A DNA stretch of 64,000 nt. Origin: Patescibacteria group bacterium. Its GTDB lineage: Bacteria > Patescibacteriota > Minisyncoccia > Phycocordibacterales > SIBU01. Under the pieces are notes generated by a model. That model worked only from the letters and a program-made list of their open reading frames with translations. It did not search any database and was not told the DNA's origin. Where the stretch lies: contig JBBTUO010000017.1 of assembly GCA_038063715.1 (NCBI GenBank), positions 22,518 to 86,517 on the forward strand, in the 5' to 3' direction. Numbering within the stretch: the first letter of the stretch is position 1; each line of letters starts with the position of its first letter. Below, one piece after another: positions 1-64,000 of the stretch. Position numbers and translations under genes: made by a program.

Positions 1-117
1 GAAAGCGGAATATGCTCTTCTGGCTTGATCATTTAAGTAGATACAATACTACCTCAAAAAATACAAAGGACAAAAAAGCCACCCCGGAGAACCGAGGCGG
101 CGTGACAAAACATGGGA

Positions 118-1284
118 CTAAAACCCGGCATGGCGCCGAATGACCGCAGCCACCCGCTCGGCAGCCTTGCCGTCAACACGGAGCCGGTCACGGATGATTG
201 CACGAGCTTGATCGCGAAACCCGTGTTCACTTAACTCAAGGACACGTTGCACATGCGGAAGCAGCTCCTCCGGAGAAGAAACCTGGTGCGCGGCACCGTA
301 GGTCACCGCCGGAAACACCTTGAGCCCACCCATGGCACCTTCCATGTTTGCAATGACCCGAGGCGACGACCAAGCGATTGCAAGCGGCCCGTGGTTAAGC
401 AACGGGCCTTCCAACAAACCGGTCGAGTAACCGGAAATGACGATGTTGGAAGCGGCCATGTATTGATGCGTCGTTGCGGCGTTGGTAGCCCAGAGAACCG
501 GAACCTTCGCCTTTTTGACCCGATCGAGCCACAGATTGCAGAGCTCCGGCACTTTCAGAAACTTTGGATGCAATCCAACGATCGCAAGGCAAGATCCGCC
601 CAAAGAATCCAAGAGGTCGAGGGTGCCACCCAGAAAGTCCGTGGTGCAATCATCCTGACCGAGAATGAAAACCACGCAACGAGATGACTGGATCAGATTC
701 CTCACTACCGGTGGCACTTCAATCGGCGCCCCATTGGCAAACTTGTCGAAGGCCGGCGAGCCGGTCACTAGGATAAAAGGGGCTTTTGGCCCATTAAAGT
801 GTTCGCGAACCAATCGAGCGTCTTCGGAATCCAGAGCGGTGACAAGCACCTTGTCCAAATTTGGTTCCTCAACAGAAAGATCGGCACGCAGAGCCGACCC
901 GTGGATGTCTGATACGATGACTGTGGAAACACCACGTCTCACCGCCTCACGAACCACACCGCCTTCAAGATTGTTGGGCGCACCCATACTAGCAACCACG
1001 GCGCGAAGCCGAGCCTTGCCGAGTAGAGCCTCGTCGAGCAACCAAACCGGATCGATGTCGTAACGAACCAACGTCTGACTGTTAATGTTGTCTCCCTGCG
1101 GCAGACCGCCGTAGATGGTCTTGCCGGCGTCGGTCAACAATTTCATAGCCAGTCCCTCGGCAACCCAGACGACTTTGACTTGTGGGTCTTGCGCCAAGAT
1201 CTCCATCGGCCTCGTGAGCACCGCCAGCCCGCCGGGATCTTTAGCGACGGCAAGCACAATTTCTGTTTCTTCATCTGCGGCCAT
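118..1284 (-). CDS. GT-B fold glycosyltransferase (MurG/MGDG-synthase-like; C-terminal nucleotide-sugar binding half recognisable)
   Basis: 388 aa ORF with two Rossmann-like halves and a Gly-rich loop (VTGSPAFDKF). It is much more GC-rich than the rest of the window. The family call comes from overall pattern only. Confidence 0.45.
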   Translation of the reverse strand: MAADEETEIVLAVAKDPGGLAVLTRPMEILAQDPQVKVVWVAEGLAMKLLTDAGKTIYGGLPQGDNINSQTLVRYDIDPVWLLDEALLGKARLRAVVASMGAPNNLEGGVVREAVRRGVSTVIVSDIHGSALRADLSVEEPNLDKVLVTALDSEDARLVREHFNGPKAPFILVTGSPAFDKFANGAPIEVPPVVRNLIQSSRCVVFILGQDDCTTDFLGGTLDLLDSLGGSCLAIVGLHPKFLKVPELCNLWLDRVKKAKVPVLWATNAATTHQYMAASNIVISGYSTGLLEGPLLNHGPLAIAWSSPRVIANMEGAMGGLKVFPAVTYGAAHQVSSPEELLPHVQRVLELSEHGFRDQARAIIRDRLRVDGKAAERVAAVIRRHAGF

Positions 1285-1393
1285 AATGGCCTCCTTTCTT
1301 TAGTTTGAGGTTAACTGCAACAAATCGAGTTCACCGTTGGCAAAGACCAGAGCGAACTCACCTGAACCTACCACAAAACAGAAAAATGTCAAG

Positions 1394-1437
1394 AACGGCT
1401 CAACGGCGTCCGCCGTTGAGCCGTTTTATGGTTTTTG
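1394..1437 (-). terminator. Intrinsic terminator-like hairpin downstream of the Wzy-like gene (13-15 bp perfect stem, T-rich on both strands)
   Basis: aacggctcaacggcg-tc-cgccgttgagccgtt is followed by ttttatggttttt on the + strand and by ttgacatttttctgtttt on the - strand. It lies 20-60 nt after the stop codon at 1459. Confidence 0.55.
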
Positions 1438-1458
1438 CTATCTGGGAATGACTTTGTC

Positions 1459-3747
1459 TTAAATCGTTTTCCCCGCTCGAACTTGCTGTATCATAGGCTC
1501 AATCTGCCCTTTCGCTTCTGGATTAATCTCAATCACCTTTCGCAGGTCGGCAATCGCCGCGCTTGTCCTACCCAAATTTGCCTCGATGCTAGCGCGGGTG
1601 AAATAGAATTGAGGATTGTTTGGTTCCTGTTTAATTAAGAAATTCATACTAATAAGAGCTCGCTCGTAAAATCCAGATGAGTAGTACGCCAAAATCAATC
1701 TCTGATCAGACAAGACCAAACCTGACTCAAGTGGCTTCAGAATTTCATCAGCAAGCGCGATCTGTTTATCGTAAATAAGAGCGAGCGCGTAAATTTTACG
1801 AGCCTCGTTAAAACCAGGCTCAAGATCAAACGCTGTCTTCATGGTCGACACAGCCATCTTGAAATCTTTTTTGCCGAGATACGCCGAGCCAAGCGAGAAA
1901 AGAATGGTTTGCTTTTTCGGCGAAAGTTCGTGGGCCTTAGTCAAAAGTTTGATAGAAGCATCACTATCGCCAAAACTTGCCAGAAATGATCCAGCGAAAA
2001 GGTAGTATCGGGTATCCTCTGGCGCACGATCAATCTGTATCTTCATCTCTGTATTAGCCAAATCAAAAAAACTGCTTTTTATTTTCTGATCAACATTAGG
2101 ATTGCCAGCAGCCTGGCTAGTAGCCTGAACAAGCTGTTCACGAATTTCTGAATCACCGAGTGATCCTCGAGAAAGAGCTTTTTTGAAATACTCCAGATTA
2201 ACAGATGGTCCGGCAGAGTGAGCCCGTAACGCTTCTATCAACTCTACCGACGCGAGCATGGCGGGCACATTCACTTTATATATGATAAAGACCGTGGCAA
2301 TCGCGACCAAAGGGATCAGGATACGATTTTTAATTCCCTCGTCAACACTTCTCACTGTCTTTTCTAAAGCAGGAGAAACAGAACCCTCTGTACCACCAAT
2401 ATAAGAAAGCACCATTACAAACAAAATGTAACTGGTGATGTTGTCGAAAACGGTAAAATTGTGCATGAAATAGCCCACAAGAAGCCCCGTCAAAATACTG
2501 CTCTCAGTGCGAGAAAAGTGGCTTCCCTTCTTCCAAAGAAGATAAAGAGCGAAACCAAAGAGCGACAAATACGATAGCAAACCCAGAATTCCGCCAGCAA
2601 TCAACCAGTCAAAAAATACGTTGTGAGTACGGTCAAACCACTGTTCCTGACTGTACATACGAGGGTCATAGTATTTGTTGAAAACATAATTAAAACTCTC
2701 CTGCCCCCAACCAAATATCGGCTTCTCTTTTACTCCCTCAAAAGACATCGGCCAAAGCAAACAACGAGATTTTAATTCCCCATTGCAAATTATATTTTTA
2801 TCGAAGGTCAAAACCTGATCGACAAACGATCCGAGGCGATCTAAGGATTCACTTTTGTGAACAAAATCAGATTTCCGGCCCACCACAAACAAGCCTCCAA
2901 GAAGAACAATTGTAATCAATAGACCAGCGCCGATGCGGCGCAGAATTTTATTTTCTTTTTCAAAAACAACGAGCCCAATAGCAAAACATACTAGACCAGC
3001 AACAAGACCGATTTCTGCTCCTCGTGTTGCCGTTTTAAACAAAACAAAAATGTCAGCAATAATTGCCACCCCGTAAAAAATTGGCCAAAAAAGCCCCCAT
3101 GAATGCGTAACGTAATTTTTCTTGAAATAACCGAGTAGCAAATAAAGCGCCAGAAATACGTGGAAAAGCATGTACCCCCCGAGATACGCCGAATTACCGA
3201 TGGTCGCATCAACACGAGTAGCGCCTTGGTGAATTGCAAGAGTGCCTGCAAGTTGAAAACAACTGTATGCAAATAATATAAGACTAACACCGATAGATAC
3301 CTGAAATAATCGCTCCCACAATTTTTTGGTCATGACCGAACTCAACACCACAAAAAGCACAAAAAGATGGGCAATGGTTACCCAACCCTCCATGCGCTCG
3401 TAGTTAGACCAGAAACTTTTATAAGCATTCGGACTGAGCAAGTCGGAAATAAACAAAACGCCTACGAAAACAGCGAAGGCTTGGAAAATTCGGGAAAATT
3501 TTGGAAGGACTGTGTGATCCCGCAGTGCCAAAATAATCCACAGACATCCAATTGTTTCAACGATAATTCGAAATGCAAAATTCTTACCAGTAATAAAAGG
3601 GAAAAAGAAATGATCAGCGACAATCAAACAGATAAAAGGCAAAAGAAAAATCCCACTGATAATTGTATTGCGGAGAATTTTGTTTGTATCCATAATGCAA
3701 AAACTATAGCACAAAACAAAAACCGAGGCGACAGACGAACTAATCAT
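1459..3747 (-). CDS. O-antigen ligase/polymerase (Wzy_C-like) multi-pass membrane protein fused to a C-terminal TPR-repeat domain
   Basis: 762 aa. The N-terminal ~430 aa are very hydrophobic with many predicted TM helices, typical of the WaaL/Wzy family. The C-terminal ~300 aa carry repeated A/Y/L-rich 34-residue-type helical (TPR-like) repeats. Confidence 0.65.
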   Translation of the reverse strand: MISSSVASVFVLCYSFCIMDTNKILRNTIISGIFLLPFICLIVADHFFFPFITGKNFAFRIIVETIGCLWIILALRDHTVLPKFSRIFQAFAVFVGVLFISDLLSPNAYKSFWSNYERMEGWVTIAHLFVLFVVLSSVMTKKLWERLFQVSIGVSLILFAYSCFQLAGTLAIHQGATRVDATIGNSAYLGGYMLFHVFLALYLLLGYFKKNYVTHSWGLFWPIFYGVAIIADIFVLFKTATRGAEIGLVAGLVCFAIGLVVFEKENKILRRIGAGLLITIVLLGGLFVVGRKSDFVHKSESLDRLGSFVDQVLTFDKNIICNGELKSRCLLWPMSFEGVKEKPIFGWGQESFNYVFNKYYDPRMYSQEQWFDRTHNVFFDWLIAGGILGLLSYLSLFGFALYLLWKKGSHFSRTESSILTGLLVGYFMHNFTVFDNITSYILFVMVLSYIGGTEGSVSPALEKTVRSVDEGIKNRILIPLVAIATVFIIYKVNVPAMLASVELIEALRAHSAGPSVNLEYFKKALSRGSLGDSEIREQLVQATSQAAGNPNVDQKIKSSFFDLANTEMKIQIDRAPEDTRYYLFAGSFLASFGDSDASIKLLTKAHELSPKKQTILFSLGSAYLGKKDFKMAVSTMKTAFDLEPGFNEARKIYALALIYDKQIALADEILKPLESGLVLSDQRLILAYYSSGFYERALISMNFLIKQEPNNPQFYFTRASIEANLGRTSAAIADLRKVIEINPEAKGQIEPMIQQVRAGKTI

Positions 3748-3915
3748 TACAATGATTTGAAATCCCTAACCCTCTTGAGGTGATTCCATACAATTGCACG
3801 GTTGCGGGGTGATTGACTAATTAGTAAAAAAATGCTATCAATTAAAATAGAGTGACCTAGCATTCTGACAATTTATAAACGTCTCAACTCACCACCAGAA
3901 ACTTGAAAGTAACCT

Positions 3916-4632
3916 ATGAATCAGACTGCCTTGATGGCCAGCCTAAGAACAGGCCTTGGAAAAGTTTATCGGCCCCCAACTGCAATTGGCGGCCATGACA
4001 TTCAACACATAGAACGGCTACTCCTCATGTATCGGGAAATCAGCGAACTCATACCGGGTGTAAGTGAGTTTGAATACGAGATTGCAGTATGGCTTCACAA
4101 CCTTGACCGTTACCCGGCACTTCTTGCAAGTAGCGGCGCTTTAAACCTGACCTGTCTCATACACCTCTATCTCGCTCCAGGAAAGCTTGAGCCAGAGACC
4201 ACAGAGCGGATAATCACCGCTGTGATGGAACACTCCAAAAAGGATGACGGGACAAACGACTCGCCACTTTTGCAAGCATTACGACTTGCCGATAAGTGGG
4301 ATAGAATAGGTATACTTGGAATCACGGACAGTTTTTCCTGGAAAGGGCCACAACTGCCTGCATACGAAAAAACCGGTTTTGGTTATGGTAGCACAGCCGA
4401 AGGTTCCATGACATGTCACTACCAAAACTTCTACCGGGTGCTTGAGTGGTACACAATGTATCCACTCATACGTGAACTGGTGCGACGCAAACCACACCGA
4501 TTTGAACATCTGCTAGCCTGCATCAGAATGTTCGCACGAGAAGTATCGGAAGCACAAGATGTGCCGAACACTGTTGAAGATGACATTGCACGTTGTCTCG
4601 GTAATTTTTACCCTCAGTGGCATCCCAAATGA
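3916..4632 (+). CDS. Hypothetical protein (possible HD-domain-like metal-dependent hydrolase)
   Basis: 238 aa ORF of moderate GC. It has His/Asp-containing motifs (GGHDIQH, LHNLDR) that only weakly resemble an HD domain. A clear hairpin terminator follows it. Confidence 0.35.
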   Translation: MNQTALMASLRTGLGKVYRPPTAIGGHDIQHIERLLLMYREISELIPGVSEFEYEIAVWLHNLDRYPALLASSGALNLTCLIHLYLAPGKLEPETTERIITAVMEHSKKDDGTNDSPLLQALRLADKWDRIGILGITDSFSWKGPQLPAYEKTGFGYGSTAEGSMTCHYQNFYRVLEWYTMYPLIRELVRRKPHRFEHLLACIRMFAREVSEAQDVPNTVEDDIARCLGNFYPQWHPK

Positions 4633-4645
4633 TAAAACTCACTCT

Positions 4646-4683
4646 ACCCTCTTGTTACCAAATAACGAGAGGGTTTTTCTTTT
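4646..4683 (+). terminator. Rho-independent terminator
   Basis: accctct-(15 nt loop)-agagggt is followed by tttttctttt immediately after the stop at 4632. Confidence 0.6.
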
Positions 4684-4716
4684 AAAAGCTTTCTAAATAT
4701 TGCCAAATGAACCTAT

Positions 4717-4745
4717 TTGACACCTTTTGACACTTTTAGTATTAT
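4717..4745 (+). promoter_or_regulatory. Sigma70-type promoter TTGACA-N17-TATTAT with the ATG only 6 nt after the -10, implying a leaderless mRNA
   Basis: TTGACA at 4717-4722, a 17-nt spacer, then TATTAT at 4740-4745. The ATG of the HTH gene is at 4752. Confidence 0.5.
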
Positions 4746-4751
4746 ATAAAC

Positions 4752-5000
4752 ATGATTAAGGAAATCAAACCAGGTGGTGTATATACGACCACGGAAACGC
4801 GCGAACTGCTTAGGATAAGCGATAGCACAATTAAACGCCTGCTAAAAGGTGGACTAATTCGAGCCAATAAAATCGGCGGTCAATACCGTATACTCGGACA
4901 CGAAATTCTACGCCTGCTCTCCCCCGACATCGATCGAAGGGCAACCAACTCATATCAAAAGTTAAAACGAAATGTGGCAAGAACAGTAAAATATTGGTAG
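4752..5000 (+). CDS. Small helix-turn-helix DNA-binding protein (excisionase/MerR-like HTH family)
   Basis: 82 aa with an ..TTETRELLRISDSTIKRLLKGGLIRANKIGGQYRI.. pattern typical of excisionase-family HTH_17 domains. Confidence 0.55.
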   Translation: MIKEIKPGGVYTTTETRELLRISDSTIKRLLKGGLIRANKIGGQYRILGHEILRLLSPDIDRRATNSYQKLKRNVARTVKYW

Positions 5001-5046
5001 AACATTGCGGAAACAGAAAGTGTTATACTGTTAGAACAATTAAAAT

Positions 5047-6162
5047 ATGAAAAAAGAAAAAAATACAACAGCCAAATCGGGAAATGGAATTAAAAAAGCG
5101 TTCATCACCGGCATCACGGGTCAGGACGGTTCTTACCTAACCGAACTGCTTTTGGAAAAGGGGTACGAGGTTCACGGCCTTATCCGACGCGTTTCAACTT
5201 TTAACACTGGCCGTATCGAACATCTATACCAGGATCCTCATATAAAAGGTACACGCTTATTCCTACATTACGGCGACCTATCGGACGCGAGCAACATCAA
5301 AAAACTGATCTTTACCCTCTCTCCCGATGAGGTCTACAACCTTGGAGCTCAATCCCATGTTAAGGTGTCTTTCGACATGGCTGAATACACCGGAGACATC
5401 ACTGGTCTCGGTGCATTACGCGTACTCGAAGCGGTGAAAGACTTTCAGTTACAGACCGGTAAAAAAGTAAAATTTTATCAGGCATCATCCTCCGAGATGT
5501 TCGGCTCTGCCCTACCCCCTCAAAATGAAAAAACCTCCTTCGCTCCTCGCAGTCCCTACGGTGTCGCCAAAACATTTGCCTACTATGGCACGGTGAACTG
5601 CAGAGAGTCGTACGGAATTTATGCCGTAAACGGTATTCTATTCAATCATGAAAGCCCTCGCCGAGGAGAAACATTCGTCACCCGAAAAATCACTCAAGCG
5701 GTGGCGCGCATCAAGCTCGGCCTTCAAGACACTCTCTATTTGGGAAACTTAGACGCACTACGTGACTGGGGCCATGCTCGTGACTATGTATCCGCAATGT
5801 ATCTTATGATGCAACAGTCAAAACCAGAAGATTATGTTATTGCGACAGGAACACAACATTCGGTACGAGAATTTTGTGAATTAGCCTTTAAGGAAATCAA
5901 CATCAACCTGGAGTGGCGAGGAAAAGGCGATGCGGAACAAGGTGTTGATCCGAAAACCGGCAAGGCGCTTGTACAAATAGACAAACGCTATTTCCGACCC
6001 GCTGAAGTCAACTCACTTATGGGCGATGCTAAAAAGGCATTAAAGGATTTGGGTTGGAAGCCGAAAATCAGTTTCCAGGAATTGGTCAAGGAAATGGTAG
6101 CATCGGACCTAACGGAAGAATCAAAAAAACATATCCTAGCGGCCAGCGGTAAGAAAAAGTAA
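5047..6162 (+). CDS. gmd: GDP-mannose 4,6-dehydratase
   Basis: [33 protein letters not shown]-terminus, a [10 protein letters not shown] catalytic motif, 371 aa. Confidence 0.93.
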
Positions 6163-6168
6163 AGACTG

Positions 6169-7101
6169 ATGGAAAAGAATTCCAAAATCTACATTGCCGG
6201 ACATCTTGGCCTAGTAGGAAGCGCTATTACTCGGGCGCTTGTTTCCCGCAATTTTACCAATCTTGTATTAAAAACAAGAGCTGAGCTTGATTTGCTTGAC
6301 CAGACGGCAGTTGAAAAATTTTTTCAAAAGGAAAAACCTGAATATGTATTTTTGGCTGCCGCAAAGGTTGGCGGTATCATGGCCAACAAAACTCATCCAG
6401 CTGAGTTTATTTATGAAAATCTTCTAGTCCAAGCACATGTTTTGGAGCAAGCTAGAATTAACGGCGTTAAAAAACTTTTATTCCTCGGGAGCTCCTGCAT
6501 TTATCCTCGTCTTTCCGAACAACCCATCAAAGAAGAATATTTTTTATCTGGAGATCTTGAACCAACTAATCGCGCCTATGCCATTGCCAAAATCGCTGGT
6601 ATTGTGACCTGTCAATCTTACAATGCAGAGTACGGCACAAATTTTATTTCTGCGATGCCGACAAATATGTACGGCCCAAATGATAATTTTGATCTTGAAA
6701 ATTCACACGTTCTTCCGGCACTGATTCGCAAATTTCATGAGGCGAAAATAAACGGTAAAAAAGAAGTGGTTTTGTGGGGAACTGGTGTAGCGCGGCGTGA
6801 GTTTCTTCATGTTGATGATTTTGCCGATGCCGCTCTTTTTTTGATGGATAAGTACGAAAGAACCGAAATTATCAATGTCGGAAGTGGAGAAGATGTTTCG
6901 ATAAAAGAATTGGCCGAGATAATAAGAAAAATTGTTGGGTTCTCCGGAACAATTTCATGGAATTCCGACAAGCCAGATGGGATCCTCCGAAAACTTCTGG
7001 ACGTCTCCAAAATTCATACTCTGGGCTGGAAACACACAATTCAACTGGAAGGAGGTATAGCGTCAACATACGCATGGTACGAGAAAAACAGTAACAAATA
7101 A
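6169..7101 (+). CDS. fcl: GDP-L-fucose synthase (GDP-4-keto-6-deoxy-D-mannose 3,5-epimerase/4-reductase)
   Basis: KIYIAGHLGLVGSAI N-terminus, GSSCIYP, YAIAK and MPTNMYGPNDNF motifs. It lies directly downstream of gmd. Confidence 0.9.
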   Translation: MEKNSKIYIAGHLGLVGSAITRALVSRNFTNLVLKTRAELDLLDQTAVEKFFQKEKPEYVFLAAAKVGGIMANKTHPAEFIYENLLVQAHVLEQARINGVKKLLFLGSSCIYPRLSEQPIKEEYFLSGDLEPTNRAYAIAKIAGIVTCQSYNAEYGTNFISAMPTNMYGPNDNFDLENSHVLPALIRKFHEAKINGKKEVVLWGTGVARREFLHVDDFADAALFLMDKYERTEIINVGSGEDVSIKELAEIIRKIVGFSGTISWNSDKPDGILRKLLDVSKIHTLGWKHTIQLEGGIASTYAWYEKNSNK

Positions 7102-7104
7102 AAA

Positions 7105-7923
7105 ATGACCGTCACAATTATAAAACCTAAAAAAACTTTCAGCCTCGAGGATATAAAAGAGGTCTGGCGCTACAAAGGGCTCCTGTATTTTTTTGTCTGG
7201 CGTGATCTAAAGGTACGTTACAAGCAAACGATTGTGGGTATTGGATGGGCGGTTTTCCAGCCTTTTATGACCATGGTGGTCTTCAGTGTGTTCTTCGGAA
7301 AGCTTATACAAGTTCCTTCGGATGGCATTCCCTACCCGATTTTTGTGTACACCGGACTGTTGTTCTGGCAGCTATTTTCAAGCGCACTAAACGACACCAG
7401 CAACTCTCTTATATCGAACTCATCAATCATAACAAAAGTTTATTTTCCAAGAATTATACTGCCCCTCGCCGATACCGCGAATAAGTTCGTAGACCTTTTT
7501 TTTGCAAGTCTGGCTCTCATCTATCTTATGTTTCATTATGGATATACTCCGCAACCAATTGGAATCATCTTAATACCTATTCTGCTCGTCATAACCTCAG
7601 CAACAGCAGTCGGGGTGGGGTTGATTCTAGCCTCAATCAACGTCAAATACCGCGACGTGCGCTATGTTATGCCATTTTTCATGCAGTTACTTCTTTTCTT
7701 GACCCCAGTCATCTACCCTTCGAGTATCGCGGGCAAATATGCATGGCTCTTATCATTTAACCCCATGACTGGGGTTATCAAGGCTGCGCGGGCGGGACTA
7801 CTTGGAACGGGACCGATCGGCTGGCATTCTCTTCTGATATCGGGAATAGCGGCATTAGTATTCCTTATTCTTGGAATTTTCTTCTTTAAAAAAACCGAAA
7901 GATACTTCGCAGATATCGTTTAA
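7105..7923 (+). CDS. wzm: ABC-2 type polysaccharide export permease
   Basis: 272 aa with 6 predicted TM segments and the ABC-2 family pattern. It is followed by the cognate ATPase. Confidence 0.85.
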   Translation: MTVTIIKPKKTFSLEDIKEVWRYKGLLYFFVWRDLKVRYKQTIVGIGWAVFQPFMTMVVFSVFFGKLIQVPSDGIPYPIFVYTGLLFWQLFSSALNDTSNSLISNSSIITKVYFPRIILPLADTANKFVDLFFASLALIYLMFHYGYTPQPIGIILIPILLVITSATAVGVGLILASINVKYRDVRYVMPFFMQLLLFLTPVIYPSSIAGKYAWLLSFNPMTGVIKAARAGLLGTGPIGWHSLLISGIAALVFLILGIFFFKKTERYFADIV

Positions 7924-7927
7924 TTAT

Positions 7928-9202
7928 ATGGCACCAATCATCGAAATAAAAAACCTAAGCAAACGCTACAATATCACCGGACGAAAACGGGGATACGTCG
8001 CATTGCGTGATGTTATTACGGAAAAATTACGGCATCCACTCACGGCGCTTTTAAATCTCGGTAGAAGTATGCTGGGTAAAAACGGAATGGAGATATTCTG
8101 GGCATTAAAAGATATAAACCTCAGTGTTGAAAGGGGTGAGGCAGTAGGTATCATTGGCGCGAACGGCGCTGGAAAATCAACTCTTCTCAAAATTCTCTCT
8201 CGCATCACGCCTCCCACGGAGGGTGAAATTCGGTTGAATGGCAAGCTTGCCTCACTCCTTGAAGTGGGAACAGGCTTTCATCCCGAACTTTCTGGACGAG
8301 AAAATATATATTTAAACGGGGCAATTCTTGGTATGACCCGAAAAGAAATTGCTGATAAATTCGATGACATTGTATCTTTTTCGGGCATCGGAGATTTTAT
8401 TGATACACCTGTCAAACGGTACTCATCTGGTATGTATGTCAGGTTAGCGTTTTCAATTGCGGCTCATATTGAACCGGATATTCTTCTCGTAGACGAAGTA
8501 CTTGCTGTAGGCGACGCTGAGTTCCAAAAAAAATGTCTTGGAAAAATGGAAGAGGTTACCGGTAAGGCTGGAAGAACAATTCTGTTTGTCAGCCACAATA
8601 TGGCTGCAGTGACGAAACTCTGCCCCACTTCAGTCTTGCTATCGCACGGCCGAATCGTGATGACCGGCAAAACAGAGGATGTCATAAATTATTATCTGGC
8701 CGAGGAGTATAAAAAAAGTTCTGACAGCGAGAAACTGCTTCCATTCAAAAATCAAGACCTTGTTATCGAAAAATTTGATGTAACCCAAAACGGCACGCGA
8801 ACCGAGACTCTCGATGGCGACCGTCCATTTGAAATCACAATTAAATTTGAAACTCTGGTCGACCTAACCCAATTCCGCCTTGGAATTTATGTTAAAAACA
8901 GCTTGGGAAGTGTCTTATTCCGATCAACCACCTCTGACTGGAAACCTGAACTAGAAAAAATAAAACGCGGACGGCACAGTGCCACCTTGGTATTCCCCGG
9001 AAAACTTCTAATGCCGGGCAGTTATTTTTTGAACATTCACGCAGGACGCTTTAGCATCATAAATTACATGGCCAAACAGAGTTTGGATCGTACGATAGTC
9101 GTCGGTGCTTCGGCCTACTTCAATCAAGCTCACCCCGCCGAGCGAACCGAAGGCGAGCTTCTGCTTCCGTCCGAATGGAAACTAGAGTCAGTACATAATT
9201 GA
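7928..9202 (+). CDS. wzt: Polysaccharide ABC transporter ATP-binding protein with an extended C-terminal (putative glycan-terminus-binding) domain
   Basis: Walker A GANGAGKST, signature YSSGMYVRLAF, Walker B ILLVDE. About 200 extra C-terminal residues sit beyond the NBD. I chose the ATG at 7928 to avoid overlapping wzm. Confidence 0.85.
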   Translation: MAPIIEIKNLSKRYNITGRKRGYVALRDVITEKLRHPLTALLNLGRSMLGKNGMEIFWALKDINLSVERGEAVGIIGANGAGKSTLLKILSRITPPTEGEIRLNGKLASLLEVGTGFHPELSGRENIYLNGAILGMTRKEIADKFDDIVSFSGIGDFIDTPVKRYSSGMYVRLAFSIAAHIEPDILLVDEVLAVGDAEFQKKCLGKMEEVTGKAGRTILFVSHNMAAVTKLCPTSVLLSHGRIVMTGKTEDVINYYLAEEYKKSSDSEKLLPFKNQDLVIEKFDVTQNGTRTETLDGDRPFEITIKFETLVDLTQFRLGIYVKNSLGSVLFRSTTSDWKPELEKIKRGRHSATLVFPGKLLMPGSYFLNIHAGRFSIINYMAKQSLDRTIVVGASAYFNQAHPAERTEGELLLPSEWKLESVHN

Positions 9203-9212
9203 GACCTTATCT

Positions 9213-9986
9213 ATGCCGAAAATACTTAACAAACTTAAATGCTCAATTCTGCAAACCTCCTTCAAAGCTGGCGAAGGCCACATAGCCAGCGCTTTTTCAA
9301 TTTTGGATATTTTATGGGTTCTCTATGATCAAATTCTAAAAATTGATCCTCTCAAACCGCGCGATGAAAAAAGGGACAGGTTCTTTCTATCAAAGGGCCA
9401 TGCATCACTAGGATTATACGCGGTCCTGGCGGAAAAAGGTTTTTTTGACAAAGAAGAATTTGAAAGATTCGGAACTTTTGACAGTATTTTAGGCGGACAT
9501 CCGGACAGAAATAAAGTTCCAGGAGTTGAAGCCTCCACCGGATCATTAGGACACGGCTTTCCTATGGCGGTAGGTACGGCGCTAGGGCTTAAAATTACAG
9601 GGTCACAAGCAAAAGTTTTTGTCCTAATCGGCGACGGCGAAGCCAATGAAGGTGCGGTTTGGGAATCGGCACTCCTCGCCTCTCATCACAACTTAACAAA
9701 TCTGATCTGTATAATTGATTACAATCATTCAACTGACAGAGCGCTCCACATTGGCGATTTGGCAAAAAAATTTGAAGCTTTCGGCTGGCGCACGATTTCT
9801 ATTGACGGTCATAACCATAAAGAAATACTCGAATCCCTAAAATTAAAGCTTTCGGAAAAACCGACTGCAATTATTGCCACGACCATTAAAGGTTATGGAT
9901 CAAAAATGATGGAGAATAATCCTGCGTGGCATCGAAAGGCACCGACAAAAAATGAACTTGAAATAATTTTGAAGGAATTAACATGA
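9213..9986 (+). CDS. Transketolase, N-terminal (ThDP pyrophosphate-binding) subunit
   Basis: GHIASAFSILDIL, GHASLGLYAVL and GSLGHGFPMAVGTA..GDGEANEG motifs. This is the split two-gene transketolase form. Confidence 0.88.
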   Translation: MPKILNKLKCSILQTSFKAGEGHIASAFSILDILWVLYDQILKIDPLKPRDEKRDRFFLSKGHASLGLYAVLAEKGFFDKEEFERFGTFDSILGGHPDRNKVPGVEASTGSLGHGFPMAVGTALGLKITGSQAKVFVLIGDGEANEGAVWESALLASHHNLTNLICIIDYNHSTDRALHIGDLAKKFEAFGWRTISIDGHNHKEILESLKLKLSEKPTAIIATTIKGYGSKMMENNPAWHRKAPTKNELEIILKELT

Positions 9987-10867
9987 ATATGCGACAGCAA
10001 TTAATTCAAAGCGGAGAGGCGCTTCTAGCTAAGGACCAGAAGCTGGTTATTCTGCTTGGCGATATGAGTGTGTTCGGCTTCCGAGAAGCTTTCAAAAATT
10101 TCCCGACGAGAATATACAATATAGGAATACTTGAACAATCTACGATAGGATTGGCAGCTGGCCTCGCAATGACAGGAATGGTTCCGATTGTCCATACAAT
10201 TGCTCCTTTTCTAGTTGAACGCTCTTTGGAACAACTGAAAGACGATTTCGGTTATCAAAAGTTGGGAGGAAATTTTGTCAGCATTGGAGCCTCATACGAC
10301 TACTCTGCTTTAGGCTGTACTCACCACTGCCCCGGGGATGTCGGCATCTTGAAAAATATTCCCGGAATGGAAATCGTGGTTCCAGGGACAGCCGCGGAAT
10401 TTGACTCTCTGCTTCGCCAAGCCTACGACAACGGACGGCCAACTTATTATCGACTAAGCGAACAAGAAAACACCGAAAGCTACCCAGTTAAATTTGGCAA
10501 AGCACAAGTAATTAAAAAAGGTAAAAAAGCGACGATCATCGCAGTCGGTCCAGCGCTTAGGCCGTCGCTTGAAGCGTGTGCAAATGATGATGTCACTATA
10601 CTTTATTACACAACCGTCGCTCCTTTTGATAGTGACACCTTGCGAAACAATTGCTCCTCAGGAAGAGTTTTACTATGTGAGCCATACTACACTGGAACCC
10701 TCACAAATGACATCATGTCTGCCCTAAATCCTCTGCCAATTGTAATTGAAAACGTCGGGGTACCACGAGAATTCTTAACCCATTACGGCAAAGCTTCCGA
10801 GCAAGACGCTTACATTGGGATGACCGGTTCAGCCATCCATTCAAAACTAAAAAAACTACTGTTATGA
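9983..10867 (+). CDS. Transketolase, C-terminal (pyrimidine-binding/C-terminal) subunit
   Basis: 294 aa with the pattern of the transketolase central and C-terminal domains. Its start overlaps the stop of the N-terminal subunit gene by 4 nt. Confidence 0.85.
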   Translation: MNMRQQLIQSGEALLAKDQKLVILLGDMSVFGFREAFKNFPTRIYNIGILEQSTIGLAAGLAMTGMVPIVHTIAPFLVERSLEQLKDDFGYQKLGGNFVSIGASYDYSALGCTHHCPGDVGILKNIPGMEIVVPGTAAEFDSLLRQAYDNGRPTYYRLSEQENTESYPVKFGKAQVIKKGKKATIIAVGPALRPSLEACANDDVTILYYTTVAPFDSDTLRNNCSSGRVLLCEPYYTGTLTNDIMSALNPLPIVIENVGVPREFLTHYGKASEQDAYIGMTGSAIHSKLKKLLL

Positions 10868-11823
10868 ACAAGCCCAATTCAAAAACATCTTCGATGGTAA
10901 AATTCCCCAAGTTGCTAATAACTGGTGGAAACGGACTGGTTGGCACAGCTATTAAAAAGCTTGGAATACCAGACGCGGTTTTTGTCGCAAGAGCAGACGC
11001 TGATTTGCGAGATTTTAAGCTAACGAAGGCCCTGTTTGAAAAAATTAAACCGACACACGTCATCCATTTAGCCGCACATGTCGGAGGTGTCGGCGGAAAC
11101 AGCCTTCATCCTGGTGAATACTTCCGTGACAATATTCTAATAAATACCAATGTCTTGGAGGCCGCACGGTTAACGGGCGTAAAAAAACTCGTATCAATGC
11201 TCTCAACCTGCATTTTTCCTGATCCAGCAATATTCCCACTGAAAGCTGAAGACTTGCATAAAGGTCAACCGCATCCATCAAATTTCGGCTATGCCTATGC
11301 TAAAAGAATGCTTGAGGTTCAAACTAACGCCTACAGAAAAGAGTGGGGTTGCGATTATATTACTCTAGTAGGCACTAACATTTATGGTCCGAATGATAAT
11401 TTCAGTTTGGAAAACGGACATGTCGTCTCCTCGCTCGTACATAAGTGTTTTTTAGCAAAGAAAAATAAAACCGATCTTGAGGTTTGGGGAAGTGGAAAAC
11501 CGCTCCGTGAATTTGTTTTGTCTGACGACATCGCGAAACTGACCGTTTGGGCTATTGAAAGCTACGACGAAGCGGAGCCTCTGATGCTATCCTCCGGCAT
11601 TGAGACTAGCATAAAGGAACTGGTGCTTCTAGTAGCGGAAAAAATGAAATTCACAGGACGGGTTATTTTTGACACTAAAAAAACCGACGGACAACTCCGA
11701 AAACCGTCTGACACTACAAAATTTTTAAAATACCTCCCAGAATTTAAATTTACCCCTGTTGAGGATGGTGTAGAAAAAACCGTTAATTGGTTCGTGGAGA
11801 ATTATCCCAATGTCAGAAAATAA
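10864..11823 (+). CDS. NAD(P)-dependent epimerase/reductase, second GDP-L-fucose-synthase-like paralog (GDP-4-keto-6-deoxyhexose epimerase/reductase family)
   Basis: LLITGGNGLVGTAI, LSTCIFPD, YAYAKRMLEV and GTNIYGPNDNF motifs parallel Fcl. Confidence 0.7.
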   Translation: MNKPNSKTSSMVKFPKLLITGGNGLVGTAIKKLGIPDAVFVARADADLRDFKLTKALFEKIKPTHVIHLAAHVGGVGGNSLHPGEYFRDNILINTNVLEAARLTGVKKLVSMLSTCIFPDPAIFPLKAEDLHKGQPHPSNFGYAYAKRMLEVQTNAYRKEWGCDYITLVGTNIYGPNDNFSLENGHVVSSLVHKCFLAKKNKTDLEVWGSGKPLREFVLSDDIAKLTVWAIESYDEAEPLMLSSGIETSIKELVLLVAEKMKFTGRVIFDTKKTDGQLRKPSDTTKFLKYLPEFKFTPVEDGVEKTVNWFVENYPNVRK

Positions 11824-12916
11824 AATGGGAAAAAAAATTCTAATCCAAGTGCCCAGTCCGTTTGCCGCAAATAACGCGATCTTTGAACAAGACGCAAATA
11901 ATATGACAGAGCCATGGCGTGTTTTAAAGGCGCGCCTAAATTCTCTCGGCTACGAAGTGCTAACAGCCGATAATAACTCGCTTGAAGACTGTGAATGGCT
12001 TTTGTTTATTGACTCGCTTTCGCTCTACGGCACCGCTCAGCGTGGAGGTTTTAAAAATTTTGCACGCAGAATTTCAAATAAAATTTTCAAAGTGAAAGAT
12101 AAAAATCCATGGCCAAATCGGCCTTTGTATGAAGAAGCTATGGCGCGAGGAATGGAAAACCGGATGGCGTTGTTTCTTTGGGAAGGCGCCGTAGTGAGTC
12201 CATACAACTATATGCCGAAAACCTGGAAAAAGTTTAACCGAATCTTTACTTGGAAAGATGATTTAGTTGATAACAAAAAATTCTTCAAATTTTATCTGCC
12301 GACACCGACTCAAAATGGAATAGTAAAACCTCTGCCATTCGCACAAAAAAAACTGCTAGTAAACATTTCAGCGAATAAGTGGTACCCAGGCGAAAATGAG
12401 CTTTTCAGTGCCAGGGTGAGAACCAGTCTGTATTTTGATCGACACTATCCCAATGATTTTGATCACTTTGGAGCGCGATGGCATACGGCGGTTACACGCT
12501 GGCAGAAATACTTTCCAGCTCTTATACCAAAATTTACTACTTACCGCGGTAAATCAGGAAACAAGATGGAAACACTTTCTAAATATAAATTCTCACTATG
12601 TTATGAAAACGTTTCTGACAATAAAGGTTATATTACCGAAAAAATCTTTGACATCCTTCAGGCAAAATCCGTGCCAGTTTATTGGGGGGCACCAAACATT
12701 GAGGAGTACGTCCCCTCTACTGCTTTCGTAGATCGAAGAAAATTCATAAATGATGAGGCGTTAGCAAAATACTTAAAAAATGTTTCCGAGGAAAACTATG
12801 AAAAAATGGTTGAGGCAGGACAAAAATATCTTGAAACCGAAAACTGTAAAAAATTCTTTTCGGAATATTTTGCTAAACGAGTAATTGAGGTTTTAAATAT
12901 CACGAGAAAAAACTAG
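11810..12916 (+). CDS. GT10 family alpha-1,3-fucosyltransferase-like glycosyltransferase
   Basis: The C-terminal motif KFSLCYENVSDNKGYITEKIFDILQAKSVPVYWGAPNIEEY matches the conserved GT10 alpha-1,3-FucT motif known from Helicobacter FutA. Confidence 0.8.
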   Translation: MSENKMGKKILIQVPSPFAANNAIFEQDANNMTEPWRVLKARLNSLGYEVLTADNNSLEDCEWLLFIDSLSLYGTAQRGGFKNFARRISNKIFKVKDKNPWPNRPLYEEAMARGMENRMALFLWEGAVVSPYNYMPKTWKKFNRIFTWKDDLVDNKKFFKFYLPTPTQNGIVKPLPFAQKKLLVNISANKWYPGENELFSARVRTSLYFDRHYPNDFDHFGARWHTAVTRWQKYFPALIPKFTTYRGKSGNKMETLSKYKFSLCYENVSDNKGYITEKIFDILQAKSVPVYWGAPNIEEYVPSTAFVDRRKFINDEALAKYLKNVSEENYEKMVEAGQKYLETENCKKFFSEYFAKRVIEVLNITRKN

Positions 12917-12917
12917 T

Positions 12918-13931
12918 ATGAAAGAGCCTTTGACTAAAAACCAAAAACTTGCTCGCAATTCTCTTCTTTCAAAAATTGAAACTGGTGAATACGCGCTTAG
13001 AGCTAACCCTTGCATTTGTGGAAAGATGATGGATATTCTGATTGCAAATCGAGACCGTTATAATATTTCCATACGCACCGTGCTTTGTCAGGCCTGTGGT
13101 CTGGTTCGCTCCGATCCTTATTATAACACCGTCACTCTCTCACACTTTTATAATGATGAATATCGAAAGCTCTACGCCATCAAAGCTGGGTCGGTCGAAG
13201 ATTTTTTTATTGAACAAACTGGTTTTGGAAAGCATATTTATGATTTCTTAGCCGAAAAGATTTTCAAGCGCGAAATCAAGGGAAAAAATGTCCTTGAAAT
13301 CGGTTGTGGTGCAGGAGGAATTCTAGAAACCTTTAAAAAAATGGGGAATGAAGTTGCCGGTTGTGATTATGGTGAAAGTTACATCCAGTTTGGGAAAAGT
13401 AAAGGATTAAATCTTTTTGCTGGTGGTTCGGATACTCTTTTAAACACGGGTTTAGCAGACATTATAATTCTCAACCACACATTTGAGCATATGACTCAAC
13501 CAACTAAAGAGTTGGAGCAAATTAAAAAATTACTAGCACCAAACGGCATACTATATATATCGTTGCCGGGAATTTATTCAATTCATGATACTTATGCGGG
13601 TAAACTTATTAATGGGTACTTGCAAAATGCCCACGTTTGGTATTTCACTCTGAAAACCTTAACTTCCCTGCTCTCTAAATGTGGCTTTCAGCTTATAGCT
13701 GGAAATGAAATAATTATGGCGGTTTATAAAATTGGCCTGACAAGCCAAAAAATGGAAGTCGAAAGCCCTGAAAAAATCCTATACTACCTTAAAAAAACCA
13801 AAAAATTACGCTGGTACTACGGCTTAAAAAAGTTCTCCCTCCGTCATTCAGCCTTTGAAACATTGAGACGATTTGGACCGTTATATAAGATGACCCGAAC
13901 TATTTATAGAAAAGCTAAAAAAATACAATGA
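12918..13931 (+). CDS. Class I SAM-dependent methyltransferase with an N-terminal Cys-rich (zinc-ribbon-like) region
   Basis: VLEIGCGAGGILE motif I. A CxC...CQACG cysteine cluster lies upstream. Confidence 0.7.
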   Translation: MKEPLTKNQKLARNSLLSKIETGEYALRANPCICGKMMDILIANRDRYNISIRTVLCQACGLVRSDPYYNTVTLSHFYNDEYRKLYAIKAGSVEDFFIEQTGFGKHIYDFLAEKIFKREIKGKNVLEIGCGAGGILETFKKMGNEVAGCDYGESYIQFGKSKGLNLFAGGSDTLLNTGLADIIILNHTFEHMTQPTKELEQIKKLLAPNGILYISLPGIYSIHDTYAGKLINGYLQNAHVWYFTLKTLTSLLSKCGFQLIAGNEIIMAVYKIGLTSQKMEVESPEKILYYLKKTKKLRWYYGLKKFSLRHSAFETLRRFGPLYKMTRTIYRKAKKIQ

Positions 13932-14608
13932 TAAAGGGACAAAAAATCGTGGCACTCGTGCCTCTTAGGGGCGGATCAAAATCTATCCCTTACAAAAATA
14001 TAAAAAAAATCTCTGGCAAGCCTTTAGCTTACTGGTGCCTTTTTGCTGCTACCAATTCAAAATATATTGATGAAGTGTGGGTTTCGACAGATGATTCGAA
14101 AATAAAAAAAGTGGTTTCAGGACTCGGACTTGACGTGAAAGTGCTAGACCGACCAGAAGCATTGGCCACGGACAAAGCATCGACTGAATCGGTGATGCTC
14201 CATTTTGCCGAGAAGGTCACCTTTGATATTCTGATTACCGTTCAAGCAACTTCCCCACTAACGACCAGTGACAATTTAGACAAAGCAATCGAAATTCTTT
14301 TAGAGGGTGGACATGATAGCTTGGTCACGGTGGTTAAAGAAAAAAGTTTCTTGTGGTCACCAGAAGGCAAAGCTCTAAATTACGACCCTAGAAATCGACC
14401 GATGAGGCAGGACTGGCCAGGGACATTTTCCGAAAATGGAGCTTTCTACATTACCAAAAAAAATATTCTAGAAACTGAAAAATGTCGACTCGGAGGGCGC
14501 GTCAAAGTCTTTGAGATGCCAGCCGAAACGACATTGCAAATTGACGAAGCGGAAGACTGGCGAAAAGTTGCAAAATTACTAAAAATGAGAAAGAATTATC
14601 TTTCCTAA
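13928..14608 (+). CDS. Acylneuraminate (CMP-ulosonic acid) cytidylyltransferase family protein
   Basis: IVALVPLRGGSKSIPYKNIKKISGKPL is the hallmark N-terminus of NeuA/PseF/LegF-type cytidylyltransferases. Confidence 0.8.
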   Translation: MIKGQKIVALVPLRGGSKSIPYKNIKKISGKPLAYWCLFAATNSKYIDEVWVSTDDSKIKKVVSGLGLDVKVLDRPEALATDKASTESVMLHFAEKVTFDILITVQATSPLTTSDNLDKAIEILLEGGHDSLVTVVKEKSFLWSPEGKALNYDPRNRPMRQDWPGTFSENGAFYITKKNILETEKCRLGGRVKVFEMPAETTLQIDEAEDWRKVAKLLKMRKNYLS

Positions 14609-14615
14609 AGAATCT

Positions 14616-15497
14616 ATGAAATACAAACAGCCAAAAATAGTCGCGGAAATCGGTTGCAATCATATGGGTGATTTTGAATTGGCGAAAGAATTGATTTTCT
14701 TAGCCAAAGAAACTGGAGCGCATGTGGCAAAATTTCAAAAAAGAAATCCGCGTCAACTGCTGACAAAAGAACAGTATAACTCTCCTCACCCAGTGCCCTA
14801 TCACTCCTTCGGAAAAACTTACGGGGAGCACCGCGAGTTTCTAGAGCTCACGAAGGAACAGCATCGCAAACTTAAAAATTACTGCGACCGTCTTCATATT
14901 GAGTACGCAACTTCTGTTTGGGATGTGCAGTCCGCGCGAGAAATTATTTCTTTAAAACCTAAATATATTAAAGTTCCCTCGGCTTGCAACAACAACTACG
15001 AACTTTTGAAGGTCCTGCGGGATAACTACAAAGGTGACGTCCATATATCTTTCGGTATGACAACGCACGATGAAGAAGAGTCGATTGTGAAATTTTTTGA
15101 GGAAAAGAATCAGGCCAAAAAACGCTTGGTTATCTACTCCTGCACCTCTGGCTACCCAGTTGATTTTAATGACGTCTGTCTTTTGGAAATTTCTAGAGTT
15201 GAAAAAACCTATGGTGATAGAGTAAAGGAAATTGGCTTTTCTGGGCACCACGCTGGCATCGCCATCGATATCGCAGCTTATGCACTGGGTGCCACTTGGA
15301 TTGAAAGACACTTCACAAAGGACAGAATGCTCAAGGGCACCGATCATGCAGCTTCGCTCGAGCCACAGGGCTTGAAAACTCTTGCCAGAAATCTTGGCGC
15401 TACCTTTACGTCCCTGACATATAAAAAATCAGAAATTTTGGAAGTGGAAAAGGTTCAGCGAGAAAAATTAAAGTATCGTTCAAAATCAGAAAAATAA
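14616..15497 (+). CDS. N-acetylneuraminate synthase (NeuB/PseI/LegI) family PEP-condensing enzyme, short form lacking a recognisable C-terminal SAF domain
   Basis: KIVAEIGCNHMGDFELAKELIFLAKETGAHVAKFQKR is the NeuB-family TIM-barrel N-terminus. At 293 aa it is shorter than canonical NeuB (about 345 aa). Confidence 0.78.
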   Translation: MKYKQPKIVAEIGCNHMGDFELAKELIFLAKETGAHVAKFQKRNPRQLLTKEQYNSPHPVPYHSFGKTYGEHREFLELTKEQHRKLKNYCDRLHIEYATSVWDVQSAREIISLKPKYIKVPSACNNNYELLKVLRDNYKGDVHISFGMTTHDEEESIVKFFEEKNQAKKRLVIYSCTSGYPVDFNDVCLLEISRVEKTYGDRVKEIGFSGHHAGIAIDIAAYALGATWIERHFTKDRMLKGTDHAASLEPQGLKTLARNLGATFTSLTYKKSEILEVEKVQREKLKYRSKSEK

Positions 15498-15498
15498 A

Positions 15499-16164
15499 AT
15501 GAAAATTTTAAACAAATTTAATAGTGAAAACAGTTTTGACTACGAGAACGGCTTTTACCTTACAGCTAAACCTGACAGACTCGGCAAGCTTTTGGCGCAT
15601 TATGAACTTTATAAAAAAGTTTGCGACCTACCGGGCGCGATTGTTGAATGTGGTGTTTTCAAGGGCGCATCTCTTATAAGATTCGCTACATTCCGAAATC
15701 TTTTTGAAGCGGAACATTCCCGAAAAGTTATCGGTTTTGACATGTATGGAAAATTCCCGCAAACTAAATTCGAAAATGATAAAAAATACCTGAAGAAATT
15801 CATTGAAGCCGCTGGTGAAGAAAGTATTTCAGAGACAGAACTGACGCAGATTTTTGAATTGAAGGATATTAAAAATTTTGAATTAGTTAAGGGTGATATC
15901 AACAAGACTGTTCCAGACTACGTAAAAAACAATCCTCATCTTAAAATTTCCCTACTACATATTGATACTGACGTATATGAACCGGCGGTCACAATCCTGC
16001 GTGAAATGTATGACCACGTTGTAAAAGGTGGAATCATCGCCTTTGATGACTACGGCACTTTCCCTGGCGAGACACAGGCGGTAGACGAATTCTTTAAAGA
16101 TAAAAAGGTAAAAATCCAGAAATTCCCCTTCTCACACATTCCTTCTTTTGTCGTAAAACCATAA
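15499..16164 (+). CDS. TylF/MycF (macrocin O-methyltransferase) family SAM-dependent O-methyltransferase
   Basis: IVECGVFKGASLIRFA and DTDVYEPAVTILREMYDHVVKGGIIAFDDY are characteristic of the TylF family. Confidence 0.78.
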   Translation: MKILNKFNSENSFDYENGFYLTAKPDRLGKLLAHYELYKKVCDLPGAIVECGVFKGASLIRFATFRNLFEAEHSRKVIGFDMYGKFPQTKFENDKKYLKKFIEAAGEESISETELTQIFELKDIKNFELVKGDINKTVPDYVKNNPHLKISLLHIDTDVYEPAVTILREMYDHVVKGGIIAFDDYGTFPGETQAVDEFFKDKKVKIQKFPFSHIPSFVVKP

Positions 16165-16170
16165 ACTCTC

Positions 16171-17031
16171 ATGAAGTCCACAATAAAAGAAATGCCGATT
16201 GCCGGTCAATTATTAAAAAACCTGGGAGCATTGAACCGAAATATCAAGCATGTTGTCCAATCCTCCCTGTTCTATCTAAAAAATAAAAAGCTTCTTTCGT
16301 TGAACAAAGTCTTAGCAGGAAGTGCTGCGGGTCGACGGGCTTTCATTCTTGCAACTGGCCCATCGATTAAAACTCAAGATCTTTCGCGCCTACAAGGAGA
16401 ATTATGCGTGAGCGTCAGCAATTTTTTCGTTCATCCTGACTTTAAAAAAATCAGTCCGGAATATCACATCTTTCCCGCCTCTCACAAACCTATAACAGTT
16501 GAACAAATGTTAGACTTGCTCCGCGACGCTGAAAAACATTTTCCTGATGGACAAAAAATCTTTATGTCTGCAACAGATAAATATCTCGTTGAAAAATTCG
16601 GCGTGTTTAAAAAACAAAAAGTCTACTATTATTTGATCTCCAGCAGTCCCTTGACTGCACAAGGTATGATTAATTTCTCAAAAAGGCTCCCGATAATACA
16701 GACCAGCCCGCACATAGCCGTATATCTCTCCCTGTATCTGGATGTAAAAGAAATTTATCTTTTGGGTGTGGACCATGACTGGATTTTACATATAGGCGAA
16801 ACGAGACATTTTTATGATGAGAAAAAAAGCGCACTTGCCCAAACCGGCTATAACGAGTGGTTAGAAAGCGATTTAGGTACCGAGTGTGAAGCGTATGGGC
16901 GCCTGTGGAAAATATATCGGCAAATAAGAACCTACGCGACCAAACATAAAGTTGTCATAATTAATGCAACAACCGGTAGTTTGCTTGACGTGTTCCCTAG
17001 AGCCAATCTGGAAGAAATTTTAAAAAAATAA
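16171..17031 (+). CDS. DUF115 (Maf/MptE-like) family protein, putative glycosyl/ulosonic-acid transferase
   Basis: AFILATGPSIKTQDLSRLQGELCVSVSN matches the GPSL....N Rossmann-like core of DUF115 (motility-accessory-factor family). I have no direct family confirmation. Confidence 0.4.
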   Translation: MKSTIKEMPIAGQLLKNLGALNRNIKHVVQSSLFYLKNKKLLSLNKVLAGSAAGRRAFILATGPSIKTQDLSRLQGELCVSVSNFFVHPDFKKISPEYHIFPASHKPITVEQMLDLLRDAEKHFPDGQKIFMSATDKYLVEKFGVFKKQKVYYYLISSSPLTAQGMINFSKRLPIIQTSPHIAVYLSLYLDVKEIYLLGVDHDWILHIGETRHFYDEKKSALAQTGYNEWLESDLGTECEAYGRLWKIYRQIRTYATKHKVVIINATTGSLLDVFPRANLEEILKK

Positions 17032-17868
17032 ATGAGTAAAGCAAGAAAAATTTTAAAATCAATCACGCCGCCATTCATCTGGAATGGGGCAAGAGCTTTG
17101 GTGTGGCCTAAAACCAAACAATACAGTGGAGATTTCAAAACTTGGGCCGAAGCCAAAGCACTTACTTCAGGCTACGACACTCCGTTAATTTTGGAAAAAG
17201 TACAAAGCGCAGCACTAAAAGTAAAACGCGGTGAAGCGGCTTATGAACGTGACTCGGTTAATTTCAGTACCATAGAGTACTCGTGGCCTCTCCTAGCGGG
17301 ACTTTTGTGGATTGCGAGCCAAAATGAAAACAAACTAAGCGTACTTGATTTTGGCGGTTCACTCGGTTCAAGCTACTACCAAAATAGGAAATTTTTGGCG
17401 CATCTCAAAAGCTTAAGTTGGTCTATTGTCGAACAAAAACACTTTGTAGAGTTTGGTCATAAAAATCTCACAGATGAGCATTTGAAATTCTACACCGACC
17501 TAAAAGAGTGTGCTGTGGCAGAAAAACCTGATGTTTTTCTGCTTTCGAGTGTTCTACCCTATATTGAAAAGCCCTACGAAATTTTGGAACTAGTTCGACA
17601 ATTAAACCTGAAATATATTATCATAGATCGCACCCCATTCTTCACACAGCCAAGCATCCTCCCCGATCGAATTACTGTCCAACAATCTTCAAAAAAAATC
17701 TATGACGCGAGTTATCCGGCATGGTTTTTAAATGAACATAAACTCCTAAGATTTTTAAGTACCGATTATGAATTGATAGCCGATTGGCAAGCGCTGGCGG
17801 GCAAAATTCCACTTGGGAATGTCATAGCGGAAGATAAAGGATATATATATGTTCGAAAAAATATTTAA
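17032..17868 (+). CDS. Putative SAM-dependent methyltransferase (TIGR04325-like family often found in glycan loci)
   Basis: The N-terminal ITPPFIWNG motif and VLDFGGSLGSSYY Gly-rich loop are followed by a Rossmann-like segment. Confidence 0.4.
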   Translation: MSKARKILKSITPPFIWNGARALVWPKTKQYSGDFKTWAEAKALTSGYDTPLILEKVQSAALKVKRGEAAYERDSVNFSTIEYSWPLLAGLLWIASQNENKLSVLDFGGSLGSSYYQNRKFLAHLKSLSWSIVEQKHFVEFGHKNLTDEHLKFYTDLKECAVAEKPDVFLLSSVLPYIEKPYEILELVRQLNLKYIIIDRTPFFTQPSILPDRITVQQSSKKIYDASYPAWFLNEHKLLRFLSTDYELIADWQALAGKIPLGNVIAEDKGYIYVRKNI

Positions 17869-18799
17869 TCGTCCTGAGCTTCAAAGTAACCCTCCGGTGC
17901 TGGTTGACATCGGAGCCTCCGGCGCGCTGTACCCTCATTGGGAGCAGATTGCCAAATATTGCATTTGCATTGCCTTTGACCCGGACTTACGGGAAATGAA
18001 GCACCTGGACAGCGGCACATCGCCCTATCGAGAACTTTTCGTTCATAACTCAATCGTATCAGCAGAGAAAAAATTGGAGAGTAATTTTTACTTGACCAAA
18101 TCCCCATACTGTTCGAGCACGCTCGTACCTGCTGTTGAACCATCCATTTCTGTAGCTCCTCTTTTTGAAATTGAGAAAAAAGTGGTCTTAAAAACTGAAA
18201 ATCTTGTTGACGTCCTAAGGGCAAAAAACATTTCTCACGTCGACTGGTTTAAAACCGATTCCCAAGGCACCGACCTTCGTATTTTCAAAAGTCTTGGGGA
18301 AGAAACTTTACGTCGTGTTCTGATAGCTGACCTTGAACCTGGAATTATAGACGCCTACAAAGGCGAGGACAAGGCATGGCACGTACTTCAATTCATGGAC
18401 GAAAAAAATTTTTGGATGAGCGACATGAGAGTAATGTCTGTGAAAAAGATCCCGAGAAATTGGAAAAAACTTTCGAACGAGCGAGATCGAACGTTTAGAA
18501 GCGGCTCAGCAGATTCGCCTGGCTGGACAGAAATGTCTTTTATAAGCGACGGCACACAAGAAGATTTCGACATTCGGGAATTTCTATTGCTCTGGGTCTT
18601 CGCTACCATCAAAAACCAGCACGGCTTCGCCTTTGATATCGCCACCCGTGGCACGGAAAAATTCTCCGATGTGATCTTCCTAGAGCTAGCGACCGAATCC
18701 GAAAAAAGCGCCACCCGCAAACAAAGATATAATAACCGAACCACTAAAATTATGCGCTTCACTAACCGTCTCAAAAAAATTGTGAAAAAAATTTTATGA
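17849..18799 (+). CDS. FkbM-family methyltransferase-like protein
   Basis: LVDIGASGALYPHW resembles the FkbM DIGAN.G motif. Confidence 0.45.
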   Translation: MFEKIFNRPELQSNPPVLVDIGASGALYPHWEQIAKYCICIAFDPDLREMKHLDSGTSPYRELFVHNSIVSAEKKLESNFYLTKSPYCSSTLVPAVEPSISVAPLFEIEKKVVLKTENLVDVLRAKNISHVDWFKTDSQGTDLRIFKSLGEETLRRVLIADLEPGIIDAYKGEDKAWHVLQFMDEKNFWMSDMRVMSVKKIPRNWKKLSNERDRTFRSGSADSPGWTEMSFISDGTQEDFDIREFLLLWVFATIKNQHGFAFDIATRGTEKFSDVIFLELATESEKSATRKQRYNNRTTKIMRFTNRLKKIVKKIL

Positions 18800-19815
18800 C
18801 ATCCGCAACAGTCTCGTTACAACGTCATTTCTGCACCCTTTTCGATAGAGGGTTTTTGTTTAAAGGGTTAGCCCTTTATAAATCCTTAATGAAACATGCT
18901 GTAAATTTTACCTTATGGATTTTGTGCATGGATACCGAAACCTATAATGTACTAAAACAGCTTAATCTTCCGAACGTACGCCTCCTGACACTCTCTGACG
19001 TGGAGGATGAACAACTCCAAACCGCCAAACAAAACCGTAGTTCACGAAAATACTGCTTTACGCTATCCCCATCGCTCCCCCTCTACATTCTTAAAAATCA
19101 CGATATAGAAAGTATTAGCTACCTAGATGCGGACTTGTACTTTTTTAGCTCTCCGGAGGTTATATATAAAGAGATGGAAAGTAAATCAATTATGATAATT
19201 CCTCACCACCTCGGGCCAACACGGAAAGAAAAAGAAAAGGAGGTCGGCAAGTACAACGTCGGGATGCTAATATTTAAAAAAGATGAGAACGGACTTGCTT
19301 GTCTACGATGGTGGCGTGAACAATGCATTCTGTACTGCGATGACCAGATCCGGCCGGGACACTACGACGACCAAAAGTTCCTTGATTATTTTGAAGAAAA
19401 ATTCAAAGGCGTACACGTGCTAAAAAATCGCGGAGCAAATCTCGCACCATGGAATATTGAGCGTGACAAAATACACATACAGAAAAATATTGTTTTTGTT
19501 GGCAACGACCCGCTAGTATTCTTCCACTTTTCAGGCTTCCAATTGTACGAAAAATCCTTTATGCTACCCTACGGGCCCTACACTTTCCACGAATATACGC
19601 GCTCTTCGCTCTTTAAAGATTTCATCTACAAACCGTACTCTAATTGCTTGTATCAAACATTAAACGATATCCGCCGGATAAGACCTCTATGGAATTACGG
19701 GCTGACGCCCCGACCGAAATTGTTAAAAAGTCTTGAGCAACTTTTTTACAACAGCCTATACTTCCCCACTTGGCGGCTCGCAAAAAAAATAACATCACTA
19801 CTCAAGAACAAATAA
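18796..19815 (+). CDS. Putative GT-A fold glycosyltransferase (nucleotide-diphospho-sugar transferase, DxD motif)
   Basis: An LDADLYFF DxD-containing segment follows a Rossmann-like N-terminal half. Placement in a glycan operon supports the call, but the assignment is tentative. Confidence 0.4.
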   Translation: MTSATVSLQRHFCTLFDRGFLFKGLALYKSLMKHAVNFTLWILCMDTETYNVLKQLNLPNVRLLTLSDVEDEQLQTAKQNRSSRKYCFTLSPSLPLYILKNHDIESISYLDADLYFFSSPEVIYKEMESKSIMIIPHHLGPTRKEKEKEVGKYNVGMLIFKKDENGLACLRWWREQCILYCDDQIRPGHYDDQKFLDYFEEKFKGVHVLKNRGANLAPWNIERDKIHIQKNIVFVGNDPLVFFHFSGFQLYEKSFMLPYGPYTFHEYTRSSLFKDFIYKPYSNCLYQTLNDIRRIRPLWNYGLTPRPKLLKSLEQLFYNSLYFPTWRLAKKITSLLKNK

Positions 19816-19821
19816 AATCAT

Positions 19822-20256
19822 ATGGAAAAAACAAACAACGAACTTCCCGAAGGCTCCGCCATAATCAAATTACCATCCTTTAGTGGTAAAGGTGGAATTT
19901 TGACAATGATACAGCGCGGAGAAAAATTAAATGAAGTGCCGTTTGAAATTGAAAGAGTGCTAGTTACCACTTGCGGGCAAAGTAGCGAGGAAAGAGGGGC
20001 TCACACTCATCACGAGTCTCGGCAAATCTTTTTTGTCCTATCAGGTGGGTGCACCATTTTACTTGATAATGGCAAGGACAAGTCATCGGTAACCCTGACA
20101 AACGCCTCGGAAGGCCTTCTCATGGAACCATACGTCTGGCACGTGATGAAAGATTTTAAGGAAAACACGGTCACGCTCGCCCTCTTTAATACAGTTTATG
20201 ACGAAAAAGATTACATTAGAAATTATGAAGAATTCCTAAAATGCCTAAAAAAATAA
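19822..20256 (+). CDS. WxcM/FdtA-like cupin sugar 3,4-ketoisomerase (NDP-4-keto-6-deoxyhexose 3,4-isomerase)
   Basis: 144 aa cupin with a ..PFEIERVLVTT....RGAHTHHESRQIFFVLSGGCTILLDNG.. pattern typical of FdtA/QdtA. It is immediately followed by a DegT aminotransferase, the classic FdtA-FdtB pairing. Confidence 0.62.
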   Translation: MEKTNNELPEGSAIIKLPSFSGKGGILTMIQRGEKLNEVPFEIERVLVTTCGQSSEERGAHTHHESRQIFFVLSGGCTILLDNGKDKSSVTLTNASEGLLMEPYVWHVMKDFKENTVTLALFNTVYDEKDYIRNYEEFLKCLKK

Positions 20257-21347
20257 CAGTGCCGTCATTCGACACCACTCGACAAGTAAAAGAAATCCGA
20301 CGGGAGATAAATGCGGCCTTAAAAAAAGTGTTGGACTCTGGAAAATTTGTCATGGGCAATGAAGTGAATATGTTCGAGACCGAATTCAGCACCTACATAG
20401 GTACACGCTACGGCATAGGGGTAAATTCAGGCACTGACGCCCTTAAAATCGCTCTAAAGGCCTTCGGAGTGGGCATTGGAGATGAGGTCATTACAGCCAC
20501 AAATACAGCCACTCCGACAGTAAGTGCTATCCGAGAAACCGGAGCTACCCCCGTCTTGGTAGACAGTGATGAATACCACCTAATTGATGTCAAAAAGATT
20601 GAATCGGCCATCACTTCCAAAACAAAAGCACTTATCCCCGTCCATCTATACGGCCAATCTGCCGACATGGTCACCATCATGAGGATAGCCAATAAACACA
20701 ATCTCAAAGTGATCGAAGACTGCGCCCAGTCAACAGGTGCGACAATAGGAAAGAAAAAGTCAGGAACCTTCGGACATGCATCCTGTTTCAGCTTCTTCCC
20801 CACCAAAAATCTAGGCGCTCTAGGCGATGGTGGCATTATCCTAACTAACGACAAAGACATTGCAGACATCTGCAAACGGCTTCGCCGATACGGCATGGAC
20901 GCCACATATTACGCCCACATCGAAGGTTACAACAGCCGACTTCAGGAATTTCAGGCGGCCATTCTCCGTATAAAGTTGTCCCGTCTTAATTCTTACAACA
21001 AACGAAGACAGGAGATCGCGGCGCGTTATATGTCAGAAGTAAAAAATCCTACCGTGAAAATACCGAGGTCAAAAAAGGGCTTCTCGCATATCTTCCATCA
21101 GTTCGTGATCGAAGCGGCAAACCGTGAGAAGTTTTTGGAACATCTTAAAGTTAATGATGTGGGCTATGGCATTCATTATCCGTTCCCTATTCATCTCCAA
21201 AAGGCCTATGAATTCTTGGGTTATAAAAGCGGTTCTTTTCCAATAGCCGAAGCGGCGGCCCAAAGAATTGTTTCTCTGCCGATCTTTCCTGAACTTACAG
21301 AAAAAGAAATAGGTCACGTCATAGCGACCATCAATAGCTTCAAATAG
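20241..21347 (+). CDS. DegT/DnrJ/EryC1/StrS family PLP-dependent sugar aminotransferase
   Basis: 368 aa with the family-typical organisation, a conserved lysine region (SFFPTKNLGALGDGG) and GNEVNMFETEF. Confidence 0.88.
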   Translation: MPKKITVPSFDTTRQVKEIRREINAALKKVLDSGKFVMGNEVNMFETEFSTYIGTRYGIGVNSGTDALKIALKAFGVGIGDEVITATNTATPTVSAIRETGATPVLVDSDEYHLIDVKKIESAITSKTKALIPVHLYGQSADMVTIMRIANKHNLKVIEDCAQSTGATIGKKKSGTFGHASCFSFFPTKNLGALGDGGIILTNDKDIADICKRLRRYGMDATYYAHIEGYNSRLQEFQAAILRIKLSRLNSYNKRRQEIAARYMSEVKNPTVKIPRSKKGFSHIFHQFVIEAANREKFLEHLKVNDVGYGIHYPFPIHLQKAYEFLGYKSGSFPIAEAAAQRIVSLPIFPELTEKEIGHVIATINSFK

Positions 21348-21359
21348 CTTTATACTGCT

Positions 21360-22325
21360 TTACTTCTTGCCGACAGTTTTCTTGAAAATCTGGATGTTGT
21401 AGTATTTTTCTTCGGAAAAATCAAAGCCCTTACCTATGTTTGCATCCAACTCGGCTAAAATCGATTCAATGGTCTCTTTCGGTTTGAACCCCAAAATCTT
21501 CTCGGCTTTGCCGGTCAAGATCTTATAGTTACGGTTATCAGTGATATTTTTCACATCAACAACAAGAGATGCGCCGTATTTTTTGTTAAAATGCTCCGCC
21601 ACTTTTTTGCCAACATCTCCAACGGTAAAATTACCAGATGAAATGTTGAAAATTCCACTCACTGTATGAGGCGCCGAGATTGCGAGCCGGTACGCATGTA
21701 TCACATCATTCATACCAAGAATCGGACGCCAAATTGAGGGATTATTGATCGTGATCTTTTTTTCCGTCATGGCTTTCATGTACATTGTATTGACGATCAG
21801 ATCAAACCTCATGCGCGGAGCCCATCCTGAAATGGTGCCTTTACGAAGACTGATAACCGAAAAATTCTCATCGGCAAGATACATGGATCCGCACTCTCCC
21901 TGAAACTTGGATATACCGTACGGAAACGAGCTCCGAGGCGTAGAATCCTCGCTCCGAGGCTTACTATCAGTAAACCCGTATACAGAAGCGGAAGAAGCGT
22001 AAATAAAACGTCTTACTCCTGCGCATTTACTGATATAGGCAAGATACGAGGGCGCGGCACTATTATAAATAAAATTTTGCGATGGAGAATGATCGGCCAT
22101 CGGGTCATTTGAAAGACCGGCAAGAAAGATTGTTTGATCAAAACCCGCGAGCGCGGACTCATCAATATCAAAAATGTCCTTTTTAAGGATTTTTACTTTT
22201 TTAGGAAGCGTGTTTCCAAACCATAATATATCTAGAACCGTGATATCGTGATTATCCTTTAGAAGCTCCGGGATAAGCCTTGATCCAACATACCCGGCAC
22301 CGCCAGCGATAAATATTTTTGCCAT
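21360..22325 (-). CDS. NAD-dependent epimerase/dehydratase family protein (extended SDR)
   Basis: IFIAGGAGYVGSRL Rossmann motif and YGISK catalytic Tyr/Lys. The likely true start is MAKIF at 22325, inside the longer ORF call that extends to 22370. Confidence 0.72.
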   Translation of the reverse strand: MAKIFIAGGAGYVGSRLIPELLKDNHDITVLDILWFGNTLPKKVKILKKDIFDIDESALAGFDQTIFLAGLSNDPMADHSPSQNFIYNSAAPSYLAYISKCAGVRRFIYASSASVYGFTDSKPRSEDSTPRSSFPYGISKFQGECGSMYLADENFSVISLRKGTISGWAPRMRFDLIVNTMYMKAMTEKKITINNPSIWRPILGMNDVIHAYRLAISAPHTVSGIFNISSGNFTVGDVGKKVAEHFNKKYGASLVVDVKNITDNRNYKILTGKAEKILGFKPKETIESILAELDANIGKGFDFSEEKYYNIQIFKKTVGKK

Positions 22326-22379
22326 AAGAACGTAATCATAGCAAAGGATTTGAAGATTTTCAATTAGCAAATACTGGGC

Positions 22380-22385
22380 TATAAT
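22380..22385 (+). promoter_or_regulatory. -10 hexamer TATAAT 7 nt upstream of the GTG start of the carbamoyltransferase (leaderless-type arrangement)
   Basis: ggcTATAATcagatgcGTG. No convincing -35 was found. Confidence 0.35.
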
Positions 22386-22392
22386 CAGATGC

Positions 22393-24258
22393 GTGAAAAC
22401 ATATATTCTTGGAATTTCAGCATACTACCACGATTCCTCGGCAGCACTGCTGTGCAATGGAGAAATTATCGCCGCTGCTCAAGAGGAAAGATTTTCTAGA
22501 AAAAAAGCGGACCCAAGATTCCCCAAATCATCTATTGAATACTGCCTCGCTGAAGCCAGAATTGGAATTGAAGACATTGACCATGTAGTATTTTATGAAA
22601 ATTCTTTAAGAAAATTCGAGAGGCTCTGTGAGTCGTATTTCGCGTTTGTACCCCGTGGTTTTGATTTCTTCAAACATTCATTTCGAACATGGTCAAGCTC
22701 AAAATTACAGACAAAAAACAACATTCTGAAAGAGCTGGGTGGTAAATTTTGTGGAGAATTCCACTTCACGGAACATCACGCTTCTCATGCGGCGAGCGCC
22801 TTCTTCCCATCTCCTTATGACGAAGCGGCGATTCTCACAATTGACGCTGTCGGAGAATGGTCAACAAGCTCTCTAGCTTACGGAAACGACCATAACATCA
22901 AAATGCTGAAAGAAATGCGTTTCCCGCATTCTCTGGGGATGCTCTACTCGGCATTTACCTATTACACTGGATTTAAGGTCAACTCGGGCGAGTATAAACT
23001 TATGGGACTTGCCCCTTACGGACGACCTTTATATGCTGACCTTATTAAAAAAAATCTCATTGAGATATATCCTGACGGATCGTTATGGATGGATATGAGC
23101 TATTTCAATTACTGTTATGGTTCTACCATGACCTCGCCTAAATTTCATCAATTGTTTGGCGGATCGCCTCGAGCGCCGGAAACCGATATCCAGCAAAAAG
23201 ACATGGACATAGCAGCCTCCATTCAAGCAGTAACCGAAGAAATAATCATAAAGATGGCCCAATATGCACAAAAAGAGACAGGATCAAAAAATCTTGTTTT
23301 AGCCGGAGGGGTGGCCTTAAATTGCGTCGCGAATGGGAAATTGTTACGAGAAGGACCTTTCGAAAACATCTGGGTACAGCCAGCCGCAGGGGACGCCGGA
23401 GGCTCTTTAGGCGCCGCCTTACTTTTCTGGCACCAAAAATTAAGCAACACGAGAATACCACAAAAAACTGACTCCCAGAAAGGTACCATTTTGGGACCCA
23501 CATTTTCAAATAGTGATATAAAAAGTATATTGGATAGTCGTACACTACACTATGAATATTTCGCGGATGAATCGAAGTTGTTGGAAGCGGTAACGGAAGC
23601 ACTGACTGAAGAAAAAATAATCGGCTGGTTTCAAGGCCGAATGGAATACGGGCCACGATCGCTAGGATGTCGAAGCATTATCGGCGATGCACGATCTCAA
23701 AAAATGCAACAGATCATGAATCTTAAAATAAAATTCCGAGAGTCCTTCCGGCCATTCGCTCCAAGCGTGCTGAAAGAATTTGCTCACGAAATTTTTGAAG
23801 TTACGCCCGAAGTCGACGATCCGTATATGCTCTTCGTAGCTCCGATAAAAGAAAATTGCAAACGACAGTTGACCGCGGAAGAGAAAACCAAAATGCAAGA
23901 TCCCGACTTAAGAATCAGGGTAACTGTTCCCCGCTCAAAATATCCCGCGATTACCCACGTTGACTATTCTGCAAGAATTCAAACGGTAGATGAAAAGAGG
24001 CATGGGCGCTATTACCGTTTGATAAAAAAATTCCATGAAAAAACCGGCTCTCCCCTTATAGTCAATACCAGCTTTAATATCCGTGGCGAGCCAATAGTGT
24101 GCGATCCCGAAGACGCTATACTCTGTTTTTTAGCAACAGATATGGACTGTTTAGTAATGGAAAATTTTATCATTAAGAAAGAAGAGCAAGACAAAAATTT
24201 GCTTGCATACGCGAATCTTTCCAGGGAGCGCCATAAAAAAATGTACGCTCTAGATTAA
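22393..24258 (+). CDS. NodU/CmcH-family O-carbamoyltransferase
   Basis: ILGISAYYHDSSAALLCNGEIIAAAQEERFSRKK is the hallmark N-terminus. The C-terminal YrdC-like half is present, 621 aa. The start codon is GTG. Confidence 0.9.
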   Translation: MKTYILGISAYYHDSSAALLCNGEIIAAAQEERFSRKKADPRFPKSSIEYCLAEARIGIEDIDHVVFYENSLRKFERLCESYFAFVPRGFDFFKHSFRTWSSSKLQTKNNILKELGGKFCGEFHFTEHHASHAASAFFPSPYDEAAILTIDAVGEWSTSSLAYGNDHNIKMLKEMRFPHSLGMLYSAFTYYTGFKVNSGEYKLMGLAPYGRPLYADLIKKNLIEIYPDGSLWMDMSYFNYCYGSTMTSPKFHQLFGGSPRAPETDIQQKDMDIAASIQAVTEEIIIKMAQYAQKETGSKNLVLAGGVALNCVANGKLLREGPFENIWVQPAAGDAGGSLGAALLFWHQKLSNTRIPQKTDSQKGTILGPTFSNSDIKSILDSRTLHYEYFADESKLLEAVTEALTEEKIIGWFQGRMEYGPRSLGCRSIIGDARSQKMQQIMNLKIKFRESFRPFAPSVLKEFAHEIFEVTPEVDDPYMLFVAPIKENCKRQLTAEEKTKMQDPDLRIRVTVPRSKYPAITHVDYSARIQTVDEKRHGRYYRLIKKFHEKTGSPLIVNTSFNIRGEPIVCDPEDAILCFLATDMDCLVMENFIIKKEEQDKNLLAYANLSRERHKKMYALD

Positions 24259-24265
24259 AATAGTT

Positions 24266-24628
24266 ATGAATTTTATCCAAAAAATCTGGTCAAAAATATC
24301 ACGCCGAATACTGAAACTCGGGCGTAATTACGTTTTGATAATTTTGTATTATGTTATGTTACCCATCATAGCTTTAGCGGGTTCCAAATTAGTTCTTAAA
24401 AAGTCTACGGAAAAAAGTCTTTGGCTAAAGTGGGGTGACAAAATAAATCCAGATATGGCCCCTGCGCAGATTAAAAAGGGTTGGATTGTGAACTTTTTCT
24501 CTTGGACTTTTAAATCTGGCAATCTCTGGGCCATATTTTTATTGCCCTTTATTCTGATCGTGAAAGCAACCGAAGACCCTTCCAGCACAACTTCACCGGA
24601 ACTAGCAATGATTTATACACTTTTCTGA
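24266..24628 (+). CDS. Small membrane protein of unknown function (possibly the SxtJ-like partner of carbamoyltransferases)
   Basis: 120 aa with 2-3 hydrophobic helices, translationally coupled to the carbamoyltransferase. Confidence 0.35.
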   Translation: MNFIQKIWSKISRRILKLGRNYVLIILYYVMLPIIALAGSKLVLKKSTEKSLWLKWGDKINPDMAPAQIKKGWIVNFFSWTFKSGNLWAIFLLPFILIVKATEDPSSTTSPELAMIYTLF

Positions 24629-24630
24629 TT

Positions 24631-25659
24631 ATGCTTTACATCCGTCTCATTTTGTCACTAATAGCCTCCATCATTGGAATTATACTAATAATTCCAGGTT
24701 TAATGCTCATGTTTCCGTTCTGGTTTGTTTCTCTTGTTGCCAAAATGGTCGCAAAATTCAAACCCACATTGTCAACATGGGAAGATATAATCGAATTCGA
24801 CCCAGAGCTTGGCTGGCGCTCTAAACCAAATATTGATGCGCACATGGATGTAGACGGAATATATCATATTACCGTAGGTCCCGATGGGTGGAGAGGCAAC
24901 CAAAGCCTGAAAAAAAGTGACACTATTGTCATCGGCGACTCATTTGTGTTTGGGCAAGGTACAGATGACAAAAATCATTTTGCTAACCTAACAAAACATA
25001 CTCAAGTCAAACCTATAGGAGCTCCAGGATATGGCGTTGTACATTATTTGCTTCTGTTAAAAAATCTGTCCTCGGAATTGAAAGGAAAATTGGTGCTGTG
25101 GTTTGTCTATACAGGCAACGACTACCGAGAAAGCGTCCGACCCAGTTCCTATGGCTATCATTTCCCTTTTGTTTTTCGCGATAATGCAACAGAAGCTTGG
25201 GAAATTCAAACATCTCACATACGAGATACGAAGTTACCTTTTCACTTCGAAAAGGGTTATAAAGTATCGATACCGGAACTTGCTGATCTTTTTTCCAAAA
25301 ATTACTTTTCCGATTATGCCTATGGGGCATTTGAGTATCTGGTCGTCGAAGCCAAAAAACACTGCGAAACTCATGGAGCAAAGTTTGCAGTTGTTACCCT
25401 GCCCATTAAGTGGTGTTTGGACGACAGTTACCTGCACAAATTGAAACGCCATTCAGGCAATCCAGAAAACTTTTCTCTGAAATACCCTGACGAGCAAGCA
25501 GGGATTATTTGCAAACGGCACGGAATAACTTTTAAAGCTGGCTCGAGCGAATTTACCACCGAAGACTTTCTGCCAAACGATCTGCACTGGTCTCAAGGTG
25601 GCAACAAAAAAGCCGCTAAAATTATTGATGTATTGCATAAAGATTTCACTTCGAAATAA
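24631..25659 (+). CDS. Membrane-anchored SGNH/GDSL-type hydrolase-like protein
   Basis: An N-terminal TM helix, then a VIGDSFVFGQG (GDS-x) block and a distal DxxH-like region. Confidence 0.45.
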   Translation: MLYIRLILSLIASIIGIILIIPGLMLMFPFWFVSLVAKMVAKFKPTLSTWEDIIEFDPELGWRSKPNIDAHMDVDGIYHITVGPDGWRGNQSLKKSDTIVIGDSFVFGQGTDDKNHFANLTKHTQVKPIGAPGYGVVHYLLLLKNLSSELKGKLVLWFVYTGNDYRESVRPSSYGYHFPFVFRDNATEAWEIQTSHIRDTKLPFHFEKGYKVSIPELADLFSKNYFSDYAYGAFEYLVVEAKKHCETHGAKFAVVTLPIKWCLDDSYLHKLKRHSGNPENFSLKYPDEQAGIICKRHGITFKAGSSEFTTEDFLPNDLHWSQGGNKKAAKIIDVLHKDFTSK

Positions 25660-25660
25660 A

Positions 25661-26530
25661 ATGATTATAGTCAAACTTCAAGGGGGCCTCGGTAATCAAA
25701 TGTTCCAGTACGCGCTGGGACGCAATCTTTCGCTTATCCATAATGTGCCTTTTAAAATTGACTATTCGTATTTAAAAACTTCCAACCAAAGTAACCGCTC
25801 ATTTAAACTTGACGGCTTTCAAATTCGTACCGAGGAGGCAACACAAAAAGAAGTGACCTCCTACACTGGGTTAAATCAAAAAATCTTGGACAGATTCCGC
25901 ACAAGCTCGAATAAAAAGCACATAAAGGAATCATTTCATGGATTTAACGAATATGTTTTGAGGCGCGGCGATGGTTATTTTGATGGCCATTGGAATATGC
26001 AAAGTGAAAAATATTTTCACCCCAATGAAACCGCAATTAGAAAGGATTTTCAACTTACAAAGCCTTTCGGGGCAGACGCGCAAAAAATTGCCGAGACAAT
26101 TGCGAAAGAACCGGCGTCAGTCAGTCTACACATCCGCCGTGGCGACTATGTGTCAATCTCTAAGGTTTCCGAAGTCCACGGTGTCCTACCACTCTCTTAC
26201 TATGAAACGGCCTGCGAGAAAATACTTGATAAATTTCCCAATGCGCATTTTTTTATATTTTCAGACGACATCGCGTGGGCTAAGGAGAATTTCCCTAATA
26301 AGTACAGAGTTAGCTTTGTATCGGATCCAGAAATTACCGACCACGAGGAACTGATACTGATGAGTATGTGCCTGCACAACATCATTGCTAATTCTACTTT
26401 CAGCTGGTGGGGCGCTTGGCTCAATCAAAATCCGGAAAAAATTGTTGTTGCACCAACTCCTTGGTTTCAGTCCTCAACCCACAATACTGACAACATTGTC
26501 CCCGATAATTGGTGGAAAATTAAAATATAA
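25661..26530 (+). CDS. GT11 family alpha-1,2-fucosyltransferase
   Basis: MIIVKLQGGLGNQMFQYA, HIRRGDYV and IIANSTFSWWGAWLNQNPEKIVVAP closely match the conserved blocks of Helicobacter FutC-type alpha-1,2-FucTs. I chose the start at MIIVK. Confidence 0.85.
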   Translation: MIIVKLQGGLGNQMFQYALGRNLSLIHNVPFKIDYSYLKTSNQSNRSFKLDGFQIRTEEATQKEVTSYTGLNQKILDRFRTSSNKKHIKESFHGFNEYVLRRGDGYFDGHWNMQSEKYFHPNETAIRKDFQLTKPFGADAQKIAETIAKEPASVSLHIRRGDYVSISKVSEVHGVLPLSYYETACEKILDKFPNAHFFIFSDDIAWAKENFPNKYRVSFVSDPEITDHEELILMSMCLHNIIANSTFSWWGAWLNQNPEKIVVAPTPWFQSSTHNTDNIVPDNWWKIKI

Positions 26531-26541
26531 TTTATACTGGC

Positions 26542-27456
26542 GTGATGAAAGAAAAATACAAACTTCCAGAAAATTTGACGCATGATATGGGAGGCGAAGG
26601 CGACAATTTGGATGGCCGAATGAGGAATGTCCTGGAACTTCTAGAGGAGGCCCCGCTTGCCTCGCTTACAACAGTTTTAGATATCGGCGCGGGCAAAGGC
26701 CAAGTTCTAAAATGGTTTTCTCAAAGGGGTAAAAAATGCACGGGTATCGGGCTCGAAATAGAATCCTACGGCGCCAATCTCAAAGAATTTAAAGAAAAAC
26801 ATGATATTGATGTCGTAGAAGGCGCAATTGAAAAAATGCCTTTCCCTAAAAAATCTTTTGACGGGGTAGTAATGAGCCACATTCTTGAGCACTGTCCGAA
26901 TATCGGTCTCGCGCTAGCTGAAACAAAAAGAGTTCTGGCCGATAACGGCTGGCTTTTTATTTTCGTACCGCCACACGAGGATCGAATCGCGGGAGGACAT
27001 ATTGCCACAGGTTGGAATATCGGACAACTTATGTATGTACTGCTCGTAAATGGTTTTGACGTAAAAAATGGTAGGTTTATCAAATACGGCTACAACATCT
27101 GTGGTTTCGTTCAAAAAAATAAGCGGCCATTGCCGCCCCTGCGTCATGACCAGGGCGATGTGTACATTTTGCAAAAGGAAGGGTTTTTCCCTGCACCGAT
27201 TAAAACCGCCGATGGCCAAAATGACGGATACTTCGGGGATATAAAATCAATTAACTGGAATCCTGAATCGAAAATCATTCAAAAAATTAAAGGGGTTCCG
27301 AAAAATAACAATAAAATTCTATATGCGATAAAAATCAGCCTATTCAATATATCCAAGCACATCCCCGAAAGAGTAAAAGATGTTTTGAGTCTTCTATTGA
27401 GCAACCGGAAAAATGACGGAAACAATACAATAAACCCTGAAATACTCAGAGGTTAA
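26542..27456 (+). CDS. Class I SAM-dependent methyltransferase
   Basis: VLDIGAGKGQVLKWF motif I. The Methyltransf_11-like core ends at HILEHCP. Confidence 0.7.
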   Translation: MMKEKYKLPENLTHDMGGEGDNLDGRMRNVLELLEEAPLASLTTVLDIGAGKGQVLKWFSQRGKKCTGIGLEIESYGANLKEFKEKHDIDVVEGAIEKMPFPKKSFDGVVMSHILEHCPNIGLALAETKRVLADNGWLFIFVPPHEDRIAGGHIATGWNIGQLMYVLLVNGFDVKNGRFIKYGYNICGFVQKNKRPLPPLRHDQGDVYILQKEGFFPAPIKTADGQNDGYFGDIKSINWNPESKIIQKIKGVPKNNNKILYAIKISLFNISKHIPERVKDVLSLLLSNRKNDGNNTINPEILRG

Positions 27457-27955
27457 GGGTGGAAAGTATTTTTTCAATCTGGAGCGTATCCGTTGTTATT
27501 TTTATGCTCCTACATCCGGCCGCGACAGCAGCTATTGTGTCGCTGTCGTTATCCCCGATAGCAAAACTATTTTCAAGATCTATTCCCAGTTCTTTTGCAG
27601 CATACAGAAACATTCCCGAAGCGGGTTTACGGCACATGCATTTATCCGCTAAATCGTGCGGACAATAATAAAAAGCGTCTATATGAGCAGAGGTCTTTGC
27701 TAAATCATAATTCATCCGGATGTGTAATTTTTCAACAAAGTCGGCTGTCATTTTGCCCCTCGCAACCCCACGCTGATTACTTACGACAATGACCTTAAAC
27801 CCGAGATCGTTAATTTTTTTTATCAGTTCCTGCGCGCCCTGGTTCCAAAAAAATTCATCAAAATTTTTAACATAGTCATGTTCCGAAGGTTTCTTATTCA
27901 AAACCCCGTCTCGATCAAAAAACACTGCTCGATTTAATTTAGGCAAGATTTTCAT
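27446..27955 (-). CDS. gmhB: HAD-IIIA D,D-heptose 1,7-bisphosphate phosphatase-like (GmhB family)
   Basis: VFFDRDGVLN motif I, and DxxD.CxCRKP typical of GmhB/histidinol-phosphatase-like HAD. I set the start at MKILPK, shortening the ORF call. Confidence 0.72.
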   Translation of the reverse strand: MKILPKLNRAVFFDRDGVLNKKPSEHDYVKNFDEFFWNQGAQELIKKINDLGFKVIVVSNQRGVARGKMTADFVEKLHIRMNYDLAKTSAHIDAFYYCPHDLADKCMCRKPASGMFLYAAKELGIDLENSFAIGDNDSDTIAAVAAGCRSIKITTDTLQIEKILSTLNL

Positions 27956-28658
27956 AAAGAGTGCAGTCCCTGCGAGCTTGCTCAAGCATTTCCAAAGTGC
28001 CAATGTCTTGATGATAACCCTTGAGCAGATAGCCGTAAAGAGCACGACTTTCGGCAAGCAACTTTGGAAAAATATCTTTTCCAAAATCGTAATCCCTATC
28101 TTTTGGAATGTACTTAAAAATCTCCGGCTCGACAATGTAAATACCCGCATTACCGACGTTTGTTGTCACATCTTCGGGTTTAGGTTTTTCCTTAAAACGC
28201 AAAATTCGTAAAGCATTATCCATTTCCACAATTCCCTTTGTGCTCGGATTGTCCCACTCTCGAAGGGCGATTGTGGCTACGCCTCCTTTTTTTTCATGAA
28301 ACGAAATCATGTCTTTAAGGTCAAGCTGAAAAATATTATCGCCGTATATAACAATACATCGATCGTCACCTATAAATTTTTCAAAGCGTTTAAAACCACT
28401 GGCGGTTTCCGATAGGGTTGGCTGATGTGAATCATATAGACGGACGCCGAACCGAGAGCCGTCACCAAAATATTCAGTAATTTTCAATGGAAAATAAAAT
28501 GGGTTGAACCCGATATCAATAATACCCTCTTTAGCGAGCCATTCAATGTGGTACTGAAGCAGGGGTTTGCCACCTATATCCACCATCACCTTGGGAATTG
28601 TTTTGGTCAACGGAAGTAGCCGAGTACCCAATCCAGCGCATAAAATAACGGCTTTCAT
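27939..28658 (-). CDS. hddC: Sugar-1-phosphate nucleotidyltransferase (D-glycero-D-manno-heptose 1-phosphate guanylyltransferase-like, HddC/mannose-1-P guanylyltransferase family)
   Basis: MKAVILCAGLGTRLLPLTKTIPKVMV N-terminal nucleotide-binding signature. I chose the start at MKAVIL. Confidence 0.72.
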   Translation of the reverse strand: MKAVILCAGLGTRLLPLTKTIPKVMVDIGGKPLLQYHIEWLAKEGIIDIGFNPFYFPLKITEYFGDGSRFGVRLYDSHQPTLSETASGFKRFEKFIGDDRCIVIYGDNIFQLDLKDMISFHEKKGGVATIALREWDNPSTKGIVEMDNALRILRFKEKPKPEDVTTNVGNAGIYIVEPEIFKYIPKDRDYDFGKDIFPKLLAESRALYGYLLKGYHQDIGTLEMLEQARRDCTLYENLA

Positions 28659-28726
28659 AAGGAATACACTAGCACAGATCTGTTCATAAATCATGTAATT
28701 TTCTAAGCTGGTTTTTGGTTATCAGG

Positions 28727-28735
28727 TGGTATACT
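28727..28735 (+). promoter_or_regulatory. Extended -10 promoter element TGGTATACT located 9 nt upstream of the ATG at 28745 (leaderless-type)
   Basis: tggTATACTattacgctcATG has the same geometry as TGGTATAAT-9nt-ATG upstream of the ATPase gene at 59076. Confidence 0.45.
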
Positions 28736-28744
28736 ATTACGCTC

Positions 28745-29725
28745 ATGATTATCACCAGAACACCCTTACGAATCAGCTTTGCCGGCGGCGGTTCGGACAT
28801 GGCAGACTTCTATCGAAAACATGAGGCGGCCGTTTTGAGCGTGACCATTAACAAATACGTCTATCTGGCAAGCCACCCCAACTTTACACCGGACAAAATC
28901 CTTCTCAAATACCGAAAAACCGAAGAGGTTTCGAATCCGCATGATTTGGAAAACGCCATCGCCGGCAGTGTTCTCTCTCAGCACAAAATAAACGGTCTGG
29001 AAATCCAAGTTCTAGCCGATGTACCCGCGAGCACTGGCATGGGGTCTTCTAGTGCTTTCGCTGTAGGACTCCACCACCTGATGCTCACCTATAAAAACAA
29101 AAAAACAACCTCAGAGGAGCTGGCAAAACTCGCGTGTCGCACCGAAATCGAAAAGCTCAAATCCCCCATAGGTAAACAAGACCAGTACGCCGCGGCGTAC
29201 GGCGGCATGAACCTCATTAAGTTCCTTAAATCGGGCAAGGTAGTGCTAGAGCCGATAAAAATAAAACTAAAAACTCTGAAAGAATTGGAAAGTAATCTGC
29301 TTCTTTTTTATACCGGCGCCACGCGACCAGCAAACACTGTTCTTGCAAAACAAAGGGAAAATATAAAAAAAAGTTCGGAAGCAACAGCAGCCCTCACACG
29401 TATGGTGGAAATTACACATCACATGAAAACGGAACTTGAACTGGGCAATCTGGAAACATTCGGCAAACTCCTTCACAACAGCTGGATGTTGAAGCAAACA
29501 CTCGCCGATACCATTTCGAATCCCGAACTGAATGCTCACTACGAAACGGCGCTAAAAAATGGCGCTACGGGTGGAAAACTCTTGGGCGCGGGTGGCGGAG
29601 GCTTTTTTCTTTTTTACAGCGAAAAAGAAAACCACGCCCGCCTTCGCCGCGCCATGCATATCCTGCGAGAAATTCCTTTCAAATTTTCAAGTGCAGGTTC
29701 TGCGATAGTCTTTGACGATCGTTAA
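28745..29725 (+). CDS. hddA: GHMP kinase, D-glycero-alpha-D-manno-heptose 7-phosphate kinase-like (HddA family)
   Basis: TPLRISFAGGGSD and PASTGMGSSSA GHMP motifs. The ORF call begins at 28715; I prefer 28745 because of the upstream extended -10 element. Confidence 0.75.
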   Translation: MIITRTPLRISFAGGGSDMADFYRKHEAAVLSVTINKYVYLASHPNFTPDKILLKYRKTEEVSNPHDLENAIAGSVLSQHKINGLEIQVLADVPASTGMGSSSAFAVGLHHLMLTYKNKKTTSEELAKLACRTEIEKLKSPIGKQDQYAAAYGGMNLIKFLKSGKVVLEPIKIKLKTLKELESNLLLFYTGATRPANTVLAKQRENIKKSSEATAALTRMVEITHHMKTELELGNLETFGKLLHNSWMLKQTLADTISNPELNAHYETALKNGATGGKLLGAGGGGFFLFYSEKENHARLRRAMHILREIPFKFSSAGSAIVFDDR

Positions 29726-30770
29726 TCCATTTTTTATTATGAAAACCAAACCTCTTGTCAGCGTCATAATGCCCGTCTACAATAATGAGGCGTTTTTGCA
29801 CGAATCAATCGAAAGTATCTTGCGTCAAACATACGATAATTTTGAGCTATTAATTTTAAGTTCGGAAAAAACCAGCCAAGAAAGTTTAGCAATTATAGAG
29901 AGTTTTACCGACCCGCGGATCTTACATGTTAGACGAGACACAACAAGCGCTATGATCTCCGACGCCAGAAACCTAGGACTTGATCGCTCCAAAGGGGTCT
30001 ACATCGCATACATGGACAGTGACGACATAAGTCTGCCCTATCGCCTGGAAACACAAGTGGCATTCATGGAAAATCATCCCGATATCGCGATAGCCGGAGG
30101 CTACGCTAAAACATTCGGCCTAAAAGCAGGCATCCTAATGAAAAACCCGATTCGACCCGAAGAAATGAAGGCCAATATGCTATTTTACGCCTCCGTGGTA
30201 AACCCAACCGCCATCGTGAGGAAGGACACCCTTAAACATGAAAAAATTCGTTACACTGCAAATTTAAAATATTGCGAGGATCTTGATTTTTGGATACACG
30301 CGTCACGAAAAGTAAAAATCGCCACAATACCTAAAATTTTGCTTTTGTACCGAACCCACGACAACAACGCCACACATCAGGAAAAAGATTTTCAGGAAAC
30401 ACTAAGGGAATCCATTTTTCAAAAGAATATGGATGAACTGGAAATACCTACGGACGACCAAAAAAGAATTCTCTATAAGACTATTAGAACTTTTTCTGCA
30501 GACTCCGCAAGCCCGAACTTTTTATCTTTAGCGGAAAATTGGTTTACAGACATTGCTCGAATTAATATTTCCAAAAATATTTATGAACAAAAATCCTTGG
30601 GTAACGTCCTTGCGAATAAGTGGTTAGAGATGTGCCGGCTCGGATCGAAAGAACTAGGACGAGATGCTTGGAAAATCTTCTGGCAATCGACAACCCGCAG
30701 TTGGCTTAAAAAAGATATCCGAACTGCAGGAAGAGTACTCAAATTTTTTATCGCTACTCATTTGAAATGA
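29712..30770 (+). CDS. GT2 family glycosyltransferase
   Basis: VSVIMPVYNNEAFLHESIESILRQTYDNFELLIL, DDxS and YMDSDD motifs. Confidence 0.8.
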   Translation: MTIVNPFFIMKTKPLVSVIMPVYNNEAFLHESIESILRQTYDNFELLILSSEKTSQESLAIIESFTDPRILHVRRDTTSAMISDARNLGLDRSKGVYIAYMDSDDISLPYRLETQVAFMENHPDIAIAGGYAKTFGLKAGILMKNPIRPEEMKANMLFYASVVNPTAIVRKDTLKHEKIRYTANLKYCEDLDFWIHASRKVKIATIPKILLLYRTHDNNATHQEKDFQETLRESIFQKNMDELEIPTDDQKRILYKTIRTFSADSASPNFLSLAENWFTDIARINISKNIYEQKSLGNVLANKWLEMCRLGSKELGRDAWKIFWQSTTRSWLKKDIRTAGRVLKFFIATHLK

Positions 30771-31920
30771 ATTCGATAATCCGACCCGCCCGCTTTTGCC
30801 AGGTAAATGTCGTAACACGCTCATAGGCTTTACTCGCAAGCCGCAGACAAAGATTCTCATCATTCAAGAGTCTAAGAATCACCTCCTCCAGACTGGCTTC
30901 GTCATCCGGCCGAACAAAAAGCGCCGTCGTGTCGTCCAAAATCTCCCGAATAGATGGCAGGTCGCTCGTCACAATCGGTTGACGTGCCGCCATATATTCA
31001 AACATTTTCATTGGCGACATAAAATTGGCGTAGTAATCTGTATTTGGATAGTTCATTACAAGAACATCTGACGCCCTCATAAATTGAGCTACATCTGACT
31101 GCGAAACGTGTCCAATAAGTGTATATGCTTCACTAGGAGCGCCAATACTTGACAACACTTGAACTAGTTCCAGTTTCTCCCCCTCTGCCAAACCAACGAT
31201 AAGTAAATGCGTGTTCTTATTATTTTTATGCAGCGAGGCAAACGCCGTAACAAGCCCGTCTACACCTTTATCCATCCCCATCGTCTTATATTTACCGACA
31301 TAGGAAATTATTTTCGCGGTTGTCGGTAATTTCAAATCGCCACGTAATTGTTCCCGTGACTCTGCACCAGAAAAAACCTTCAGATCAACCCCGTTGGGGG
31401 CAACTAAGATAGTTTCATCTCTAAAACCGGCTCTCACAAACTCCTCCTTAATAATAGAATTTACCGCGATCACACGTTCCGCCCTCATCAGAAGTGGCAA
31501 CAAATATTTTCTATATGAACCGATGCCGACATGAGTCTCAAACACAACCCTATATCCTAGGAATGTCAGTAAACACCCAAGATTGTCCATAGTATAGATA
31601 ATTCGTTTTCTAGAACGGAATAAAAAGTAAAGCATCACGTACAGATAAAAGAGTACGTATTGAGCCACAAACGCCAACCGACCAAGAACTGAACCGAAAA
31701 TCAAAAAATCAAAACTCCAAAGTTTTTTTATTTTAAAAGGTGACTTAACCGAATAGTACTTTAAAGGATTATCATGCACCTCCCTAAATCGTTTCGGCAC
31801 AACAAGTTCCACCTCAATTCCCTGTCCCGAAAAAGATTCGCACAATCGCGCAAGATAAGCACCGTGGGCGGCGGTACTTGGAAACCTTGTATTGCACAAA
31901 ACGGTAATACTTGTGCTCAT
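30754..31920 (-). CDS. GT4 (GT-B, group 1) glycosyltransferase
   Basis: The C-terminal E..(7)..E-type glycos_transf_1 block (FEYMAARQPIV) and an N-terminal GT4 donor-independent domain. Confidence 0.78.
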   Translation of the reverse strand: MSTSITVLCNTRFPSTAAHGAYLARLCESFSGQGIEVELVVPKRFREVHDNPLKYYSVKSPFKIKKLWSFDFLIFGSVLGRLAFVAQYVLFYLYVMLYFLFRSRKRIIYTMDNLGCLLTFLGYRVVFETHVGIGSYRKYLLPLLMRAERVIAVNSIIKEEFVRAGFRDETILVAPNGVDLKVFSGAESREQLRGDLKLPTTAKIISYVGKYKTMGMDKGVDGLVTAFASLHKNNKNTHLLIVGLAEGEKLELVQVLSSIGAPSEAYTLIGHVSQSDVAQFMRASDVLVMNYPNTDYYANFMSPMKMFEYMAARQPIVTSDLPSIREILDDTTALFVRPDDEASLEEVILRLLNDENLCLRLASKAYERVTTFTWQKRAGRIIEFISNE

Positions 31921-31921
31921 A

Positions 31922-33016
31922 TTATTTTGCCAAAACTTTTTTAAAAATATCTACCAAATTTTCAGCTAGACACTTAGTAGTAAAATGCGCCTCCGCCCTC
32001 TTACCAGCACGATCTCCCATCAAACGAGCACGTTCGGGATCATTAATTAATCCTACAATGGCCTCCCTTAGAGCAATTGAATTTTCTGGCTCGACGATAA
32101 CACCATCGACCCCATTAGAAAGATAGTCTGCAAGAGTTTCTCGTCTACTTGCCAAAACGGTCTTACCTAATGACATTGCATCTAGCAATACATACTGTCC
32201 GGAACAATCCGATGCATCCGTGTGCTTTTCACTCTTTGTCGGGATAACTACAAACTCCGCCTGGTTATATAACTTAATAAGATCGCCAAAAGGTACAAAA
32301 CCTAAGATATGCAGGTTACTGGGAATCTCTTTAACATCACTAAAATTTCTTGGCAATGCGGCAACTTTCACCTGTATAGATAGTCCCCGTACCGCCTCAG
32401 CAAGGGTAACGTAATCTCTACCCATGTCTTTACCTACGCTCAAAATGAAAGGTTCAACATTTCTTGGGATATCCTTTTGCTCCTCCTTTTTTCTCTGCAT
32501 AAATTCAACATCGATACCGTTCGGTATGAAAAAAATTTTATTCGCATCAAACCCCTGCTCAATTAAAAACTGTCTTTGGGCACTGGAAGGACAGAAAATG
32601 GCATCAAGTGAGGCTATAGTTTTTCTCACCGCCCACAAGCGAATTGGCTTATTCTGATTCCGTTTGATGATATTTGTGAAAAAAGTGTTATACCAGATAA
32701 ATTTAGGCTTTTTAAAACGCAGAATACATTTTGCTAGAAACGGCAACGACAAAGAAGCCCCTGAAAAAACAATGTCGTAGCGACCTAAAAATGGAATCAA
32801 AAATAAATTTGTAAGATTATAATTTTTCTTCCTAATATAATTCAGAAATTTATTTTCAATATATGTTGCGTCAATACCAAAATTCTTAAAATGATTAAAT
32901 CCAATAAGAAAACTATCTGGCATTAAACCTCTATTGAAATCCTCTTCCACTTTTTTTCTTTGCCCTGCAAAAAGATAGAGAACTCTGAGCGGATTTTTAG
33001 AATCATTCTTCTTCAT
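31922..33016 (-). CDS. GT-B group 1 glycosyltransferase
   Basis: The C-terminal half has the glycos_transf_1 pattern (VVIPTKSEKHTDASDCSGQYVLLDAMSLGKTV). Confidence 0.68.
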   Translation of the reverse strand: MKKNDSKNPLRVLYLFAGQRKKVEEDFNRGLMPDSFLIGFNHFKNFGIDATYIENKFLNYIRKKNYNLTNLFLIPFLGRYDIVFSGASLSLPFLAKCILRFKKPKFIWYNTFFTNIIKRNQNKPIRLWAVRKTIASLDAIFCPSSAQRQFLIEQGFDANKIFFIPNGIDVEFMQRKKEEQKDIPRNVEPFILSVGKDMGRDYVTLAEAVRGLSIQVKVAALPRNFSDVKEIPSNLHILGFVPFGDLIKLYNQAEFVVIPTKSEKHTDASDCSGQYVLLDAMSLGKTVLASRRETLADYLSNGVDGVIVEPENSIALREAIVGLINDPERARLMGDRAGKRAEAHFTTKCLAENLVDIFKKVLAK

Positions 33017-33024
33017 CCTATAAA

Positions 33025-34770
33025 TTATAACGCAGCGGACTTTTCAAGAATAAAGTCGCCCAAAACCAAAACATCCATTCCTGAATCAAAAAAACAGCGG
33101 ATAGCTTCGCGCGGGGAACACGCAATCGGTTCGCCCATAATGTTCATGGAGGTATTCAAAACAACAGGCGTACCGGTTATCTTGCCGAACTCTGATATAA
33201 GCCTCCAATAACGGGGGTTGTCTTCCTTAGCCACTGTTTGCGGACGGAGAGTGCCATCGACATGAACAACCGCAGGCAATTCCGCCTTCCTCTCCTTAGT
33301 ACAATCAAAAGAGGTTACCATAAATCTCTCGCTTCTCGGCTTCACAAGATATTTTTCTTTTGCTTCATCTATAAGTGACGGACAAAATGGCCGGAAAGCC
33401 TCCCTAAACTTAACTCGGGCATTTATAATGTCTTTATTCTCAGCCTTCTTTGGACTCATCAAAATAGAACGATTGCCCAGGGCGCGCGGACCAGACTCCA
33501 TTCGTCCTTGAAACCAGCCGACAATCTTATCCTCGGATAACAGACGCGCAGCTTTGAGGGGCGCGTCATCGGACTTTAGATAATGAAGACCTCTCCCCGC
33601 CAGAATTTTTTCAATTTCCTCATTTGTATATTCCGGCCCCCAATACAAATGATTCGCTACGGGACTCTTAAGAGTCCCTTTTTCTTTGGCGGCGTAGAGA
33701 GCGGCGCCGAGTGGCAGACCCGCATCTCCCGGATTTGGGTACGGATGATGCAACTCCACTTTCCCCGACTCCCAAATTCTTTGATTAAGTTTTACATTGA
33801 GGAAAATTCCTCCAGAAGTCGCCAAAACTTTTGTGTTTTCTTTCTCAAGCCACGGCAACACAAACTCCATCGTTTGCTCCTCAAGAATCCGTTGCGCTTC
33901 GGCGGCCACATTTTCCTTGCCATACTTTTTCACAATTTTCTCAATCCGTTGCGCATCATCAGAATGCCAATGAATTGAACCGAGCAATTTAAATTCTTTG
34001 GTTTCGGGAAAGTTATAGGCCTTAACCAGTTCTCCATTTTTAAATTCTGGATAAAACCCATCGAGAACACCCTGAACTTTCGTGAGGTCGCCATAGGGTG
34101 CGAGACCCATGGTTTTTCCCTCCCCATCTCCATGCCACCAACCGATCGCCTCTGTTACATTGCTGTAAAACCAGCCAAGAGAACTTTTGTAATCGTACTT
34201 CGCAAGAGGAGAAATTTTTCCATCCTCCCCTTTCCAGATACATGATGATTTACCGTCTCCAGAACCATCCATTGTGGCGATAATCATTTTTCTATCATCG
34301 TTTGAAGTGAAATACGCCGCGGCGGCATGGGCGAGATGGTGCTCGACAAAGGTCACCTTCGGCAGTTTGTCCAGGAAAAATTCCCGACAGTACAAAGGTG
34401 TTTTTATTCCTGTACTCGGACGATTACCAAAAAATAAACCTCGAACTATTTTTTTTCCCGCAGAATAAATCTTTTCCTTAAAATTCTCGGCTGGTTTTTC
34501 AGGAATAGCAATCTTTTGTCCGAAAATTGTCTCAATCTGATCCCCCACGGCTAGACCGGCGATGGCTATCTCATCAATTTCATGTACAGAAATACCTACT
34601 TGTTTTAAGCAAAATTTAATGGAGGCAAACGGCAAATCGCTTGAATGCTTGACGTGATTAAAACGCTCCTCAGAAACATCCGCTATTATTCGGCCATTAG
34701 AAATAATCGCGGCACCGGCGCCGTGTCCAAAATGAAGGCCTAAAATGATATATTTTTTCTGTGTTGTCAT
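33025..34770 (-). CDS. NodU/CmcH-family O-carbamoyltransferase (second copy)
   Basis: YIILGLHFGHGAGAAIISNGRIIADVSEERFNHVKH N-terminus, 581 aa. Confidence 0.88.
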   Translation of the reverse strand: MTTQKKYIILGLHFGHGAGAAIISNGRIIADVSEERFNHVKHSSDLPFASIKFCLKQVGISVHEIDEIAIAGLAVGDQIETIFGQKIAIPEKPAENFKEKIYSAGKKIVRGLFFGNRPSTGIKTPLYCREFFLDKLPKVTFVEHHLAHAAAAYFTSNDDRKMIIATMDGSGDGKSSCIWKGEDGKISPLAKYDYKSSLGWFYSNVTEAIGWWHGDGEGKTMGLAPYGDLTKVQGVLDGFYPEFKNGELVKAYNFPETKEFKLLGSIHWHSDDAQRIEKIVKKYGKENVAAEAQRILEEQTMEFVLPWLEKENTKVLATSGGIFLNVKLNQRIWESGKVELHHPYPNPGDAGLPLGAALYAAKEKGTLKSPVANHLYWGPEYTNEEIEKILAGRGLHYLKSDDAPLKAARLLSEDKIVGWFQGRMESGPRALGNRSILMSPKKAENKDIINARVKFREAFRPFCPSLIDEAKEKYLVKPRSERFMVTSFDCTKERKAELPAVVHVDGTLRPQTVAKEDNPRYWRLISEFGKITGTPVVLNTSMNIMGEPIACSPREAIRCFFDSGMDVLVLGDFILEKSAAL

Positions 34771-34893
34771 ATGCGACTAGAAGGTCTAAAACCATAATAC
34801 GGCTAAAACGAATTCAAAAGAATATTATCACAGTATGTGCAGGTGGTAAAATGACCCTAAGGTTTTAAGTGGCTTTTTCTATACCAGAACCTG

Positions 34894-34902
34894 TGCTACA
34901 TT
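34894..34902 (+). promoter_or_regulatory. Extended -10-like element TGCTACATT 7 nt upstream of the ATG at 34910
   Basis: tgcTACATTacatcgtATG lies in a 139-bp divergent intergenic region. Confidence 0.35.
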
Positions 34903-34909
34903 ACATCGT

Positions 34910-36184
34910 ATGAAAATCGGTTTCTATTTTGAGAGTTTCAAGGGAGAAGGCGGAGTATATCAGGTTGCCTTGAATTATCTTGAAGCACTCCGTGAAATAC
35001 CAAATCACGAATGTATCATATTCAACATATCACCGGACTTTCCCTATGAAAAATTTTCCAGTGTCAAAAATTGGAAAATTATTGATCTTGTAAAACACCC
35101 TCCGCAAAGCACTTTGCCCGAGGATGCAATCGTAAAAAGCATCCGACGTAAACAGTTGGTAAAGAGAAAATTAATTCTAATTTTTCTGGATGTACTCCGC
35201 TTTTTCCGTCTCTACAAACTAGAAAATTTCTTGGCACGATTTAAGGCAAAAAAAAGAGCTCGGGTGTTCAACAATTATGACCTAGACCTACTACTTTTTC
35301 ATGGCACCTCAGAACTCTCGTTGTATACCAAAATTCCAACCATAGTGATGATCCATGATATCAATCACAGATTGCACCCAGAATTCCCGGAGATGTCACA
35401 AAAGGGACAGTGGTCAAAAAGAGAATACGTCTTTAGTCGCATAGGTAAAAATACCTACAGAATATCTGTGCCTTCCGAAACCGGAAAAGCAGATACTCTT
35501 CGTCTGTACAACATTGCCCCCAACAAAATAGTTATTCTAAGGCCCTTGCCACCACCCTATTTAAGAACCGATCTTTCAACATCGGAACTGCAAAAAGTTA
35601 CTCGAAAATACAACCTACCGGAAAAATTTCTCTTCTACCCTGCACAATTTTGGCCACACAAAAACCACTACAACCTGGTGAGCGCGGTAAAAATATTAAA
35701 AGACAAGGGAACAATTGTCCCGCTAGTATTTGTTGGGTCAAGAAAAGAACTCTGGGGAGAATATGACAGAGTGGTTGATTTGGTAAAGAAAAGTGGCCTC
35801 GATAAACAGATTTTTTTCCTTGGGTATGTGCCAATTGAGGACATGTCTCCTCTCTATCGACTTGCAACAGGTCTCGTGATGCCCGCGCATGCGGGGTGGA
35901 CGTTTTTGCCAATCGTAGAAGCCTGGGCAATGGGATGTCCTATAATTTATTCCAGGACCCCCTGCTCTATAGAGCAGGGGGGAGACAGCGCTATTTATGT
36001 TGACCCGTACCGACCAGACGACATTGCTCTTAAAATCGAGCAACTCTGGGAAAATCCTGAATTAAGGAACCGACTAGTGCAGAATGGCAAAAAAAGACTT
36101 GCAGCATGGACTCAACTTGATTTTAACAAAACAGTTAAAAAGTTTGTTGATGATTTCGAAAAAGAAAAGTATCGTCGAAACTAA
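34910..36184 (+). CDS. GT-B group 1 glycosyltransferase
   Basis: The C-terminal block EKFLFYPAQFWPHKNHYNLVSAV...VFVGS....GYV matches glycos_transf_1. Confidence 0.68.
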   Translation: MKIGFYFESFKGEGGVYQVALNYLEALREIPNHECIIFNISPDFPYEKFSSVKNWKIIDLVKHPPQSTLPEDAIVKSIRRKQLVKRKLILIFLDVLRFFRLYKLENFLARFKAKKRARVFNNYDLDLLLFHGTSELSLYTKIPTIVMIHDINHRLHPEFPEMSQKGQWSKREYVFSRIGKNTYRISVPSETGKADTLRLYNIAPNKIVILRPLPPPYLRTDLSTSELQKVTRKYNLPEKFLFYPAQFWPHKNHYNLVSAVKILKDKGTIVPLVFVGSRKELWGEYDRVVDLVKKSGLDKQIFFLGYVPIEDMSPLYRLATGLVMPAHAGWTFLPIVEAWAMGCPIIYSRTPCSIEQGGDSAIYVDPYRPDDIALKIEQLWENPELRNRLVQNGKKRLAAWTQLDFNKTVKKFVDDFEKEKYRRN

Positions 36185-36238
36185 AATGTTTCTCAATTAG
36201 ACAAAAATTGTTATACTCCATATACACAATAAAGATAC

Positions 36239-36916
36239 ATGTCCACATCTCCCGATAATTATTATAGTGAACCGGACCACGCCTTGCGAGACAGGAGGTT
36301 TGACGAAAACAAGTCATTTTTTATCGACAAATTTTTTCCAACCAATAAGTCTATCCGAATATTAGACATCGGTTGCGGTTTTGGTCTGTTCCTGGAGGCG
36401 TGTGCCCGCTGTGGCTATAAAAATTACGAAGGGGTAGATGAGGGGAAAATGTATGTCGATTATGCCACAAAAAAACTCGGGCTACAGAACATCACCTGCT
36501 CAAATGCCATTTCATATCTTCAATCGTCCAAGGATAGACACTACGACATAATTACTATATTTAATGTGCTTGAGCACATCCCACGAAACGAGGTGTTGGC
36601 GTTACTTGAACTGATACACAAAAAACTTTCACCGAACGGAACAATCATGATCGAGGTACCAAATGCAGAGAGCCCGCTCGGATTGGCGACCCTATACTCG
36701 GACCTGACGCATGAATTCGCATACACCAATAAATTACTAAGCCATGTATTATCACTTTCCGGCTTTTCAGAAATAATGGTTATTCCTAAATACATCAATT
36801 CCAACAAAATACTTCGTTTGGCACAAAAAATACTAGCTCGAGTCATCGGTCTGAACAATAAACTATACTTCAGCGGAGACATTGTGGCTATCGCAAAAAA
36901 ACACGACTCAATCTAA
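36239..36916 (+). CDS. Class I SAM-dependent methyltransferase
   Basis: ILDIGCGFGLFLE motif I and the NVLEHIP motif. Confidence 0.75.
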   Translation: MSTSPDNYYSEPDHALRDRRFDENKSFFIDKFFPTNKSIRILDIGCGFGLFLEACARCGYKNYEGVDEGKMYVDYATKKLGLQNITCSNAISYLQSSKDRHYDIITIFNVLEHIPRNEVLALLELIHKKLSPNGTIMIEVPNAESPLGLATLYSDLTHEFAYTNKLLSHVLSLSGFSEIMVIPKYINSNKILRLAQKILARVIGLNNKLYFSGDIVAIAKKHDSI

Positions 36917-37099
36917 ATGTTGATTAAATAAAGGGTATTAACCTCAGGGCAAGCCTACACCCGTGACGAACTCGAAGACTCGATCTCTCCCGCCCCATAG
37001 GGGCGGGGTATTAAACCCTTTGTTCCGACTTCGACTCCGACGCTGTGTACGAGAGTACTCGTCCACGCGCTCCTTGCTTGTCGGAATAAACGTCGTTTT

Positions 37100-38170
37100 T
37101 TAAAGTAAAGAAAAAACTTTGTCGCCCAAAATAACCTGGGAACAGGAGAGAAGGTGGTGGTGCACAGCGCCGGTCGCAAGACAATCTCTCAACAGTGAAT
37201 CGTCCCTTAAAACTCTAATTGTCGAAGCAATCGTGGAGGGGCTTACAGACAGTACAAAAATGCAGTTCTTACCAGAAGTCAGTAACTCACGATTACTCGC
37301 CGAGTCACATGTGATAAATGGCATGCCTAGAGCAAGCGCCTCAATGTTTTTATTCTGAATAGTACGATTAAGTCGGTCGTGGTCCCCGAACTGACCAAGC
37401 ATTACATGCGCAGATAAAATAGTTGTTCGTAGCTCGTCCGGAGAAAGAAAAACCGTAGTTAAATTAACATTGGTAAGCCCATAATCAGAAATCATTTTTT
37501 TAAGCTTACTCTGAATTGGCTCGCCCCAACCAATAATCCTAAATTGAATATCTTCATCTTTCAATAAACGTGCAGCTTCGATAATATATTCCACCCCTGT
37601 TGCCGGCAAAAACATACCTCGAAAGACAACGGTAAATTTATCTGCTTTTTTAACTGATGGATCTGGGTGGAAAACGGTCTCATCAACTCCAGTAAAAATT
37701 ACCACTATTTTTTTCGGATTCACAAAAAACTTTTTAGCTATAAAAAGCTTTTGCTGCTCGCTTTCCAACAAAACAACATCCGACAAGTGAAAAGCCAAAA
37801 AATCGGATACCCAAATGGCCCCGGCTTTTGGAGAAAATTTCGAATACATTCCTCTATCAAGAATAGCCCGGTCGTACCAGCTGTCCAACGCATTAAAAAC
37901 AATTTTCTTTCTAGAAATAAGCCATGCCAACGGCACAACCATCGTACTCAAATAACCGACCCAAAGAATATCATACTTACCTTTGAGCGCTCGGTGCTTT
38001 TTTTCTAATCGGAAAAATTTTAGAATCCCAGCTGAGCTATCAACACACTCTGCAACGGTTACCCCCTTTTTTTTGAGACCATCCAAATACACCTTATCCC
38101 GTGGTGCCACAGGATGATAAATACCAAAGTAGCAAATTGTTTTCCGTGAATCCATTTTATTCGTAGCCAT
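37100..38170 (-). CDS. GT4 (group 1) glycosyltransferase
   Basis: A GT-B pattern with a C-terminal glycos_transf_1 block. I chose the start at MATNK (38170) because a strong hairpin lies inside the longer ORF call. Confidence 0.68.
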   Translation of the reverse strand: MATNKMDSRKTICYFGIYHPVAPRDKVYLDGLKKKGVTVAECVDSSAGILKFFRLEKKHRALKGKYDILWVGYLSTMVVPLAWLISRKKIVFNALDSWYDRAILDRGMYSKFSPKAGAIWVSDFLAFHLSDVVLLESEQQKLFIAKKFFVNPKKIVVIFTGVDETVFHPDPSVKKADKFTVVFRGMFLPATGVEYIIEAARLLKDEDIQFRIIGWGEPIQSKLKKMISDYGLTNVNLTTVFLSPDELRTTILSAHVMLGQFGDHDRLNRTIQNKNIEALALGMPFITCDSASNRELLTSGKNCIFVLSVSPSTIASTIRVLRDDSLLRDCLATGAVHHHLLSCSQVILGDKVFSLL

Positions 38171-38181
38171 TAATTTTATTC

Positions 38182-38215
38182 GCCCGCCCGAACGTAACGT
38201 TTCGGTACGGGCGGG
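38182..38215 (-). terminator. GC-rich hairpin (8-bp CCCGCCCG/CGGGCGGG stem plus inner stem), possible terminator or attenuator between the GT-C and GT4 genes
   Basis: gcccgcccgaacgtaacgtttcggtacgggcggg. The flanks are A/T-rich but carry no clean U-run on the - strand. Confidence 0.4.
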
Positions 38216-38223
38216 TATCATTA

Positions 38224-39672
38224 TTATATTGGTATGTTCAACTTATATATAGTATAACCGCCGGCAACCCCATAAATAACATACCTTGAATCAACCACCT
38301 CTTTCTCTTCTAAGAAAAAACGTTGGCTTGGATATCCCACTAAAATCTCTGGTAAATCCTTCTGTAAGAGTGGATTCTGCCCGATCTGAGGCAATCCGGT
38401 TAGGTCCATCGATAAATACCGTTCTGAAGTATTAAGCCACAAAGCAACCTCAACAGCATTTAACACACCTACCGACTTCCCAGGAAAATTTTCATTTATA
38501 CTTGTCGCCGCACGCATTGCTCCTTCTGAATAAAAAAGTTCACTCACTGTAAACATCTGTACACACTGAATTACCACCAGAATAGTAAGTAAAAAAGCTG
38601 GCACGGGTTTACCGTGTAAAACCTGGGGCAACCCTCCCTGAAAACGCCCAAATAGCAACGATAAGGCATGCGGCAACAAAAACAGAATAAGTAGCTCCGC
38701 AATCAGAATATACCGAAGCCACCCAGGACTACGCAGATAGTATGCGAAAGCAAAAACAGCATAAACAATTACAAAATTATACAAAGTCTTCCTCGAGGAG
38801 TCGGCCAAAAAGCGTCCGGCAATAATACAAAGAAAAAGAATTCCAAAATATATGATAGTTGTAGAGTGAGGGATGTCAGTAATATTTTTAAAGATATTTT
38901 CACTGATTGATGAGCTATACGGGTTTTGGTAAAAACTTAAAAGATTGGCCCAGGTTGAGGCCAAAAATGGTTGGCTCAAGTTTAAAAAAATCCAACCAAC
39001 GGCAGCGGGAATCATTCCAGTGGCAACAGGCACAAGTGTTCGTAAAAAACTACGCCATTCAAATAAATACGTCACAACAAGCGCAGGCACGATTAGACCG
39101 AACACCGACAACTTGCTCACAACCGCTAGTCCCAGAAAAATACCTGCCCAATAAAATTGCCGGCGAGAGAGTAAAAAATATAGTCCTGCAAGAAGAAAGA
39201 AAAAGCCGGGAATCTCCCCTACCACCGTACGTCCACTACCGTAGAACGAGGCAAACGTAATAAATAATAAAAATGCGCCTGTACCAGTCAAAGAGCCGAG
39301 CCATTTTCCCCCCAGCCAAAAAACGAGAGAAAGTGTTGCTAACATCCATAAAATCATGTACACGCGTGCCTGAACTAGGCCGTATCCAAATAATTTAAAA
39401 AAGAAGGACAACGGGACGGTCACTGGAAAACCTGTGGATTGAAGACGTTCACTAAACCCGGAAAAAATTCCCGGAGCTGTCTTGATATCTAGGACACCGT
39501 CGGTCTGAAAATTTCTCGCAATCTCAATCGAAACAGCTTCATCAGTCCAAAGCCTTGGTTTCGTTGTAAGGGTCGAGAAGGAAATGGCCAAAACAAAAAT
39601 TATTCCTAAGCAAAAAAACAAAACTGGTGCGTTTTTACTGAAAAAACCTAATAATAATTCTTTGCTATTCAT
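38224..39672 (-). CDS. GT-C fold membrane glycosyltransferase (ArnT/PMT_2-like, polyprenyl-phosphate-sugar dependent)
   Basis: 482 aa with 11 or more predicted TM helices, an N-terminal D/E-containing first periplasmic loop, and a glycosyltransferase neighbourhood. Confidence 0.58.
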   Translation of the reverse strand: MNSKELLLGFFSKNAPVLFFCLGIIFVLAISFSTLTTKPRLWTDEAVSIEIARNFQTDGVLDIKTAPGIFSGFSERLQSTGFPVTVPLSFFFKLFGYGLVQARVYMILWMLATLSLVFWLGGKWLGSLTGTGAFLLFITFASFYGSGRTVVGEIPGFFFLLAGLYFLLSRRQFYWAGIFLGLAVVSKLSVFGLIVPALVVTYLFEWRSFLRTLVPVATGMIPAAVGWIFLNLSQPFLASTWANLLSFYQNPYSSSISENIFKNITDIPHSTTIIYFGILFLCIIAGRFLADSSRKTLYNFVIVYAVFAFAYYLRSPGWLRYILIAELLILFLLPHALSLLFGRFQGGLPQVLHGKPVPAFLLTILVVIQCVQMFTVSELFYSEGAMRAATSINENFPGKSVGVLNAVEVALWLNTSERYLSMDLTGLPQIGQNPLLQKDLPEILVGYPSQRFFLEEKEVVDSRYVIYGVAGGYTIYKLNIPI

Positions 39673-39859
39673 GCGAAATCAAAAAGTGTATACTGGTTTG
39701 GTAAAATAAACTTTATTAGAACTTGTGTGTTTGGATGCAGTTCGAGGCGCAAGCAAGGCTTGCAACTAAAATGTATGCCTATACATTGCAGGAGCAAACG
39801 AGCGAAGCAACGAAGAAATGCGCCAAAGACGAAAGTTCTAATTATGGTAGTGGAAAAAT

Positions 39860-40618
39860 ATGGAAAAAGCAATCTCAAACAAACCCAAAATCACCGCTAT
39901 CTTTATTGCCTACAAAGCAGTAAAAACACTTGAAAGTTTTTATGCCTCGTTCCCGAAGGAATTGGTGGATGAAATTATTCTAGTAGATGACGCATCGGGA
40001 GACGGCACATACGAACTAGCACAAAAACTAGGCATCACATCTTTTGAAAATCCGGTCAACCTCGGATACGGTGGCAACATGAAGAGGGCAATTGAAATTG
40101 CTCTTGAGCGTGGCGCCGACATCATTATTGATATACACCCAGACGGAGAGTACAAACCTTCTGCAATTGCACCCGCCATTCAAAAAGTAAGGGGGGGTGC
40201 GGGACTTGTACTAGGAAACAGATTTACAACCCTAACGGCGCCGCTCAAATCTGGAATGTATTCTTGGAAAATAATTCCAATTGTTGTTCTAAATATTTTT
40301 GACCGATTAGCCTTAGGCATAAAAATTCACGATCTTCATCAGGGCTTTCGTGTCTACACCAAAACACTTCTTGAACAGGTCAACTACACCCAGAACACCA
40401 ACGGTTATCTATTTAGTTTTGAACTCATCGCTCAGGCCGCTTTCAAAAAAATTCCGATAGCAGAAGTACCAGTAGAAACAAATTACCAGGGAGAAAAGCG
40501 CGGAGCTAGTTTAAGGAGTAGCTTAAAATACTCTTTTGCCACATTCAAAGTGTTAGCTCTCTTTTATGGAGCAAAGTTGGGATTAGTATCAGAAATTTTT
40601 AAAAGTCCTAAAAAGTAA
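39860..40618 (+). CDS. GT2 polyprenyl-phosphate hexosyltransferase-like (DPM1/ArnC/GtrB family)
   Basis: ITAIFIAYKAVKTLESF...EIILVDDASGDGTYELA and a DxD/ED region. Its 252 aa size is typical of Dpm1-like enzymes. Confidence 0.78.
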   Translation: MEKAISNKPKITAIFIAYKAVKTLESFYASFPKELVDEIILVDDASGDGTYELAQKLGITSFENPVNLGYGGNMKRAIEIALERGADIIIDIHPDGEYKPSAIAPAIQKVRGGAGLVLGNRFTTLTAPLKSGMYSWKIIPIVVLNIFDRLALGIKIHDLHQGFRVYTKTLLEQVNYTQNTNGYLFSFELIAQAAFKKIPIAEVPVETNYQGEKRGASLRSSLKYSFATFKVLALFYGAKLGLVSEIFKSPKK

Positions 40619-40678
40619 AAGAAATACCCGTCAGCTTGTGGCCGACGGGCGTAGAACATTTAACTTGTGCAAACCGAG

Positions 40679-41341
40679 TCAGTGGACCTCGGGGAGATCT
40701 GCGAGCAATTGGGCGATTGCCGAGCGGGCCAAAGCGTCCGCAGTCTCGCGAACAGCCATCCGCCAAGTAAAGAACCGCAAGGCATCGGGGTTTTTGGCCC
40801 CTGGCAACATCCAGTGAGCCGTCGGCTTCAGTTTCCATGAAAAGTTCGCAACACTATCAAGAACCCCGTGGTCAATCTCGACAGCAAAAACATGAAGACC
40901 TTCATCAGCCTTCGCGTCCGCAACGCAATACGCCCGGTTAAAATTTGCGGGGAAACCTTGCAATTCCTTCGCAGATCCCGTATTCATTCCGCCCTCCTCA
41001 ACACCAAACCGGGTTTGAGCTTGCGCGTGGGTCTCGCCAAGTTTGACGAATCCGCCCATGAGACAGGGTGTTGGCTCATCGCCCATATTGGGCCGATTCT
41101 CCATAACCAGTCCGACCAGAAGTCGACCGTCAGGAGCATAGGAATACGGCAATGTCGCCGCCCCTCCACCAGCCGCTTCTCCAATCACAATGGAATCGTA
41201 GCCCTCAGGCCGGACACCATAGGTCCACACGCCGAACCTTGACTCAAGGGTGAGTTTCCTGGGCCTGATTATGACCCCGTCAGCCGTGATCGTCCAGCCA
41301 CGCTTTGCGTCTGCCGGGACAGGTTTCATTTCAAATTCCAT
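40679..41341 (-). CDS. NUDIX hydrolase family protein
   Basis: A GGFVKLGETHAQAQTRFGVEEGG segment fits the Nudix box Gx5Ex7R..EExG with one deviation. The gene is GC-rich. Confidence 0.5.
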   Translation of the reverse strand: MEFEMKPVPADAKRGWTITADGVIIRPRKLTLESRFGVWTYGVRPEGYDSIVIGEAAGGGAATLPYSYAPDGRLLVGLVMENRPNMGDEPTPCLMGGFVKLGETHAQAQTRFGVEEGGMNTGSAKELQGFPANFNRAYCVADAKADEGLHVFAVEIDHGVLDSVANFSWKLKPTAHWMLPGAKNPDALRFFTWRMAVRETADALARSAIAQLLADLPEVH

Positions 41342-41450
41342 AACCGATTACCTTTCTGTTTGATCAGAGCTTCATGCTTCTGATCCTTCCTTAATTATAC
41401 GCCAATCACAAGAAAAGTCAATAGGTTGATTTAAAGCAGAAAAATGAGAA

Positions 41451-41456
41451 GATACT
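41451..41456 (+). promoter_or_regulatory. -10-like hexamer GATACT 6 nt upstream of the GTG start of rfbB
   Basis: GATACTacaatcGTG. A possible -35 TTGATT lies 19 nt upstream. Confidence 0.3.
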
Positions 41457-41462
41457 ACAATC

Positions 41463-42542
41463 GTGCCTAATTTCAACGACAAAACCATTGTGGTATTTGG
41501 CGGTTCCGGCTTTATCGGATCTAATTTTATTCGTTTCATTTTTTCCAAGTACCCAAAAGTTCGCATATTAAATTTTGACAAGCTCACCTATTCTGGGAAC
41601 CTGGATAACAATAAGGACATCGCGAAAAATAAAAAACTGGATTATCACTTCATCAAAGGCGACATTGTCGATAAGAAAAAAATTGACACAGCATTTAAAA
41701 AATTTAAACCTGATTACGTTATAAATTTCGCAGCCGAAACGCACGTGGATCGAAGCATTCACGGAGCATCGCTTGAATTTATTAAAACAAACGTTGAGGG
41801 GGTATTTAACATCGCTGAAGCGGTCAAAGCAAATCCAAAAGTTATAAAATACGTTCAGGTCTCAACTGATGAAGTCCATGGAAGCTTACCTCTAGATTCG
41901 ACTGAGCGATTCCACGAACACACTCTGTTCGCTCCAAATGTCCCCTACGCCGCCACCAAGGCCGGCGGAGATCTACTTTGCCGTGCGTATCATTCAACAT
42001 GGAAAGTGCCTATCGTAGTCACCCACTGTTCAAATAATTATGGCCCGTATCAGTATCCAGAAAAGGTTATTCCCTTTTTCATTACTCGAATGCTAGAAAA
42101 TAAAAAACTTCCGCTATACGGCGATGGCAAACATGTGCGCGACTGGATTTATGTGTTAGATCACTGCCACGCTCTTGAACTCTGCCTCCTACACGGCACA
42201 CCAGGTGGCGTATACCACATCGGCGCAGACAACGAACTTGATAATACGGACATTGCAGGACGAATTTTAAAACATTTCAACCGTGATGAGAGTTGGATAG
42301 AGTATGTAAGCGACAGGCCTGGGCACGACAGACGTTACGCTATTGATTCAAGAAAAATATCAACAGAACTCGGTTGGAAACAAATGTATTCGTTTGAAAA
42401 TGCTTTCCGGGAAACGGTAGAATGGTATATTAATAACCCAGGGTGGATTGATAGGGTAAGGAAACGAACAGGTGTGTTTAATCCACACATAGACCTCTGG
42501 AAAAGTCACGATATTAAAAAATTAAAAACAAAGAAAAAATGA
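41463..42542 (+). CDS. rfbB: dTDP-glucose 4,6-dehydratase
   Basis: IVVFGGSGFIGSNFIRF, YAATKAGGDLL and VSTDEVHG motifs, 359 aa. The start codon is GTG. Confidence 0.9.
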   Translation: MPNFNDKTIVVFGGSGFIGSNFIRFIFSKYPKVRILNFDKLTYSGNLDNNKDIAKNKKLDYHFIKGDIVDKKKIDTAFKKFKPDYVINFAAETHVDRSIHGASLEFIKTNVEGVFNIAEAVKANPKVIKYVQVSTDEVHGSLPLDSTERFHEHTLFAPNVPYAATKAGGDLLCRAYHSTWKVPIVVTHCSNNYGPYQYPEKVIPFFITRMLENKKLPLYGDGKHVRDWIYVLDHCHALELCLLHGTPGGVYHIGADNELDNTDIAGRILKHFNRDESWIEYVSDRPGHDRRYAIDSRKISTELGWKQMYSFENAFRETVEWYINNPGWIDRVRKRTGVFNPHIDLWKSHDIKKLKTKKK

Positions 42543-43261
42543 AAGGAGTAATACTAGCAGGAGGTTTGGGCACTCGCCTTCACCCACTCACCAAAGTTAC
42601 CAACAAACATCTTTTACCGGTCTATGACAAACCTATGATTTTGTACGGTATTGAAACTTTAAAAAAATCAGGTATCACTGAGATCATGATTGTCTGTGGC
42701 CGTGAACATGCTGGGCACTTCATGAATTTCCTAGGCTCTGGTAAGGAATACGGTATCAAATTGTCATACGCACTGCAGGACAAGAATAATGGCGGGATTT
42801 CAGATGCACTTCTTTACGCTGAAGACTTTGCAGACCGAAATAGTATCGCGGTAATTCTAGGAGACAACATATTTGAAAATGATTTTTCAAAGGAGGTGTC
42901 CTCATTCGAAAGTGGCGCAATGATTTTTATAAAAAAAGTAAACGATCCAGAGCGTTTCGGCGTACCAGTATTCGATAAAACCGGTAAAAAACTTATAGAT
43001 ATAGAAGAAAAGCCGAAGAAACCAAAATCAGACTACGCTCAAACAGGTTTTTATATATACGACTTCAATGTTTTTTCTTATATAAAAAAACTAAAACCTT
43101 CTGCGCGCGGTGAGCTTGAAATCACTGATGCCAACAATATGTATCTCAAGCATGGCGAACTAAATTTCTCTTTTGTTTCTGGTTATTGGTTTGACGTTGG
43201 AACAATCGATTCGCTCCTTGAAACGGGGGTTATTCTTTCAAAACAAAAAACAGGGGTGTAA
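42539..43261 (+). CDS. rfbA: Glucose-1-phosphate thymidylyltransferase-like sugar nucleotidyltransferase (short form)
   Basis: MKGVILAGGLGTRLHPLTKVTNKHLLPVYDKPMI. It is coupled to rfbB and rfbD. Confidence 0.78.
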   Translation: MKGVILAGGLGTRLHPLTKVTNKHLLPVYDKPMILYGIETLKKSGITEIMIVCGREHAGHFMNFLGSGKEYGIKLSYALQDKNNGGISDALLYAEDFADRNSIAVILGDNIFENDFSKEVSSFESGAMIFIKKVNDPERFGVPVFDKTGKKLIDIEEKPKKPKSDYAQTGFYIYDFNVFSYIKKLKPSARGELEITDANNMYLKHGELNFSFVSGYWFDVGTIDSLLETGVILSKQKTGV

Positions 43262-43271
43262 CGAATTATAA

Positions 43272-44123
43272 ATGAAAAAAAAATTTCCAAAAACCCTCAT
43301 CACCGGAGCAAATGGAATGGTCGGATCCTACGTTGATTTTGGTATCAAAACTGATAGGCAAACTCTCGACGTGACAAATCTTGAGAGTGTCATGAGTGTC
43401 GTTAAAAAACACAATCCAAAAGTGATTCTTCACCTAGCCGCCATGACCGATTTGGATCTCCTAGAAAAGAATCCCTCGCTCGCCTATTTCGTAAATTCAG
43501 TTGGTACATACAATATCGCACTAGCAGCGCGAAGCATTGGCGCAAAAGTAGTGTTTCCCTCTTCAACCGGAGTTTTTGATGGAACTAAAAAAAGTCCCTA
43601 CACGGAAAATGACGTACCTAACCCTCAAAACCATTACGGCCATTCAAAATATATTGGCGAACAAATTATCAGAAGCATGCTCGATAACTATATTATCGCC
43701 CGATCATGCTGGATGTTTGGAGGTGGGCCTAAAAATGATAAAAAGTTTGTGGCAAAAATAATTGCCCAATTAACACGAAATGAGGTCACAGAAATAAAGG
43801 CTTTGGACGACGTAAAAGGTTCCCCCACTTTTGGTAAAGATTTGGTCGCCGCCTATAAGGCCCTAATAGAAAAAGATGCTCGAGGAATTTTCCATCTTAC
43901 AAACAAGGGTGTATGCACACGTTTTGATGTAGCTAAGGTTATTGTAGAAACACTAAAACCATCTCTAAAAATTCGGGCGGTTGACTCGACATATTTTAAT
44001 TTGCCAGCGGTACGCGTCAAGAACGAAGCATCATCTTCGCAGGTACAGCTATTACGTCCATGGAAGGATGCTCTTAAAGAATACCTTGAGGTAGAATGGA
44101 GTCACCTAAAACTGAAAAAATAA
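43272..44123 (+). CDS. rfbD: dTDP-4-dehydrorhamnose reductase-like (RmlD family)
   Basis: LITGANGMVGSYV N-terminus, YGHSKYIGE catalytic motif, 283 aa. Confidence 0.72.
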   Translation: MKKKFPKTLITGANGMVGSYVDFGIKTDRQTLDVTNLESVMSVVKKHNPKVILHLAAMTDLDLLEKNPSLAYFVNSVGTYNIALAARSIGAKVVFPSSTGVFDGTKKSPYTENDVPNPQNHYGHSKYIGEQIIRSMLDNYIIARSCWMFGGGPKNDKKFVAKIIAQLTRNEVTEIKALDDVKGSPTFGKDLVAAYKALIEKDARGIFHLTNKGVCTRFDVAKVIVETLKPSLKIRAVDSTYFNLPAVRVKNEASSSQVQLLRPWKDALKEYLEVEWSHLKLKK

Positions 44124-44148
44124 TAGATATAATCGATAAAATTCACGA

Positions 44149-45381
44149 ATGAGTCGCGATTATAAAATAAAAAAAAGTTGTCGAATCTGTGGAAATACTA
44201 AATTTCTGAAGGTCTTAGACTTGGGCAAAAGCCCCCTAGCCAACGCCTTTTTATCGGCCAATGAACTGGAAAAGTCAGAGGCATATTTCCCCTTAGCTGT
44301 TTACTTCTGTCAAAAATGCACCCTTGTCAGTCTTAGACATATCGTCGAGCCAAGTCTACTTTTCAAAAACTACCACTATCTCACTAGTGCAAGCACACCC
44401 CTTTCATTACATTTTAAAAAACTGGCGTGGGAAGTTGGTACAAGATACATAAAATCAAAAAATGACCTGGTCGTTGAAATCGGAAGCAACGATGGTAGCC
44501 TACTCTCAAACTTAAAAAACCGTTGTCGCGTGCTTGGTATTGACCCCGCTGACAATGTAACAGAGATAGCTAAAAAAAATGGAGTGGAAACAGTTACGGC
44601 CTTCTTTAGTGAAAAAACCGCTGAGGCAGTGGTGCAGAAATATGGCAGAGCGAAGGTCGTACTGGCAAACAATGTAATTGCCCATATTGATGATCTCCAT
44701 AGCGTATTTGGTGGAATAAAAAAACTTCTATCTCCTGACGGTGTTTTTATATTTGAAGCTCACTGGGTTGGAAACTTAATCACCGATGGTGGGTTTGATC
44801 AGGTTTATCATGAGCATTTATCCTACTTTTCACTCCATGCAATAGAATACATAGTACAAGAATTTGGTATGACAATATTTGACGCGACACTTGTACCGAT
44901 TCATGGAGAATCTCTTAGAATTTCGGTCGGAAACTCTGGTAAGGCTTCAAAAAATGTCCGGTCCTTACGCCAAAAGGAAAAAATAATGAAGCTTGATAAA
45001 TACAGCACATTCAAAGATTTTGCTAAAAAAGTTGAGCGAAACAAAAATAAACTTAATACACTTTTACGTAAATTAAAAAAACAAGGTAACAAAATCATAG
45101 GCTACGGCGCACCCGCAAAGGGAAATACCCTTTTAAACTATTATAAAATAACACCGAAAATTTTAAATTTTATTACAGACACCACCCCACTTAAACAGGG
45201 ACTTTTTACTCCTGGCACGCACATTCTAATACTATCGCCTGATGTTCTTAAAACGGAGAAGCCTGATTATATTTTGCTTCTGTCCTGGAATTACAGTATA
45301 GAGATACTAAAAAAAGAAAGTACTCTAAGAAAGGAAGGGGTAAAATTTATTATTCCCGTACCAGATGTAAAGATCGTCTAA
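44149..45381 (+). CDS. NDP-hexose C-methyltransferase family protein (N-terminal Zn-binding Methyltransf_13 plus C-methyltransferase C-terminal domain architecture)
   Basis: CRICGNTKF...CQKCTLVSL cysteine pairs, then a class I MTase core (VVEIGSNDGSLL) and a long C-terminal domain. This resembles TylCIII/NovU-type sugar C-methyltransferases. Confidence 0.65.
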   Translation: MSRDYKIKKSCRICGNTKFLKVLDLGKSPLANAFLSANELEKSEAYFPLAVYFCQKCTLVSLRHIVEPSLLFKNYHYLTSASTPLSLHFKKLAWEVGTRYIKSKNDLVVEIGSNDGSLLSNLKNRCRVLGIDPADNVTEIAKKNGVETVTAFFSEKTAEAVVQKYGRAKVVLANNVIAHIDDLHSVFGGIKKLLSPDGVFIFEAHWVGNLITDGGFDQVYHEHLSYFSLHAIEYIVQEFGMTIFDATLVPIHGESLRISVGNSGKASKNVRSLRQKEKIMKLDKYSTFKDFAKKVERNKNKLNTLLRKLKKQGNKIIGYGAPAKGNTLLNYYKITPKILNFITDTTPLKQGLFTPGTHILILSPDVLKTEKPDYILLLSWNYSIEILKKESTLRKEGVKFIIPVPDVKIV

Positions 45382-46181
45382 GACCTCCATACTAATTTCC
45401 AAAATTTTCGGCAAATGTTTAAGTGATATACATGTCGTTCCCATTCAAGTGCCCACGGCATTTTTTTGCCCCTGCAAAAAAATAAATTACGTACATATCG
45501 AAAAATATACAAAGCGGAAATTTTGAAGTTTTCTGCGCAGACCGCCAACCAACCGAAAAATGAAATCGTCCCGCGACGTTCTACCTCAAGCTCTATATAA
45601 TGCGCCCATTTTCTTCGATGGAATGAAGGGTCAGGGTTTGTAGGAACCAACATAAAATTTATGATATTGAAAATTGGATAACCCTGCTTTACGTCAATCC
45701 GCTCGTGAATGGTTTTAATAAAACCATTCACAGCATCACGATGAAAAAATCTCATTTGCTTTGTGGGATAGGTCGCAGCACAATCAACAACTTCTCCAGA
45801 TAGAACATACCTTCTTGGCACCCAAAAAACGGCCGCCGGATGACCAGTGGAAATAATAGATTTAATCTCTCGCTCCAAAACTGGTGTCACAAGCTCATCG
45901 GAATCTAAGGAAAAAAACCATTGGTAACTAGCGAGAGACAGCATTTGATTTCTCACGCCAGAAAAATCAATGATTCGATTGCCTTCCCCTTTAAACTCTG
46001 GCGCCTGGACAATCACCTTCGCGCCAAAAGCGCGCGCTAAAGATAGCGTGTCATCCGTCGATCCTCCATCGCACACGATGATTTCAGCAAAATTTTTTAC
46101 AGAATCAAGGGCGGATTTGAGAGTAGCACCGTTATTAAAAGTAAGTATCCCGACACTGCACTGAATTTTATGATCATTCAT
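45378..46181 (-). CDS. GT2 family glycosyltransferase
   Basis: CSVGILTFNNGATLKSALDSVKNFAEIIVCDGGSTDDT. I chose the start at MNDHK. Confidence 0.75.
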   Translation of the reverse strand: MNDHKIQCSVGILTFNNGATLKSALDSVKNFAEIIVCDGGSTDDTLSLARAFGAKVIVQAPEFKGEGNRIIDFSGVRNQMLSLASYQWFFSLDSDELVTPVLEREIKSIISTGHPAAVFWVPRRYVLSGEVVDCAATYPTKQMRFFHRDAVNGFIKTIHERIDVKQGYPIFNIINFMLVPTNPDPSFHRRKWAHYIELEVERRGTISFFGWLAVCAENFKISALYIFRYVRNLFFCRGKKMPWALEWERHVYHLNICRKFWKLVWRS

Positions 46182-47250
46182 GTTTTTCAAACGCTTCAAT
46201 TGTGACAATAATCTTACCAACAAAATTTTTTAAGCTATGATCATTCACGACAATATCCCTAAGTGACTGACCTAACTCGATACGCTTATTTTCCGGCATT
46301 TGGATCATATCCTTAATTTTAACTGAAAGTGCCTGAAAATCCCCCTTAGGGTACATTAAATCGGCCTTAAAAGGGCCTAAAACCTCTTTAAACGCCTCGT
46401 TACAGGTCAAAACCGGTAAACCCGAGGCCATAGCCTCTGGAACCGCCTTATCGAGGCTTCCAGTTTGACCCATATTCACAAAAAGATCGTAGTCCGAAAG
46501 AACATCAGGAAGCTCCGTATTAGGCACCGGACCCAGAAAATTGATGACGGAAACCAGGTCTTTTTTAGCAACACTGTCTTTCAAACTCTCTAGATATTTT
46601 CTATCCGAATCGACAGATGTTGGACCGATAATGTCTACTTTAATTTTTAATTTAGAATCTTTGCAAACAACATCCATCGCTTCGATTAATGTCTCATAAT
46701 CCTTAGACGGCGAAATCCTACCCACGGACACAATTCGAAATTCTTCTCCATTACTTCTGAATCTTGAATCTTGAATCTTGAATCTACTTGTATCGATCCC
46801 CTGCCCAACCACCTTAACCTTTGAGCTCGGAAGTCGAAACCCGCTAGTTGTAGAAGTAAAGACAATATCCGTTAAAAAATGTGCGGCACGAAGATGCCAC
46901 GGAGTGCTTTTGTGCGCGTACCACAAGGTCACTGTTTTTCCCCACAATTTCCAAAACAAACCCCCGAGGACGATATACTCCGGATTCATATGTACAAAGA
47001 CGGCATCGTATTCACGGCGTGTTCGCCAAATGATTTTATAGAAATTGAAAATCCGAGCAACTCTTGATGCCCCGTGTTCTTTACCTAATGAAAAAACGCC
47101 AACATTGTCCGGGAGATGTGCCTCCCCTTTACCGAGACACACTGCGACCACCGATTGTGCCTGTCGAGAGAACTCAACAATCCAGCCATGCATAAAACCG
47201 AGAACTGCATCATTATCGTCAATCTTCTGGGTTATAATTAAAAGTCGCAT
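46174..47250 (-). CDS. GT4 (group 1) glycosyltransferase containing an internal heptanucleotide tandem repeat
   Basis: GT-B pattern with an E-x7-E-like C-terminal block (DKAVPEAMASGLPVL). Confidence 0.75.
   Translation of the reverse strand: MRLLIITQKIDDNDAVLGFMHGWIVEFSRQAQSVVAVCLGKGEAHLPDNVGVFSLGKEHGASRVARIFNFYKIIWRTRREYDAVFVHMNPEYIVLGGLFWKLWGKTVTLWYAHKSTPWHLRAAHFLTDIVFTSTTSGFRLPSSKVKVVGQGIDTSRFKIQDSRFRSNGEEFRIVSVGRISPSKDYETLIEAMDVVCKDSKLKIKVDIIGPTSVDSDRKYLESLKDSVAKKDLVSVINFLGPVPNTELPDVLSDYDLFVNMGQTGSLDKAVPEAMASGLPVLTCNEAFKEVLGPFKADLMYPKGDFQALSVKIKDMIQMPENKRIELGQSLRDIVVNDHSLKNFVGKIIVTIEAFEKHE
46758..46785. repeat. Perfect tandem repeat (TGAATCT)x4, 28 bp, inside the GT4 coding sequence
   Basis: Read directly: ctgaatcttgaatcttgaatcttgaatctac. 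The 7-nt unit is not a multiple of 3. Confidence 0.9.
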
Positions 47251-47303
47251 ATCTATATAACTTTTTCTTTAGTAAAAACATTGCGCGCCACACGAGCGAC
47301 TAC

Positions 47304-48668
47304 CTAGGTGCCGTAAGCAGCAAACAGAAAGAGAAACGGCGCAGAAGGAAGCCTGAAACGCGAATACGCCAATGGGCCAGTCAAAACAGCGAAGTAGAAA
47401 ATTAGCACAACAAAGAGTATGGCGTAGACGTGATACTTTCTGCCAGAAAATACAGCACCAACAAATGCGAGCGAGGATATCAAAAGCCAAAATAACTGCT
47501 CAAGCGTGACCACAGGTTGAATCTGAAGTTCTGACCAAAACTCTTTAAAACGAGCGCCTGCCAGTAAATTGGTCATATTACCTCCGTTAATTTTATAGGC
47601 TTCATAGCCCAAGGCGTTATTATAAAAAATCAGAGAATTTTTAATCTGGCTCGACAGAAAAAACGGCACCATCTTAATCAAATGGAACTTTGCGTACCCC
47701 CAAAAATCCTCCCGGATGTAACGAAAAGCGATTTTTTCCTCAGCGGGCGCGTACTCCAAGGAACCTATATCAATAGTTTCAGATGATGAGACACCGACAT
47801 CTCGTCTTAATTCCTCCATCAAAATATTTCTTCCTTCGTCGGCAGAAATTCCTCGAGTATATGACAAAAACTCTGGTACATAATACTGGAAGACATTCAA
47901 AGATTTCTCGTTGGCAATTCCCCAAACACCTGACACAGCATTGTTCCGAGCAACCCAAGGTACAACAACCGCGCTATAAGCAATAGTTAGTATAAAGAGG
48001 TTTATAATTATTTTCTTGGTTGAAATACGATTATTTTTAATTAAAAAATACAAGGGAATAATTACAATAGGCAAAAACATGGAAATAACCCGGGTGAGCA
48101 TAGCTACTCCGAAAAATATGCCGGCGAAAAAAGTTCGAACCGGTGCGCCTTCCTCAGTACCTTCAGCATCAAAAAAAAGCAGATAGACAGATAAAACAAG
48201 CAGAAAAACATATGGTATATCCGTCATAATGATAAGAGAGTGAAAAATTGTTGTCGGATCAAGAATAAATAAAAGCGCCGCGATTACTCCCGCTGAATAA
48301 GAAAAAACTCGCTCCCCTATTTTAAAAATTAAAAAACTAGTAGCACCAGCGAGTACCAGCTGCACCAAAGGAAACAGAGTATATGAACCGAACGTACCAA
48401 TAAAAATTGCCAAAAAAAGAGGGTACGCAGGCATAATAAAAGTCGCCGGCACAAACGGCGCCTGGACACTACCGGAAAAAACTCCGTGATGGAGAATGTT
48501 CCCCGCCAAGGTTACATAATATAAGCCATCTCCGTAGACCGGAAAAACTGACGGGAAATTTAGTAGGTATAACATCATAGGCACATAAACCAAAAAAATA
48601 ATGGCCGCAACAAACCAGCCAATATTTGCTTTCCAAGTTGTTATTCTGCGAAAAAATGTTTGAATCAT
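47304..48668 (-). CDS. GT-C fold membrane glycosyltransferase (ArnT/PMT_2-like)
   Basis: 454 aa, highly hydrophobic with about 11 TM segments. It is adjacent to a polyprenyl-P-sugar synthase, a GtrA-like protein and UDP-sugar enzymes. Confidence 0.55.
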   Translation of the reverse strand: MIQTFFRRITTWKANIGWFVAAIIFLVYVPMMLYLLNFPSVFPVYGDGLYYVTLAGNILHHGVFSGSVQAPFVPATFIMPAYPLFLAIFIGTFGSYTLFPLVQLVLAGATSFLIFKIGERVFSYSAGVIAALLFILDPTTIFHSLIIMTDIPYVFLLVLSVYLLFFDAEGTEEGAPVRTFFAGIFFGVAMLTRVISMFLPIVIIPLYFLIKNNRISTKKIIINLFILTIAYSAVVVPWVARNNAVSGVWGIANEKSLNVFQYYVPEFLSYTRGISADEGRNILMEELRRDVGVSSSETIDIGSLEYAPAEEKIAFRYIREDFWGYAKFHLIKMVPFFLSSQIKNSLIFYNNALGYEAYKINGGNMTNLLAGARFKEFWSELQIQPVVTLEQLFWLLISSLAFVGAVFSGRKYHVYAILFVVLIFYFAVLTGPLAYSRFRLPSAPFLFLFAAYGT

Positions 48669-48740
48669 CTGCTTTGTTTTATGGAGTCGACTGTGTTATA
48701 TTTCCTGAATTGCCATTATACCATTCTACGTTCATTATTT

Positions 48741-49697
48741 ATGCATTCCAAAAGAATTCTAATAACAGGCGGCGCGGGTTTTATCGGTTCACATCTGATA
48801 CCAAAACTGCTTAAAAACAAAAATACAGTTTTTGTACTGGATGATCTTTCGACTGGCAGTCTCGCCAACCTAGAACCGTTTAGGAAAAACCCAAAATTCA
48901 TCTTCAAAAAGGGCTCTGTTCTCAATCGAAAAGATTTGCGACCTCTCGTAGCGAAGGTTGATTACATTTACCACCTCGCAGCCTCGGTCGGCGTCAAATA
49001 CGTCGTAGAAAAACCGCTCTATTCGATGGTTAACAATACTGAGGGCACGGCAATGGTCCTAAAACTGGCATGCGAGAAAAAAGTCCCCGTACTTATCACT
49101 TCCACTTCAGAAGTTTATGGCAAACTCGACGCTACCCCGTTCAAGGAAACCTCTGACAGAATGTACGGCTCGGCCTACAACGAACGCTGGGGCTACGCCC
49201 TCTCAAAAGCGGTGGATGAATTTGTTGCTCTGGCATATTGGAGAGAGAAAAAATTACCGGTTGTGATCGTGCGACTGTTCAACACCGTAGGCCCAGGGCA
49301 AAGCGAAAAATTTGGTATGGTCATACCCCGACTGATTAAACAGGCGATGAGTGGTGAGCCCATGACGGTCTATGGTGACGGCAAACAAGTACGTTGTTTT
49401 GGCCACGTCGACGATGTAACCGATGCACTGATCAAACTTCTATCATTAAAAAAAGTATACGGTGAAATAGTCAATCTTGGTTCCAACCGACCCACAACAA
49501 TTAACATGCTGGCAAAAACGATCAAAAAAATTACAGGATCCTCATCCAAAATTGTACACATACCATACGAAAAAGTGTATTCTAAAACCTTCGAGGATAT
49601 GCGTAAGCGAATACCGGATCTTACCAAGGCATGGAACCTTATCGGCTATAAGCCACGCTACACGCTCGAACAAATCATGAGATCAATTTTAGAATAG
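48741..49697 (+). CDS. UDP-glucuronate decarboxylase-like NAD-dependent epimerase/dehydratase (UXS/ArnA C-terminal-like)
   Basis: ILITGGAGFIGSHL, TSTSEVYG and YALSKAVDE motifs. I chose the start at MHSKR (48741). Confidence 0.72.
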   Translation: MHSKRILITGGAGFIGSHLIPKLLKNKNTVFVLDDLSTGSLANLEPFRKNPKFIFKKGSVLNRKDLRPLVAKVDYIYHLAASVGVKYVVEKPLYSMVNNTEGTAMVLKLACEKKVPVLITSTSEVYGKLDATPFKETSDRMYGSAYNERWGYALSKAVDEFVALAYWREKKLPVVIVRLFNTVGPGQSEKFGMVIPRLIKQAMSGEPMTVYGDGKQVRCFGHVDDVTDALIKLLSLKKVYGEIVNLGSNRPTTINMLAKTIKKITGSSSKIVHIPYEKVYSKTFEDMRKRIPDLTKAWNLIGYKPRYTLEQIMRSILE

Positions 49698-49698
49698 A

Positions 49699-50409
49699 AT
49701 GATTTTATCAATACTCATTCCGGTATATAACGAGGAAAAATTCTTGGAATTACTCCTCCATGAAGTTTTTGACACGCCATTTCAAAAAGAAGTTATTATT
49801 ATCAATGACGGCTCGCGAGATGGAACAAAAAACGTTTTAGAAAAAATCGAAAGAGATTTTCAAAAAAACCCCGTACCACATGTAGAACGGCTTCGTGTCA
49901 TACACAAAGAAAAAAATGCCGGCAAGGGCGCAGCCATCATTACGGGTGTTAAAGAAGCGACGGGTGATATAATTGTCATCCAAGATGCCGACCTGGAACT
50001 CTCACCAAAGGAGTACGCCAAATTGCTGGAACCGTTCGAAAAATATGAGGCGGATATCGTGTTTGGCTCCCGATTTCAAATGGCGGGCACTCGACGAGTT
50101 TTCACTACAACCAAATATCTGGCAAACCGCCTCTTGACTATTGCATCCAATATATTTAGTGGCATTTATTTGACCGACATGGAAACTTGCTACAAACTTT
50201 TCAAACGTGAGGTTATTCAATCGTTTGATCTCCGCTCCAATCGATTCGGTATAGAACCAGAACTTACTGCTAAGGCGGCAAAGGGTAAATATAAAATTTA
50301 TGAGGTGCCTATAACTTACAATCCACGCTCACACAGCGAGGGTAAAAAAATCGGATGGAAAGATGGCTTGGAGGCATTAGCTGCGATTGTAAAATATAAT
50401 TTATGGTAA
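49699..50409 (+). CDS. GT2 polyprenyl-phosphate glycosyltransferase (ArnC/DPM1/GtrB-like)
   Basis: LSILIPVYNEEKFLELLL...IIINDGSRDGT...IQDADLE, 236 aa. Confidence 0.8.
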   Translation: MILSILIPVYNEEKFLELLLHEVFDTPFQKEVIIINDGSRDGTKNVLEKIERDFQKNPVPHVERLRVIHKEKNAGKGAAIITGVKEATGDIIVIQDADLELSPKEYAKLLEPFEKYEADIVFGSRFQMAGTRRVFTTTKYLANRLLTIASNIFSGIYLTDMETCYKLFKREVIQSFDLRSNRFGIEPELTAKAAKGKYKIYEVPITYNPRSHSEGKKIGWKDGLEALAAIVKYNLW

Positions 50410-50802
50410 CTTTTTGAAAATAAGATACTTGTAAACAAAAAAACTTTCACACGCGATGATAACACCGGCGACGATTTGGGCCAAAAGATAGTGAAAACCA
50501 GCGTATGTTACAAACAGATATATAGACAGGGTGTTTAAACCCAAATTTACAATACCCGCTACAAGATATGCACTCGCCTGAATATGGATATTCTCCGTTG
50601 ATTTATCAGTGAACGTCCAAAATTTTTGAAATACGAAGCTGACAATAAATCCGGCTGCAAAAGCGACGATACCCGAGGTAATATACCAAACGCCGAATAT
50701 ATCCGTAAAAAGATACAATAACCCTAAATTAACGATTGCGGCAGTCCCGCCTGATATAAGATATTTTATAACCTTCCAAGATTTGCCGAAAAGTACTTCC
50801 AT
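50401..50802 (-). CDS. GtrA-family small membrane protein (putative lipid-linked sugar translocase component)
   Basis: 133 aa with 4 TM helices and the YLISGGTAAIVNLGLLYLF pattern typical of GtrA. Confidence 0.72.
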   Translation of the reverse strand: MEVLFGKSWKVIKYLISGGTAAIVNLGLLYLFTDIFGVWYITSGIVAFAAGFIVSFVFQKFWTFTDKSTENIHIQASAYLVAGIVNLGLNTLSIYLFVTYAGFHYLLAQIVAGVIIACESFFVYKYLIFKKLP

Positions 50803-51707
50803 TATTTTTTGCGACGTTTTAATAGAGATGCCCCGTAGACGCCCTTAAGCAAATCCGCATCTTTCCCCGTTTCAAGCAACAAATCAATATTTTTATCGCG
50901 AATGCTTTCAAGTACCGTAATACCCTGAACATCGCCGACAGTACTACGATACATCTCATCGAATGCTGCGAAATCTTTAATGAAGCAGTGTCCGCCAGCT
51001 CCTCGTCCGCTTTTATGCACCGGGTCAAGATGCGACCGGCCAATTCTAGGGTCAGCGGCCATAGCATCCCTAACGATATTCCAATCAATTGCTTTTGCCT
51101 TAGCCATGTCATACAACATGTTTATAAAAATCACCTTGAAATAGAACCAACAGTTTCCACCGTACTTGATAAGCTCTGCCTCCTCTGCTCCTGTTACAAG
51201 CTCAAAAGGAGCCTTGGGCAGTACTGCCAACACTTTTTTTGCCCTATCTGTATATTTTTTAGTAGACTCCGGTATTCCAAGAATATTTCTAGTGGGATTA
51301 GCGGCGTCCCAAAATGCGCTTACTTCAGTCAAAAACTCCGGCGAGTGAAAAACAAAAATATCCGGATTTTCTTTCTGAATTGAAGCGGTGGTTCCGGGCA
51401 AAATGGTTGACTTTATAACCGCGGTCTTACCATTGCCCACCAATTTGATTGCTCCACGAATGATACTGTCATCAAAACCTTTTTCGGTGGTTGGAGTCGG
51501 CACTGCAATAAACACAATGTCACACTCTTTGATTTTATCCTTATTCTGACGATATGGCTCTTCGAGAGAATACCGAACAGTATTGAAACCACGGCGCTCA
51601 AATTCATCTGCATAGGCCTTGCCCACGAACCCTTGACCGATAAACCCCACCAGGGGCTTGGCTTTCTTTGTTGTTGTAGCTTGGCGTGCAGGTTTTTTCA
51701 TTTTCAT
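50802..51707 (-). CDS. Nucleotide-sugar dehydrogenase (UDP-glucose 6-dehydrogenase-like), short form lacking the C-terminal UDP-binding domain
   Basis: VGFIGQGFVGKAYA NAD-binding Rossmann segment, IKSTILPGTT, SPEFLTEVSAF and GGHCFIKD (catalytic Cys) motifs. The protein ends after about 300 aa. Confidence 0.65.
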   Translation of the reverse strand: MKMKKPARQATTTKKAKPLVGFIGQGFVGKAYADEFERRGFNTVRYSLEEPYRQNKDKIKECDIVFIAVPTPTTEKGFDDSIIRGAIKLVGNGKTAVIKSTILPGTTASIQKENPDIFVFHSPEFLTEVSAFWDAANPTRNILGIPESTKKYTDRAKKVLAVLPKAPFELVTGAEEAELIKYGGNCWFYFKVIFINMLYDMAKAKAIDWNIVRDAMAADPRIGRSHLDPVHKSGRGAGGHCFIKDFAAFDEMYRSTVGDVQGITVLESIRDKNIDLLLETGKDADLLKGVYGASLLKRRKK

Positions 51708-51714
51708 AATTTGG

Positions 51715-52881
51715 CTATTCTACAGGAAAAATCTGCCCAAGGAAAGCTTGTTGAGCACCCTCGATAGAGGCCTTGTACAGAGCAAGATAAGTCAATTTTT
51801 CCTGAACAAAAGGCGCAACCGCCCCTGGAGCAATTTGAGTACTAAAAAAAAGACGCAGCTGATTGTTCTCAATCAGTCCTGAAATTGTTTTGGTAAAACA
51901 ATCCAGATCATTTACTGGACACACAAAAGAATGTCCTTTGTGATTCAACAGTTCTGGCGCAATACCAACATCTGAGGAAACCGCTGGCAAACCAGCAGCC
52001 ACTGCCTCGAGAAGCGCGATTCCAAAACCCTCATACAAAGATGTTTGCAAAAAAATATTAGCGGTTTTGTAATACGACACAACATCACCCTGCCAATTTT
52101 CAAACACAACATGTTTTGACAAGCCGGATAGCCAAACCCTCCACATGAGATTTCTCTTCAGTGGTCCATCCCCCACCACCACAAGACCAATTTTTGGATA
52201 CACCACAACAAGTTTTTTGAAAACACTGAGAGCGAAAACAATATTTTTTTCGTCAGACAGCCTTCCCACCATGAGTAGGATAAAATTCCACTGAGGGTAT
52301 TTTTGTTTCAAATCAAAAGACGGCGTCATAGCAGAAATATTCGAGATATCAGAAAAAATAGGCAAAACGGTGACGGCAGCTTTTAGCTTTAAGCTGCTAG
52401 CTGTTAGTGAGGACCTAACACGCTCAGATACCACACGGATACCATTGACCCTAGGCAATACAATTCGAGCAACAATGACCCGGATTCGATTAAGAATAGA
52501 ACTCGAAGCAAAATAAGAACTTAGAAAATCGGTGTGAATTTGAATATGCAGTGGAATTTTAAACCGATTCGAAATTTTTGACGCAACAAAACCGCATTCA
52601 AAAGGATCCTGAGCGTCAACGACCCAGTCCCCACCCCCGCGAAGAATTGACTTACCGATACGCAAAGCTCCCAAAACATACGACCAACGACTGATTGAGT
52701 TAGTCGCGTATGCAAAACAGTTAGGCGCCAACTGCAATTTGGCACCTACCGAGTGACTCCTTTTTGAAAACACAATGATGTGCAATTCCTCAAAAAGACC
52801 AGCATACTCAATCATTCTGAGTTGAACAGAACTCCCCTCTTTAAAAATATTTCTGTCTGTACTTATAGATATTACTTTCAT
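51715..52881 (-). CDS. GT4 (group 1) glycosyltransferase
   Basis: GT-B pattern with a C-terminal EGFGIALLEAVAAGLPAV E-x7-E block. Confidence 0.75.
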   Translation of the reverse strand: MKVISISTDRNIFKEGSSVQLRMIEYAGLFEELHIIVFSKRSHSVGAKLQLAPNCFAYATNSISRWSYVLGALRIGKSILRGGGDWVVDAQDPFECGFVASKISNRFKIPLHIQIHTDFLSSYFASSSILNRIRVIVARIVLPRVNGIRVVSERVRSSLTASSLKLKAAVTVLPIFSDISNISAMTPSFDLKQKYPQWNFILLMVGRLSDEKNIVFALSVFKKLVVVYPKIGLVVVGDGPLKRNLMWRVWLSGLSKHVVFENWQGDVVSYYKTANIFLQTSLYEGFGIALLEAVAAGLPAVSSDVGIAPELLNHKGHSFVCPVNDLDCFTKTISGLIENNQLRLFFSTQIAPGAVAPFVQEKLTYLALYKASIEGAQQAFLGQIFPVE

Positions 52882-53882
52882 ACTTTTTGTGCTATTGCCA
52901 AAAACTCCTCAGCAATATCTTCCCATGTATGCGTAAAATTGAAAATTTCAACATTTTTTTTCTGTTCAGCATAATTAAGTGGATCCGAAAGCCATTGTAT
53001 TTTCTCCGCAATCTCCTGCACATTTTCTGGATCGACAAAAATCGCACATGGCTTAATTCTTTCGTATAGACCGGTCTCTTTGGTCACAATAAACGGCTTG
53101 TTATGACGAATAGCGTCGAGGATCAGATTCGGACTAATATCACCTAATGAAACAAGTATAACGGCGTACGCAGATGCAACCCTTTCCATAAAAACATCAA
53201 ATGGTTTCGTAGCATTGTCATAGACCAAAGATTCGTCTTTCTCAGCCACCAATGAAAACGCCTCTCCGAGCCGAGCGTCATTTTTCCATTTCAGTGGACG
53301 AGTACCAGCAATAAAATTCTTCTTTTCAGGTGTCGACGACGCTTCTTTTAAACCGTAATAATTCTCAACGATGAAAAGCTTTGACAAATTCAGTCCGTAC
53401 GCTGGTACAAAAATATCTCTCTGCCATGACGTGCTAAAAATAACCGCTGAAGAATGCCTAAGCACAAAGCCTGTTAGACAAAAAATAATCCTTTCCTTCA
53501 AGGACAATTTTCCAGGTGCGGCAGTATAAAAATTTTTAAACAAAACCAAATCCCCTGTCCGCTCAACATACGACTCCCATAAAAAATCTCCTCCGGTTCT
53601 TACAATAAATTTCTTTCTAAAAATTTTTGCAGCCAATAGCGCCGGCAAAGCACAACTGAAGGTGTCGAAGGCGAACACAACCTCTGATCGCCACACCGCC
53701 TGAATAATCCGAAAAAAATACCATAAATGACGTAAACCGCTCGGCAATCTTCTCTCAAATCGGAAAAATTTTACTGAAACCTTGTGCTCCAGTTTTCTAA
53801 AAACTTCTTCTAAGTTTTTCGCATACTGAGCTGGACCACCAATATCTGGCGGGTATATTCCTGTGGCAATTAAAATTCGCAT
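52878..53882 (-). CDS. GT-B group 1-like glycosyltransferase
   Basis: MRILIATGIYPPDIGGPAQYA N-terminus typical of GT4. Its stop overlaps the start of the neighbouring gene. Confidence 0.65.
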   Translation of the reverse strand: MRILIATGIYPPDIGGPAQYAKNLEEVFRKLEHKVSVKFFRFERRLPSGLRHLWYFFRIIQAVWRSEVVFAFDTFSCALPALLAAKIFRKKFIVRTGGDFLWESYVERTGDLVLFKNFYTAAPGKLSLKERIIFCLTGFVLRHSSAVIFSTSWQRDIFVPAYGLNLSKLFIVENYYGLKEASSTPEKKNFIAGTRPLKWKNDARLGEAFSLVAEKDESLVYDNATKPFDVFMERVASAYAVILVSLGDISPNLILDAIRHNKPFIVTKETGLYERIKPCAIFVDPENVQEIAEKIQWLSDPLNYAEQKKNVEIFNFTHTWEDIAEEFLAIAQKV

Positions 53883-53913
53883 GGATGTGTAGTAATGCGA
53901 AATTATAAATAAA

Positions 53914-54522
53914 TTAACGCAGATTAAGTTTCGTCTGATCTATACCCTTAGCATCAAGAATGAAGTTACAGAGGTCACGAACAGCTCCATTTCCACCGGG
54001 ACGCGGAGCAACAAACAAAGCTAGTTTCTTAATCACTGTTTCAGCGTCGCTTGGCGCTGATGACAAACCAACCTTTTGCATAATTTCAGCATCACCAACA
54101 TCGTCCCCCATATAGGCACAATTATCCCATGAAATATTATGCTCCGTAAGCCACTTACCGATTGTTCCCACTTTATCCTTACCAATTGAACCGGTAAATA
54201 CATCTACAGGTGCCCAACCATTTTGATTGGTAGCTGATTTAACTGAGGGAAGTCTATTCAACTTACCTGCAAGTGCTCCTGCAAAACCATTAGTTTCAGC
54301 AGTAATAAAAGCAAATCTCACACCATCCACGGCGCGAAGAAGAGATATACCTTGGCCATCTTTGTGATCTCGCCTCTGATACACGGGTTTATATTCACCT
54401 TTTTCATCCAATGCGATAAAAACCTGGCTTGGAAAGATTACGCCGTCGCCGTCTAACACAACTGCTTTTATGGCTTTTGCCGCCCTTTTTGCATCTGATA
54501 TAGTTTTTTTCATTTGAGGCAA
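53914..54522 (-). CDS. HAD-IIIA hydrolase, KdsC/YrbI-like (ulosonate-phosphate phosphatase family)
   Basis: VVLDGDGVIF motif I and an AFITAETNGFAGALAGKLN body. At 202 aa the size is compatible with KdsC-type phosphatases. Confidence 0.55.
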   Translation of the reverse strand: MPQMKKTISDAKRAAKAIKAVVLDGDGVIFPSQVFIALDEKGEYKPVYQRRDHKDGQGISLLRAVDGVRFAFITAETNGFAGALAGKLNRLPSVKSATNQNGWAPVDVFTGSIGKDKVGTIGKWLTEHNISWDNCAYMGDDVGDAEIMQKVGLSSAPSDAETVIKKLALFVAPRPGGNGAVRDLCNFILDAKGIDQTKLNLR

Positions 54523-54576
54523 TAATACAACGCAAATGGCATTGACACAATGGAAACACGGCGCAGAGAAACTTTG

Positions 54577-55770
54577 TTACTTTGAATCGCCGACAACCGG
54601 CCCAAACACCTCCTCCTTCATTCGGTGTGCAATAAGACTCCAATCATACCGTTCAGCAACCATAATATAGGAAGTGCGAATAATATAATCCCGCGACTCT
54701 TCGTCCTTTATGAGCTTCTGCACTTTTTGGGCGATGCTCTTCGGATTACCCACTTCACAAAACAAACCCGTCTCCCCATCTTTCAAAAAATCAACAATGC
54801 CTCCCACGGGCGTCGCAATCACAGGAAGACCGGCCGCCATCGCTTCAATGAAAGAATTACCCATTCCCTCTGAAAGAGAGGGACGGATAAATATGTCAGA
54901 CGCCCACAAAAAAGGTGGCAGTTTTCCGTGAGAAACAAATCCCAAAAACAACACCCGTGCTTCCATCTGTAAATTTTTAGTTTTTTGCTTCAAAGCAGAT
55001 TCAAGAGAACCAACCCCAACAATCAACAATTTCACATTCTCCGGTAAATACTGAAGCGCTTCGATAATATCGCTGACGCCATTTTTCTCCACCAATCGGG
55101 ATGTCGTAACCAACAAAACATCTTCCGCACCAACACCCCATGTGTCGCGAATCCGATTCCTTTCAGCCGGGCTAAATTTTGCATTTTCAGCAGTAAATCT
55201 ATCAGTGTCGACACCGTTAGGAACAACAGTAATAGGCGCCTGCGTCGCCATATCTTTTGCCCAATCAGCCAAATAACGAGATATAGTCTGAATCCGGTCA
55301 GCCTTGGTAAAAATCATCTTAAAAATCGGATAAAAAATTCCAACCCGGCGCTTTATATAATCAATTGGGTCACCCTCTTGAAGGGTGAGTACAAAGGGTA
55401 CTTTGGGGTACAGTAACTTAAAAAAGAGCGCACCAAAGCCGGCATAATTAGCCATGATGGACCACACAAGATCATAATTATGTTTCCGATGAAGAGAAAT
55501 CCCTTTACATAGAGCGAAAAACGGGAAAAAATATTTGTATATTTTAAACCGGCTCAGGGATGAGTGAGCATCTGCACGCCAACCAAAACCAACGCGATAA
55601 ACATTCACATTCCCCATTCGCTCAAATTTCAAAGCGCTTTGTCGAAGCGTAACCATATCAAATTCAAAATTTCCGCTAAGCTTGTCGGTGATTTCTTTCA
55701 CAGCAATTTCTGCTCCGCCGATAAATCGCGGATAATAAACTAAGGAAAAAATCAAAATTCTTTTTTTCAT
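54577..55770 (-). CDS. GT4 (group 1) glycosyltransferase
   Basis: MKKRILIFSLVYYPRFIGGAEI N-terminus. C-terminal EGMGNSFIEAMAAGLPVIAT block. Confidence 0.8.
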   Translation of the reverse strand: MKKRILIFSLVYYPRFIGGAEIAVKEITDKLSGNFEFDMVTLRQSALKFERMGNVNVYRVGFGWRADAHSSLSRFKIYKYFFPFFALCKGISLHRKHNYDLVWSIMANYAGFGALFFKLLYPKVPFVLTLQEGDPIDYIKRRVGIFYPIFKMIFTKADRIQTISRYLADWAKDMATQAPITVVPNGVDTDRFTAENAKFSPAERNRIRDTWGVGAEDVLLVTTSRLVEKNGVSDIIEALQYLPENVKLLIVGVGSLESALKQKTKNLQMEARVLFLGFVSHGKLPPFLWASDIFIRPSLSEGMGNSFIEAMAAGLPVIATPVGGIVDFLKDGETGLFCEVGNPKSIAQKVQKLIKDEESRDYIIRTSYIMVAERYDWSLIAHRMKEEVFGPVVGDSK

Positions 55771-55817
55771 AATTTTCGTATATGTTCGTATTTTCGTACT
55801 GACTCCATTTTCGTATT

Positions 55818-57263
55818 CTAATCTTCAATAATCTTAAAATCGTCTGCTGAGTTTTTGGGTATAGCTGGAGCGGCTGGTTTAGGTAAAAAAGTAAAACCAA
55901 GTCCGAGAATAATAATACCCACAACACCGTACAACCATGGCGATAAAAAAGAAGATTGGTTTTCCTGATCAGCCAGCCCACCATCTTCACCGTTGACGGC
56001 GGCTTCTGCAACAGAAGCCGTCTGCAAAAAAGACCTAGAATCGCTTACACCTGGATAAATTACCGCAGGTGAAGCTTCCATCGGCTCTACCGAAACTTCA
56101 GAAATTTTAGGCGCCTCAACAACCTTAACATGATCCGCTACAGCATATGCCACTGATCCGTTAGGGTACAAAAGAGCGACATCCTGGTTATTGTTAATGC
56201 TTAAACCGGTTACTAATGCAGAAAGTGGCAATCGACTATTAGCCAAAATTTTCGTATTTTTGGGTAACGTAAAAAACTGATTACCGCTCCGAATCCTCCA
56301 CCAAGATAAATCTAGCTCTTGGTTCGAATTATTCACCAGATCCATCTTTCCCTCAGAACCATGCACAATAGCGTCAATTGAAAGATCGGCCGGAATAATC
56401 TTAATGCTTAAACGGCTTGTAGCACTGTACCTTCCCCCAGACGCGTCTAGTATAACCACGTACTCTCCTGGAAAATTATAACCGTGCAAAACTGACTCCC
56501 CTTCCTTGGTTGAGCCATCTCCAAAATTCCAAAGATAACGAGCATTTGCAAGTGGCTCTTTTTCAATGCCAATAGCTTCTCCACGCAATAAAATATCGGC
56601 GCCGCTGATAGCCGTCATTGGACCAATAATCCTCGAAAAAATTTGCGGCTCAACGGGCCAGCTTGAATTATTGCTCGTTGATGAGTCCTCATCCGCGTCA
56701 CCGCTACTGGTTGTCGTAGCCGATGATGAACTCGAACTTGAGGCTACCGCAGTATTTGCGTTGGCGGCTCCAGGTGTCGGCATAAGCGCTTTCCAAACAC
56801 CTGAAACAAGCTGAAGTGAATTACCATCACCTGTTGCTCCGACCGATGAGGCATACGTCACCGAATCTGCTGTTGTTGTAGTACTGGTTTTAATAGAAAT
56901 GACTTCTCCGGTATTGCTCAAGGAAAATGCGCTCTCGAAAATTGTCCCTGAAAATCCGGGCCAATCAACAATAAATTTGGTGGAATCATCTACAATCACC
57001 GCAAAACCACCAGCAGGAATAATTACATCTCCCTGAAAGAGTGTTAAAGAGTGATTTGTGTTAGCTTCAAAAAATTTCCAGGTAGATGTAGAAACCGTCA
57101 CCGCCGCCCCACTGGCATTAGTAATCTCAATCCATTCGCGTCCAGTATCAGTACCGGGCACATCGTACATAATCTCATTAATAACCACCTGCGCTGAAAC
57201 ACCATGGCAGAAGAAAAAACTGGCAAGAATAAGTAACCAAGTATTATTTTTGAGAATGCGCAT
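55818..57263 (-). CDS. Secreted lamin-tail-domain (LTD) protein with a Ser/Thr-rich linker and a C-terminal TM anchor
   Basis: A signal-peptide-like MRILKNNTWLLILASFFFCHGVSA is followed by the VVINEIMYDVPGTDTGREWIEITN LTD hallmark. The region ...SSSSSSSATTTSSGDADEDSS... is low complexity. A C-terminal hydrophobic helix is present. I chose the start at 57263. Confidence 0.62.
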   Translation of the reverse strand: MRILKNNTWLLILASFFFCHGVSAQVVINEIMYDVPGTDTGREWIEITNASGAAVTVSTSTWKFFEANTNHSLTLFQGDVIIPAGGFAVIVDDSTKFIVDWPGFSGTIFESAFSLSNTGEVISIKTSTTTTADSVTYASSVGATGDGNSLQLVSGVWKALMPTPGAANANTAVASSSSSSSATTTSSGDADEDSSTSNNSSWPVEPQIFSRIIGPMTAISGADILLRGEAIGIEKEPLANARYLWNFGDGSTKEGESVLHGYNFPGEYVVILDASGGRYSATSRLSIKIIPADLSIDAIVHGSEGKMDLVNNSNQELDLSWWRIRSGNQFFTLPKNTKILANSRLPLSALVTGLSINNNQDVALLYPNGSVAYAVADHVKVVEAPKISEVSVEPMEASPAVIYPGVSDSRSFLQTASVAEAAVNGEDGGLADQENQSSFLSPWLYGVVGIIILGLGFTFLPKPAAPAIPKNSADDFKIIED

Positions 57264-59076
57264 CGTGATCAACCTTAAGCAAGTTCCGTAATACATCTTC
57301 CGGTACCTCATTTCTTTTTGGGCCTGAATCAACAGGGTCGGCGCGTTTGACCTTTGGCTCTGCCGGCTTTGCAGATTGAGTTTGTTGCCTTGCCGCCTCC
57401 GAAATAGTCGACTTTTCTGACTCCTTGTCTTTCAAAAGATTCGAAAGTGCTTTGCGGAGCTCGGCCAAATTTTCTGGACCGATATTCTTGTTCTTCTTCA
57501 GAGGGTCTGGAGCTTTTAAATTGTTGAGTGAGATTGGCTGAGAAACAGGCGCTTGCGCTGTAACTTGTTTAGCTGACACAATAACCGGAGCTGGGCGAGG
57601 ACTTGCATGAACGGGTGATAACACCGGAGCAGAATGAGCTACTGGCTTCGATACATGTTTTACAGCATCCAACGGTCGTGGTGGCTGGGCAACCACGACA
57701 GGCTGACTTACAACCGGCTGCTCTTTTTTTACTGTCACCTTTTCAATAGGCTTCGCAAGCACCGGCGTAAGTGGCTGGTGCCATGCTCTTATATTTTCTT
57801 CAACGGTCGCGCGTGGTGCACCGAAATTTTTTCTAGAAGAATCGATAATCTGCTCTTTAAAAGACACTGTTTGAGCTTCAATCGGCGCCATAGTTGTAGC
57901 CGAGAAAGGCGTAGAGCCAACGCCGTCAATCATCAGTTTTAAGTAAATCTGGTGAATACCAAGATTAACGATATCTTCAAGTGTAAACTGTGGCGCAAAT
58001 TCTTTTTCCAACACTTCAGCATCATAAGCTCCCACACGAAAAGCCACCATCGTACCCACGTTGCCGAACACCGCGTCACGAACCTCCTCCTCCATTTGCT
58101 CTATATATTGATGCGCAATGGTGAGATTAAGCTTGTATTTACGAGCTTCAGAAAGAATATCGGCAAAACTTTTATTGGCGAACGACTGAAACTCGTCCAC
58201 ATACAAATAAAAATTTGGTAATTTATGAAGCTCCCCCGCCGAGGCATCTGCACGCGACATAGCAGCCAAATAAATTTTGGTAATAAGCATTGAACCCAGA
58301 AGATTTGCGTTCCCCTCACCCACTCGCCCTTTTGACAGGTTGATAATAAAAATCTTCTTCTCATCCATTATTTTACGAATATCAAAGCTCGATGCCGATT
58401 GACCGATGATATTCCTGATAAGCGGGTTCGATGTAAATTGCCCGACTTTATTTTGAATAGCAGGAGTTGCCTCTGCCGCATATTTGTCAGTATATTTTCC
58501 AAATTCGTCCACCCAAAAAGATTTCACCGACGGGTCTTTCACATTCTCGACGATTTTTTTACGATACTCCTTGTCTGAAAGCACTCGGTTGATGCCCAAA
58601 AGTGTCGAACCAGGATATTCGAGAAGCGCCAAAAGGGTGTTATTTAAAATATAAGCCATACGAGCCGACCACATGTCTTCCCAAATTTTTTCAAATGTCG
58701 ACATCAAGCCGTTGACCACCAAGTGGCGTCGGTCGATTCCCACATCTTCCATCACATTAAATGAAATCGGATGCTCCATGTCGAAAGGTGCGAAATACAA
58801 AACATCCTTTATTCTATTTTCTGGAACATACTCTAAAAGTTTCTCGGCAGTGCCACCGTGCGGATCAATAAACGCAACGCCTTCACCATTCTGAATATCC
58901 TGAATGGCCATATTTTCAAGCAAGGTAGACTTACCCATACCGGTTTTACCGATCACATACATGTGACGAGATCGATCCCTCCGTTTGATACCAAAGGGAG
59001 TTCTTCGGTTACGCGAATCGGTTTGAGCAAAATAGGTTACTTTATTGTCCTCGCTGTGGTCATTGTGATGAGACAT
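57244..59076 (-). CDS. TraD/TrwB/VirD4-like (HerA/FtsK superfamily) P-loop ATPase, putative type IV secretion/DNA-transfer coupling protein
   Basis: Walker A VIGKTGMGKSTLLENM, Walker B YLYVDEFQSF, and ARKYKLNLTIAHQ. The C-terminus is Pro/Val/Gln-rich and low complexity. Confidence 0.55.
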   Translation of the reverse strand: MSHHNDHSEDNKVTYFAQTDSRNRRTPFGIKRRDRSRHMYVIGKTGMGKSTLLENMAIQDIQNGEGVAFIDPHGGTAEKLLEYVPENRIKDVLYFAPFDMEHPISFNVMEDVGIDRRHLVVNGLMSTFEKIWEDMWSARMAYILNNTLLALLEYPGSTLLGINRVLSDKEYRKKIVENVKDPSVKSFWVDEFGKYTDKYAAEATPAIQNKVGQFTSNPLIRNIIGQSASSFDIRKIMDEKKIFIINLSKGRVGEGNANLLGSMLITKIYLAAMSRADASAGELHKLPNFYLYVDEFQSFANKSFADILSEARKYKLNLTIAHQYIEQMEEEVRDAVFGNVGTMVAFRVGAYDAEVLEKEFAPQFTLEDIVNLGIHQIYLKLMIDGVGSTPFSATTMAPIEAQTVSFKEQIIDSSRKNFGAPRATVEENIRAWHQPLTPVLAKPIEKVTVKKEQPVVSQPVVVAQPPRPLDAVKHVSKPVAHSAPVLSPVHASPRPAPVIVSAKQVTAQAPVSQPISLNNLKAPDPLKKNKNIGPENLAELRKALSNLLKDKESEKSTISEAARQQTQSAKPAEPKVKRADPVDSGPKRNEVPEDVLRNLLKVDHDAHSQK

Positions 59077-59085
59077 GTACCAAAA

Positions 59086-59094
59086 ATTATACCA
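59086..59094 (-). promoter_or_regulatory. Extended -10 promoter TGGTATAAT, 9 nt upstream of the ATPase ATG (leaderless-type)
   Basis: The minus strand reads ttctaaTGGTATAATttttggtacATG. Confidence 0.45.
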
Positions 59095-59096
59095 TT

Positions 59097-59148
59097 AGAA
59101 AGAAAAAATGAGAAAAAGGGAACCCCACCGAGCGAAAGCAGGGTGGGG
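59097..59148 (-). terminator. Intrinsic terminator for the GC-rich 66-aa gene
   Basis: The minus strand reads caccccacc-ctgctttcgctc-ggtggggtt followed by cccTTTTTCTCATTTTTTCT. Confidence 0.5.
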
Positions 59149-59174
59149 TGAACCAAGATCCCAAAACCGAATGA

Positions 59175-59375
59175 TCAACTTGTCTGGGTCGCCATGGCGG
59201 CGACAGCCGGCGAGGAAGAAGGAGAGCTGGGCCAGTGGCCATTCTCAATGTTCCGCAATTGCTCGCGATTGGCAACCGTGATGCGCCGCCGAACAATTTC
59301 CATTGCGACTTCTTCAGCGACTCCGACACGTTGATTGTTGTCGGCCATTCTGATAAACAAACGCCTTGCTGCCAT
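59175..59375 (-). CDS. Hypothetical small protein (66 aa), GC-rich, with a canonical Shine-Dalgarno site
   Basis: AGGAGtaaaattATG ribosome-binding site, its own terminator, and a GC content far above neighbouring genes. Confidence 0.4.
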   Translation of the reverse strand: MAARRLFIRMADNNQRVGVAEEVAMEIVRRRITVANREQLRNIENGHWPSSPSSSPAVAAMATQTS

Positions 59376-59507
59376 AATTTTACTCCTGGTTTCGGTTTAC
59401 CGCAGTTAGAGACCTACACTGAAACATGCGCACGAGCGCCGTCAGTGTCTCTGGATATTTATTCTATACGAAAAAATTTCTGTTGTCCACCACATTAATT
59501 AGAAACA

Positions 59508-59545
59508 AGGAGAAAAAAGAAAATCCCGACACCTGCGTGCCGGGA
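59508..59545 (-). terminator. Intrinsic terminator for the 159-aa GC-rich gene
   Basis: The minus strand reads tcccggcac-gcag-gtgtcggga followed by TTTTCTTTTTTCTCC, 20 nt after the stop at 59566. Confidence 0.5.
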
Positions 59546-59565
59546 CTAAAACGAGAACTGAAAGA

Positions 59566-60045
59566 CTAAGCGTGCACCCACTTCGGCTTCCAGTCAGGGA
59601 TAAACTTCGGGACCATTTCCACCTTGCTGGAAACAAGCGACCAGAGTTGCTGAACCTTCATCTGCAACTCATGCTGAGAAAAACGGAGAAGACGGGGCAA
59701 CCTCCGCCCGAAACGCTTGAGGGTTCTGCCGATACCCGCAGTCGCGCGAAACAGGCGAAAAATGAGATCGAATGTGACGCGACCGAGCGTAAGCCATGCC
59801 TTGGTGAGCTTGGTAATGGCGCTGCCAAATTCAGGCATTTGACCAGACCCATAAGCGCGCACGATCTTCCAAGCCGCCGCGACGGTCATGATTGGGCCAC
59901 CGAGAACTTTGATGAACTCCGCACGCTGTGCGTCGGAGAGCGACACTCGCCGTGCAAATGCTGATATCGCCTTTTGTGCGGGCGTCTCCCAAAGAGCGGC
60001 CCGTGCTACTTGTGCCTCTGCCGTGTCTACTGTGTCGGTGTCCAT
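59566..60045 (-). CDS. Hypothetical protein (159 aa), GC-rich, predicted alpha-helical
   Basis: Long ORF with coding-like composition. No family was recognised. Confidence 0.4.
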   Translation of the reverse strand: MDTDTVDTAEAQVARAALWETPAQKAISAFARRVSLSDAQRAEFIKVLGGPIMTVAAAWKIVRAYGSGQMPEFGSAITKLTKAWLTLGRVTFDLIFRLFRATAGIGRTLKRFGRRLPRLLRFSQHELQMKVQQLWSLVSSKVEMVPKFIPDWKPKWVHA

Positions 60046-60230
60046 GATGACTGTCAGTTTTGAGTTAGTTGTGAGAGTTCAATTCCAAGGCAGATAGTTT
60101 GACCTCCTACCCCAGACTCTCTGGAGTAATAGTATATATGAAAAAGCATTCCGTGTCAACGGCGGAAAATAATTGGAGCAACTTGTCAACCGCCCAACTC
60201 TTGTTGGCGAGCTGTCGTCGCATGACGGCA

Positions 60231-60267
60231 ACAGCCACCGAAAATTGTGGCAATTTTCGGTGGCTGT
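60231..60267. repeat. Perfect 17-bp inverted repeat with 3-nt spacer (ACAGCCACCGAAAATTG-tgg-CAATTTTCGGTGGCTGT)
   Basis: Read directly. It lies 23 nt beyond the stop of the DUF4015-like gene and is followed on the + strand by ttcaagaaatttt. Confidence 0.7.
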
Positions 60268-60289
60268 TTCAAGAAATTTTGGACCGTAC

Positions 60290-61585
60290 CTAATTGGGCA
60301 TCTTACTGTCTGCAATCACCTCTTTTGGTAAAAGCGCCCCCCGAGTGTAACGATTCCCCGCATTCCACAGCATCCAACTATCAAGTCCGGAGTCGTAAGT
60401 CGCCTGAATTTGTTTTTGCACCATATCAGCCGTGTAGGTCGCGCCTAAATTAAAATCCTGAAGCCACGGCCGAATTTTGTTTGCATCGTACGCTTTCTTT
60501 TTATACAAAAATGGTTTTGTTGATGTTGAAATAGGCTGTTGTCCAATCATAGCGACAGGGGTCGTGGTCGCGATCGTCCGCTTGACCGCCGCGTCCATTG
60601 AAAATTTAATTATTTCGTAAGGCTTGTCTGCGGGATTTTGAAAGCCCAAAAAATTACGCGGGTAGTGCGATGGGTACACCATCGGCGCGATGTAATCAAA
60701 ATATGGAAGTGCGTACTCAAGTACCTGACCGATATTTAAATCATCAGTATTGGTCGTCGTCATGCCAAACAAATCCGCGGAAAGCACTGCGCCAGTTGGT
60801 TCTAAATTCTTGTGCAGGTACGCAAAAAACTCTCTGAGAACCTCGGCTTTTGGCTTCTTACCGCTCCATGGGAACGCAATATCCTTCATGTTACCGTCGG
60901 AAGGAAATCTGACGTAATCAAAATTTAGTTCATCAAAACCCATTGCATAGGCTTCCTTACTGACTAAAATAGTATGGTCCCAAACATCCTTTGCACCAGG
61001 GTCAGTAAAATTAAGCCCTTTGTAATCTTTCCAAATGCCTCCATCGCTTGCACGCTTCACGGCAAGATCAGGTCGGAGCTTTACTAAATATGGATCTTGA
61101 AATACTGCGATGCGGGCAATAACGTAAATCCCCTTCTGATGAAGAGACTCGACAAATTTTTGCATATCCGGAGCATAACAACGGGGAGATAGTGCCGCCT
61201 TCAACTCTGGATTTTTTGAAACGTAGGAAAGTGTTCCGGTGGAATCCTTCACATCAATAACCACACTGTTGATTTCAGTCTTATCTATTAGATCAACAAG
61301 ATCAGCCCGAAACGATGGTGTGCCCGCCACACAACTAGTCATATAAATCGCCCTGACCGAAGATGGAATCGGTACATGAGTTGCCTCGAACTCCTTCTTC
61401 ATGGGTGTACTCGTCGCCAGAACCTTAACACCTTCATATCGAGTCATAAAAAATCCGGGAATAGCGAAATAGGTAAGTAAAAAAATGAAAAATCCGAGTG
61501 TCAAAAAAATAACTGCCCGCATCGCAAAGCGGTGCGGGTTTCGGGTGAGGTTCCTAAATAATTTAGACTGTTGGCGTATGGTCAT
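60290..61585 (-). CDS. Membrane-anchored TIM-barrel glycoside-hydrolase-like protein (DUF4015/GHL10-like)
   Basis: An N-terminal TM helix (AVIFLTLGFFIFLLTYFAI), then a VVIDVKD...YVIARIAVFQD...FDELNFDYVRFP pattern that I recall from the DUF4015 putative glycosidase family. The start position is uncertain (61585 or 61522). Confidence 0.45.
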   Translation of the reverse strand: MTIRQQSKLFRNLTRNPHRFAMRAVIFLTLGFFIFLLTYFAIPGFFMTRYEGVKVLATSTPMKKEFEATHVPIPSSVRAIYMTSCVAGTPSFRADLVDLIDKTEINSVVIDVKDSTGTLSYVSKNPELKAALSPRCYAPDMQKFVESLHQKGIYVIARIAVFQDPYLVKLRPDLAVKRASDGGIWKDYKGLNFTDPGAKDVWDHTILVSKEAYAMGFDELNFDYVRFPSDGNMKDIAFPWSGKKPKAEVLREFFAYLHKNLEPTGAVLSADLFGMTTTNTDDLNIGQVLEYALPYFDYIAPMVYPSHYPRNFLGFQNPADKPYEIIKFSMDAAVKRTIATTTPVAMIGQQPISTSTKPFLYKKKAYDANKIRPWLQDFNLGATYTADMVQKQIQATYDSGLDSWMLWNAGNRYTRGALLPKEVIADSKMPN

Positions 61586-61808
61586 CGGAATGAGAAGTGG
61601 GAGTGGCCACAGAATCGGATACTTTGGATTGTGATAGCTCGGTGCTGTGAGTAAGCAATCGTGATCCATATTTTACTGAAAGTACAATGCCACAAAGCCA
61701 TACACCTAAAATGGTAACAAAAAACTTGTTCCACACTGGTGGAAATCCAAGTACCGGAATAAGAATAAGCACAATACCAATTACTAAAATAATTTTTGCG
61801 TGCTTCAT
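61563..61808 (-). CDS. Hypothetical small membrane protein
   Basis: MKHAKIILVIGIVLILIPVLGFPPVW... has two hydrophobic helices. Evidence is weak. Confidence 0.3.
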   Translation of the reverse strand: MKHAKIILVIGIVLILIPVLGFPPVWNKFFVTILGVWLCGIVLSVKYGSRLLTHSTELSQSKVSDSVATPTSHSDDHTPTV

Positions 61809-61888
61809 GGGCAAATTATACCCCATTACCCTTAAAATGCTATACTGGTTAAAGACGCAAACTAACAATTAACCCGGAAAGGGTAACT

Positions 61889-62473
61889 ATGAGAATTTGG
61901 CAATTCAAGGCTTCAAAACATCCGGAGCGCCTTGCCGCTCGGTTAGCAAAGTTCAACGGTGGACAACTACTCCTCGAAACGGAGACTGGAACGTTTCGAG
62001 GGCAACTTGAGTCAATAGACCCCCTCACAAGCATCAAATGCTCTGGTGACGGAAAACTGGAATTTTCTCTGATCTGGCGGGCACAAAAAGTGACCCTTTC
62101 AAAATCAGTCTGGCATCCGAAATGGAAGTGGGAACTTGCCCAATGGAATTGGCACCATGCAAGTGGTCCTACTCCAATTAGAGGTTGCAGCATCCATGTC
62201 GAGATGACTGAAGGAAACGAAACTGGCCACCCCAACAAACAGGTGACCGAAGGGCTCACAGCCAAAGTTGCGCTTAAAAGGTTTTATCAGGACAAGAGCG
62301 CGTGGGGACACGGAATCCTGTTCCCAAAATGTCTGTTCTTTACGACTGACCGCGGAGAAAAAGGAACACTCTTCCAACCGCGGGACCCGAGAAACCTGGT
62401 TCTCAAGGAAGACGGCACAATCCTTGACCCCTCTCTCCCCGACGAGACTCCTCCCCCTCCTCCCACAAAATAG
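61889..62473 (+). CDS. Hypothetical protein (194 aa) with a C-terminal proline run
   Basis: ORF of 194 aa. No family recognised. Confidence 0.4.
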   Translation: MRIWQFKASKHPERLAARLAKFNGGQLLLETETGTFRGQLESIDPLTSIKCSGDGKLEFSLIWRAQKVTLSKSVWHPKWKWELAQWNWHHASGPTPIRGCSIHVEMTEGNETGHPNKQVTEGLTAKVALKRFYQDKSAWGHGILFPKCLFFTTDRGEKGTLFQPRDPRNLVLKEDGTILDPSLPDETPPPPPTK

Positions 62474-62511
62474 TGGGCGGGGGGATTTTTAACAAATGAT
62501 ATAATGACACT

Positions 62512-62838
62512 ATGGAAAACCTAGCAAACAAAAAATGTAAGGCATGCGAACTCGGCGAAGGCAAATTAAACGCCGATGATGTGAGCGCGCTCCTCGGACA
62601 CATACCCGGCTGGACTGTAATCAAAAATCACGAAATCATTCGCGAATTTAAATTTAAAAATTTTGCCGACGCCCTCGCGTTTGTAAACAAAGTTGGAGCG
62701 ATTGCCGAAACCGAAGGCCACCACCCCGACATCTCGTTCGGCTGGGGCTATGTAACAATCACCCTCTTCACCCACGCTGTCGACGGCCTTTCCGAAAATG
62801 ATTTTATCTTAGCGGCAAAAATAAACGAAATTAAATAA
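62512..62838 (+). CDS. Pterin-4a-carbinolamine dehydratase (PCD/DCoH)
   Basis: EGHHPDISFGWGYVTITLFTHAV is the conserved PCD core, 108 aa. Confidence 0.85.
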   Translation: MENLANKKCKACELGEGKLNADDVSALLGHIPGWTVIKNHEIIREFKFKNFADALAFVNKVGAIAETEGHHPDISFGWGYVTITLFTHAVDGLSENDFILAAKINEIK

Positions 62839-62963
62839 CTGACCTAAATATCAAAGTTCGTAATCTGGTAAACATAAAACACCGATTGTTTAACATTCTT
62901 ATAATTGATCGAAATAAAAAAACCGCCGAAGCACTTGCTCCGAACGGTGTGAAGAATTTGTGT

Positions 62964-63695
62964 TCACTCGAGAATTGAGAGTAGACCATGAACCTCCTCT
63001 ATTTTTCGGTCAATATGATCCTTGGGGAATTTCTCCTCTGCCCAGGCCGTTGAGAACGCCAACCGGCGCAGGAACCCGGTCTGGGTCTCGAGCATTGCTG
63101 TTGGTGTCATGTTCATCTCGTCGCCCAGACCGAAGAGGATCTGCTGCATCCAAACTCCGCCCAAGGCTTGGCTCAAGTCCGCATCTCGAAGAATCTGGCC
63201 GGACAAATCCAATTCACTCGATGAAACTGCGTAAGGGAATTGGGTGTCTCGGATCAATTTCTCGATGTCGACAAGATGATGCTTGTCTTCAGGCAGGACG
63301 TGCTTGCGCAGACCCCTTATCGCCCGTTCGATCTCGAGATCATCATGTCCGACGACACCGCTATGGTCGAAGTCGTGGAACATTGCTGCGATCAGAAGGT
63401 TTCTGACTCGCCGAGCCGACAGTTTCTCCGGCCTGCTCTGGTAATACTGGCAGGCCTCGAAACAACAACAGAACACATAAAAAATATGTCTGAAGTTGTG
63501 GTAGGGATTCCTCAGGTTTCGGGCCTTTTCAAACAGCACCTTGAAGTAGTGCCGCAAGTCCCCTTCGTAGAGGCCGTCTACATTGGTGATGATTTTCGGA
63601 ATGATTCCGCGATCCGTATGACCGAGATGTGGAGTGTTCATATTATCAAAAACCGCATGTATTTCCTGGGCCATTTGTTGTTTTGACTCTTGCAC
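62964..63695 (-). CDS. HD-domain metal-dependent phosphohydrolase-like protein
   Basis: YHNFRHIFYV ... LLIAAMFHDFDHSG gives an H..H ... HD pattern. The gene is GC-rich. Confidence 0.5.
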   Translation of the reverse strand: MQESKQQMAQEIHAVFDNMNTPHLGHTDRGIIPKIITNVDGLYEGDLRHYFKVLFEKARNLRNPYHNFRHIFYVFCCCFEACQYYQSRPEKLSARRVRNLLIAAMFHDFDHSGVVGHDDLEIERAIRGLRKHVLPEDKHHLVDIEKLIRDTQFPYAVSSSELDLSGQILRDADLSQALGGVWMQQILFGLGDEMNMTPTAMLETQTGFLRRLAFSTAWAEEKFPKDHIDRKIEEVHGLLSILE

Positions 63696-64000
63696 ATAGG
63701 TGCAAAAGCCAGCCCCTCTCTTAACTTCTTTCTTTATTCTAACATACTATAACTAAAAAAGCAAGGGCTCTAGTTTTTACGGCTTTACACCGATAATCCT
63801 GACCTCTTCTTAAATTCCTACGAATACCCTAGTAATTTTTTCGTTTTTTATTTTTGTTCAAGGTCCGACCTTGAATTTTATAGAAACAACAAGCCCCATG
63901 CCTTGTGCATGGGGCTGGGGTTTAACGATAACCTCCAAAACGGTTTAAGGAGTCGCTACTCCTGATCATCGCTATCATCGGGATCCGGCTGACAAGTGGC

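What the first reader, a model, noticed from the sequence alone, without database searches (positions are those of the whole stretch)
5047..26530. Complete fucosylation toolkit including both an alpha-1,2 (GT11) and an alpha-1,3 (GT10) fucosyltransferase: potential Lewis/H-antigen-like glycan
gmd (5047-6162) and fcl (6169-7101) supply GDP-L-fucose. The locus also encodes a GT10 enzyme (11810-12916) carrying the Helicobacter FutA-type motif CYEN...GYITEKI...VPVYWG. It further encodes a GT11 enzyme (25661-26530) with near-textbook FutC blocks (GGLGNQMFQYA, HIRRGDYV, IIANSTFSWWGAWL, NPEKI). In Helicobacter pylori this enzyme pair builds Lewis-x/Lewis-y host-mimicking epitopes. Here both sit in one ABC-transporter-dependent glycan locus of what looks like a reduced-genome, possibly episymbiotic bacterium. 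A multiply fucosylated, possibly host-mimicking surface glycan is therefore plausible.
Basis: partly seen in the sequence, partly recalled or inferred. Interest (0 to 1): 0.7.

Follow-up and report, generated by a model that had tools for sequence, protein, structure and literature searches.

The report
Fucose-adding surface-sugar locus in Patescibacteria
The genes are real: an ultra-small Patescibacteria bacterium has a large, conserved surface-sugar gene cluster that makes activated fucose and carries two fucose-transferase-type enzymes, but nothing indicates it copies human Lewis or H blood-group sugars, so it is a fairly ordinary member of a known kind.

Summary
Observation confirmed. All four named genes sit at the stated coordinates and belong to the stated families:
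- GMD passes its NCBIfam equivalog cut-off.
- Fcl is an E. coli-type GDP-fucose synthase.
- The GT10 scores PF00852 E 1e-16, and its best solved fold is the H. pylori alpha1,3-FucT.
- The GT11 scores PF01531 E 4e-29 over its full length.

The window is a Patescibacteria MAG. NCBI already names these proteins "glycosyltransferase family 10", "alpha-1,2-fucosyltransferase" and "GDP-L-fucose synthase".

The order [GMD-Fcl]-Wzm-Wzt-(split transketolase-like pair)-GT10...GT11 recurs across Taylor-, Vogel-, Zambryski-, Nomura-, Magasanik- and Saccharibacteria-labelled genomes. This supports GDP-fucose as the donor.

Interpretation partly supported. A fucosylated glycan exported by an ABC transporter is likely. 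The alpha1,2/alpha1,3 linkages are only family-level inferences. The Lewis/H host-mimicry idea has no support:
- The GT10 acceptor domain shows no sequence similarity to FutA.
- No GT25-type galactosyltransferase was detected.
- The locus is full of methyl-, carbamoyl-, amino-deoxy- and nonulosonate-type functions.
- Relatives come from groundwater and lakes.

New member of a known kind; modest interest.

The parts
1459..3747 (-). Wzy_C (O-antigen-ligase-like) membrane protein with C-terminal TPR repeats. Candidate enzyme that attaches the exported glycan to its final acceptor.
   Evidence: PF04932 67.6 bits plus TPR families. Orthologue next to the locus in L002/L009, L016 and L019.
4752..5000 (+). 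HTH_17 small DNA-binding protein at the head of the long + strand operon.
   Evidence: PF12728 E 1.5e-10. The same family heads the Magasanikbacteria locus L004/L005.
5047..6162 (+). GDP-mannose 4,6-dehydratase (GMD).
   Evidence: TIGR01472 558 bits, above the 415 cut-off. PDB GMDs score 444-487 bits; GDP-heptose dehydratase 7us5 scores 119 bits.
6169..7101 (+). GDP-L-fucose synthase, E. coli (WcaG/GFS) type.
   Evidence: NF047922 472.7 bits against a 500 cut-off. 1bsv scores 374 bits, E 7e-111. GSSCIYP, YAIAK and the His motif are present.
7105..7923 (+). Wzm, ABC-2 permease.
   Evidence: PF01061 57.9 bits.
7928..9202 (+). Wzt ATPase with a C-terminal Wzt_C glycan-binding domain. The start is probably ATG 7928.
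   Evidence: PF00005 79.4 bits and PF14524 41.6 bits, above the 30.4 cut-off. Start codon scan. Homologues are 422-427 aa.
9213..9986 (+). Split transketolase-like ThDP enzyme, N-terminal subunit.
   Evidence: PF00456 E 6.7e-41. NF004559 246 bits.
9983..10867 (+). Split transketolase-like enzyme, pyrimidine-binding/C-terminal subunit (divergent).
   Evidence: PF02779 and PF02780. Only 72-76 bits to the transketolase and DXS models.
10864..11823 (+). Second GDP-L-fucose synthase, human FX/TSTA3 type. Its stop abuts the GT10 start.
   Evidence: Human FX 4bkp scores 331 bits, E 4.6e-98; E. coli type scores 169 bits. Catalytic S/T-x-C, YxxxK and His are kept. NCBI names it GDP-L-fucose synthase.
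11810..12916 (+). GT10-family glycosyltransferase, a putative fucosyltransferase. The probable true start is 11825.
   Evidence: PF00852 61.4 bits. 2nzw E 3.4e-13. AF2 model pLDDT 88.5. Best PDB fold is 2nzx/2nzw. 997 homologues, mostly Patescibacteria.
12918..13931 (+). SAM methyltransferase immediately after the GT10.
   Evidence: PF13489 E 3e-20. Orthologue in the same position in L001/L007.
13928..15497 (+). CMP-sugar synthetase (CTP_transf_3) plus a NeuB-like synthase without a SAF domain. Together a nonulosonic/ulosonic-acid branch.
   Evidence: PF02348 and PF03102. PseF 114 bits and NeuB 193 bits, both below their cut-offs.
15499..19815 (+). TylF O-methyltransferase, MptE-like protein, TIGR04325 methyltransferase, FkbM methyltransferase and a DxD-containing unknown protein.
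   Evidence: This block is conserved in L001/L007.
19822..21347 (+). FdtA-like 3,4-ketoisomerase plus a DegT aminotransferase (3-amino-3,6-dideoxyhexose branch).
   Evidence: PF05523 E 1e-32; PF01041 E 5e-113.
22393..25659 (+). Carbamoyltransferase, a small membrane protein and a membrane-anchored SGNH-like protein. These lie upstream of the GT11 in the second + strand unit.
   Evidence: PF02543 and PF16861. GDSxxxG block seen in the translation, plus a weak NF047475 hit.
25661..26530 (+). GT11-family glycosyltransferase, a putative alpha-1,2-fucosyltransferase.
   Evidence: PF01531 102.4 bits over the full length. HIRRGDY motif. AF2 model pLDDT 92.6. Nearest folds are AtFUT1, POFUT1, NodZ and FUT8. 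NCBI names it alpha-1,2-fucosyltransferase.
26542..27456 (+). SAM methyltransferase immediately after the GT11.
   Evidence: PF08241 E 1.3e-19.

Best explanation
The finding covers the first third of a glycan-biosynthesis region of at least 50 kb in a Patescibacteria (CPR) genome. The region builds a cell-surface glycan by the ABC-transporter-dependent route.

Shown by homology:
- GMD plus two GDP-L-fucose synthases, one E. coli-type and one FX-type, make GDP-L-fucose.
- Wzm/Wzt, with a Wzt_C glycan-binding domain, form the exporter.
- One GT10-family and one GT11-family GT-B enzyme are both full-length, with the nucleotide-sugar-binding motifs intact.

Inferred:
- Both enzymes transfer L-fucose from GDP-fucose, on the cytoplasmic face, to a lipid-linked glycan.
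- That glycan also carries amino-deoxyhexose, nonulosonate-type and possibly heptose residues, and is O-methylated and carbamoylated.
- Wzm/Wzt exports the finished chain.
- The Wzy_C-TPR ligase-like protein attaches it to a surface acceptor. Patescibacteria are generally regarded as lacking an outer membrane (background knowledge, not tested here), so that acceptor would be a protein, the cell wall or a lipid.

The GT10 is the glycosyltransferase most constantly linked to Wzm/Wzt in relatives. The GT11 is the one found directly beside Fcl-GMD in some relatives. Linkage types, acceptors and any resemblance to Lewis or H epitopes are not predictable from the sequence. Host mimicry of the H. pylori type is unlikely.
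For: Family and equivalog tests. Discrimination of the GMD from a heptose dehydratase. The two Fcl types. GT10 and GT11 models and fold matches to fucosyltransferases only.

Synteny comes from tblastn of window proteins against 85 fetched loci and from gene tables.
- In 18 of the 20 loci I grouped as CPR-type (the 24 printed, minus L023, L024, L026 and L071), Wzt lies on the same strand within 9 kb of the GT10. It is directly adjacent in L009, L021, L022, L025 and L040, and within ~0.2 kb in L016 and L019.
- GMD and/or Fcl lies within 10 kb in 13 of the 20.
- GT11 lies within 10 kb in 10 of the 20.
- L025 and L040 carry a GT11-Fcl-GMD trio.

Thirteen contig lengths are shared between the GT10 and GT11 hit lists, which suggests the same contigs carry both genes.

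Operon-like packing: 19 + strand genes from 4752 to 21347 with gaps of 46 nt or less or overlaps, and 5 genes from 22393 to 27456.
Against: No biochemical data exist for any member of this GT10 or GT11 subclade. The GT10 acceptor domain has no sequence-level similarity to characterised enzymes. Fcl is 27 bits below its curated equivalog cut-off. The Magasanikbacteria locus L004/L005/L021 has GT10 and GT11 but no GMD or Fcl within +/-10 kb. No initiating phosphoglycosyltransferase was recognised in the window. The final acceptor of the glycan is unknown.
Confidence: 0.65

Rival explanations
1. The GT10/GT11 pair builds Lewis-x/Lewis-y or H-type epitopes (Fuc alpha1,3 and alpha1,2 on Gal-GlcNAc) that mimic a host, as in Helicobacter pylori.
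For: The same two CAZy families and the same GDP-fucose supply as in H. pylori. The C-terminal GT10 motif closely matches H. pylori FucT.
Against: The acceptor-binding half of the GT10 cannot be aligned to FucT, and structural identity is only 14-16%. It has no heptad-repeat tail and is only 368 aa. No GT25-type or other LacNAc-building family was found in Pfam scans of the window. The locus is rich in methyl-, carbamoyl-, amino-deoxy- and ulosonic-acid functions. Relatives are groundwater and lake Patescibacteria, whose hosts are other microbes (PMC11623550).
Confidence: 0.05
2. One or both transferases use a different GDP-sugar made in the same locus, rather than L-fucose. Candidates are a (6-deoxy)heptose from the HddA/GmhB/NTP-transferase genes, or an unusual sugar made with the split transketolase-like enzyme that sits between Wzt and the GT10.
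For: The Tkt-like pair is inserted between Wzt and the GT10 in the window and in at least 9 related loci. It travels with FX-type Fcl and is duplicated with it in L071. Heptose-type genes co-occur in L021, L027, L071 and the window. L004/L005 has GT10 and GT11 but no GMD or Fcl within 10 kb.
Against: All characterised activities of GT10 and GT11 use GDP-L-fucose (family-level knowledge from CAZy and Pfam). Core loci L008, L009, L010, L025 and L040 have GT10 with GMD-Fcl and no Tkt or heptose genes. The gene that abuts the GT10 is a close homologue of human GDP-L-fucose synthase with its catalytic residues intact. The GMD is not of the heptose-dehydratase type. No GmhA was found in the window.
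Confidence: 0.15
3. The fucosyltransferase genes are decaying or non-functional passengers in a variable glycan island.
For: One neighbouring gene (UDP-glucose dehydrogenase-like, 50802-51707) looks truncated.
Against: Both ORFs are full-length relative to 15-16 homologues, with the family's invariant columns intact. The models are confident. The genes are tightly packed in operons.
Confidence: 0.03

Closest known systems
Helicobacter pylori Lewis-antigen O-chain fucosylation (FutA/FutB GT10, FutC GT11, GMD/WbcJ)
   Same: The same two glycosyltransferase families and de novo GDP-fucose synthesis. The GT10 nucleotide-binding motif YENxxxxGYxTEK...PxYWG is shared. The best solved fold for the GT10 model is the H. 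pylori enzyme.
   Different: Here the genes sit in one Wzm/Wzt locus. The N-terminal acceptor domain is unrelated at sequence level. There are no heptad repeats or membrane tail. No LacNAc-building enzymes were recognised. The organism is an environmental Patescibacterium, not an animal pathogen. From memory: H. pylori genes are scattered and export uses Wzk, not Wzm/Wzt.
ABC-transporter-dependent O-polysaccharide systems with a capped chain end read by the Wzt C-terminal domain (E. coli O8/O9a WbdD-Wzt; Klebsiella O12/Raoultella WbbB-Wzt; Rhizobium etli CE3 O-antigen with a methylated-fucose terminus)
   Same: Wzm plus Wzt carrying a Wzt_C domain above the Pfam cut-off. Methyltransferases and a Kdo/NulO-type branch in the same operon. 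GMD/Fcl are in the locus, as in R. etli (recalled from memory).
   Different: No WbdD- or WbbB-type terminator was recognised. The organism is generally regarded as having no outer membrane or lipid A-core acceptor (background knowledge, not tested here). Cap identity and Wzt_C specificity are untested.
S-layer glycoprotein glycan (slg) clusters of monoderm bacteria, e.g. Geobacillus stearothermophilus NRS 2004/3a (Wzm/Wzt, methylated terminal sugar, Wzy_C-type oligosaccharyl:protein transferase WsaB)
   Same: An ABC-transporter route in a bacterium thought to lack an outer membrane. A Wzy_C-family enzyme lies beside the locus. Deoxy-sugar and methyltransferase content is similar.
   Different: The slg clusters are rhamnan-based and lack GT10 and GT11 (from memory). 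No S-layer or pilin target is identified here. An LTD/PKD surface protein lies at 55818-57332 and flanks the Wzy_C gene in L002, which is only suggestive.
E. coli O86/O126/O127/O128 O-antigen clusters (gmd-fcl plus GT11 enzymes WbwK/WbnK, WbgL, WbiQ, WbsJ)
   Same: gmd, fcl and a GT11 enzyme in one polysaccharide locus. The GT11-Fcl-GMD trio in L025 and L040 mirrors this arrangement.
   Different: Those clusters are Wzx/Wzy-dependent and contain no GT10 (from memory). Here export is by Wzm/Wzt.

Membership tests
GT10 (Pfam PF00852, alpha1,3/4-fucosyltransferases) | Profile HMM score above the curated gathering threshold. | tested here: met
   61.4 bits against 23.9, E 1.2e-16, residues 246-329. 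The precomputed PF00852 is on all close homologues.
GT10 (Pfam PF00852, alpha1,3/4-fucosyltransferases) | Conserved GDP-fucose-binding motif (F/Y-x-L-x-F/Y-E-N...Y-x-T-E-K; N240, Y246, E249 and K250 in H. pylori FucT numbering). | tested here: met
   FSLCYENVSDNKGYITEK aligns with FNLCFENTQGYGYVTEK of 2nzw. Y265, E266, N267 and K278 are invariant and E277 is at least 90% conserved in 16 homologues. The residue numbering of the H. pylori enzyme is counted from the alignment.
GT10 (Pfam PF00852, alpha1,3/4-fucosyltransferases) | Two-domain GT-B fold closest to a solved GT10 enzyme. | tested here: met
   Model pLDDT 88.5. The top Foldseek PDB hits are 2nzx/2nzw over ~400 columns, TM 0.51-0.56.
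GT10 (Pfam PF00852, alpha1,3/4-fucosyltransferases) | N-terminal acceptor domain with the catalytic base (E95 in H. pylori FucT). | tested here: inconclusive
   Profile and sequence alignments stop at the C-terminal domain. An invariant E125 in an LWEG..P.N context resembles GENESPN only by eye, and against a sequence recalled from memory.
GT10 (Pfam PF00852, alpha1,3/4-fucosyltransferases) | Transfers L-fucose from GDP-fucose in alpha1,3/alpha1,4 linkage. | not testable with these tools
   Needs an enzyme assay. Only guilt by association with GMD/Fcl is available.
GT11 (Pfam PF01531, alpha1,2-fucosyltransferases) | Profile HMM score above the gathering threshold over the full length. | tested here: met
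   102.4 bits against 23.9, profile positions 30-297 of 298.
GT11 (Pfam PF01531, alpha1,2-fucosyltransferases) | HxRRGDY GDP-fucose motif shared with GT23, GT65 and GT68. | tested here: met
   HIRRGDYV in the translation. H157, R159, R160, D162 and Y163 are invariant and G161 is at least 90% conserved in 17 sequences. The profile links this segment to the FUT8 HVRRTD segment.
GT11 (Pfam PF01531, alpha1,2-fucosyltransferases) | Fold of the fucosyltransferase GT-B superfamily. | tested here: met
   Model pLDDT 92.6. The 18 best PDB matches are all fucosyltransferases (AtFUT1, POFUT1), and NodZ and FUT8 also appear in the list; non-fucosyl GT9 heptosyltransferases start at rank 19. No GT11 structure is detectable in the PDB.
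GT11 (Pfam PF01531, alpha1,2-fucosyltransferases) | alpha1,2-fucosylation of a galactoside. | not testable with these tools
   Needs an enzyme assay.
GDP-L-fucose de novo pathway (GMD + Fcl) | GMD equivalog, distinct from the GDP-heptose 4,6-dehydratase. | tested here: met
   TIGR01472 558 bits, above 415. 444-487 bits to three solved GMDs (E. coli, human, one other) against 119 bits to 7us5.
GDP-L-fucose de novo pathway (GMD + Fcl) | Fcl equivalog score and catalytic Ser/Cys, Tyr/Lys and His. | tested here: inconclusive
   NF047922 scores 472.7, below 500, for 6169-7101 and 228 for 10864-11823. However, the first scores 374 bits to E. coli GFS and the second 331 bits to human FX, and the catalytic motifs are present in both.
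ABC-transporter-dependent glycan export (Wzm/Wzt) | ABC-2 permease plus an ATPase with a Wzt_C domain. | tested here: met
   PF01061 57.9 bits, PF00005 79.4 bits, PF14524 41.6 bits above 30.4.
Lewis/H-antigen mimicry system (H. pylori type) | Enzymes that build the Gal-beta1,3/4-GlcNAc acceptor (e.g. a GT25 galactosyltransferase). | tested here: not met
   No such family appeared in Pfam scans of ~70 ORFs across the window. Generic GT2 and GT4 enzymes of unknown specificity are present, so absence is not proven.
Lewis/H-antigen mimicry system (H. pylori type) | An animal host that displays the mimicked epitope. | tested here: not met
   NCBI labels the organism Patescibacteria. The nearest loci are groundwater, Lake Baikal, Lac Pavin and sediment MAGs. 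The habitat of this particular MAG (GCA_964356825.1) was not retrievable.

The most novel reading that the evidence does not exclude
In Patescibacteria, the GT10 enzyme is not a side-chain decorator. It is functionally coupled to the exporter and adds the terminal fucose, which the adjacent methyltransferase may then methylate. The Wzt_C domain reads this cap as the 'finished chain' signal. The result would be a fucose-based terminator for ABC-transporter-dependent glycans. The conserved fucose/ulosonic-acid glycan it completes would be the surface structure these episymbionts present to their microbial hosts. A variant of this reading is that the Tkt-like/FX-type Fcl module inserted between Wzt and the GT10 makes a new GDP-linked sugar for this cap.
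Probability: 0.15. Interest if true: 0.55.

Novelty: new member of a known kind. Interest (0 to 1): 0.3.

Why it matters
The surface chemistry of Patescibacteria is essentially unstudied. A recent Saccharibacteria pilus study calls their glycosylation processes unexplored (PMC11623550). My searches found no paper on fucosyltransferases or O-antigen-like loci in this group. A glycan locus conserved across many Patescibacteria classes, with a fixed Wzm-Wzt-GT10 core, gives a concrete and testable candidate for the surface structure involved in host attachment, phage resistance or recognition. The GT10 and GT11 subclades are also abundant (997 hits for GT10, and all 8,000 candidates scored for GT11) and uncharacterised, so they are a possible source of enzymes for fucosylated-oligosaccharide synthesis. 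The claim of Lewis-type host mimicry should not be propagated.

Tried and rejected
1. NCBIfam gave no hit for the GT10 or the GT11, so no equivalog-level naming is possible.
2. The PDB sequence search found no GT11 structure, either with the single sequence or with a profile. Only a weak FUT8 motif match appeared.
3. I tried to map the H. pylori catalytic base E95 and R195 onto the GT10 by profile alignment to a FucT sequence recalled from memory. Only the C-terminal domain aligned, so the result is inconclusive, and the recalled sequence counts only as a lead.
4. I considered that 'gmd/fcl' could be heptose-modifying enzymes of the DmhA/WcbK or MlghC type. For the GMD this is rejected: 119 bits to 7us5 against 444-487 bits to true GMDs. 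For Fcl it is weakened: the E. coli GFS is the best hit, although entries deposited as 'GDP-L-fucose synthase' (7anh and others), which I recall as C. jejuni enzymes, also score highly.
5. I considered that the second Fcl-like gene is something other than a fucose synthase. This is rejected after the 331-bit match to human FX (about 50% identity by eye over the alignment) with the catalytic residues conserved, and after the NCBI naming.
6. I looked for GmhA to complete a heptose pathway. There is none in the window.
7. Literature searches for a transketolase role in O-antigen, heptose or GDP-4-keto sugar chemistry found nothing relevant.
8. The tRNA scan of the window was empty.

Full report
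**1. Checking the observation**

- The 11810-12916 product contains CYEN, GYITEKI and VPVYWG.
- The 25661-26530 product contains GGLGNQMFQYA, HIRRGDYV, IIANSTFSWWGAWL and NPEKI.

Profile searches give scores that exclude chance.
- GMD: PF16363 E 4.6e-145, and TIGR01472 558 bits against a curated cut-off of 415.
- Fcl: NF047922 472.7 bits, just below its 500 cut-off.
- GT10: PF00852 61.4 bits against 23.9.
- GT11: PF01531 102.4 bits against 23.9, covering nearly the whole profile.

Two small corrections to gene starts follow from homologue alignments and start-codon scans.
- The GT10 probably starts at ATG 11825, one base after the upstream stop.
- Wzt probably starts at ATG 7928.
- The GT11 start at 25661 is right.

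**2. What surrounds it**

Pfam and NCBIfam scans of about 70 ORFs show that almost the whole window, from 1.4 kb to about 55.8 kb, is glycan biosynthesis.

The first unit is a 19-gene + strand block (4752-21347) with gaps of 46 nt or less or overlaps. In order it encodes:
- an HTH_17 protein;
- GMD and Fcl;
- Wzm, and Wzt with a Wzt_C domain;
- a split transketolase-like pair;
- a second Fcl-like gene, then the GT10;
- a methyltransferase;
- a CMP-sugar synthetase and a NeuB-like synthase;
- three more methyltransferases (TylF, TIGR04325, FkbM);
- an MptE-like protein and a DxD protein;
- FdtA and a DegT aminotransferase.

After one gene on the opposite strand, a 5-gene + strand unit (22393-27456) encodes a carbamoyltransferase, a small membrane protein, an SGNH-like protein, the GT11 and another methyltransferase.

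Downstream lie:
- HddA/GmhB/NTP-transferase-type genes;
- many GT2 and GT4 enzymes and two PMT_2 (GT-C) proteins;
- a second carbamoyltransferase;
- RmlB (equivalog met), RmlA-like and RmlD-like genes;
- a sugar C-methyltransferase.

Upstream, on the minus strand, lies a Wzy_C ligase-like protein with TPR repeats.

**3. The fucose supply is real and duplicated**
- The GMD scores 444-487 bits to three solved GMDs (E. coli, human and one other). It scores only 119 bits to the C. jejuni GDP-D-glycero-D-manno-heptose 4,6-dehydratase 7us5. It is therefore not a heptose dehydratase in disguise.
- The Fcl at 6169-7101 is closest to E. coli GDP-fucose synthetase (374 bits).
It scores 331 bits to 4bkp against 169 bits to the E. 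coli type.
- Both enzymes retain the Ser/Thr-x-Cys, YxxxK and His catalytic motifs.
- The FX-type gene belongs to a very large prokaryotic family that NCBI and JGI name GDP-L-fucose synthase.
- Its stop abuts the GT10 start. This is the strongest local argument that the GT10 uses GDP-L-fucose.

**4. The two transferases**

GT10:
- Sequence similarity to solved GT10 enzymes (H. pylori FucT, mango FUT13, Arabidopsis FUT11, human FUT9) is confined to about 80-100 residues of the C-terminal nucleotide-binding domain.
- A profile alignment to a recalled H. pylori FucT sequence also stops there.
- An AlphaFold2 model built from 16 homologues is confident (pLDDT 88.5).
- Its best PDB match over the full length is H. 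pylori alpha1,3-FucT (2nzx/2nzw; E 8e-12; TM 0.51-0.56; 14-16% identity).
- Membership of GT10 is therefore met. The acceptor domain is too divergent to predict acceptor or linkage.

GT11:
- The model is confident (pLDDT 92.6).
- Its 18 best PDB matches are all fucosyltransferases of the same GT-B superfamily (Arabidopsis FUT1 and POFUT1), with NodZ and FUT8 further down; GT9 heptosyltransferases appear from rank 19.
- No GT11 structure exists in the PDB copy by sequence.

**5. Organism and relatives**

Proteins identical to those in the window are recorded by NCBI as 'MAG: glycosyltransferase family 10', 'MAG: alpha-1,2-fucosyltransferase' and 'MAG: GDP-L-fucose synthase', all '[Patescibacteria group bacterium]'. 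They lie on a contig of about 90 kb of GCA_964356825.1.

The GT10 has 997 detectable homologues. The closest (40-60% identity) are labelled Taylor-, Vogel-, Zambryski- and Magasanikbacteria, Paceibacterota and Minisyncoccia. All 8,000 candidates scored for the GT11 passed the E-value threshold, and its closest hits have the same taxonomic distribution. Thirteen contig lengths are shared between the two hit lists, which suggests that the same contigs carry both genes.

**6. Synteny**

I fetched gene tables for three homologues and 80 GT10 loci from GTDB species representatives. I then ran tblastn with 30 window proteins against all 85 loci. The counts below use 20 loci that I grouped as CPR-type: the 24 printed, minus L023, L024, L026 and L071.
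- The order [GMD-Fcl]-Wzm-Wzt-(TktN-TktC-...)-GT10-...-GT11 recurs among these loci.
- Wzt is on the same strand within 9 kb of the GT10 in 18 of the 20.
- Wzt is directly adjacent to the GT10 in L009, L021, L022, L025 and L040, and within ~0.2 kb in L016 and L019.
- GMD and/or Fcl are within 10 kb in 13 of the 20.
- GT11 is within 10 kb in 10 of the 20.
- In L025 and L040 the genes split into two trios, Wzm-Wzt-GT10 and GT11-Fcl-GMD.
- More distant GT10 relatives in Desulfobacterales, Bacteroidota, Omnitrophota, Chlamydiota and Dependentiae often keep GMD/Fcl nearby but not Wzm/Wzt.
- One exception weakens the donor argument: the Magasanikbacteria locus has GT10 and GT11 but no GMD or Fcl within +/-10 kb.

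**7. Most likely mechanism**

Shown:
- a de novo GDP-L-fucose pathway;
- a Wzm/Wzt exporter with a glycan-binding Wzt_C domain;
- intact GT10 and GT11 enzymes, with no membrane-spanning segment evident by eye in either translation (not formally tested);
- a Wzy_C-type ligase-like gene beside the locus.

Inferred:
- The glycan is assembled on a lipid carrier at the cytoplasmic face.
- The two enzymes fucosylate it.
- It is further built from amino-deoxyhexose, ulosonic-acid and perhaps heptose units, and is methylated and carbamoylated.
- Wzm/Wzt exports it.
- It is then ligated to a surface acceptor. Patescibacteria are generally regarded as lacking an outer membrane (background knowledge, not tested here), so the acceptor is more likely a protein, the cell wall or a membrane lipid than lipid A-core.

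I put 0.65 on this overall picture.

**8. Rivals**

- Lewis/H mimicry (0.05). It shares the enzyme families with H. pylori but nothing else. The acceptor domain is not FutA-like. No LacNAc-building family was found. The glycan chemistry implied by the neighbouring genes is unlike a mammalian epitope. The ecological setting is groundwater and lake episymbionts of microbes (PMC11623550).
- A non-fucose donor (0.15). The unexplained transketolase-like pair keeps this alive. The pair is always inserted between Wzt and the GT10, travels with FX-type Fcl, and is duplicated with it in L071. Heptose-type genes add to the case. Against it stand the core loci that lack those genes, the close identity of the abutting gene to human FX, and the uniform donor specificity known for both families.
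- Gene decay (0.03). The sequence conservation contradicts it.

**9. Comparison with known systems and novelty**

The locus works like an ABC-transporter-dependent O-polysaccharide or S-layer-glycan cluster that also contains gmd-fcl and fucosyltransferases. It resembles a blend of the Wzm/Wzt capped-chain systems and the E. coli gmd-fcl-GT11 clusters. It does not resemble the H. pylori Lewis system.

It is a new member of known kinds. The individual families are already annotated by NCBI. I found no paper describing this conserved Patescibacteria locus.

The most novel reading not excluded is that the GT10 supplies a (methyl)fucose cap read by Wzt_C, or that the Tkt/FX module makes a new GDP-sugar for that cap. 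I give this about 0.15.

Overall interest is 0.3. The locus is useful as a handle on CPR surface chemistry and as a pool of uncharacterised fucosyltransferases, but it is not surprising to a glycobiologist.

Noticed in passing
window 9213-10867 (+); also L006, L007, L011-L014, L020, L021, L027, L071: A split transketolase-like ThDP enzyme is inserted between Wzt and the GT10 in the window and in at least 9 related loci. It travels with the FX-type Fcl and is duplicated together with it in a Syntrophorhabdaceae genome (L071). Its C-terminal subunit is divergent, scoring 72-76 bits to both the transketolase and DXS models. Its role in a glycan locus is unexplained. It might supply sedoheptulose-7-P, or extend a keto-sugar by two carbons.
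   Followed up: partly
window 10864-11823 (+): A second GDP-L-fucose synthase of the human FX/TSTA3 type (331 bits to 4bkp) sits in the same operon as an E. coli-type Fcl. Its stop abuts the GT10 start.
   Followed up: yes
window 27446-29725: HddA-like kinase, GmhB-like phosphatase and a sugar-1-P nucleotidyltransferase suggest a GDP-heptose branch. All three score below their equivalog cut-offs, and no GmhA/SIS isomerase is detectable anywhere in the window (tblastn).
   Followed up: partly
window 12918-13931, 15499-16164, 17032-17868, 17849-18799, 26542-27456, 36239-36916, 44149-45381; 22393-24258 and 33025-34770: Seven methyltransferases, including a TIGR04325/LIC12133-type enzyme and a sugar C-methyltransferase, plus two NodU/CmcH-type carbamoyltransferases, sit in one glycan region. 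This implies an unusually heavily modified glycan.
   Followed up: no
window 13928-17031 (+): A NeuB-like synthase without a SAF domain (293 aa), a CMP-sugar synthetase and a weak MptE/Maf-like protein lie together. The MptE-like gene accompanies NeuB in L006, L007, L009, L010, L014 and L018. This may be an ulosonic-acid (Kdn/NulO-type) residue with its own transferase.
   Followed up: partly
window 50802-51707 (-): A UDP-glucose/GDP-mannose dehydrogenase-like ORF is only 301 aa. It lacks the C-terminal domain and has a poorly matching N-terminus. It may be a truncated remnant.
   Followed up: no
window 55818-57332 (-); L002 555-2057: A secreted-type protein with Lamin-tail and PKD domains borders the glycan region here. 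A similar protein lies next to the Wzy_C ligase-like gene in the Vogelbacteria locus. It is a candidate surface protein, and possibly a glycosylation target.
   Followed up: no
window 57244-59076 (-): A VirD4/TraG-type coupling-protein-like ATPase (T4SS-DNA_transf, TrwB_AAD_bind, TraG-D_C) lies just beyond the glycan region.
   Followed up: no
window 4752-5000 (+); L004/L005 start: A small HTH_17 DNA-binding protein heads the long glycan operon both here and in the Magasanikbacteria locus. It may be a conserved regulator.
   Followed up: no
L081, L046, L053: Campylobacterota MAGs (an uncultured Helicobacter sp., Sulfurimonas and Sulfuricurvum) encode full-length relatives (31-35% identity over residues ~20-360) of this GT10 subfamily. 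H. pylori FucT, by contrast, aligns only over the C-terminal core.
   Followed up: no

What the first reader, a model, noticed from the sequence alone, without database searches (positions are those of the whole stretch)
9213..10867. Split two-subunit transketolase embedded in the middle of a sugar-nucleotide/glycosyltransferase operon
Central-metabolism transketolase is normally a single polypeptide. Here a split N/C pair is translationally coupled, with a 4-nt overlap. It sits between the O-PS ABC transporter and a GDP-hexose epimerase/fucosyltransferase, in a co-directional operon running from 5047 to 21347. The cluster also contains a C-methyltransferase for branched sugars and a GDP-heptose trio lacking GmhA. 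One role is therefore two-carbon (ThDP-dependent ketol) transfer onto a keto-sugar, giving a two-carbon-branched or extended sugar. An alternative role is local supply of sedoheptulose-7-P or pentose-P precursors for the heptose/ulosonic branches.
Basis: partly seen in the sequence, partly recalled or inferred. Interest (0 to 1): 0.6.

Follow-up and report, generated by a model that had tools for sequence, protein, structure and literature searches.

The report
Sugar-tailoring transketolase-like enzyme pair
Two overlapping genes in a cell-surface sugar operon of an uncultivated Patescibacteria bacterium encode a transketolase-like enzyme that lacks the sugar-phosphate-binding residues of the metabolic enzyme and belongs to an uncharacterised family found almost only in glycan gene clusters, so it most likely builds an unusual sugar.

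Summary
ORFs 9213-9986 (257 aa, ThDP/PP domain) and 9983-10867 (294 aa, Pyr + TKC domains) form a split transketolase-like pair joined by an ATGA overlap. They lie in a gap-free + strand operon (5047-21347) between wzm/wzt and an Fcl paralog plus a GT10 glycosyltransferase.

It is not a canonical transketolase. The cofactor and donor-side residues are kept (H26, H66, H100, H261, E411, H473). The acceptor and phosphate-channel residues are replaced (S385->F, H461->G/Y, D469->L/gap, R520->E). This signature holds across the whole family sampled. E. coli TktA and the authentic split TK of Carboxydothermus both keep the canonical residues.

The family is monophyletic in 100/100 bootstraps. It comprises about 218 50%-identity clusters. 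In 24/24 loci examined it sits in glycan clusters and next to an NAD(P) oxidoreductase. One locus is in cultured Methylomonas, in an O-antigen-like cluster.

The best reading is a ThDP-dependent two-carbon (ketol) transferase acting on a non-phosphorylated, probably GDP-linked, keto sugar. The acceptor and regiochemistry are inferred, not shown. The precursor-supply reading is disfavoured. Split TKs have been proposed for sugar branching in miharamycin and amipurimycin biosynthesis, but none has been characterised.

The parts
9213..9986 (+). tkN: N-terminal (PP, ThDP-diphosphate-binding) subunit of the transketolase-like enzyme, 257 aa
   Evidence: Pfam Transketolase_N 6.7e-41. PDB 6yak_A 1.6e-68. 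GDG...N ThDP/Mg motif and H26/H66/H100/H261 equivalents conserved.
9983..10867 (+). tkC: Pyr + TKC-domain subunit, 294 aa (or 292 aa if translation starts at ATG 9989). Carries the altered substrate channel.
   Evidence: Pfam Transket_pyr and Transketolase_C. PDB 6yaj only 7.2e-26. E411, F437 and H473 kept. S385->F31, H461->G102 (or Y), D469->L110 (or gap), R520->E160.
9983..9986 (+). ATGA start/stop overlap between tkN and tkC (translational coupling)
   Evidence: Read directly from the sequence. SD-like GAAGGAA at 9972-9978. Alternative start at ATG 9989.
10864..11823 (+). fcl2: second, FX (eukaryote)-type GDP-4-keto-6-deoxyhexose 3,5-epimerase/4-reductase. Its start overlaps the tkC stop. 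It is the oxidoreductase partner of the pair in this window.
   Evidence: PDB human GDP-L-fucose synthase 4bkp 4.6e-98, against E. coli 1bsv 1.5e-48. Fcl residues S107, C109, Y136, K140 and H179 all conserved. An fcl2-type gene (58-70% identity to this one) lies near the pair in 8 other loci.
11810..12916 (+). GT10-family (fucosyltransferase-type) glycosyltransferase, the likely transferase for the GDP-sugar product
   Evidence: Pfam Glyco_transf_10 1.2e-16. Orthologues downstream of the pair in 8 loci, plus GT10-like c31 in L004 and L012.
12918..13931 (+). SAM-dependent methyltransferase (Methyltransf_23), a possible tailoring step
   Evidence: Pfam. 61% identical orthologue in the same position in L002. 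Methyltransferases are recurrently linked or fused to the TK pair in relatives.
5047..6162 (+). gmd: GDP-mannose 4,6-dehydratase, source of GDP-4-keto-6-deoxy-D-mannose (the candidate acceptor)
   Evidence: NCBIfam TIGR01472 558 bits, above the 415 cut-off. A gmd within 10 kb of the pair in 11 of 24 loci, plus a probable gmd-fcl fusion (inferred from ORF length; only the fcl half was matched) in L017.
6169..7101 (+). fcl: bacterial-type GDP-L-fucose synthase
   Evidence: NCBIfam GDPFucSynFcl 472.7 bits, 5.7e-142. 54% identical to E. coli Fcl.
7105..7923 (+). wzm: ABC-2 permease of the glycan exporter
   Evidence: Pfam ABC2_membrane. 87-89% identical orthologues in L002-L004.
7871..9202 (+). 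wzt: ABC ATPase with a Wzt_C glycan-binding domain, immediately upstream of tkN (the listed TTG start is probably too early)
   Evidence: Pfam ABC_tran and Wzt_C. wzm-wzt lies beside the TK pair in 13 of 24 loci.
4646..4745 (+). Terminator-like hairpin (4646-4674) followed by the best promoter-like site (4717-4745). Probable operon boundary and start.
   Evidence: Consensus scan only.

Best explanation
tkN and tkC assemble into a heteromeric enzyme of the transketolase superfamily (alpha2beta2 by analogy with the Carboxydothermus split TK). It is a dedicated sugar-tailoring carboligase, not the pentose-phosphate enzyme.

Shown:
- The ThDP/Mg site (GDG...N), the cofactor-activating Glu (E411 equivalent) and the histidines that handle a ketol donor in TK (H26, H100, H261, H473) are intact.
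- The residues that bind the substrate phosphate and the acceptor C2-OH (S385, H461, D469, R520) are replaced by aromatic, Gly, Leu and Glu residues throughout a monophyletic family.
- That family occurs in glycan clusters, always next to an NAD(P) oxidoreductase.

Inferred mechanism:
1. The ThDP ylide takes a dihydroxyethyl (glycolaldehyde) unit from a ketol donor, either hydroxypyruvate or a ketose.
2. It adds this unit to a non-phosphorylated carbonyl of a nucleotide sugar. The most likely acceptor here is GDP-4-keto-6-deoxyhexose made by Gmd (5047), giving a C-glycolyl-branched GDP-6-deoxyhexose.
3. The new ketone is then reduced or the sugar epimerised, here by the FX-type Fcl paralog translationally coupled to tkC. 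In most relatives an extra UXS-like SDR and a methyltransferase also act.
4. The product is transferred by the GT10 enzyme into a glycan exported by Wzm/Wzt.

The identity of the acceptor, the carbon attacked and the order of the steps are not established.
For: - Domains and structural homologues.
- Active-site mapping on E. coli TktA, with residue numbering verified and the alignments. HMMER alignment to the authentic split TK 6yaj.
- Signature at positions 358/381/385/411/437/461/469/473/520: the family has R-D-[F/Y/H/G]-E-F-G-L-H-[E/G/..] across 133 family sequences (the window's tkC plus 132 relatives). E. coli TktA and ChTK have R-D-S-E-F-H-D-H-R.
- N subunits: HHHGDNH in 19 of 26, with a single substitution in the other 7.
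- H100 is Phe in DXS, and H100F/L shifts TK toward pyruvate (PMC7661550).
- The evolved E. coli TK variant S385Y/D469T/R520Q moves specificity from phosphorylated to non-phosphorylated, non-polar acceptors (PMC5073344 abstract). The natural substitutions fall at the same three positions.
- NJ tree: family monophyletic in 100/100 bootstraps, apart from EcTktA plus ChTK.
- The N subunit is much closer to true TK (1.6e-68) than the substrate-channel subunit is (7.2e-26).
- Context in 24 loci: the pair is always adjacent. An oxidoreductase flanks it in every locus: a UXS-like SDR in 16, a classical SDR in 2, a Zn-ADH in 3, and an Fcl paralog or another SDR in the rest. Fcl-family genes occur in 16 loci, wzm/wzt in 13, gmd in 11, a divergent methyltransferase in 12.
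- The same cassette lies in an O-antigen-like cluster (Wzx, GT2, GT11) of cultured Methylomonas sp. AM2-LC and in a Bacteriovoracaceae MAG.
- A sister clade has an SDR-tkN-tkC-methyltransferase core among C-methyltransferases, B12-radical-SAM enzymes and E1 alpha/beta pairs. It includes one TK-C::methyltransferase fusion.
- fcl2 keeps all Fcl catalytic residues and is FX-like.
- No curated NCBIfam family reaches its cut-off for either subunit.
Against: - There is no biochemical evidence for any member. No glycan structure is known for any organism carrying the cassette; only one cultured host was found.
- fcl2 retains the full 3,5-epimerase/4-reductase apparatus. That apparatus needs a free 4-keto group, which fits awkwardly with a C-4 branch made before fcl2 acts. 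The attack could therefore be elsewhere, or fcl2 could act first.
- The UXS-like SDR and the methyltransferase that accompany the pair in most relatives are absent from this window, so this pathway may differ or be truncated.
- R358, one phosphate ligand of TK, is conserved, so a phosphorylated or diphosphate-bearing ligand is not excluded.
- TKs using ketone acceptors have never been demonstrated (PMC12247030).
- The alignment around positions 461-469 differs between methods: Y and a gap, G and L. No method places His or Asp there.
Confidence: 0.5

Rival explanations
1. The pair uses pyruvate or another 2-oxo acid as donor, as DXS and E1 enzymes do. It would install an acetyl or 1-hydroxyethyl branch, making it a functional analogue of YerE/YerF or of the E1 alpha/beta-type (alphaKADH2) sugar-branching enzymes.
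For: tkC scores about as well against DXS (about 1e-19; NCBIfam DXS 76 bits) as against TK models. A reductase partner is always adjacent, as YerF is to YerE (PMC12247030). E1 alpha/beta pairs co-occur in sister-clade loci.
Against: H100 is invariant in all 26 N subunits. DXS has Phe at this position, and H100F/L is what shifts TK toward pyruvate (PMC7661550). H26, H261 and H473, which serve the hydroxymethyl and C3-OH groups of ketol donors, are kept. In loci that hold both a TK pair and an E1 pair, two enzymes with the same function would be redundant.
Confidence: 0.15
2. The pair extends a sugar chain by two carbons at an aldehyde, which is native TK chemistry, rather than branching a ketone. 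The acceptor would be a free or nucleotide-linked aldose or dialdose lacking a phosphate. The product would be a heptulose or octulose derivative that is then reduced, activated and incorporated as a higher-carbon sugar.
For: Aldehyde acceptors are the only ones proven for TKs (PMC7661550; PMC12247030). Heptose-type genes recur near the pair in a subset of loci: a GHMP kinase, a GmhB-like phosphatase, cytidylyltransferase-like or HldE-like genes, and a GT9 heptosyltransferase. This subset is the window, L005, L012, L016, L019 and L029. No GmhA was seen in the annotated window ORFs or in these loci. An intact fcl2 would still have its 4-keto substrate under this reading.
Against: No enzyme that would generate a sugar aldehyde is conserved with the pair. 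Heptose-type genes are present in only about a quarter of loci. The tightest partners are nucleotide-sugar SDRs and Fcl-type enzymes of the GDP-6-deoxyhexose branch, which has no aldehyde.
Confidence: 0.15
3. It is simply the organism's housekeeping split transketolase, for the non-oxidative pentose-phosphate pathway, and happens to lie in the glycan operon.
For: CPR genomes use split TK genes for central metabolism (PMC7143001). No other TK lies in the 64-kb window or in about 0.5 Mb of related loci. Cofactor and donor residues are intact.
Against: H461, D469, R520 and S385 are lost family-wide, whereas the authentic split TK keeps them. The clade is separate in 100/100 bootstraps. The pair is never next to rpe, rpi or aldolase and always lies in glycan clusters. 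It is present in Methylomonas, a type I methanotroph; by established knowledge this depends on a canonical TK for the RuMP cycle (the canonical gene itself was not retrieved).
Confidence: 0.06
4. It supplies sedoheptulose-7-P or pentose-P locally for the heptose and ulosonic-acid branches of the island.
For: A heptose-type trio (27446-29725) and NeuB/CMP-transferase genes (13928-15497) lie in the same island.
Against: Same residue and phylogeny evidence as for the housekeeping rival. NeuB and the CMP-transferase accompany the pair in only 3-4 of 24 loci, and heptose-type genes in about 5. The heptose genes lie in a different transcription unit, about 17 kb away.
Confidence: 0.04
5. It works in the cleavage direction, removing a ketol side chain from a sugar or other glycan substituent, in the manner of the split-TK steroid desmolase DesAB.
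For: Split TK homologues can act as C-C lyases on non-phosphorylated substrates (the C. scindens paper PMC3735941, listed; its text was not read). Donor-cleavage residues are intact.
Against: A biosynthetic operon with Gmd, Fcl, glycosyltransferases and an exporter gives no obvious ketol-bearing substrate. Reductase and methyltransferase partners fit elaboration of a newly added group better.
Confidence: 0.04

Closest known systems
Canonical transketolase, including the authentic split-gene TK of Carboxydothermus hydrogenoformans (PDB 6yak/6yaj; PMC7661550)
   Same: Same PP / Pyr+TKC two-gene split without the ~70-aa linker. Same ThDP/Mg motif, activating Glu, and donor-side His26/66/100/261/473. 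The N subunit matches at 1.6e-68.
   Different: The C subunit matches at only 7.2e-26. S385, H461, D469 and R520 are replaced (F, G/Y, L/gap, E), whereas ChTK and E. coli TktA keep them. The family forms a separate clade in 100/100 bootstraps. It lies in glycan clusters, not in pentose-phosphate context.
Split-gene transketolases proposed to transfer a hydroxyacetyl unit onto a keto sugar in miharamycin and amipurimycin biosynthesis, plus 13 putative Streptomyces homologues (review PMC12247030, section 2.3)
   Same: A split TK paired with an oxidoreductase inside a sugar-modifying cluster. The proposed chemistry is C2 ketol transfer to a ketone, giving a tertiary alcohol.
   Different: Those are actinomycete secondary-metabolite clusters acting on nucleoside sugars, and none has been characterised in vitro. 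The present family lies in surface-polysaccharide (Wzm/Wzt or Wzx) clusters of Patescibacteria and other, mostly uncultivated, lineages.
YerE/YerF (yersiniose A) and the E1 alpha/beta-type 'alphaKADH2' sugar-branching enzymes (aldgamycin, kibdelomycin)
   Same: ThDP-dependent C2 addition to an NDP-4-keto-deoxyhexose, followed by ketoreduction, within glycan or antibiotic sugar clusters.
   Different: They belong to different ThDP superfamily branches (decarboxylase/ALS type, and E1 type). They use pyruvate as donor, giving an acetyl branch. The present enzyme keeps TK's His100, which points to a hydroxylated C2 unit.
1-Deoxy-D-xylulose-5-phosphate synthase (DXS)
   Same: The Pyr/TKC part of tkC scores against DXS about as well as against TK.
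   Different: DXS is a single chain, has Phe in place of His100, and binds glyceraldehyde-3-phosphate through Arg residues. Neither feature is found here.
Laboratory-evolved E. coli TK S385Y/D469T/R520Q (PMC5073344)
   Same: The same three positions are changed in nature in this family (S385F/Y/H, D469L, R520E). In the engineered enzyme these changes shift acceptor preference from phosphorylated to non-phosphorylated, non-polar carbonyls.
   Different: The engineered enzyme is a single-chain protein acting on small aldehydes. The natural family additionally lacks H461.
Split TK genes AMIS_56710/56720 in the Actinoplanes missouriensis wps-2 exopolysaccharide cluster (PMC13390465)
   Same: A TK-N / TK-C pair of similar size inside a Wzx/Wzy polysaccharide cluster, alongside a methyltransferase and aminotransferases.
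   Different: Function is unassigned there too. Relatedness to this family was not tested.

Membership tests
Transketolase superfamily (ThDP-dependent, TK/DXS/E1 fold) | PP domain with the GDG(X)n-N ThDP/Mg2+ motif | tested here: met
   GDGEANEG...DYN aligns to E. coli D155/N185. Conserved in 26/26 N subunits. Pfam Transketolase_N 6.7e-41.
Transketolase superfamily (ThDP-dependent, TK/DXS/E1 fold) | Pyr domain with the cofactor-activating Glu (E411) and the aromatic residue stacking on the pyrimidine (F437), plus a TKC domain | tested here: met
   E51 and F76 of tkC align to E411 and F437. The Glu is present in all 25 most frequent signature patterns. Pfam Transket_pyr and Transketolase_C.
Canonical transketolase (EC 2.2.1.1) | Donor-side catalytic histidines H26, H100, H261 and H473 (E. 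coli numbering) | tested here: met
   All four present in the window protein. H26 and H100 are present in 26/26 N subunits, H261 in 23/26 (Thr in 3). H473 is present in all 25 most frequent tkC signature patterns.
Canonical transketolase (EC 2.2.1.1) | Substrate-phosphate-binding residues R358, S385, H461 and R520 | tested here: not met
   Only R358 (R4 of tkC) is kept. S385->F31, H461->G102 (or Y103 in another alignment), R520->E160. E. coli TktA and ChTK have S/H/R at these positions.
Canonical transketolase (EC 2.2.1.1) | D469, which binds the acceptor C2-OH and sets stereospecificity | tested here: not met
   Leu110 (HMMER and the L-INS-i alignment) or a gap. Leu in almost all family members sampled.
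Canonical transketolase (EC 2.2.1.1) | Groups phylogenetically with housekeeping TKs and lies in pentose-phosphate gene context | tested here: not met
   Family monophyletic in 100/100 bootstraps, apart from EcTktA plus ChTK. No curated TK model reaches its cut-off; the best is 246 bits against 488. Neighbours in 24/24 loci are glycan genes.
Canonical transketolase (EC 2.2.1.1) | Catalyses Xu5P + R5P/E4P interconversion | not testable with these tools
   Requires an enzyme assay.
DXS | Single polypeptide, Phe in place of TK His100, pyruvate as donor | tested here: not met
   Two genes, with His at position 100 in 26/26 (PMC7661550). Best DXS model 76 bits against cut-offs of 395 or more.
Sugar-branching split TKs (miharamycin/amipurimycin type; proposed only) | A split TK next to an oxidoreductase in a sugar-tailoring cluster | tested here: met
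   An oxidoreductase lies adjacent in every locus. Here it is fcl2, whose start overlaps the tkC stop. Description of the family from PMC12247030.
Sugar-branching split TKs (miharamycin/amipurimycin type; proposed only) | [quoted passage not shown] | not tested
   The activity is unproven even for the type examples.

The most novel reading that the evidence does not exclude
This pair represents a large, horizontally mobile and so far uncharacterised enzyme family: nucleotide-sugar C2 (glycolaldehyde) carboligases of the transketolase fold. With an adjacent reductase, and often a methyltransferase, they would make glycolyl- or dihydroxyethyl-branched (or two-carbon-extended) 6-deoxy sugars for the cell-surface glycans of Patescibacteria and other uncultivated bacteria and archaea. 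That would be the first transketolase shown to use a ketone or nucleotide-sugar acceptor, and it would point to a new class of surface monosaccharide.
Probability: 0.4. Interest if true: 0.75.

Novelty: new variant of a known kind. Interest (0 to 1): 0.58.

Why it matters
- **Enzymology.** If the inference holds, it adds a third ThDP enzyme lineage, the TK type, to the known routes for carbon-branched or extended sugars (YerE type and E1 type). It would also supply natural TKs whose acceptor channel is already remodelled at the positions protein engineers target (385/469/520). That is useful for making hydroxylated tertiary alcohols.
- **Biology.** Genome-reduced CPR bacteria, thought to live attached to hosts, devote a conserved and horizontally shared cassette to an exotic surface sugar. 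That sugar is a likely determinant of host recognition or phage and immune evasion.
- **Annotation.** Metabolic reconstructions that count any 'transketolase N/C' gene pair as evidence for the pentose-phosphate pathway in CPR and other MAGs will be misled by this family. The G461/L469/E520 signature gives a simple filter.

Tried and rejected
- **A second TK, or orthologues of the relatives' UXS-like SDR (c3) and methyltransferase (c6), in the window.** tblastn found none. No canonical TK lies in about 0.5 Mb of related loci either. Whether this genome has another TK stays open.
- **A cultured organism with a known glycan structure.** Three protein searches returned almost only MAG and metagenome proteins. 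The sole isolate is Methylomonas sp. AM2-LC, and I know of no published glycan structure for it.
- **Literature on transketolase genes in O-antigen, rfb or capsule clusters**. No functional assignment was found. My recollection that Leptospira rfb loci carry TK genes could not be verified and is not used.
- **NeuB/CMP-transferase or the heptose trio as functional partners.** Rejected as general partners because they accompany the pair in only 3-5 of 24 loci. The heptose link is kept as a minority rival.
- **A Stetter-type addition of the C2 unit to the Gmd 4-keto-5,6-ene intermediate,** which would give a 6-deoxy-octose and keep fcl2's 4-keto substrate. It is chemically attractive but has no supporting evidence, and the dehydratase-like SDR is absent from this window. 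It is mentioned only as a variant of the chain-extension rival.
- **Curated specialised families** (NCBIfam). No model reached its cut-off.
- **Structure prediction and fold search.** Not run. The fold is not in doubt, and single-chain models would not identify the acceptor.
Full report
**1. What is in the sequence**

- The first is a transketolase N-terminal ThDP-binding domain (Pfam 6.7e-41). Its best solved relative is the N chain of the Carboxydothermus hydrogenoformans split transketolase, 6yak, at 1.6e-68.
- The second carries the pyrimidine-binding and TK C-terminal domains. It is much more divergent: 6yaj at 7.2e-26, and DXS at about 1e-19.

The junction reads AAC-ATGA-AT-ATG, so ATG 9983 overlaps the TGA stop by 4 nt. 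A GAAGGAA run lies 5-11 nt upstream. The identical public protein (P0001, a Patescibacteria MAG, 90-kb contig) is annotated from the next ATG, 9989. The coupling is tight either way.

tkC's stop overlaps the start of the next gene, at 10864. The operon claim holds. Eighteen co-directional ORFs run from 5047 to 21347 with gaps of at most 10 nt. They are preceded by a terminator-like hairpin (4646-4674) and the best promoter-like site in the region (4717-4745).

**2. Surroundings**

The operon order, is:

- gmd and fcl
- wzm and wzt (wzt carries a Wzt_C domain)
- tkN and tkC
- an Fcl paralog ('fcl2')
- a GT10 glycosyltransferase
- a methyltransferase
- a PseF-like cytidylyltransferase
- a short NeuB
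- a TylF-type O-methyltransferase
- a Maf/MptE-like protein
- an FkbM methyltransferase
- an FdtA ketoisomerase
- a DegT aminotransferase

The rest of the window, to about 57 kb, is one large glycan island. It contains:

- many GT1, GT2 and GT4 glycosyltransferases, and a GT11
- two carbamoyltransferases
- PMT-like transferases
- an rmlB-rmlA-rmlD-C-methyltransferase operon
- a heptose-type trio

The heptose assignments are weak: HddA 166 bits against a 600 cut-off.

**3. Is it the housekeeping enzyme?**

Being split is not informative. Authentic split TKs exist (PMC7661550), and a complete CPR genome has its TK genes in an operon with an aldolase (PMC7143001). So I tested residues, phylogeny and context.

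*Residues.* I retrieved E. coli TktA and confirmed its numbering. Against it, the N subunit keeps H26, H66, H100, G114, D155, N185 and H261. The C subunit keeps (R358), D381, E411, F437 and H473. It has lost S385, H461, D469 and R520. In the HMMER alignment to the real split TK these positions are F31, G102, L110 and E160, whereas ChTK has S, H, D and R. A MAFFT alignment places a Tyr and a gap at 461 and 469. No alignment supplies a His or Asp.

The signature is family-wide. Over 133 family sequences (the window's tkC, 112 representatives of 50%-identity clusters and 20 sister-clade proteins), the dominant pattern at 358/381/385/411/437/461/469/473/520 is R-D-[F/Y/H/G]-E-F-G-L-H-[E/G/..]. Only E. 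coli TktA and ChTK show RDSEFHDHR. All 26 N subunits keep H26 and H100.

*Phylogeny.* A neighbour-joining tree separates the family from E. coli TktA plus ChTK in 100 of 100 bootstraps.

*Family size.* An exhaustive search finds 218 50%-identity clusters at E<=1e-30, against 3,548 at 1e-10.

*Curated models.* No curated NCBIfam TK or DXS model reaches its cut-off.

**4. Context elsewhere**

A scan of one genome per species returned 22 loci. Almost all are Patescibacteria. The rest are Syntrophobacteraceae, Ignavibacteriales and a gammaproteobacterium. Look-ups added cultured Methylomonas sp. AM2-LC (complete chromosome) and a Bacteriovoracaceae MAG. I clustered all ORFs of 24 loci (annotated).

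| Feature near the tkN-tkC pair | Loci (of 24) |
|---|---|
| tkN and tkC adjacent, wherever the contig allows | 24 |
| ~344-aa extended SDR immediately after the pair (closest to UDP-glucuronate decarboxylase, 2b69, 2.6e-34) | 16 |
| Fcl-family genes | 16 |
| wzm/wzt | 13 |
| Divergent ~316-aa SAM methyltransferase | 12 |
| gmd (plus a probable gmd-fcl fusion in L017, inferred from ORF length) | 11 |
| GT10 | 8 |

Where the extended SDR is missing, another oxidoreductase flanks the pair:

- a classical SDR (L008, L012)
- a Zn-ADH (L016, L018, L019)
- fcl2 itself (this window and its closest syntenic relative, L004)

In Methylomonas the cassette lies in an O-antigen-like cluster with Wzx, GT2 and GT11 genes.

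A sister clade, about 36% identical, is found in Nitrospirae, Rhodospirillaceae, Omnitrophica, Bacillota and archaea. It has the core SDR-tkN-tkC-methyltransferase. This core lies among sugar C-methyltransferases, B12-radical-SAM enzymes, E1 alpha/beta pairs, HldE-like genes and nucleotidyltransferases. One archaeal protein fuses TK-C to the methyltransferase.

None of the 24 loci shows pentose-phosphate genes next to the pair. No canonical TK lies in the window or in the flanks.

**5. The partner in this window**

fcl2 (10864-11823) keeps all catalytic residues of GDP-fucose synthase: S107, C109, Y136, K140 and H179. It is far closer to the human FX enzyme (4.6e-98) than to E. coli Fcl (1.5e-48). 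The upstream fcl is the bacterial type. The operon therefore encodes two epimerase/reductases for GDP-4-keto-6-deoxy sugars. One of them travels with the TK cassette: an fcl2-type gene, 58-70% identical, lies near the pair in 8 other loci.

**6. Mechanism**

*Shown.* This is a ThDP enzyme of the TK fold. Its cofactor and ketol-donor apparatus is intact. Its acceptor channel is remodelled and no longer phosphate-binding. It is dedicated to glycan clusters and coupled to a reductase.

*Inferred.*
1. It forms dihydroxyethyl-ThDP from a ketol donor. His100 argues for a hydroxylated C2 unit, because DXS has Phe at this position and H100F/L shifts TK toward pyruvate.
2. It adds the unit to a non-phosphorylated carbonyl of a nucleotide sugar.
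3. The substitutions at 385, 469 and 520 fall on the same positions that were changed to evolve E. coli TK from phosphorylated toward non-polar acceptors (PMC5073344).
4. The most economical acceptor here is the Gmd product, GDP-4-keto-6-deoxymannose or its 3,5-epimer.
5. The result would be a C-glycolyl branch that is then reduced, with transfer by the GT10 enzyme and export by Wzm/Wzt.

*Weak points.*
- An intact Fcl-type 4-reductase sits uneasily with a C-4 branch.
- TKs with ketone acceptors have never been demonstrated.
- The SDR and methyltransferase of most relatives are missing here.
- A minority of loci associate the pair with heptose-type genes, which keeps two-carbon chain extension alive as a rival.

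I put about 0.8 on 'specialised sugar-tailoring carboligase, not central TK'. I put about 0.3 on the specific C-4 glycolyl branch. The overall confidence of 0.5 covers the statement as written.

**7. Comparison with what is known**

[quoted passage not shown] The 2025 review (PMC12247030) says these enzymes, and 13 further putative ones, all come from Streptomyces. It also says none has been characterised and that the function 'is still pending'.

YerE/YerF and the E1-type enzymes do the analogous acetyl branching with pyruvate. A split TK pair was also noted, without a function, in an Actinoplanes exopolysaccharide cluster (PMC13390465).

The present family meets the superfamily criteria but fails two defining features of EC 2.2.1.1: the phosphate ligands and D469. 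It should not be filed as a transketolase proper. I rate it a new variant of a known kind. It is a natural, widespread, glycan-cluster lineage of TK-like carboligases with a diagnostic G461/L469/E520 signature, and it is almost entirely confined to uncultivated organisms.

**8. Verdict**

The precursor-supply alternative and the housekeeping reading are disfavoured.
- Interest is moderate to high (0.58). The finding is specific and testable, has practical consequences for annotation and biocatalysis, and would be a first if the acceptor is a nucleotide keto-sugar.

Noticed in passing
window 10864-11823 (and 6169-7101): The operon carries two GDP-fucose-synthase genes of different ancestry. The upstream one is the bacterial type. 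The one coupled to tkC is much closer to human FX/TSTA3 (4.6e-98) than to E. coli Fcl (1.5e-48). The FX-type copy travels with the TK cassette into Methylomonas and Bacteriovoracaceae.
   Followed up: partly
window 1459-3747 (- strand): A 762-aa protein with a Wzy_C/O-antigen-ligase domain plus C-terminal TPR repeats. A member of the same ORF cluster lies beside the cluster in 4 other Patescibacteria loci (57-63% identical in L002 and L004, 37-39% in L008 and L009). It may ligate the ABC-exported glycan to a lipid or protein acceptor in organisms not known to have an outer membrane.
   Followed up: no
L002 10882-11901, L025 10884-11924, L026 8612-9661 (absent from the window): In 16 of 24 loci the TK pair is followed by a UXS-like extended SDR (~344 aa). 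In 12 loci a divergent ~316-aa SAM methyltransferase is also present. This window and its closest relative L004 lack both, so there are two versions of the cassette.
   Followed up: partly
L031 8001-9626 (protein P0194); L029, L030, L021: A sister clade of the TK pair has an SDR-tkN-tkC-methyltransferase core. One archaeal TK-C is fused to the methyltransferase. These loci also hold PDH-E1 alpha/beta pairs, sugar C-methyltransferases and B12-radical-SAM enzymes, so several C-C or C-methyl forming enzymes lie in one sugar cluster.
   Followed up: partly
window 27446-29725: A heptose-type trio: a GmhB-like phosphatase, a nucleotidyltransferase and an HddA-like GHMP kinase. All match below curated cut-offs, and no GmhA/SIS isomerase was found among the annotated ORFs of the window. 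The first two ORFs overlap by about 210 nt as listed, so one start is probably mis-called. Similar genes recur near TK pairs in L005, L012, L016, L019 and L029.
   Followed up: partly
window 14616-15497, 13928-14608, 16171-17031: A short NeuB-family synthase (293 aa, ending before the last ~55 positions of the NeuB model, 271/329) lies with a PseF-like cytidylyltransferase and a weak Maf/MptE-like protein. This suggests a nonulosonic or Kdo-like acid, possibly the chain-terminating cap read by the Wzt_C domain.
   Followed up: no
window 22393-24258 and 33025-34770: Two NodU/CmcH-type carbamoyltransferases lie in the same glycan island, suggesting O-carbamoylated sugars.
   Followed up: no
window 50802-51707: A UDP-glucose/GDP-mannose dehydrogenase homologue of only 301 aa, with part of the N-terminal domain and the central domain and no C-terminal domain detected. 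The next ORF (50401-50802) is a GtrA-like membrane protein, not the missing part. The gene may be truncated or degenerate.
   Followed up: no
window 1-2000: G+C is 0.516 in the first 2 kb against about 0.42 in the rest. ORF 118-1284 (388 aa) has no Pfam match. The sequence of the 3916-4632 product (238 aa, no Pfam match) recurs in L003.
   Followed up: no
window 55818-59076: The glycan island ends near a secreted-type protein with Lamin-tail and PKD domains, followed by a TraG/VirD4-like coupling ATPase. This hints at a neighbouring type IV secretion or competence-like module.
   Followed up: no
family of tkC (P0001-P0120, P0391-P0477): tkC orthologues are 63-80% identical across Patescibacteria, Omnitrophota, Bacteriovoracaceae, Ozemobacteraceae and Methylomonas. 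That is far more than expected for such distant lineages, and it implies horizontal spread of the cassette under strong constraint.
   Followed up: partly
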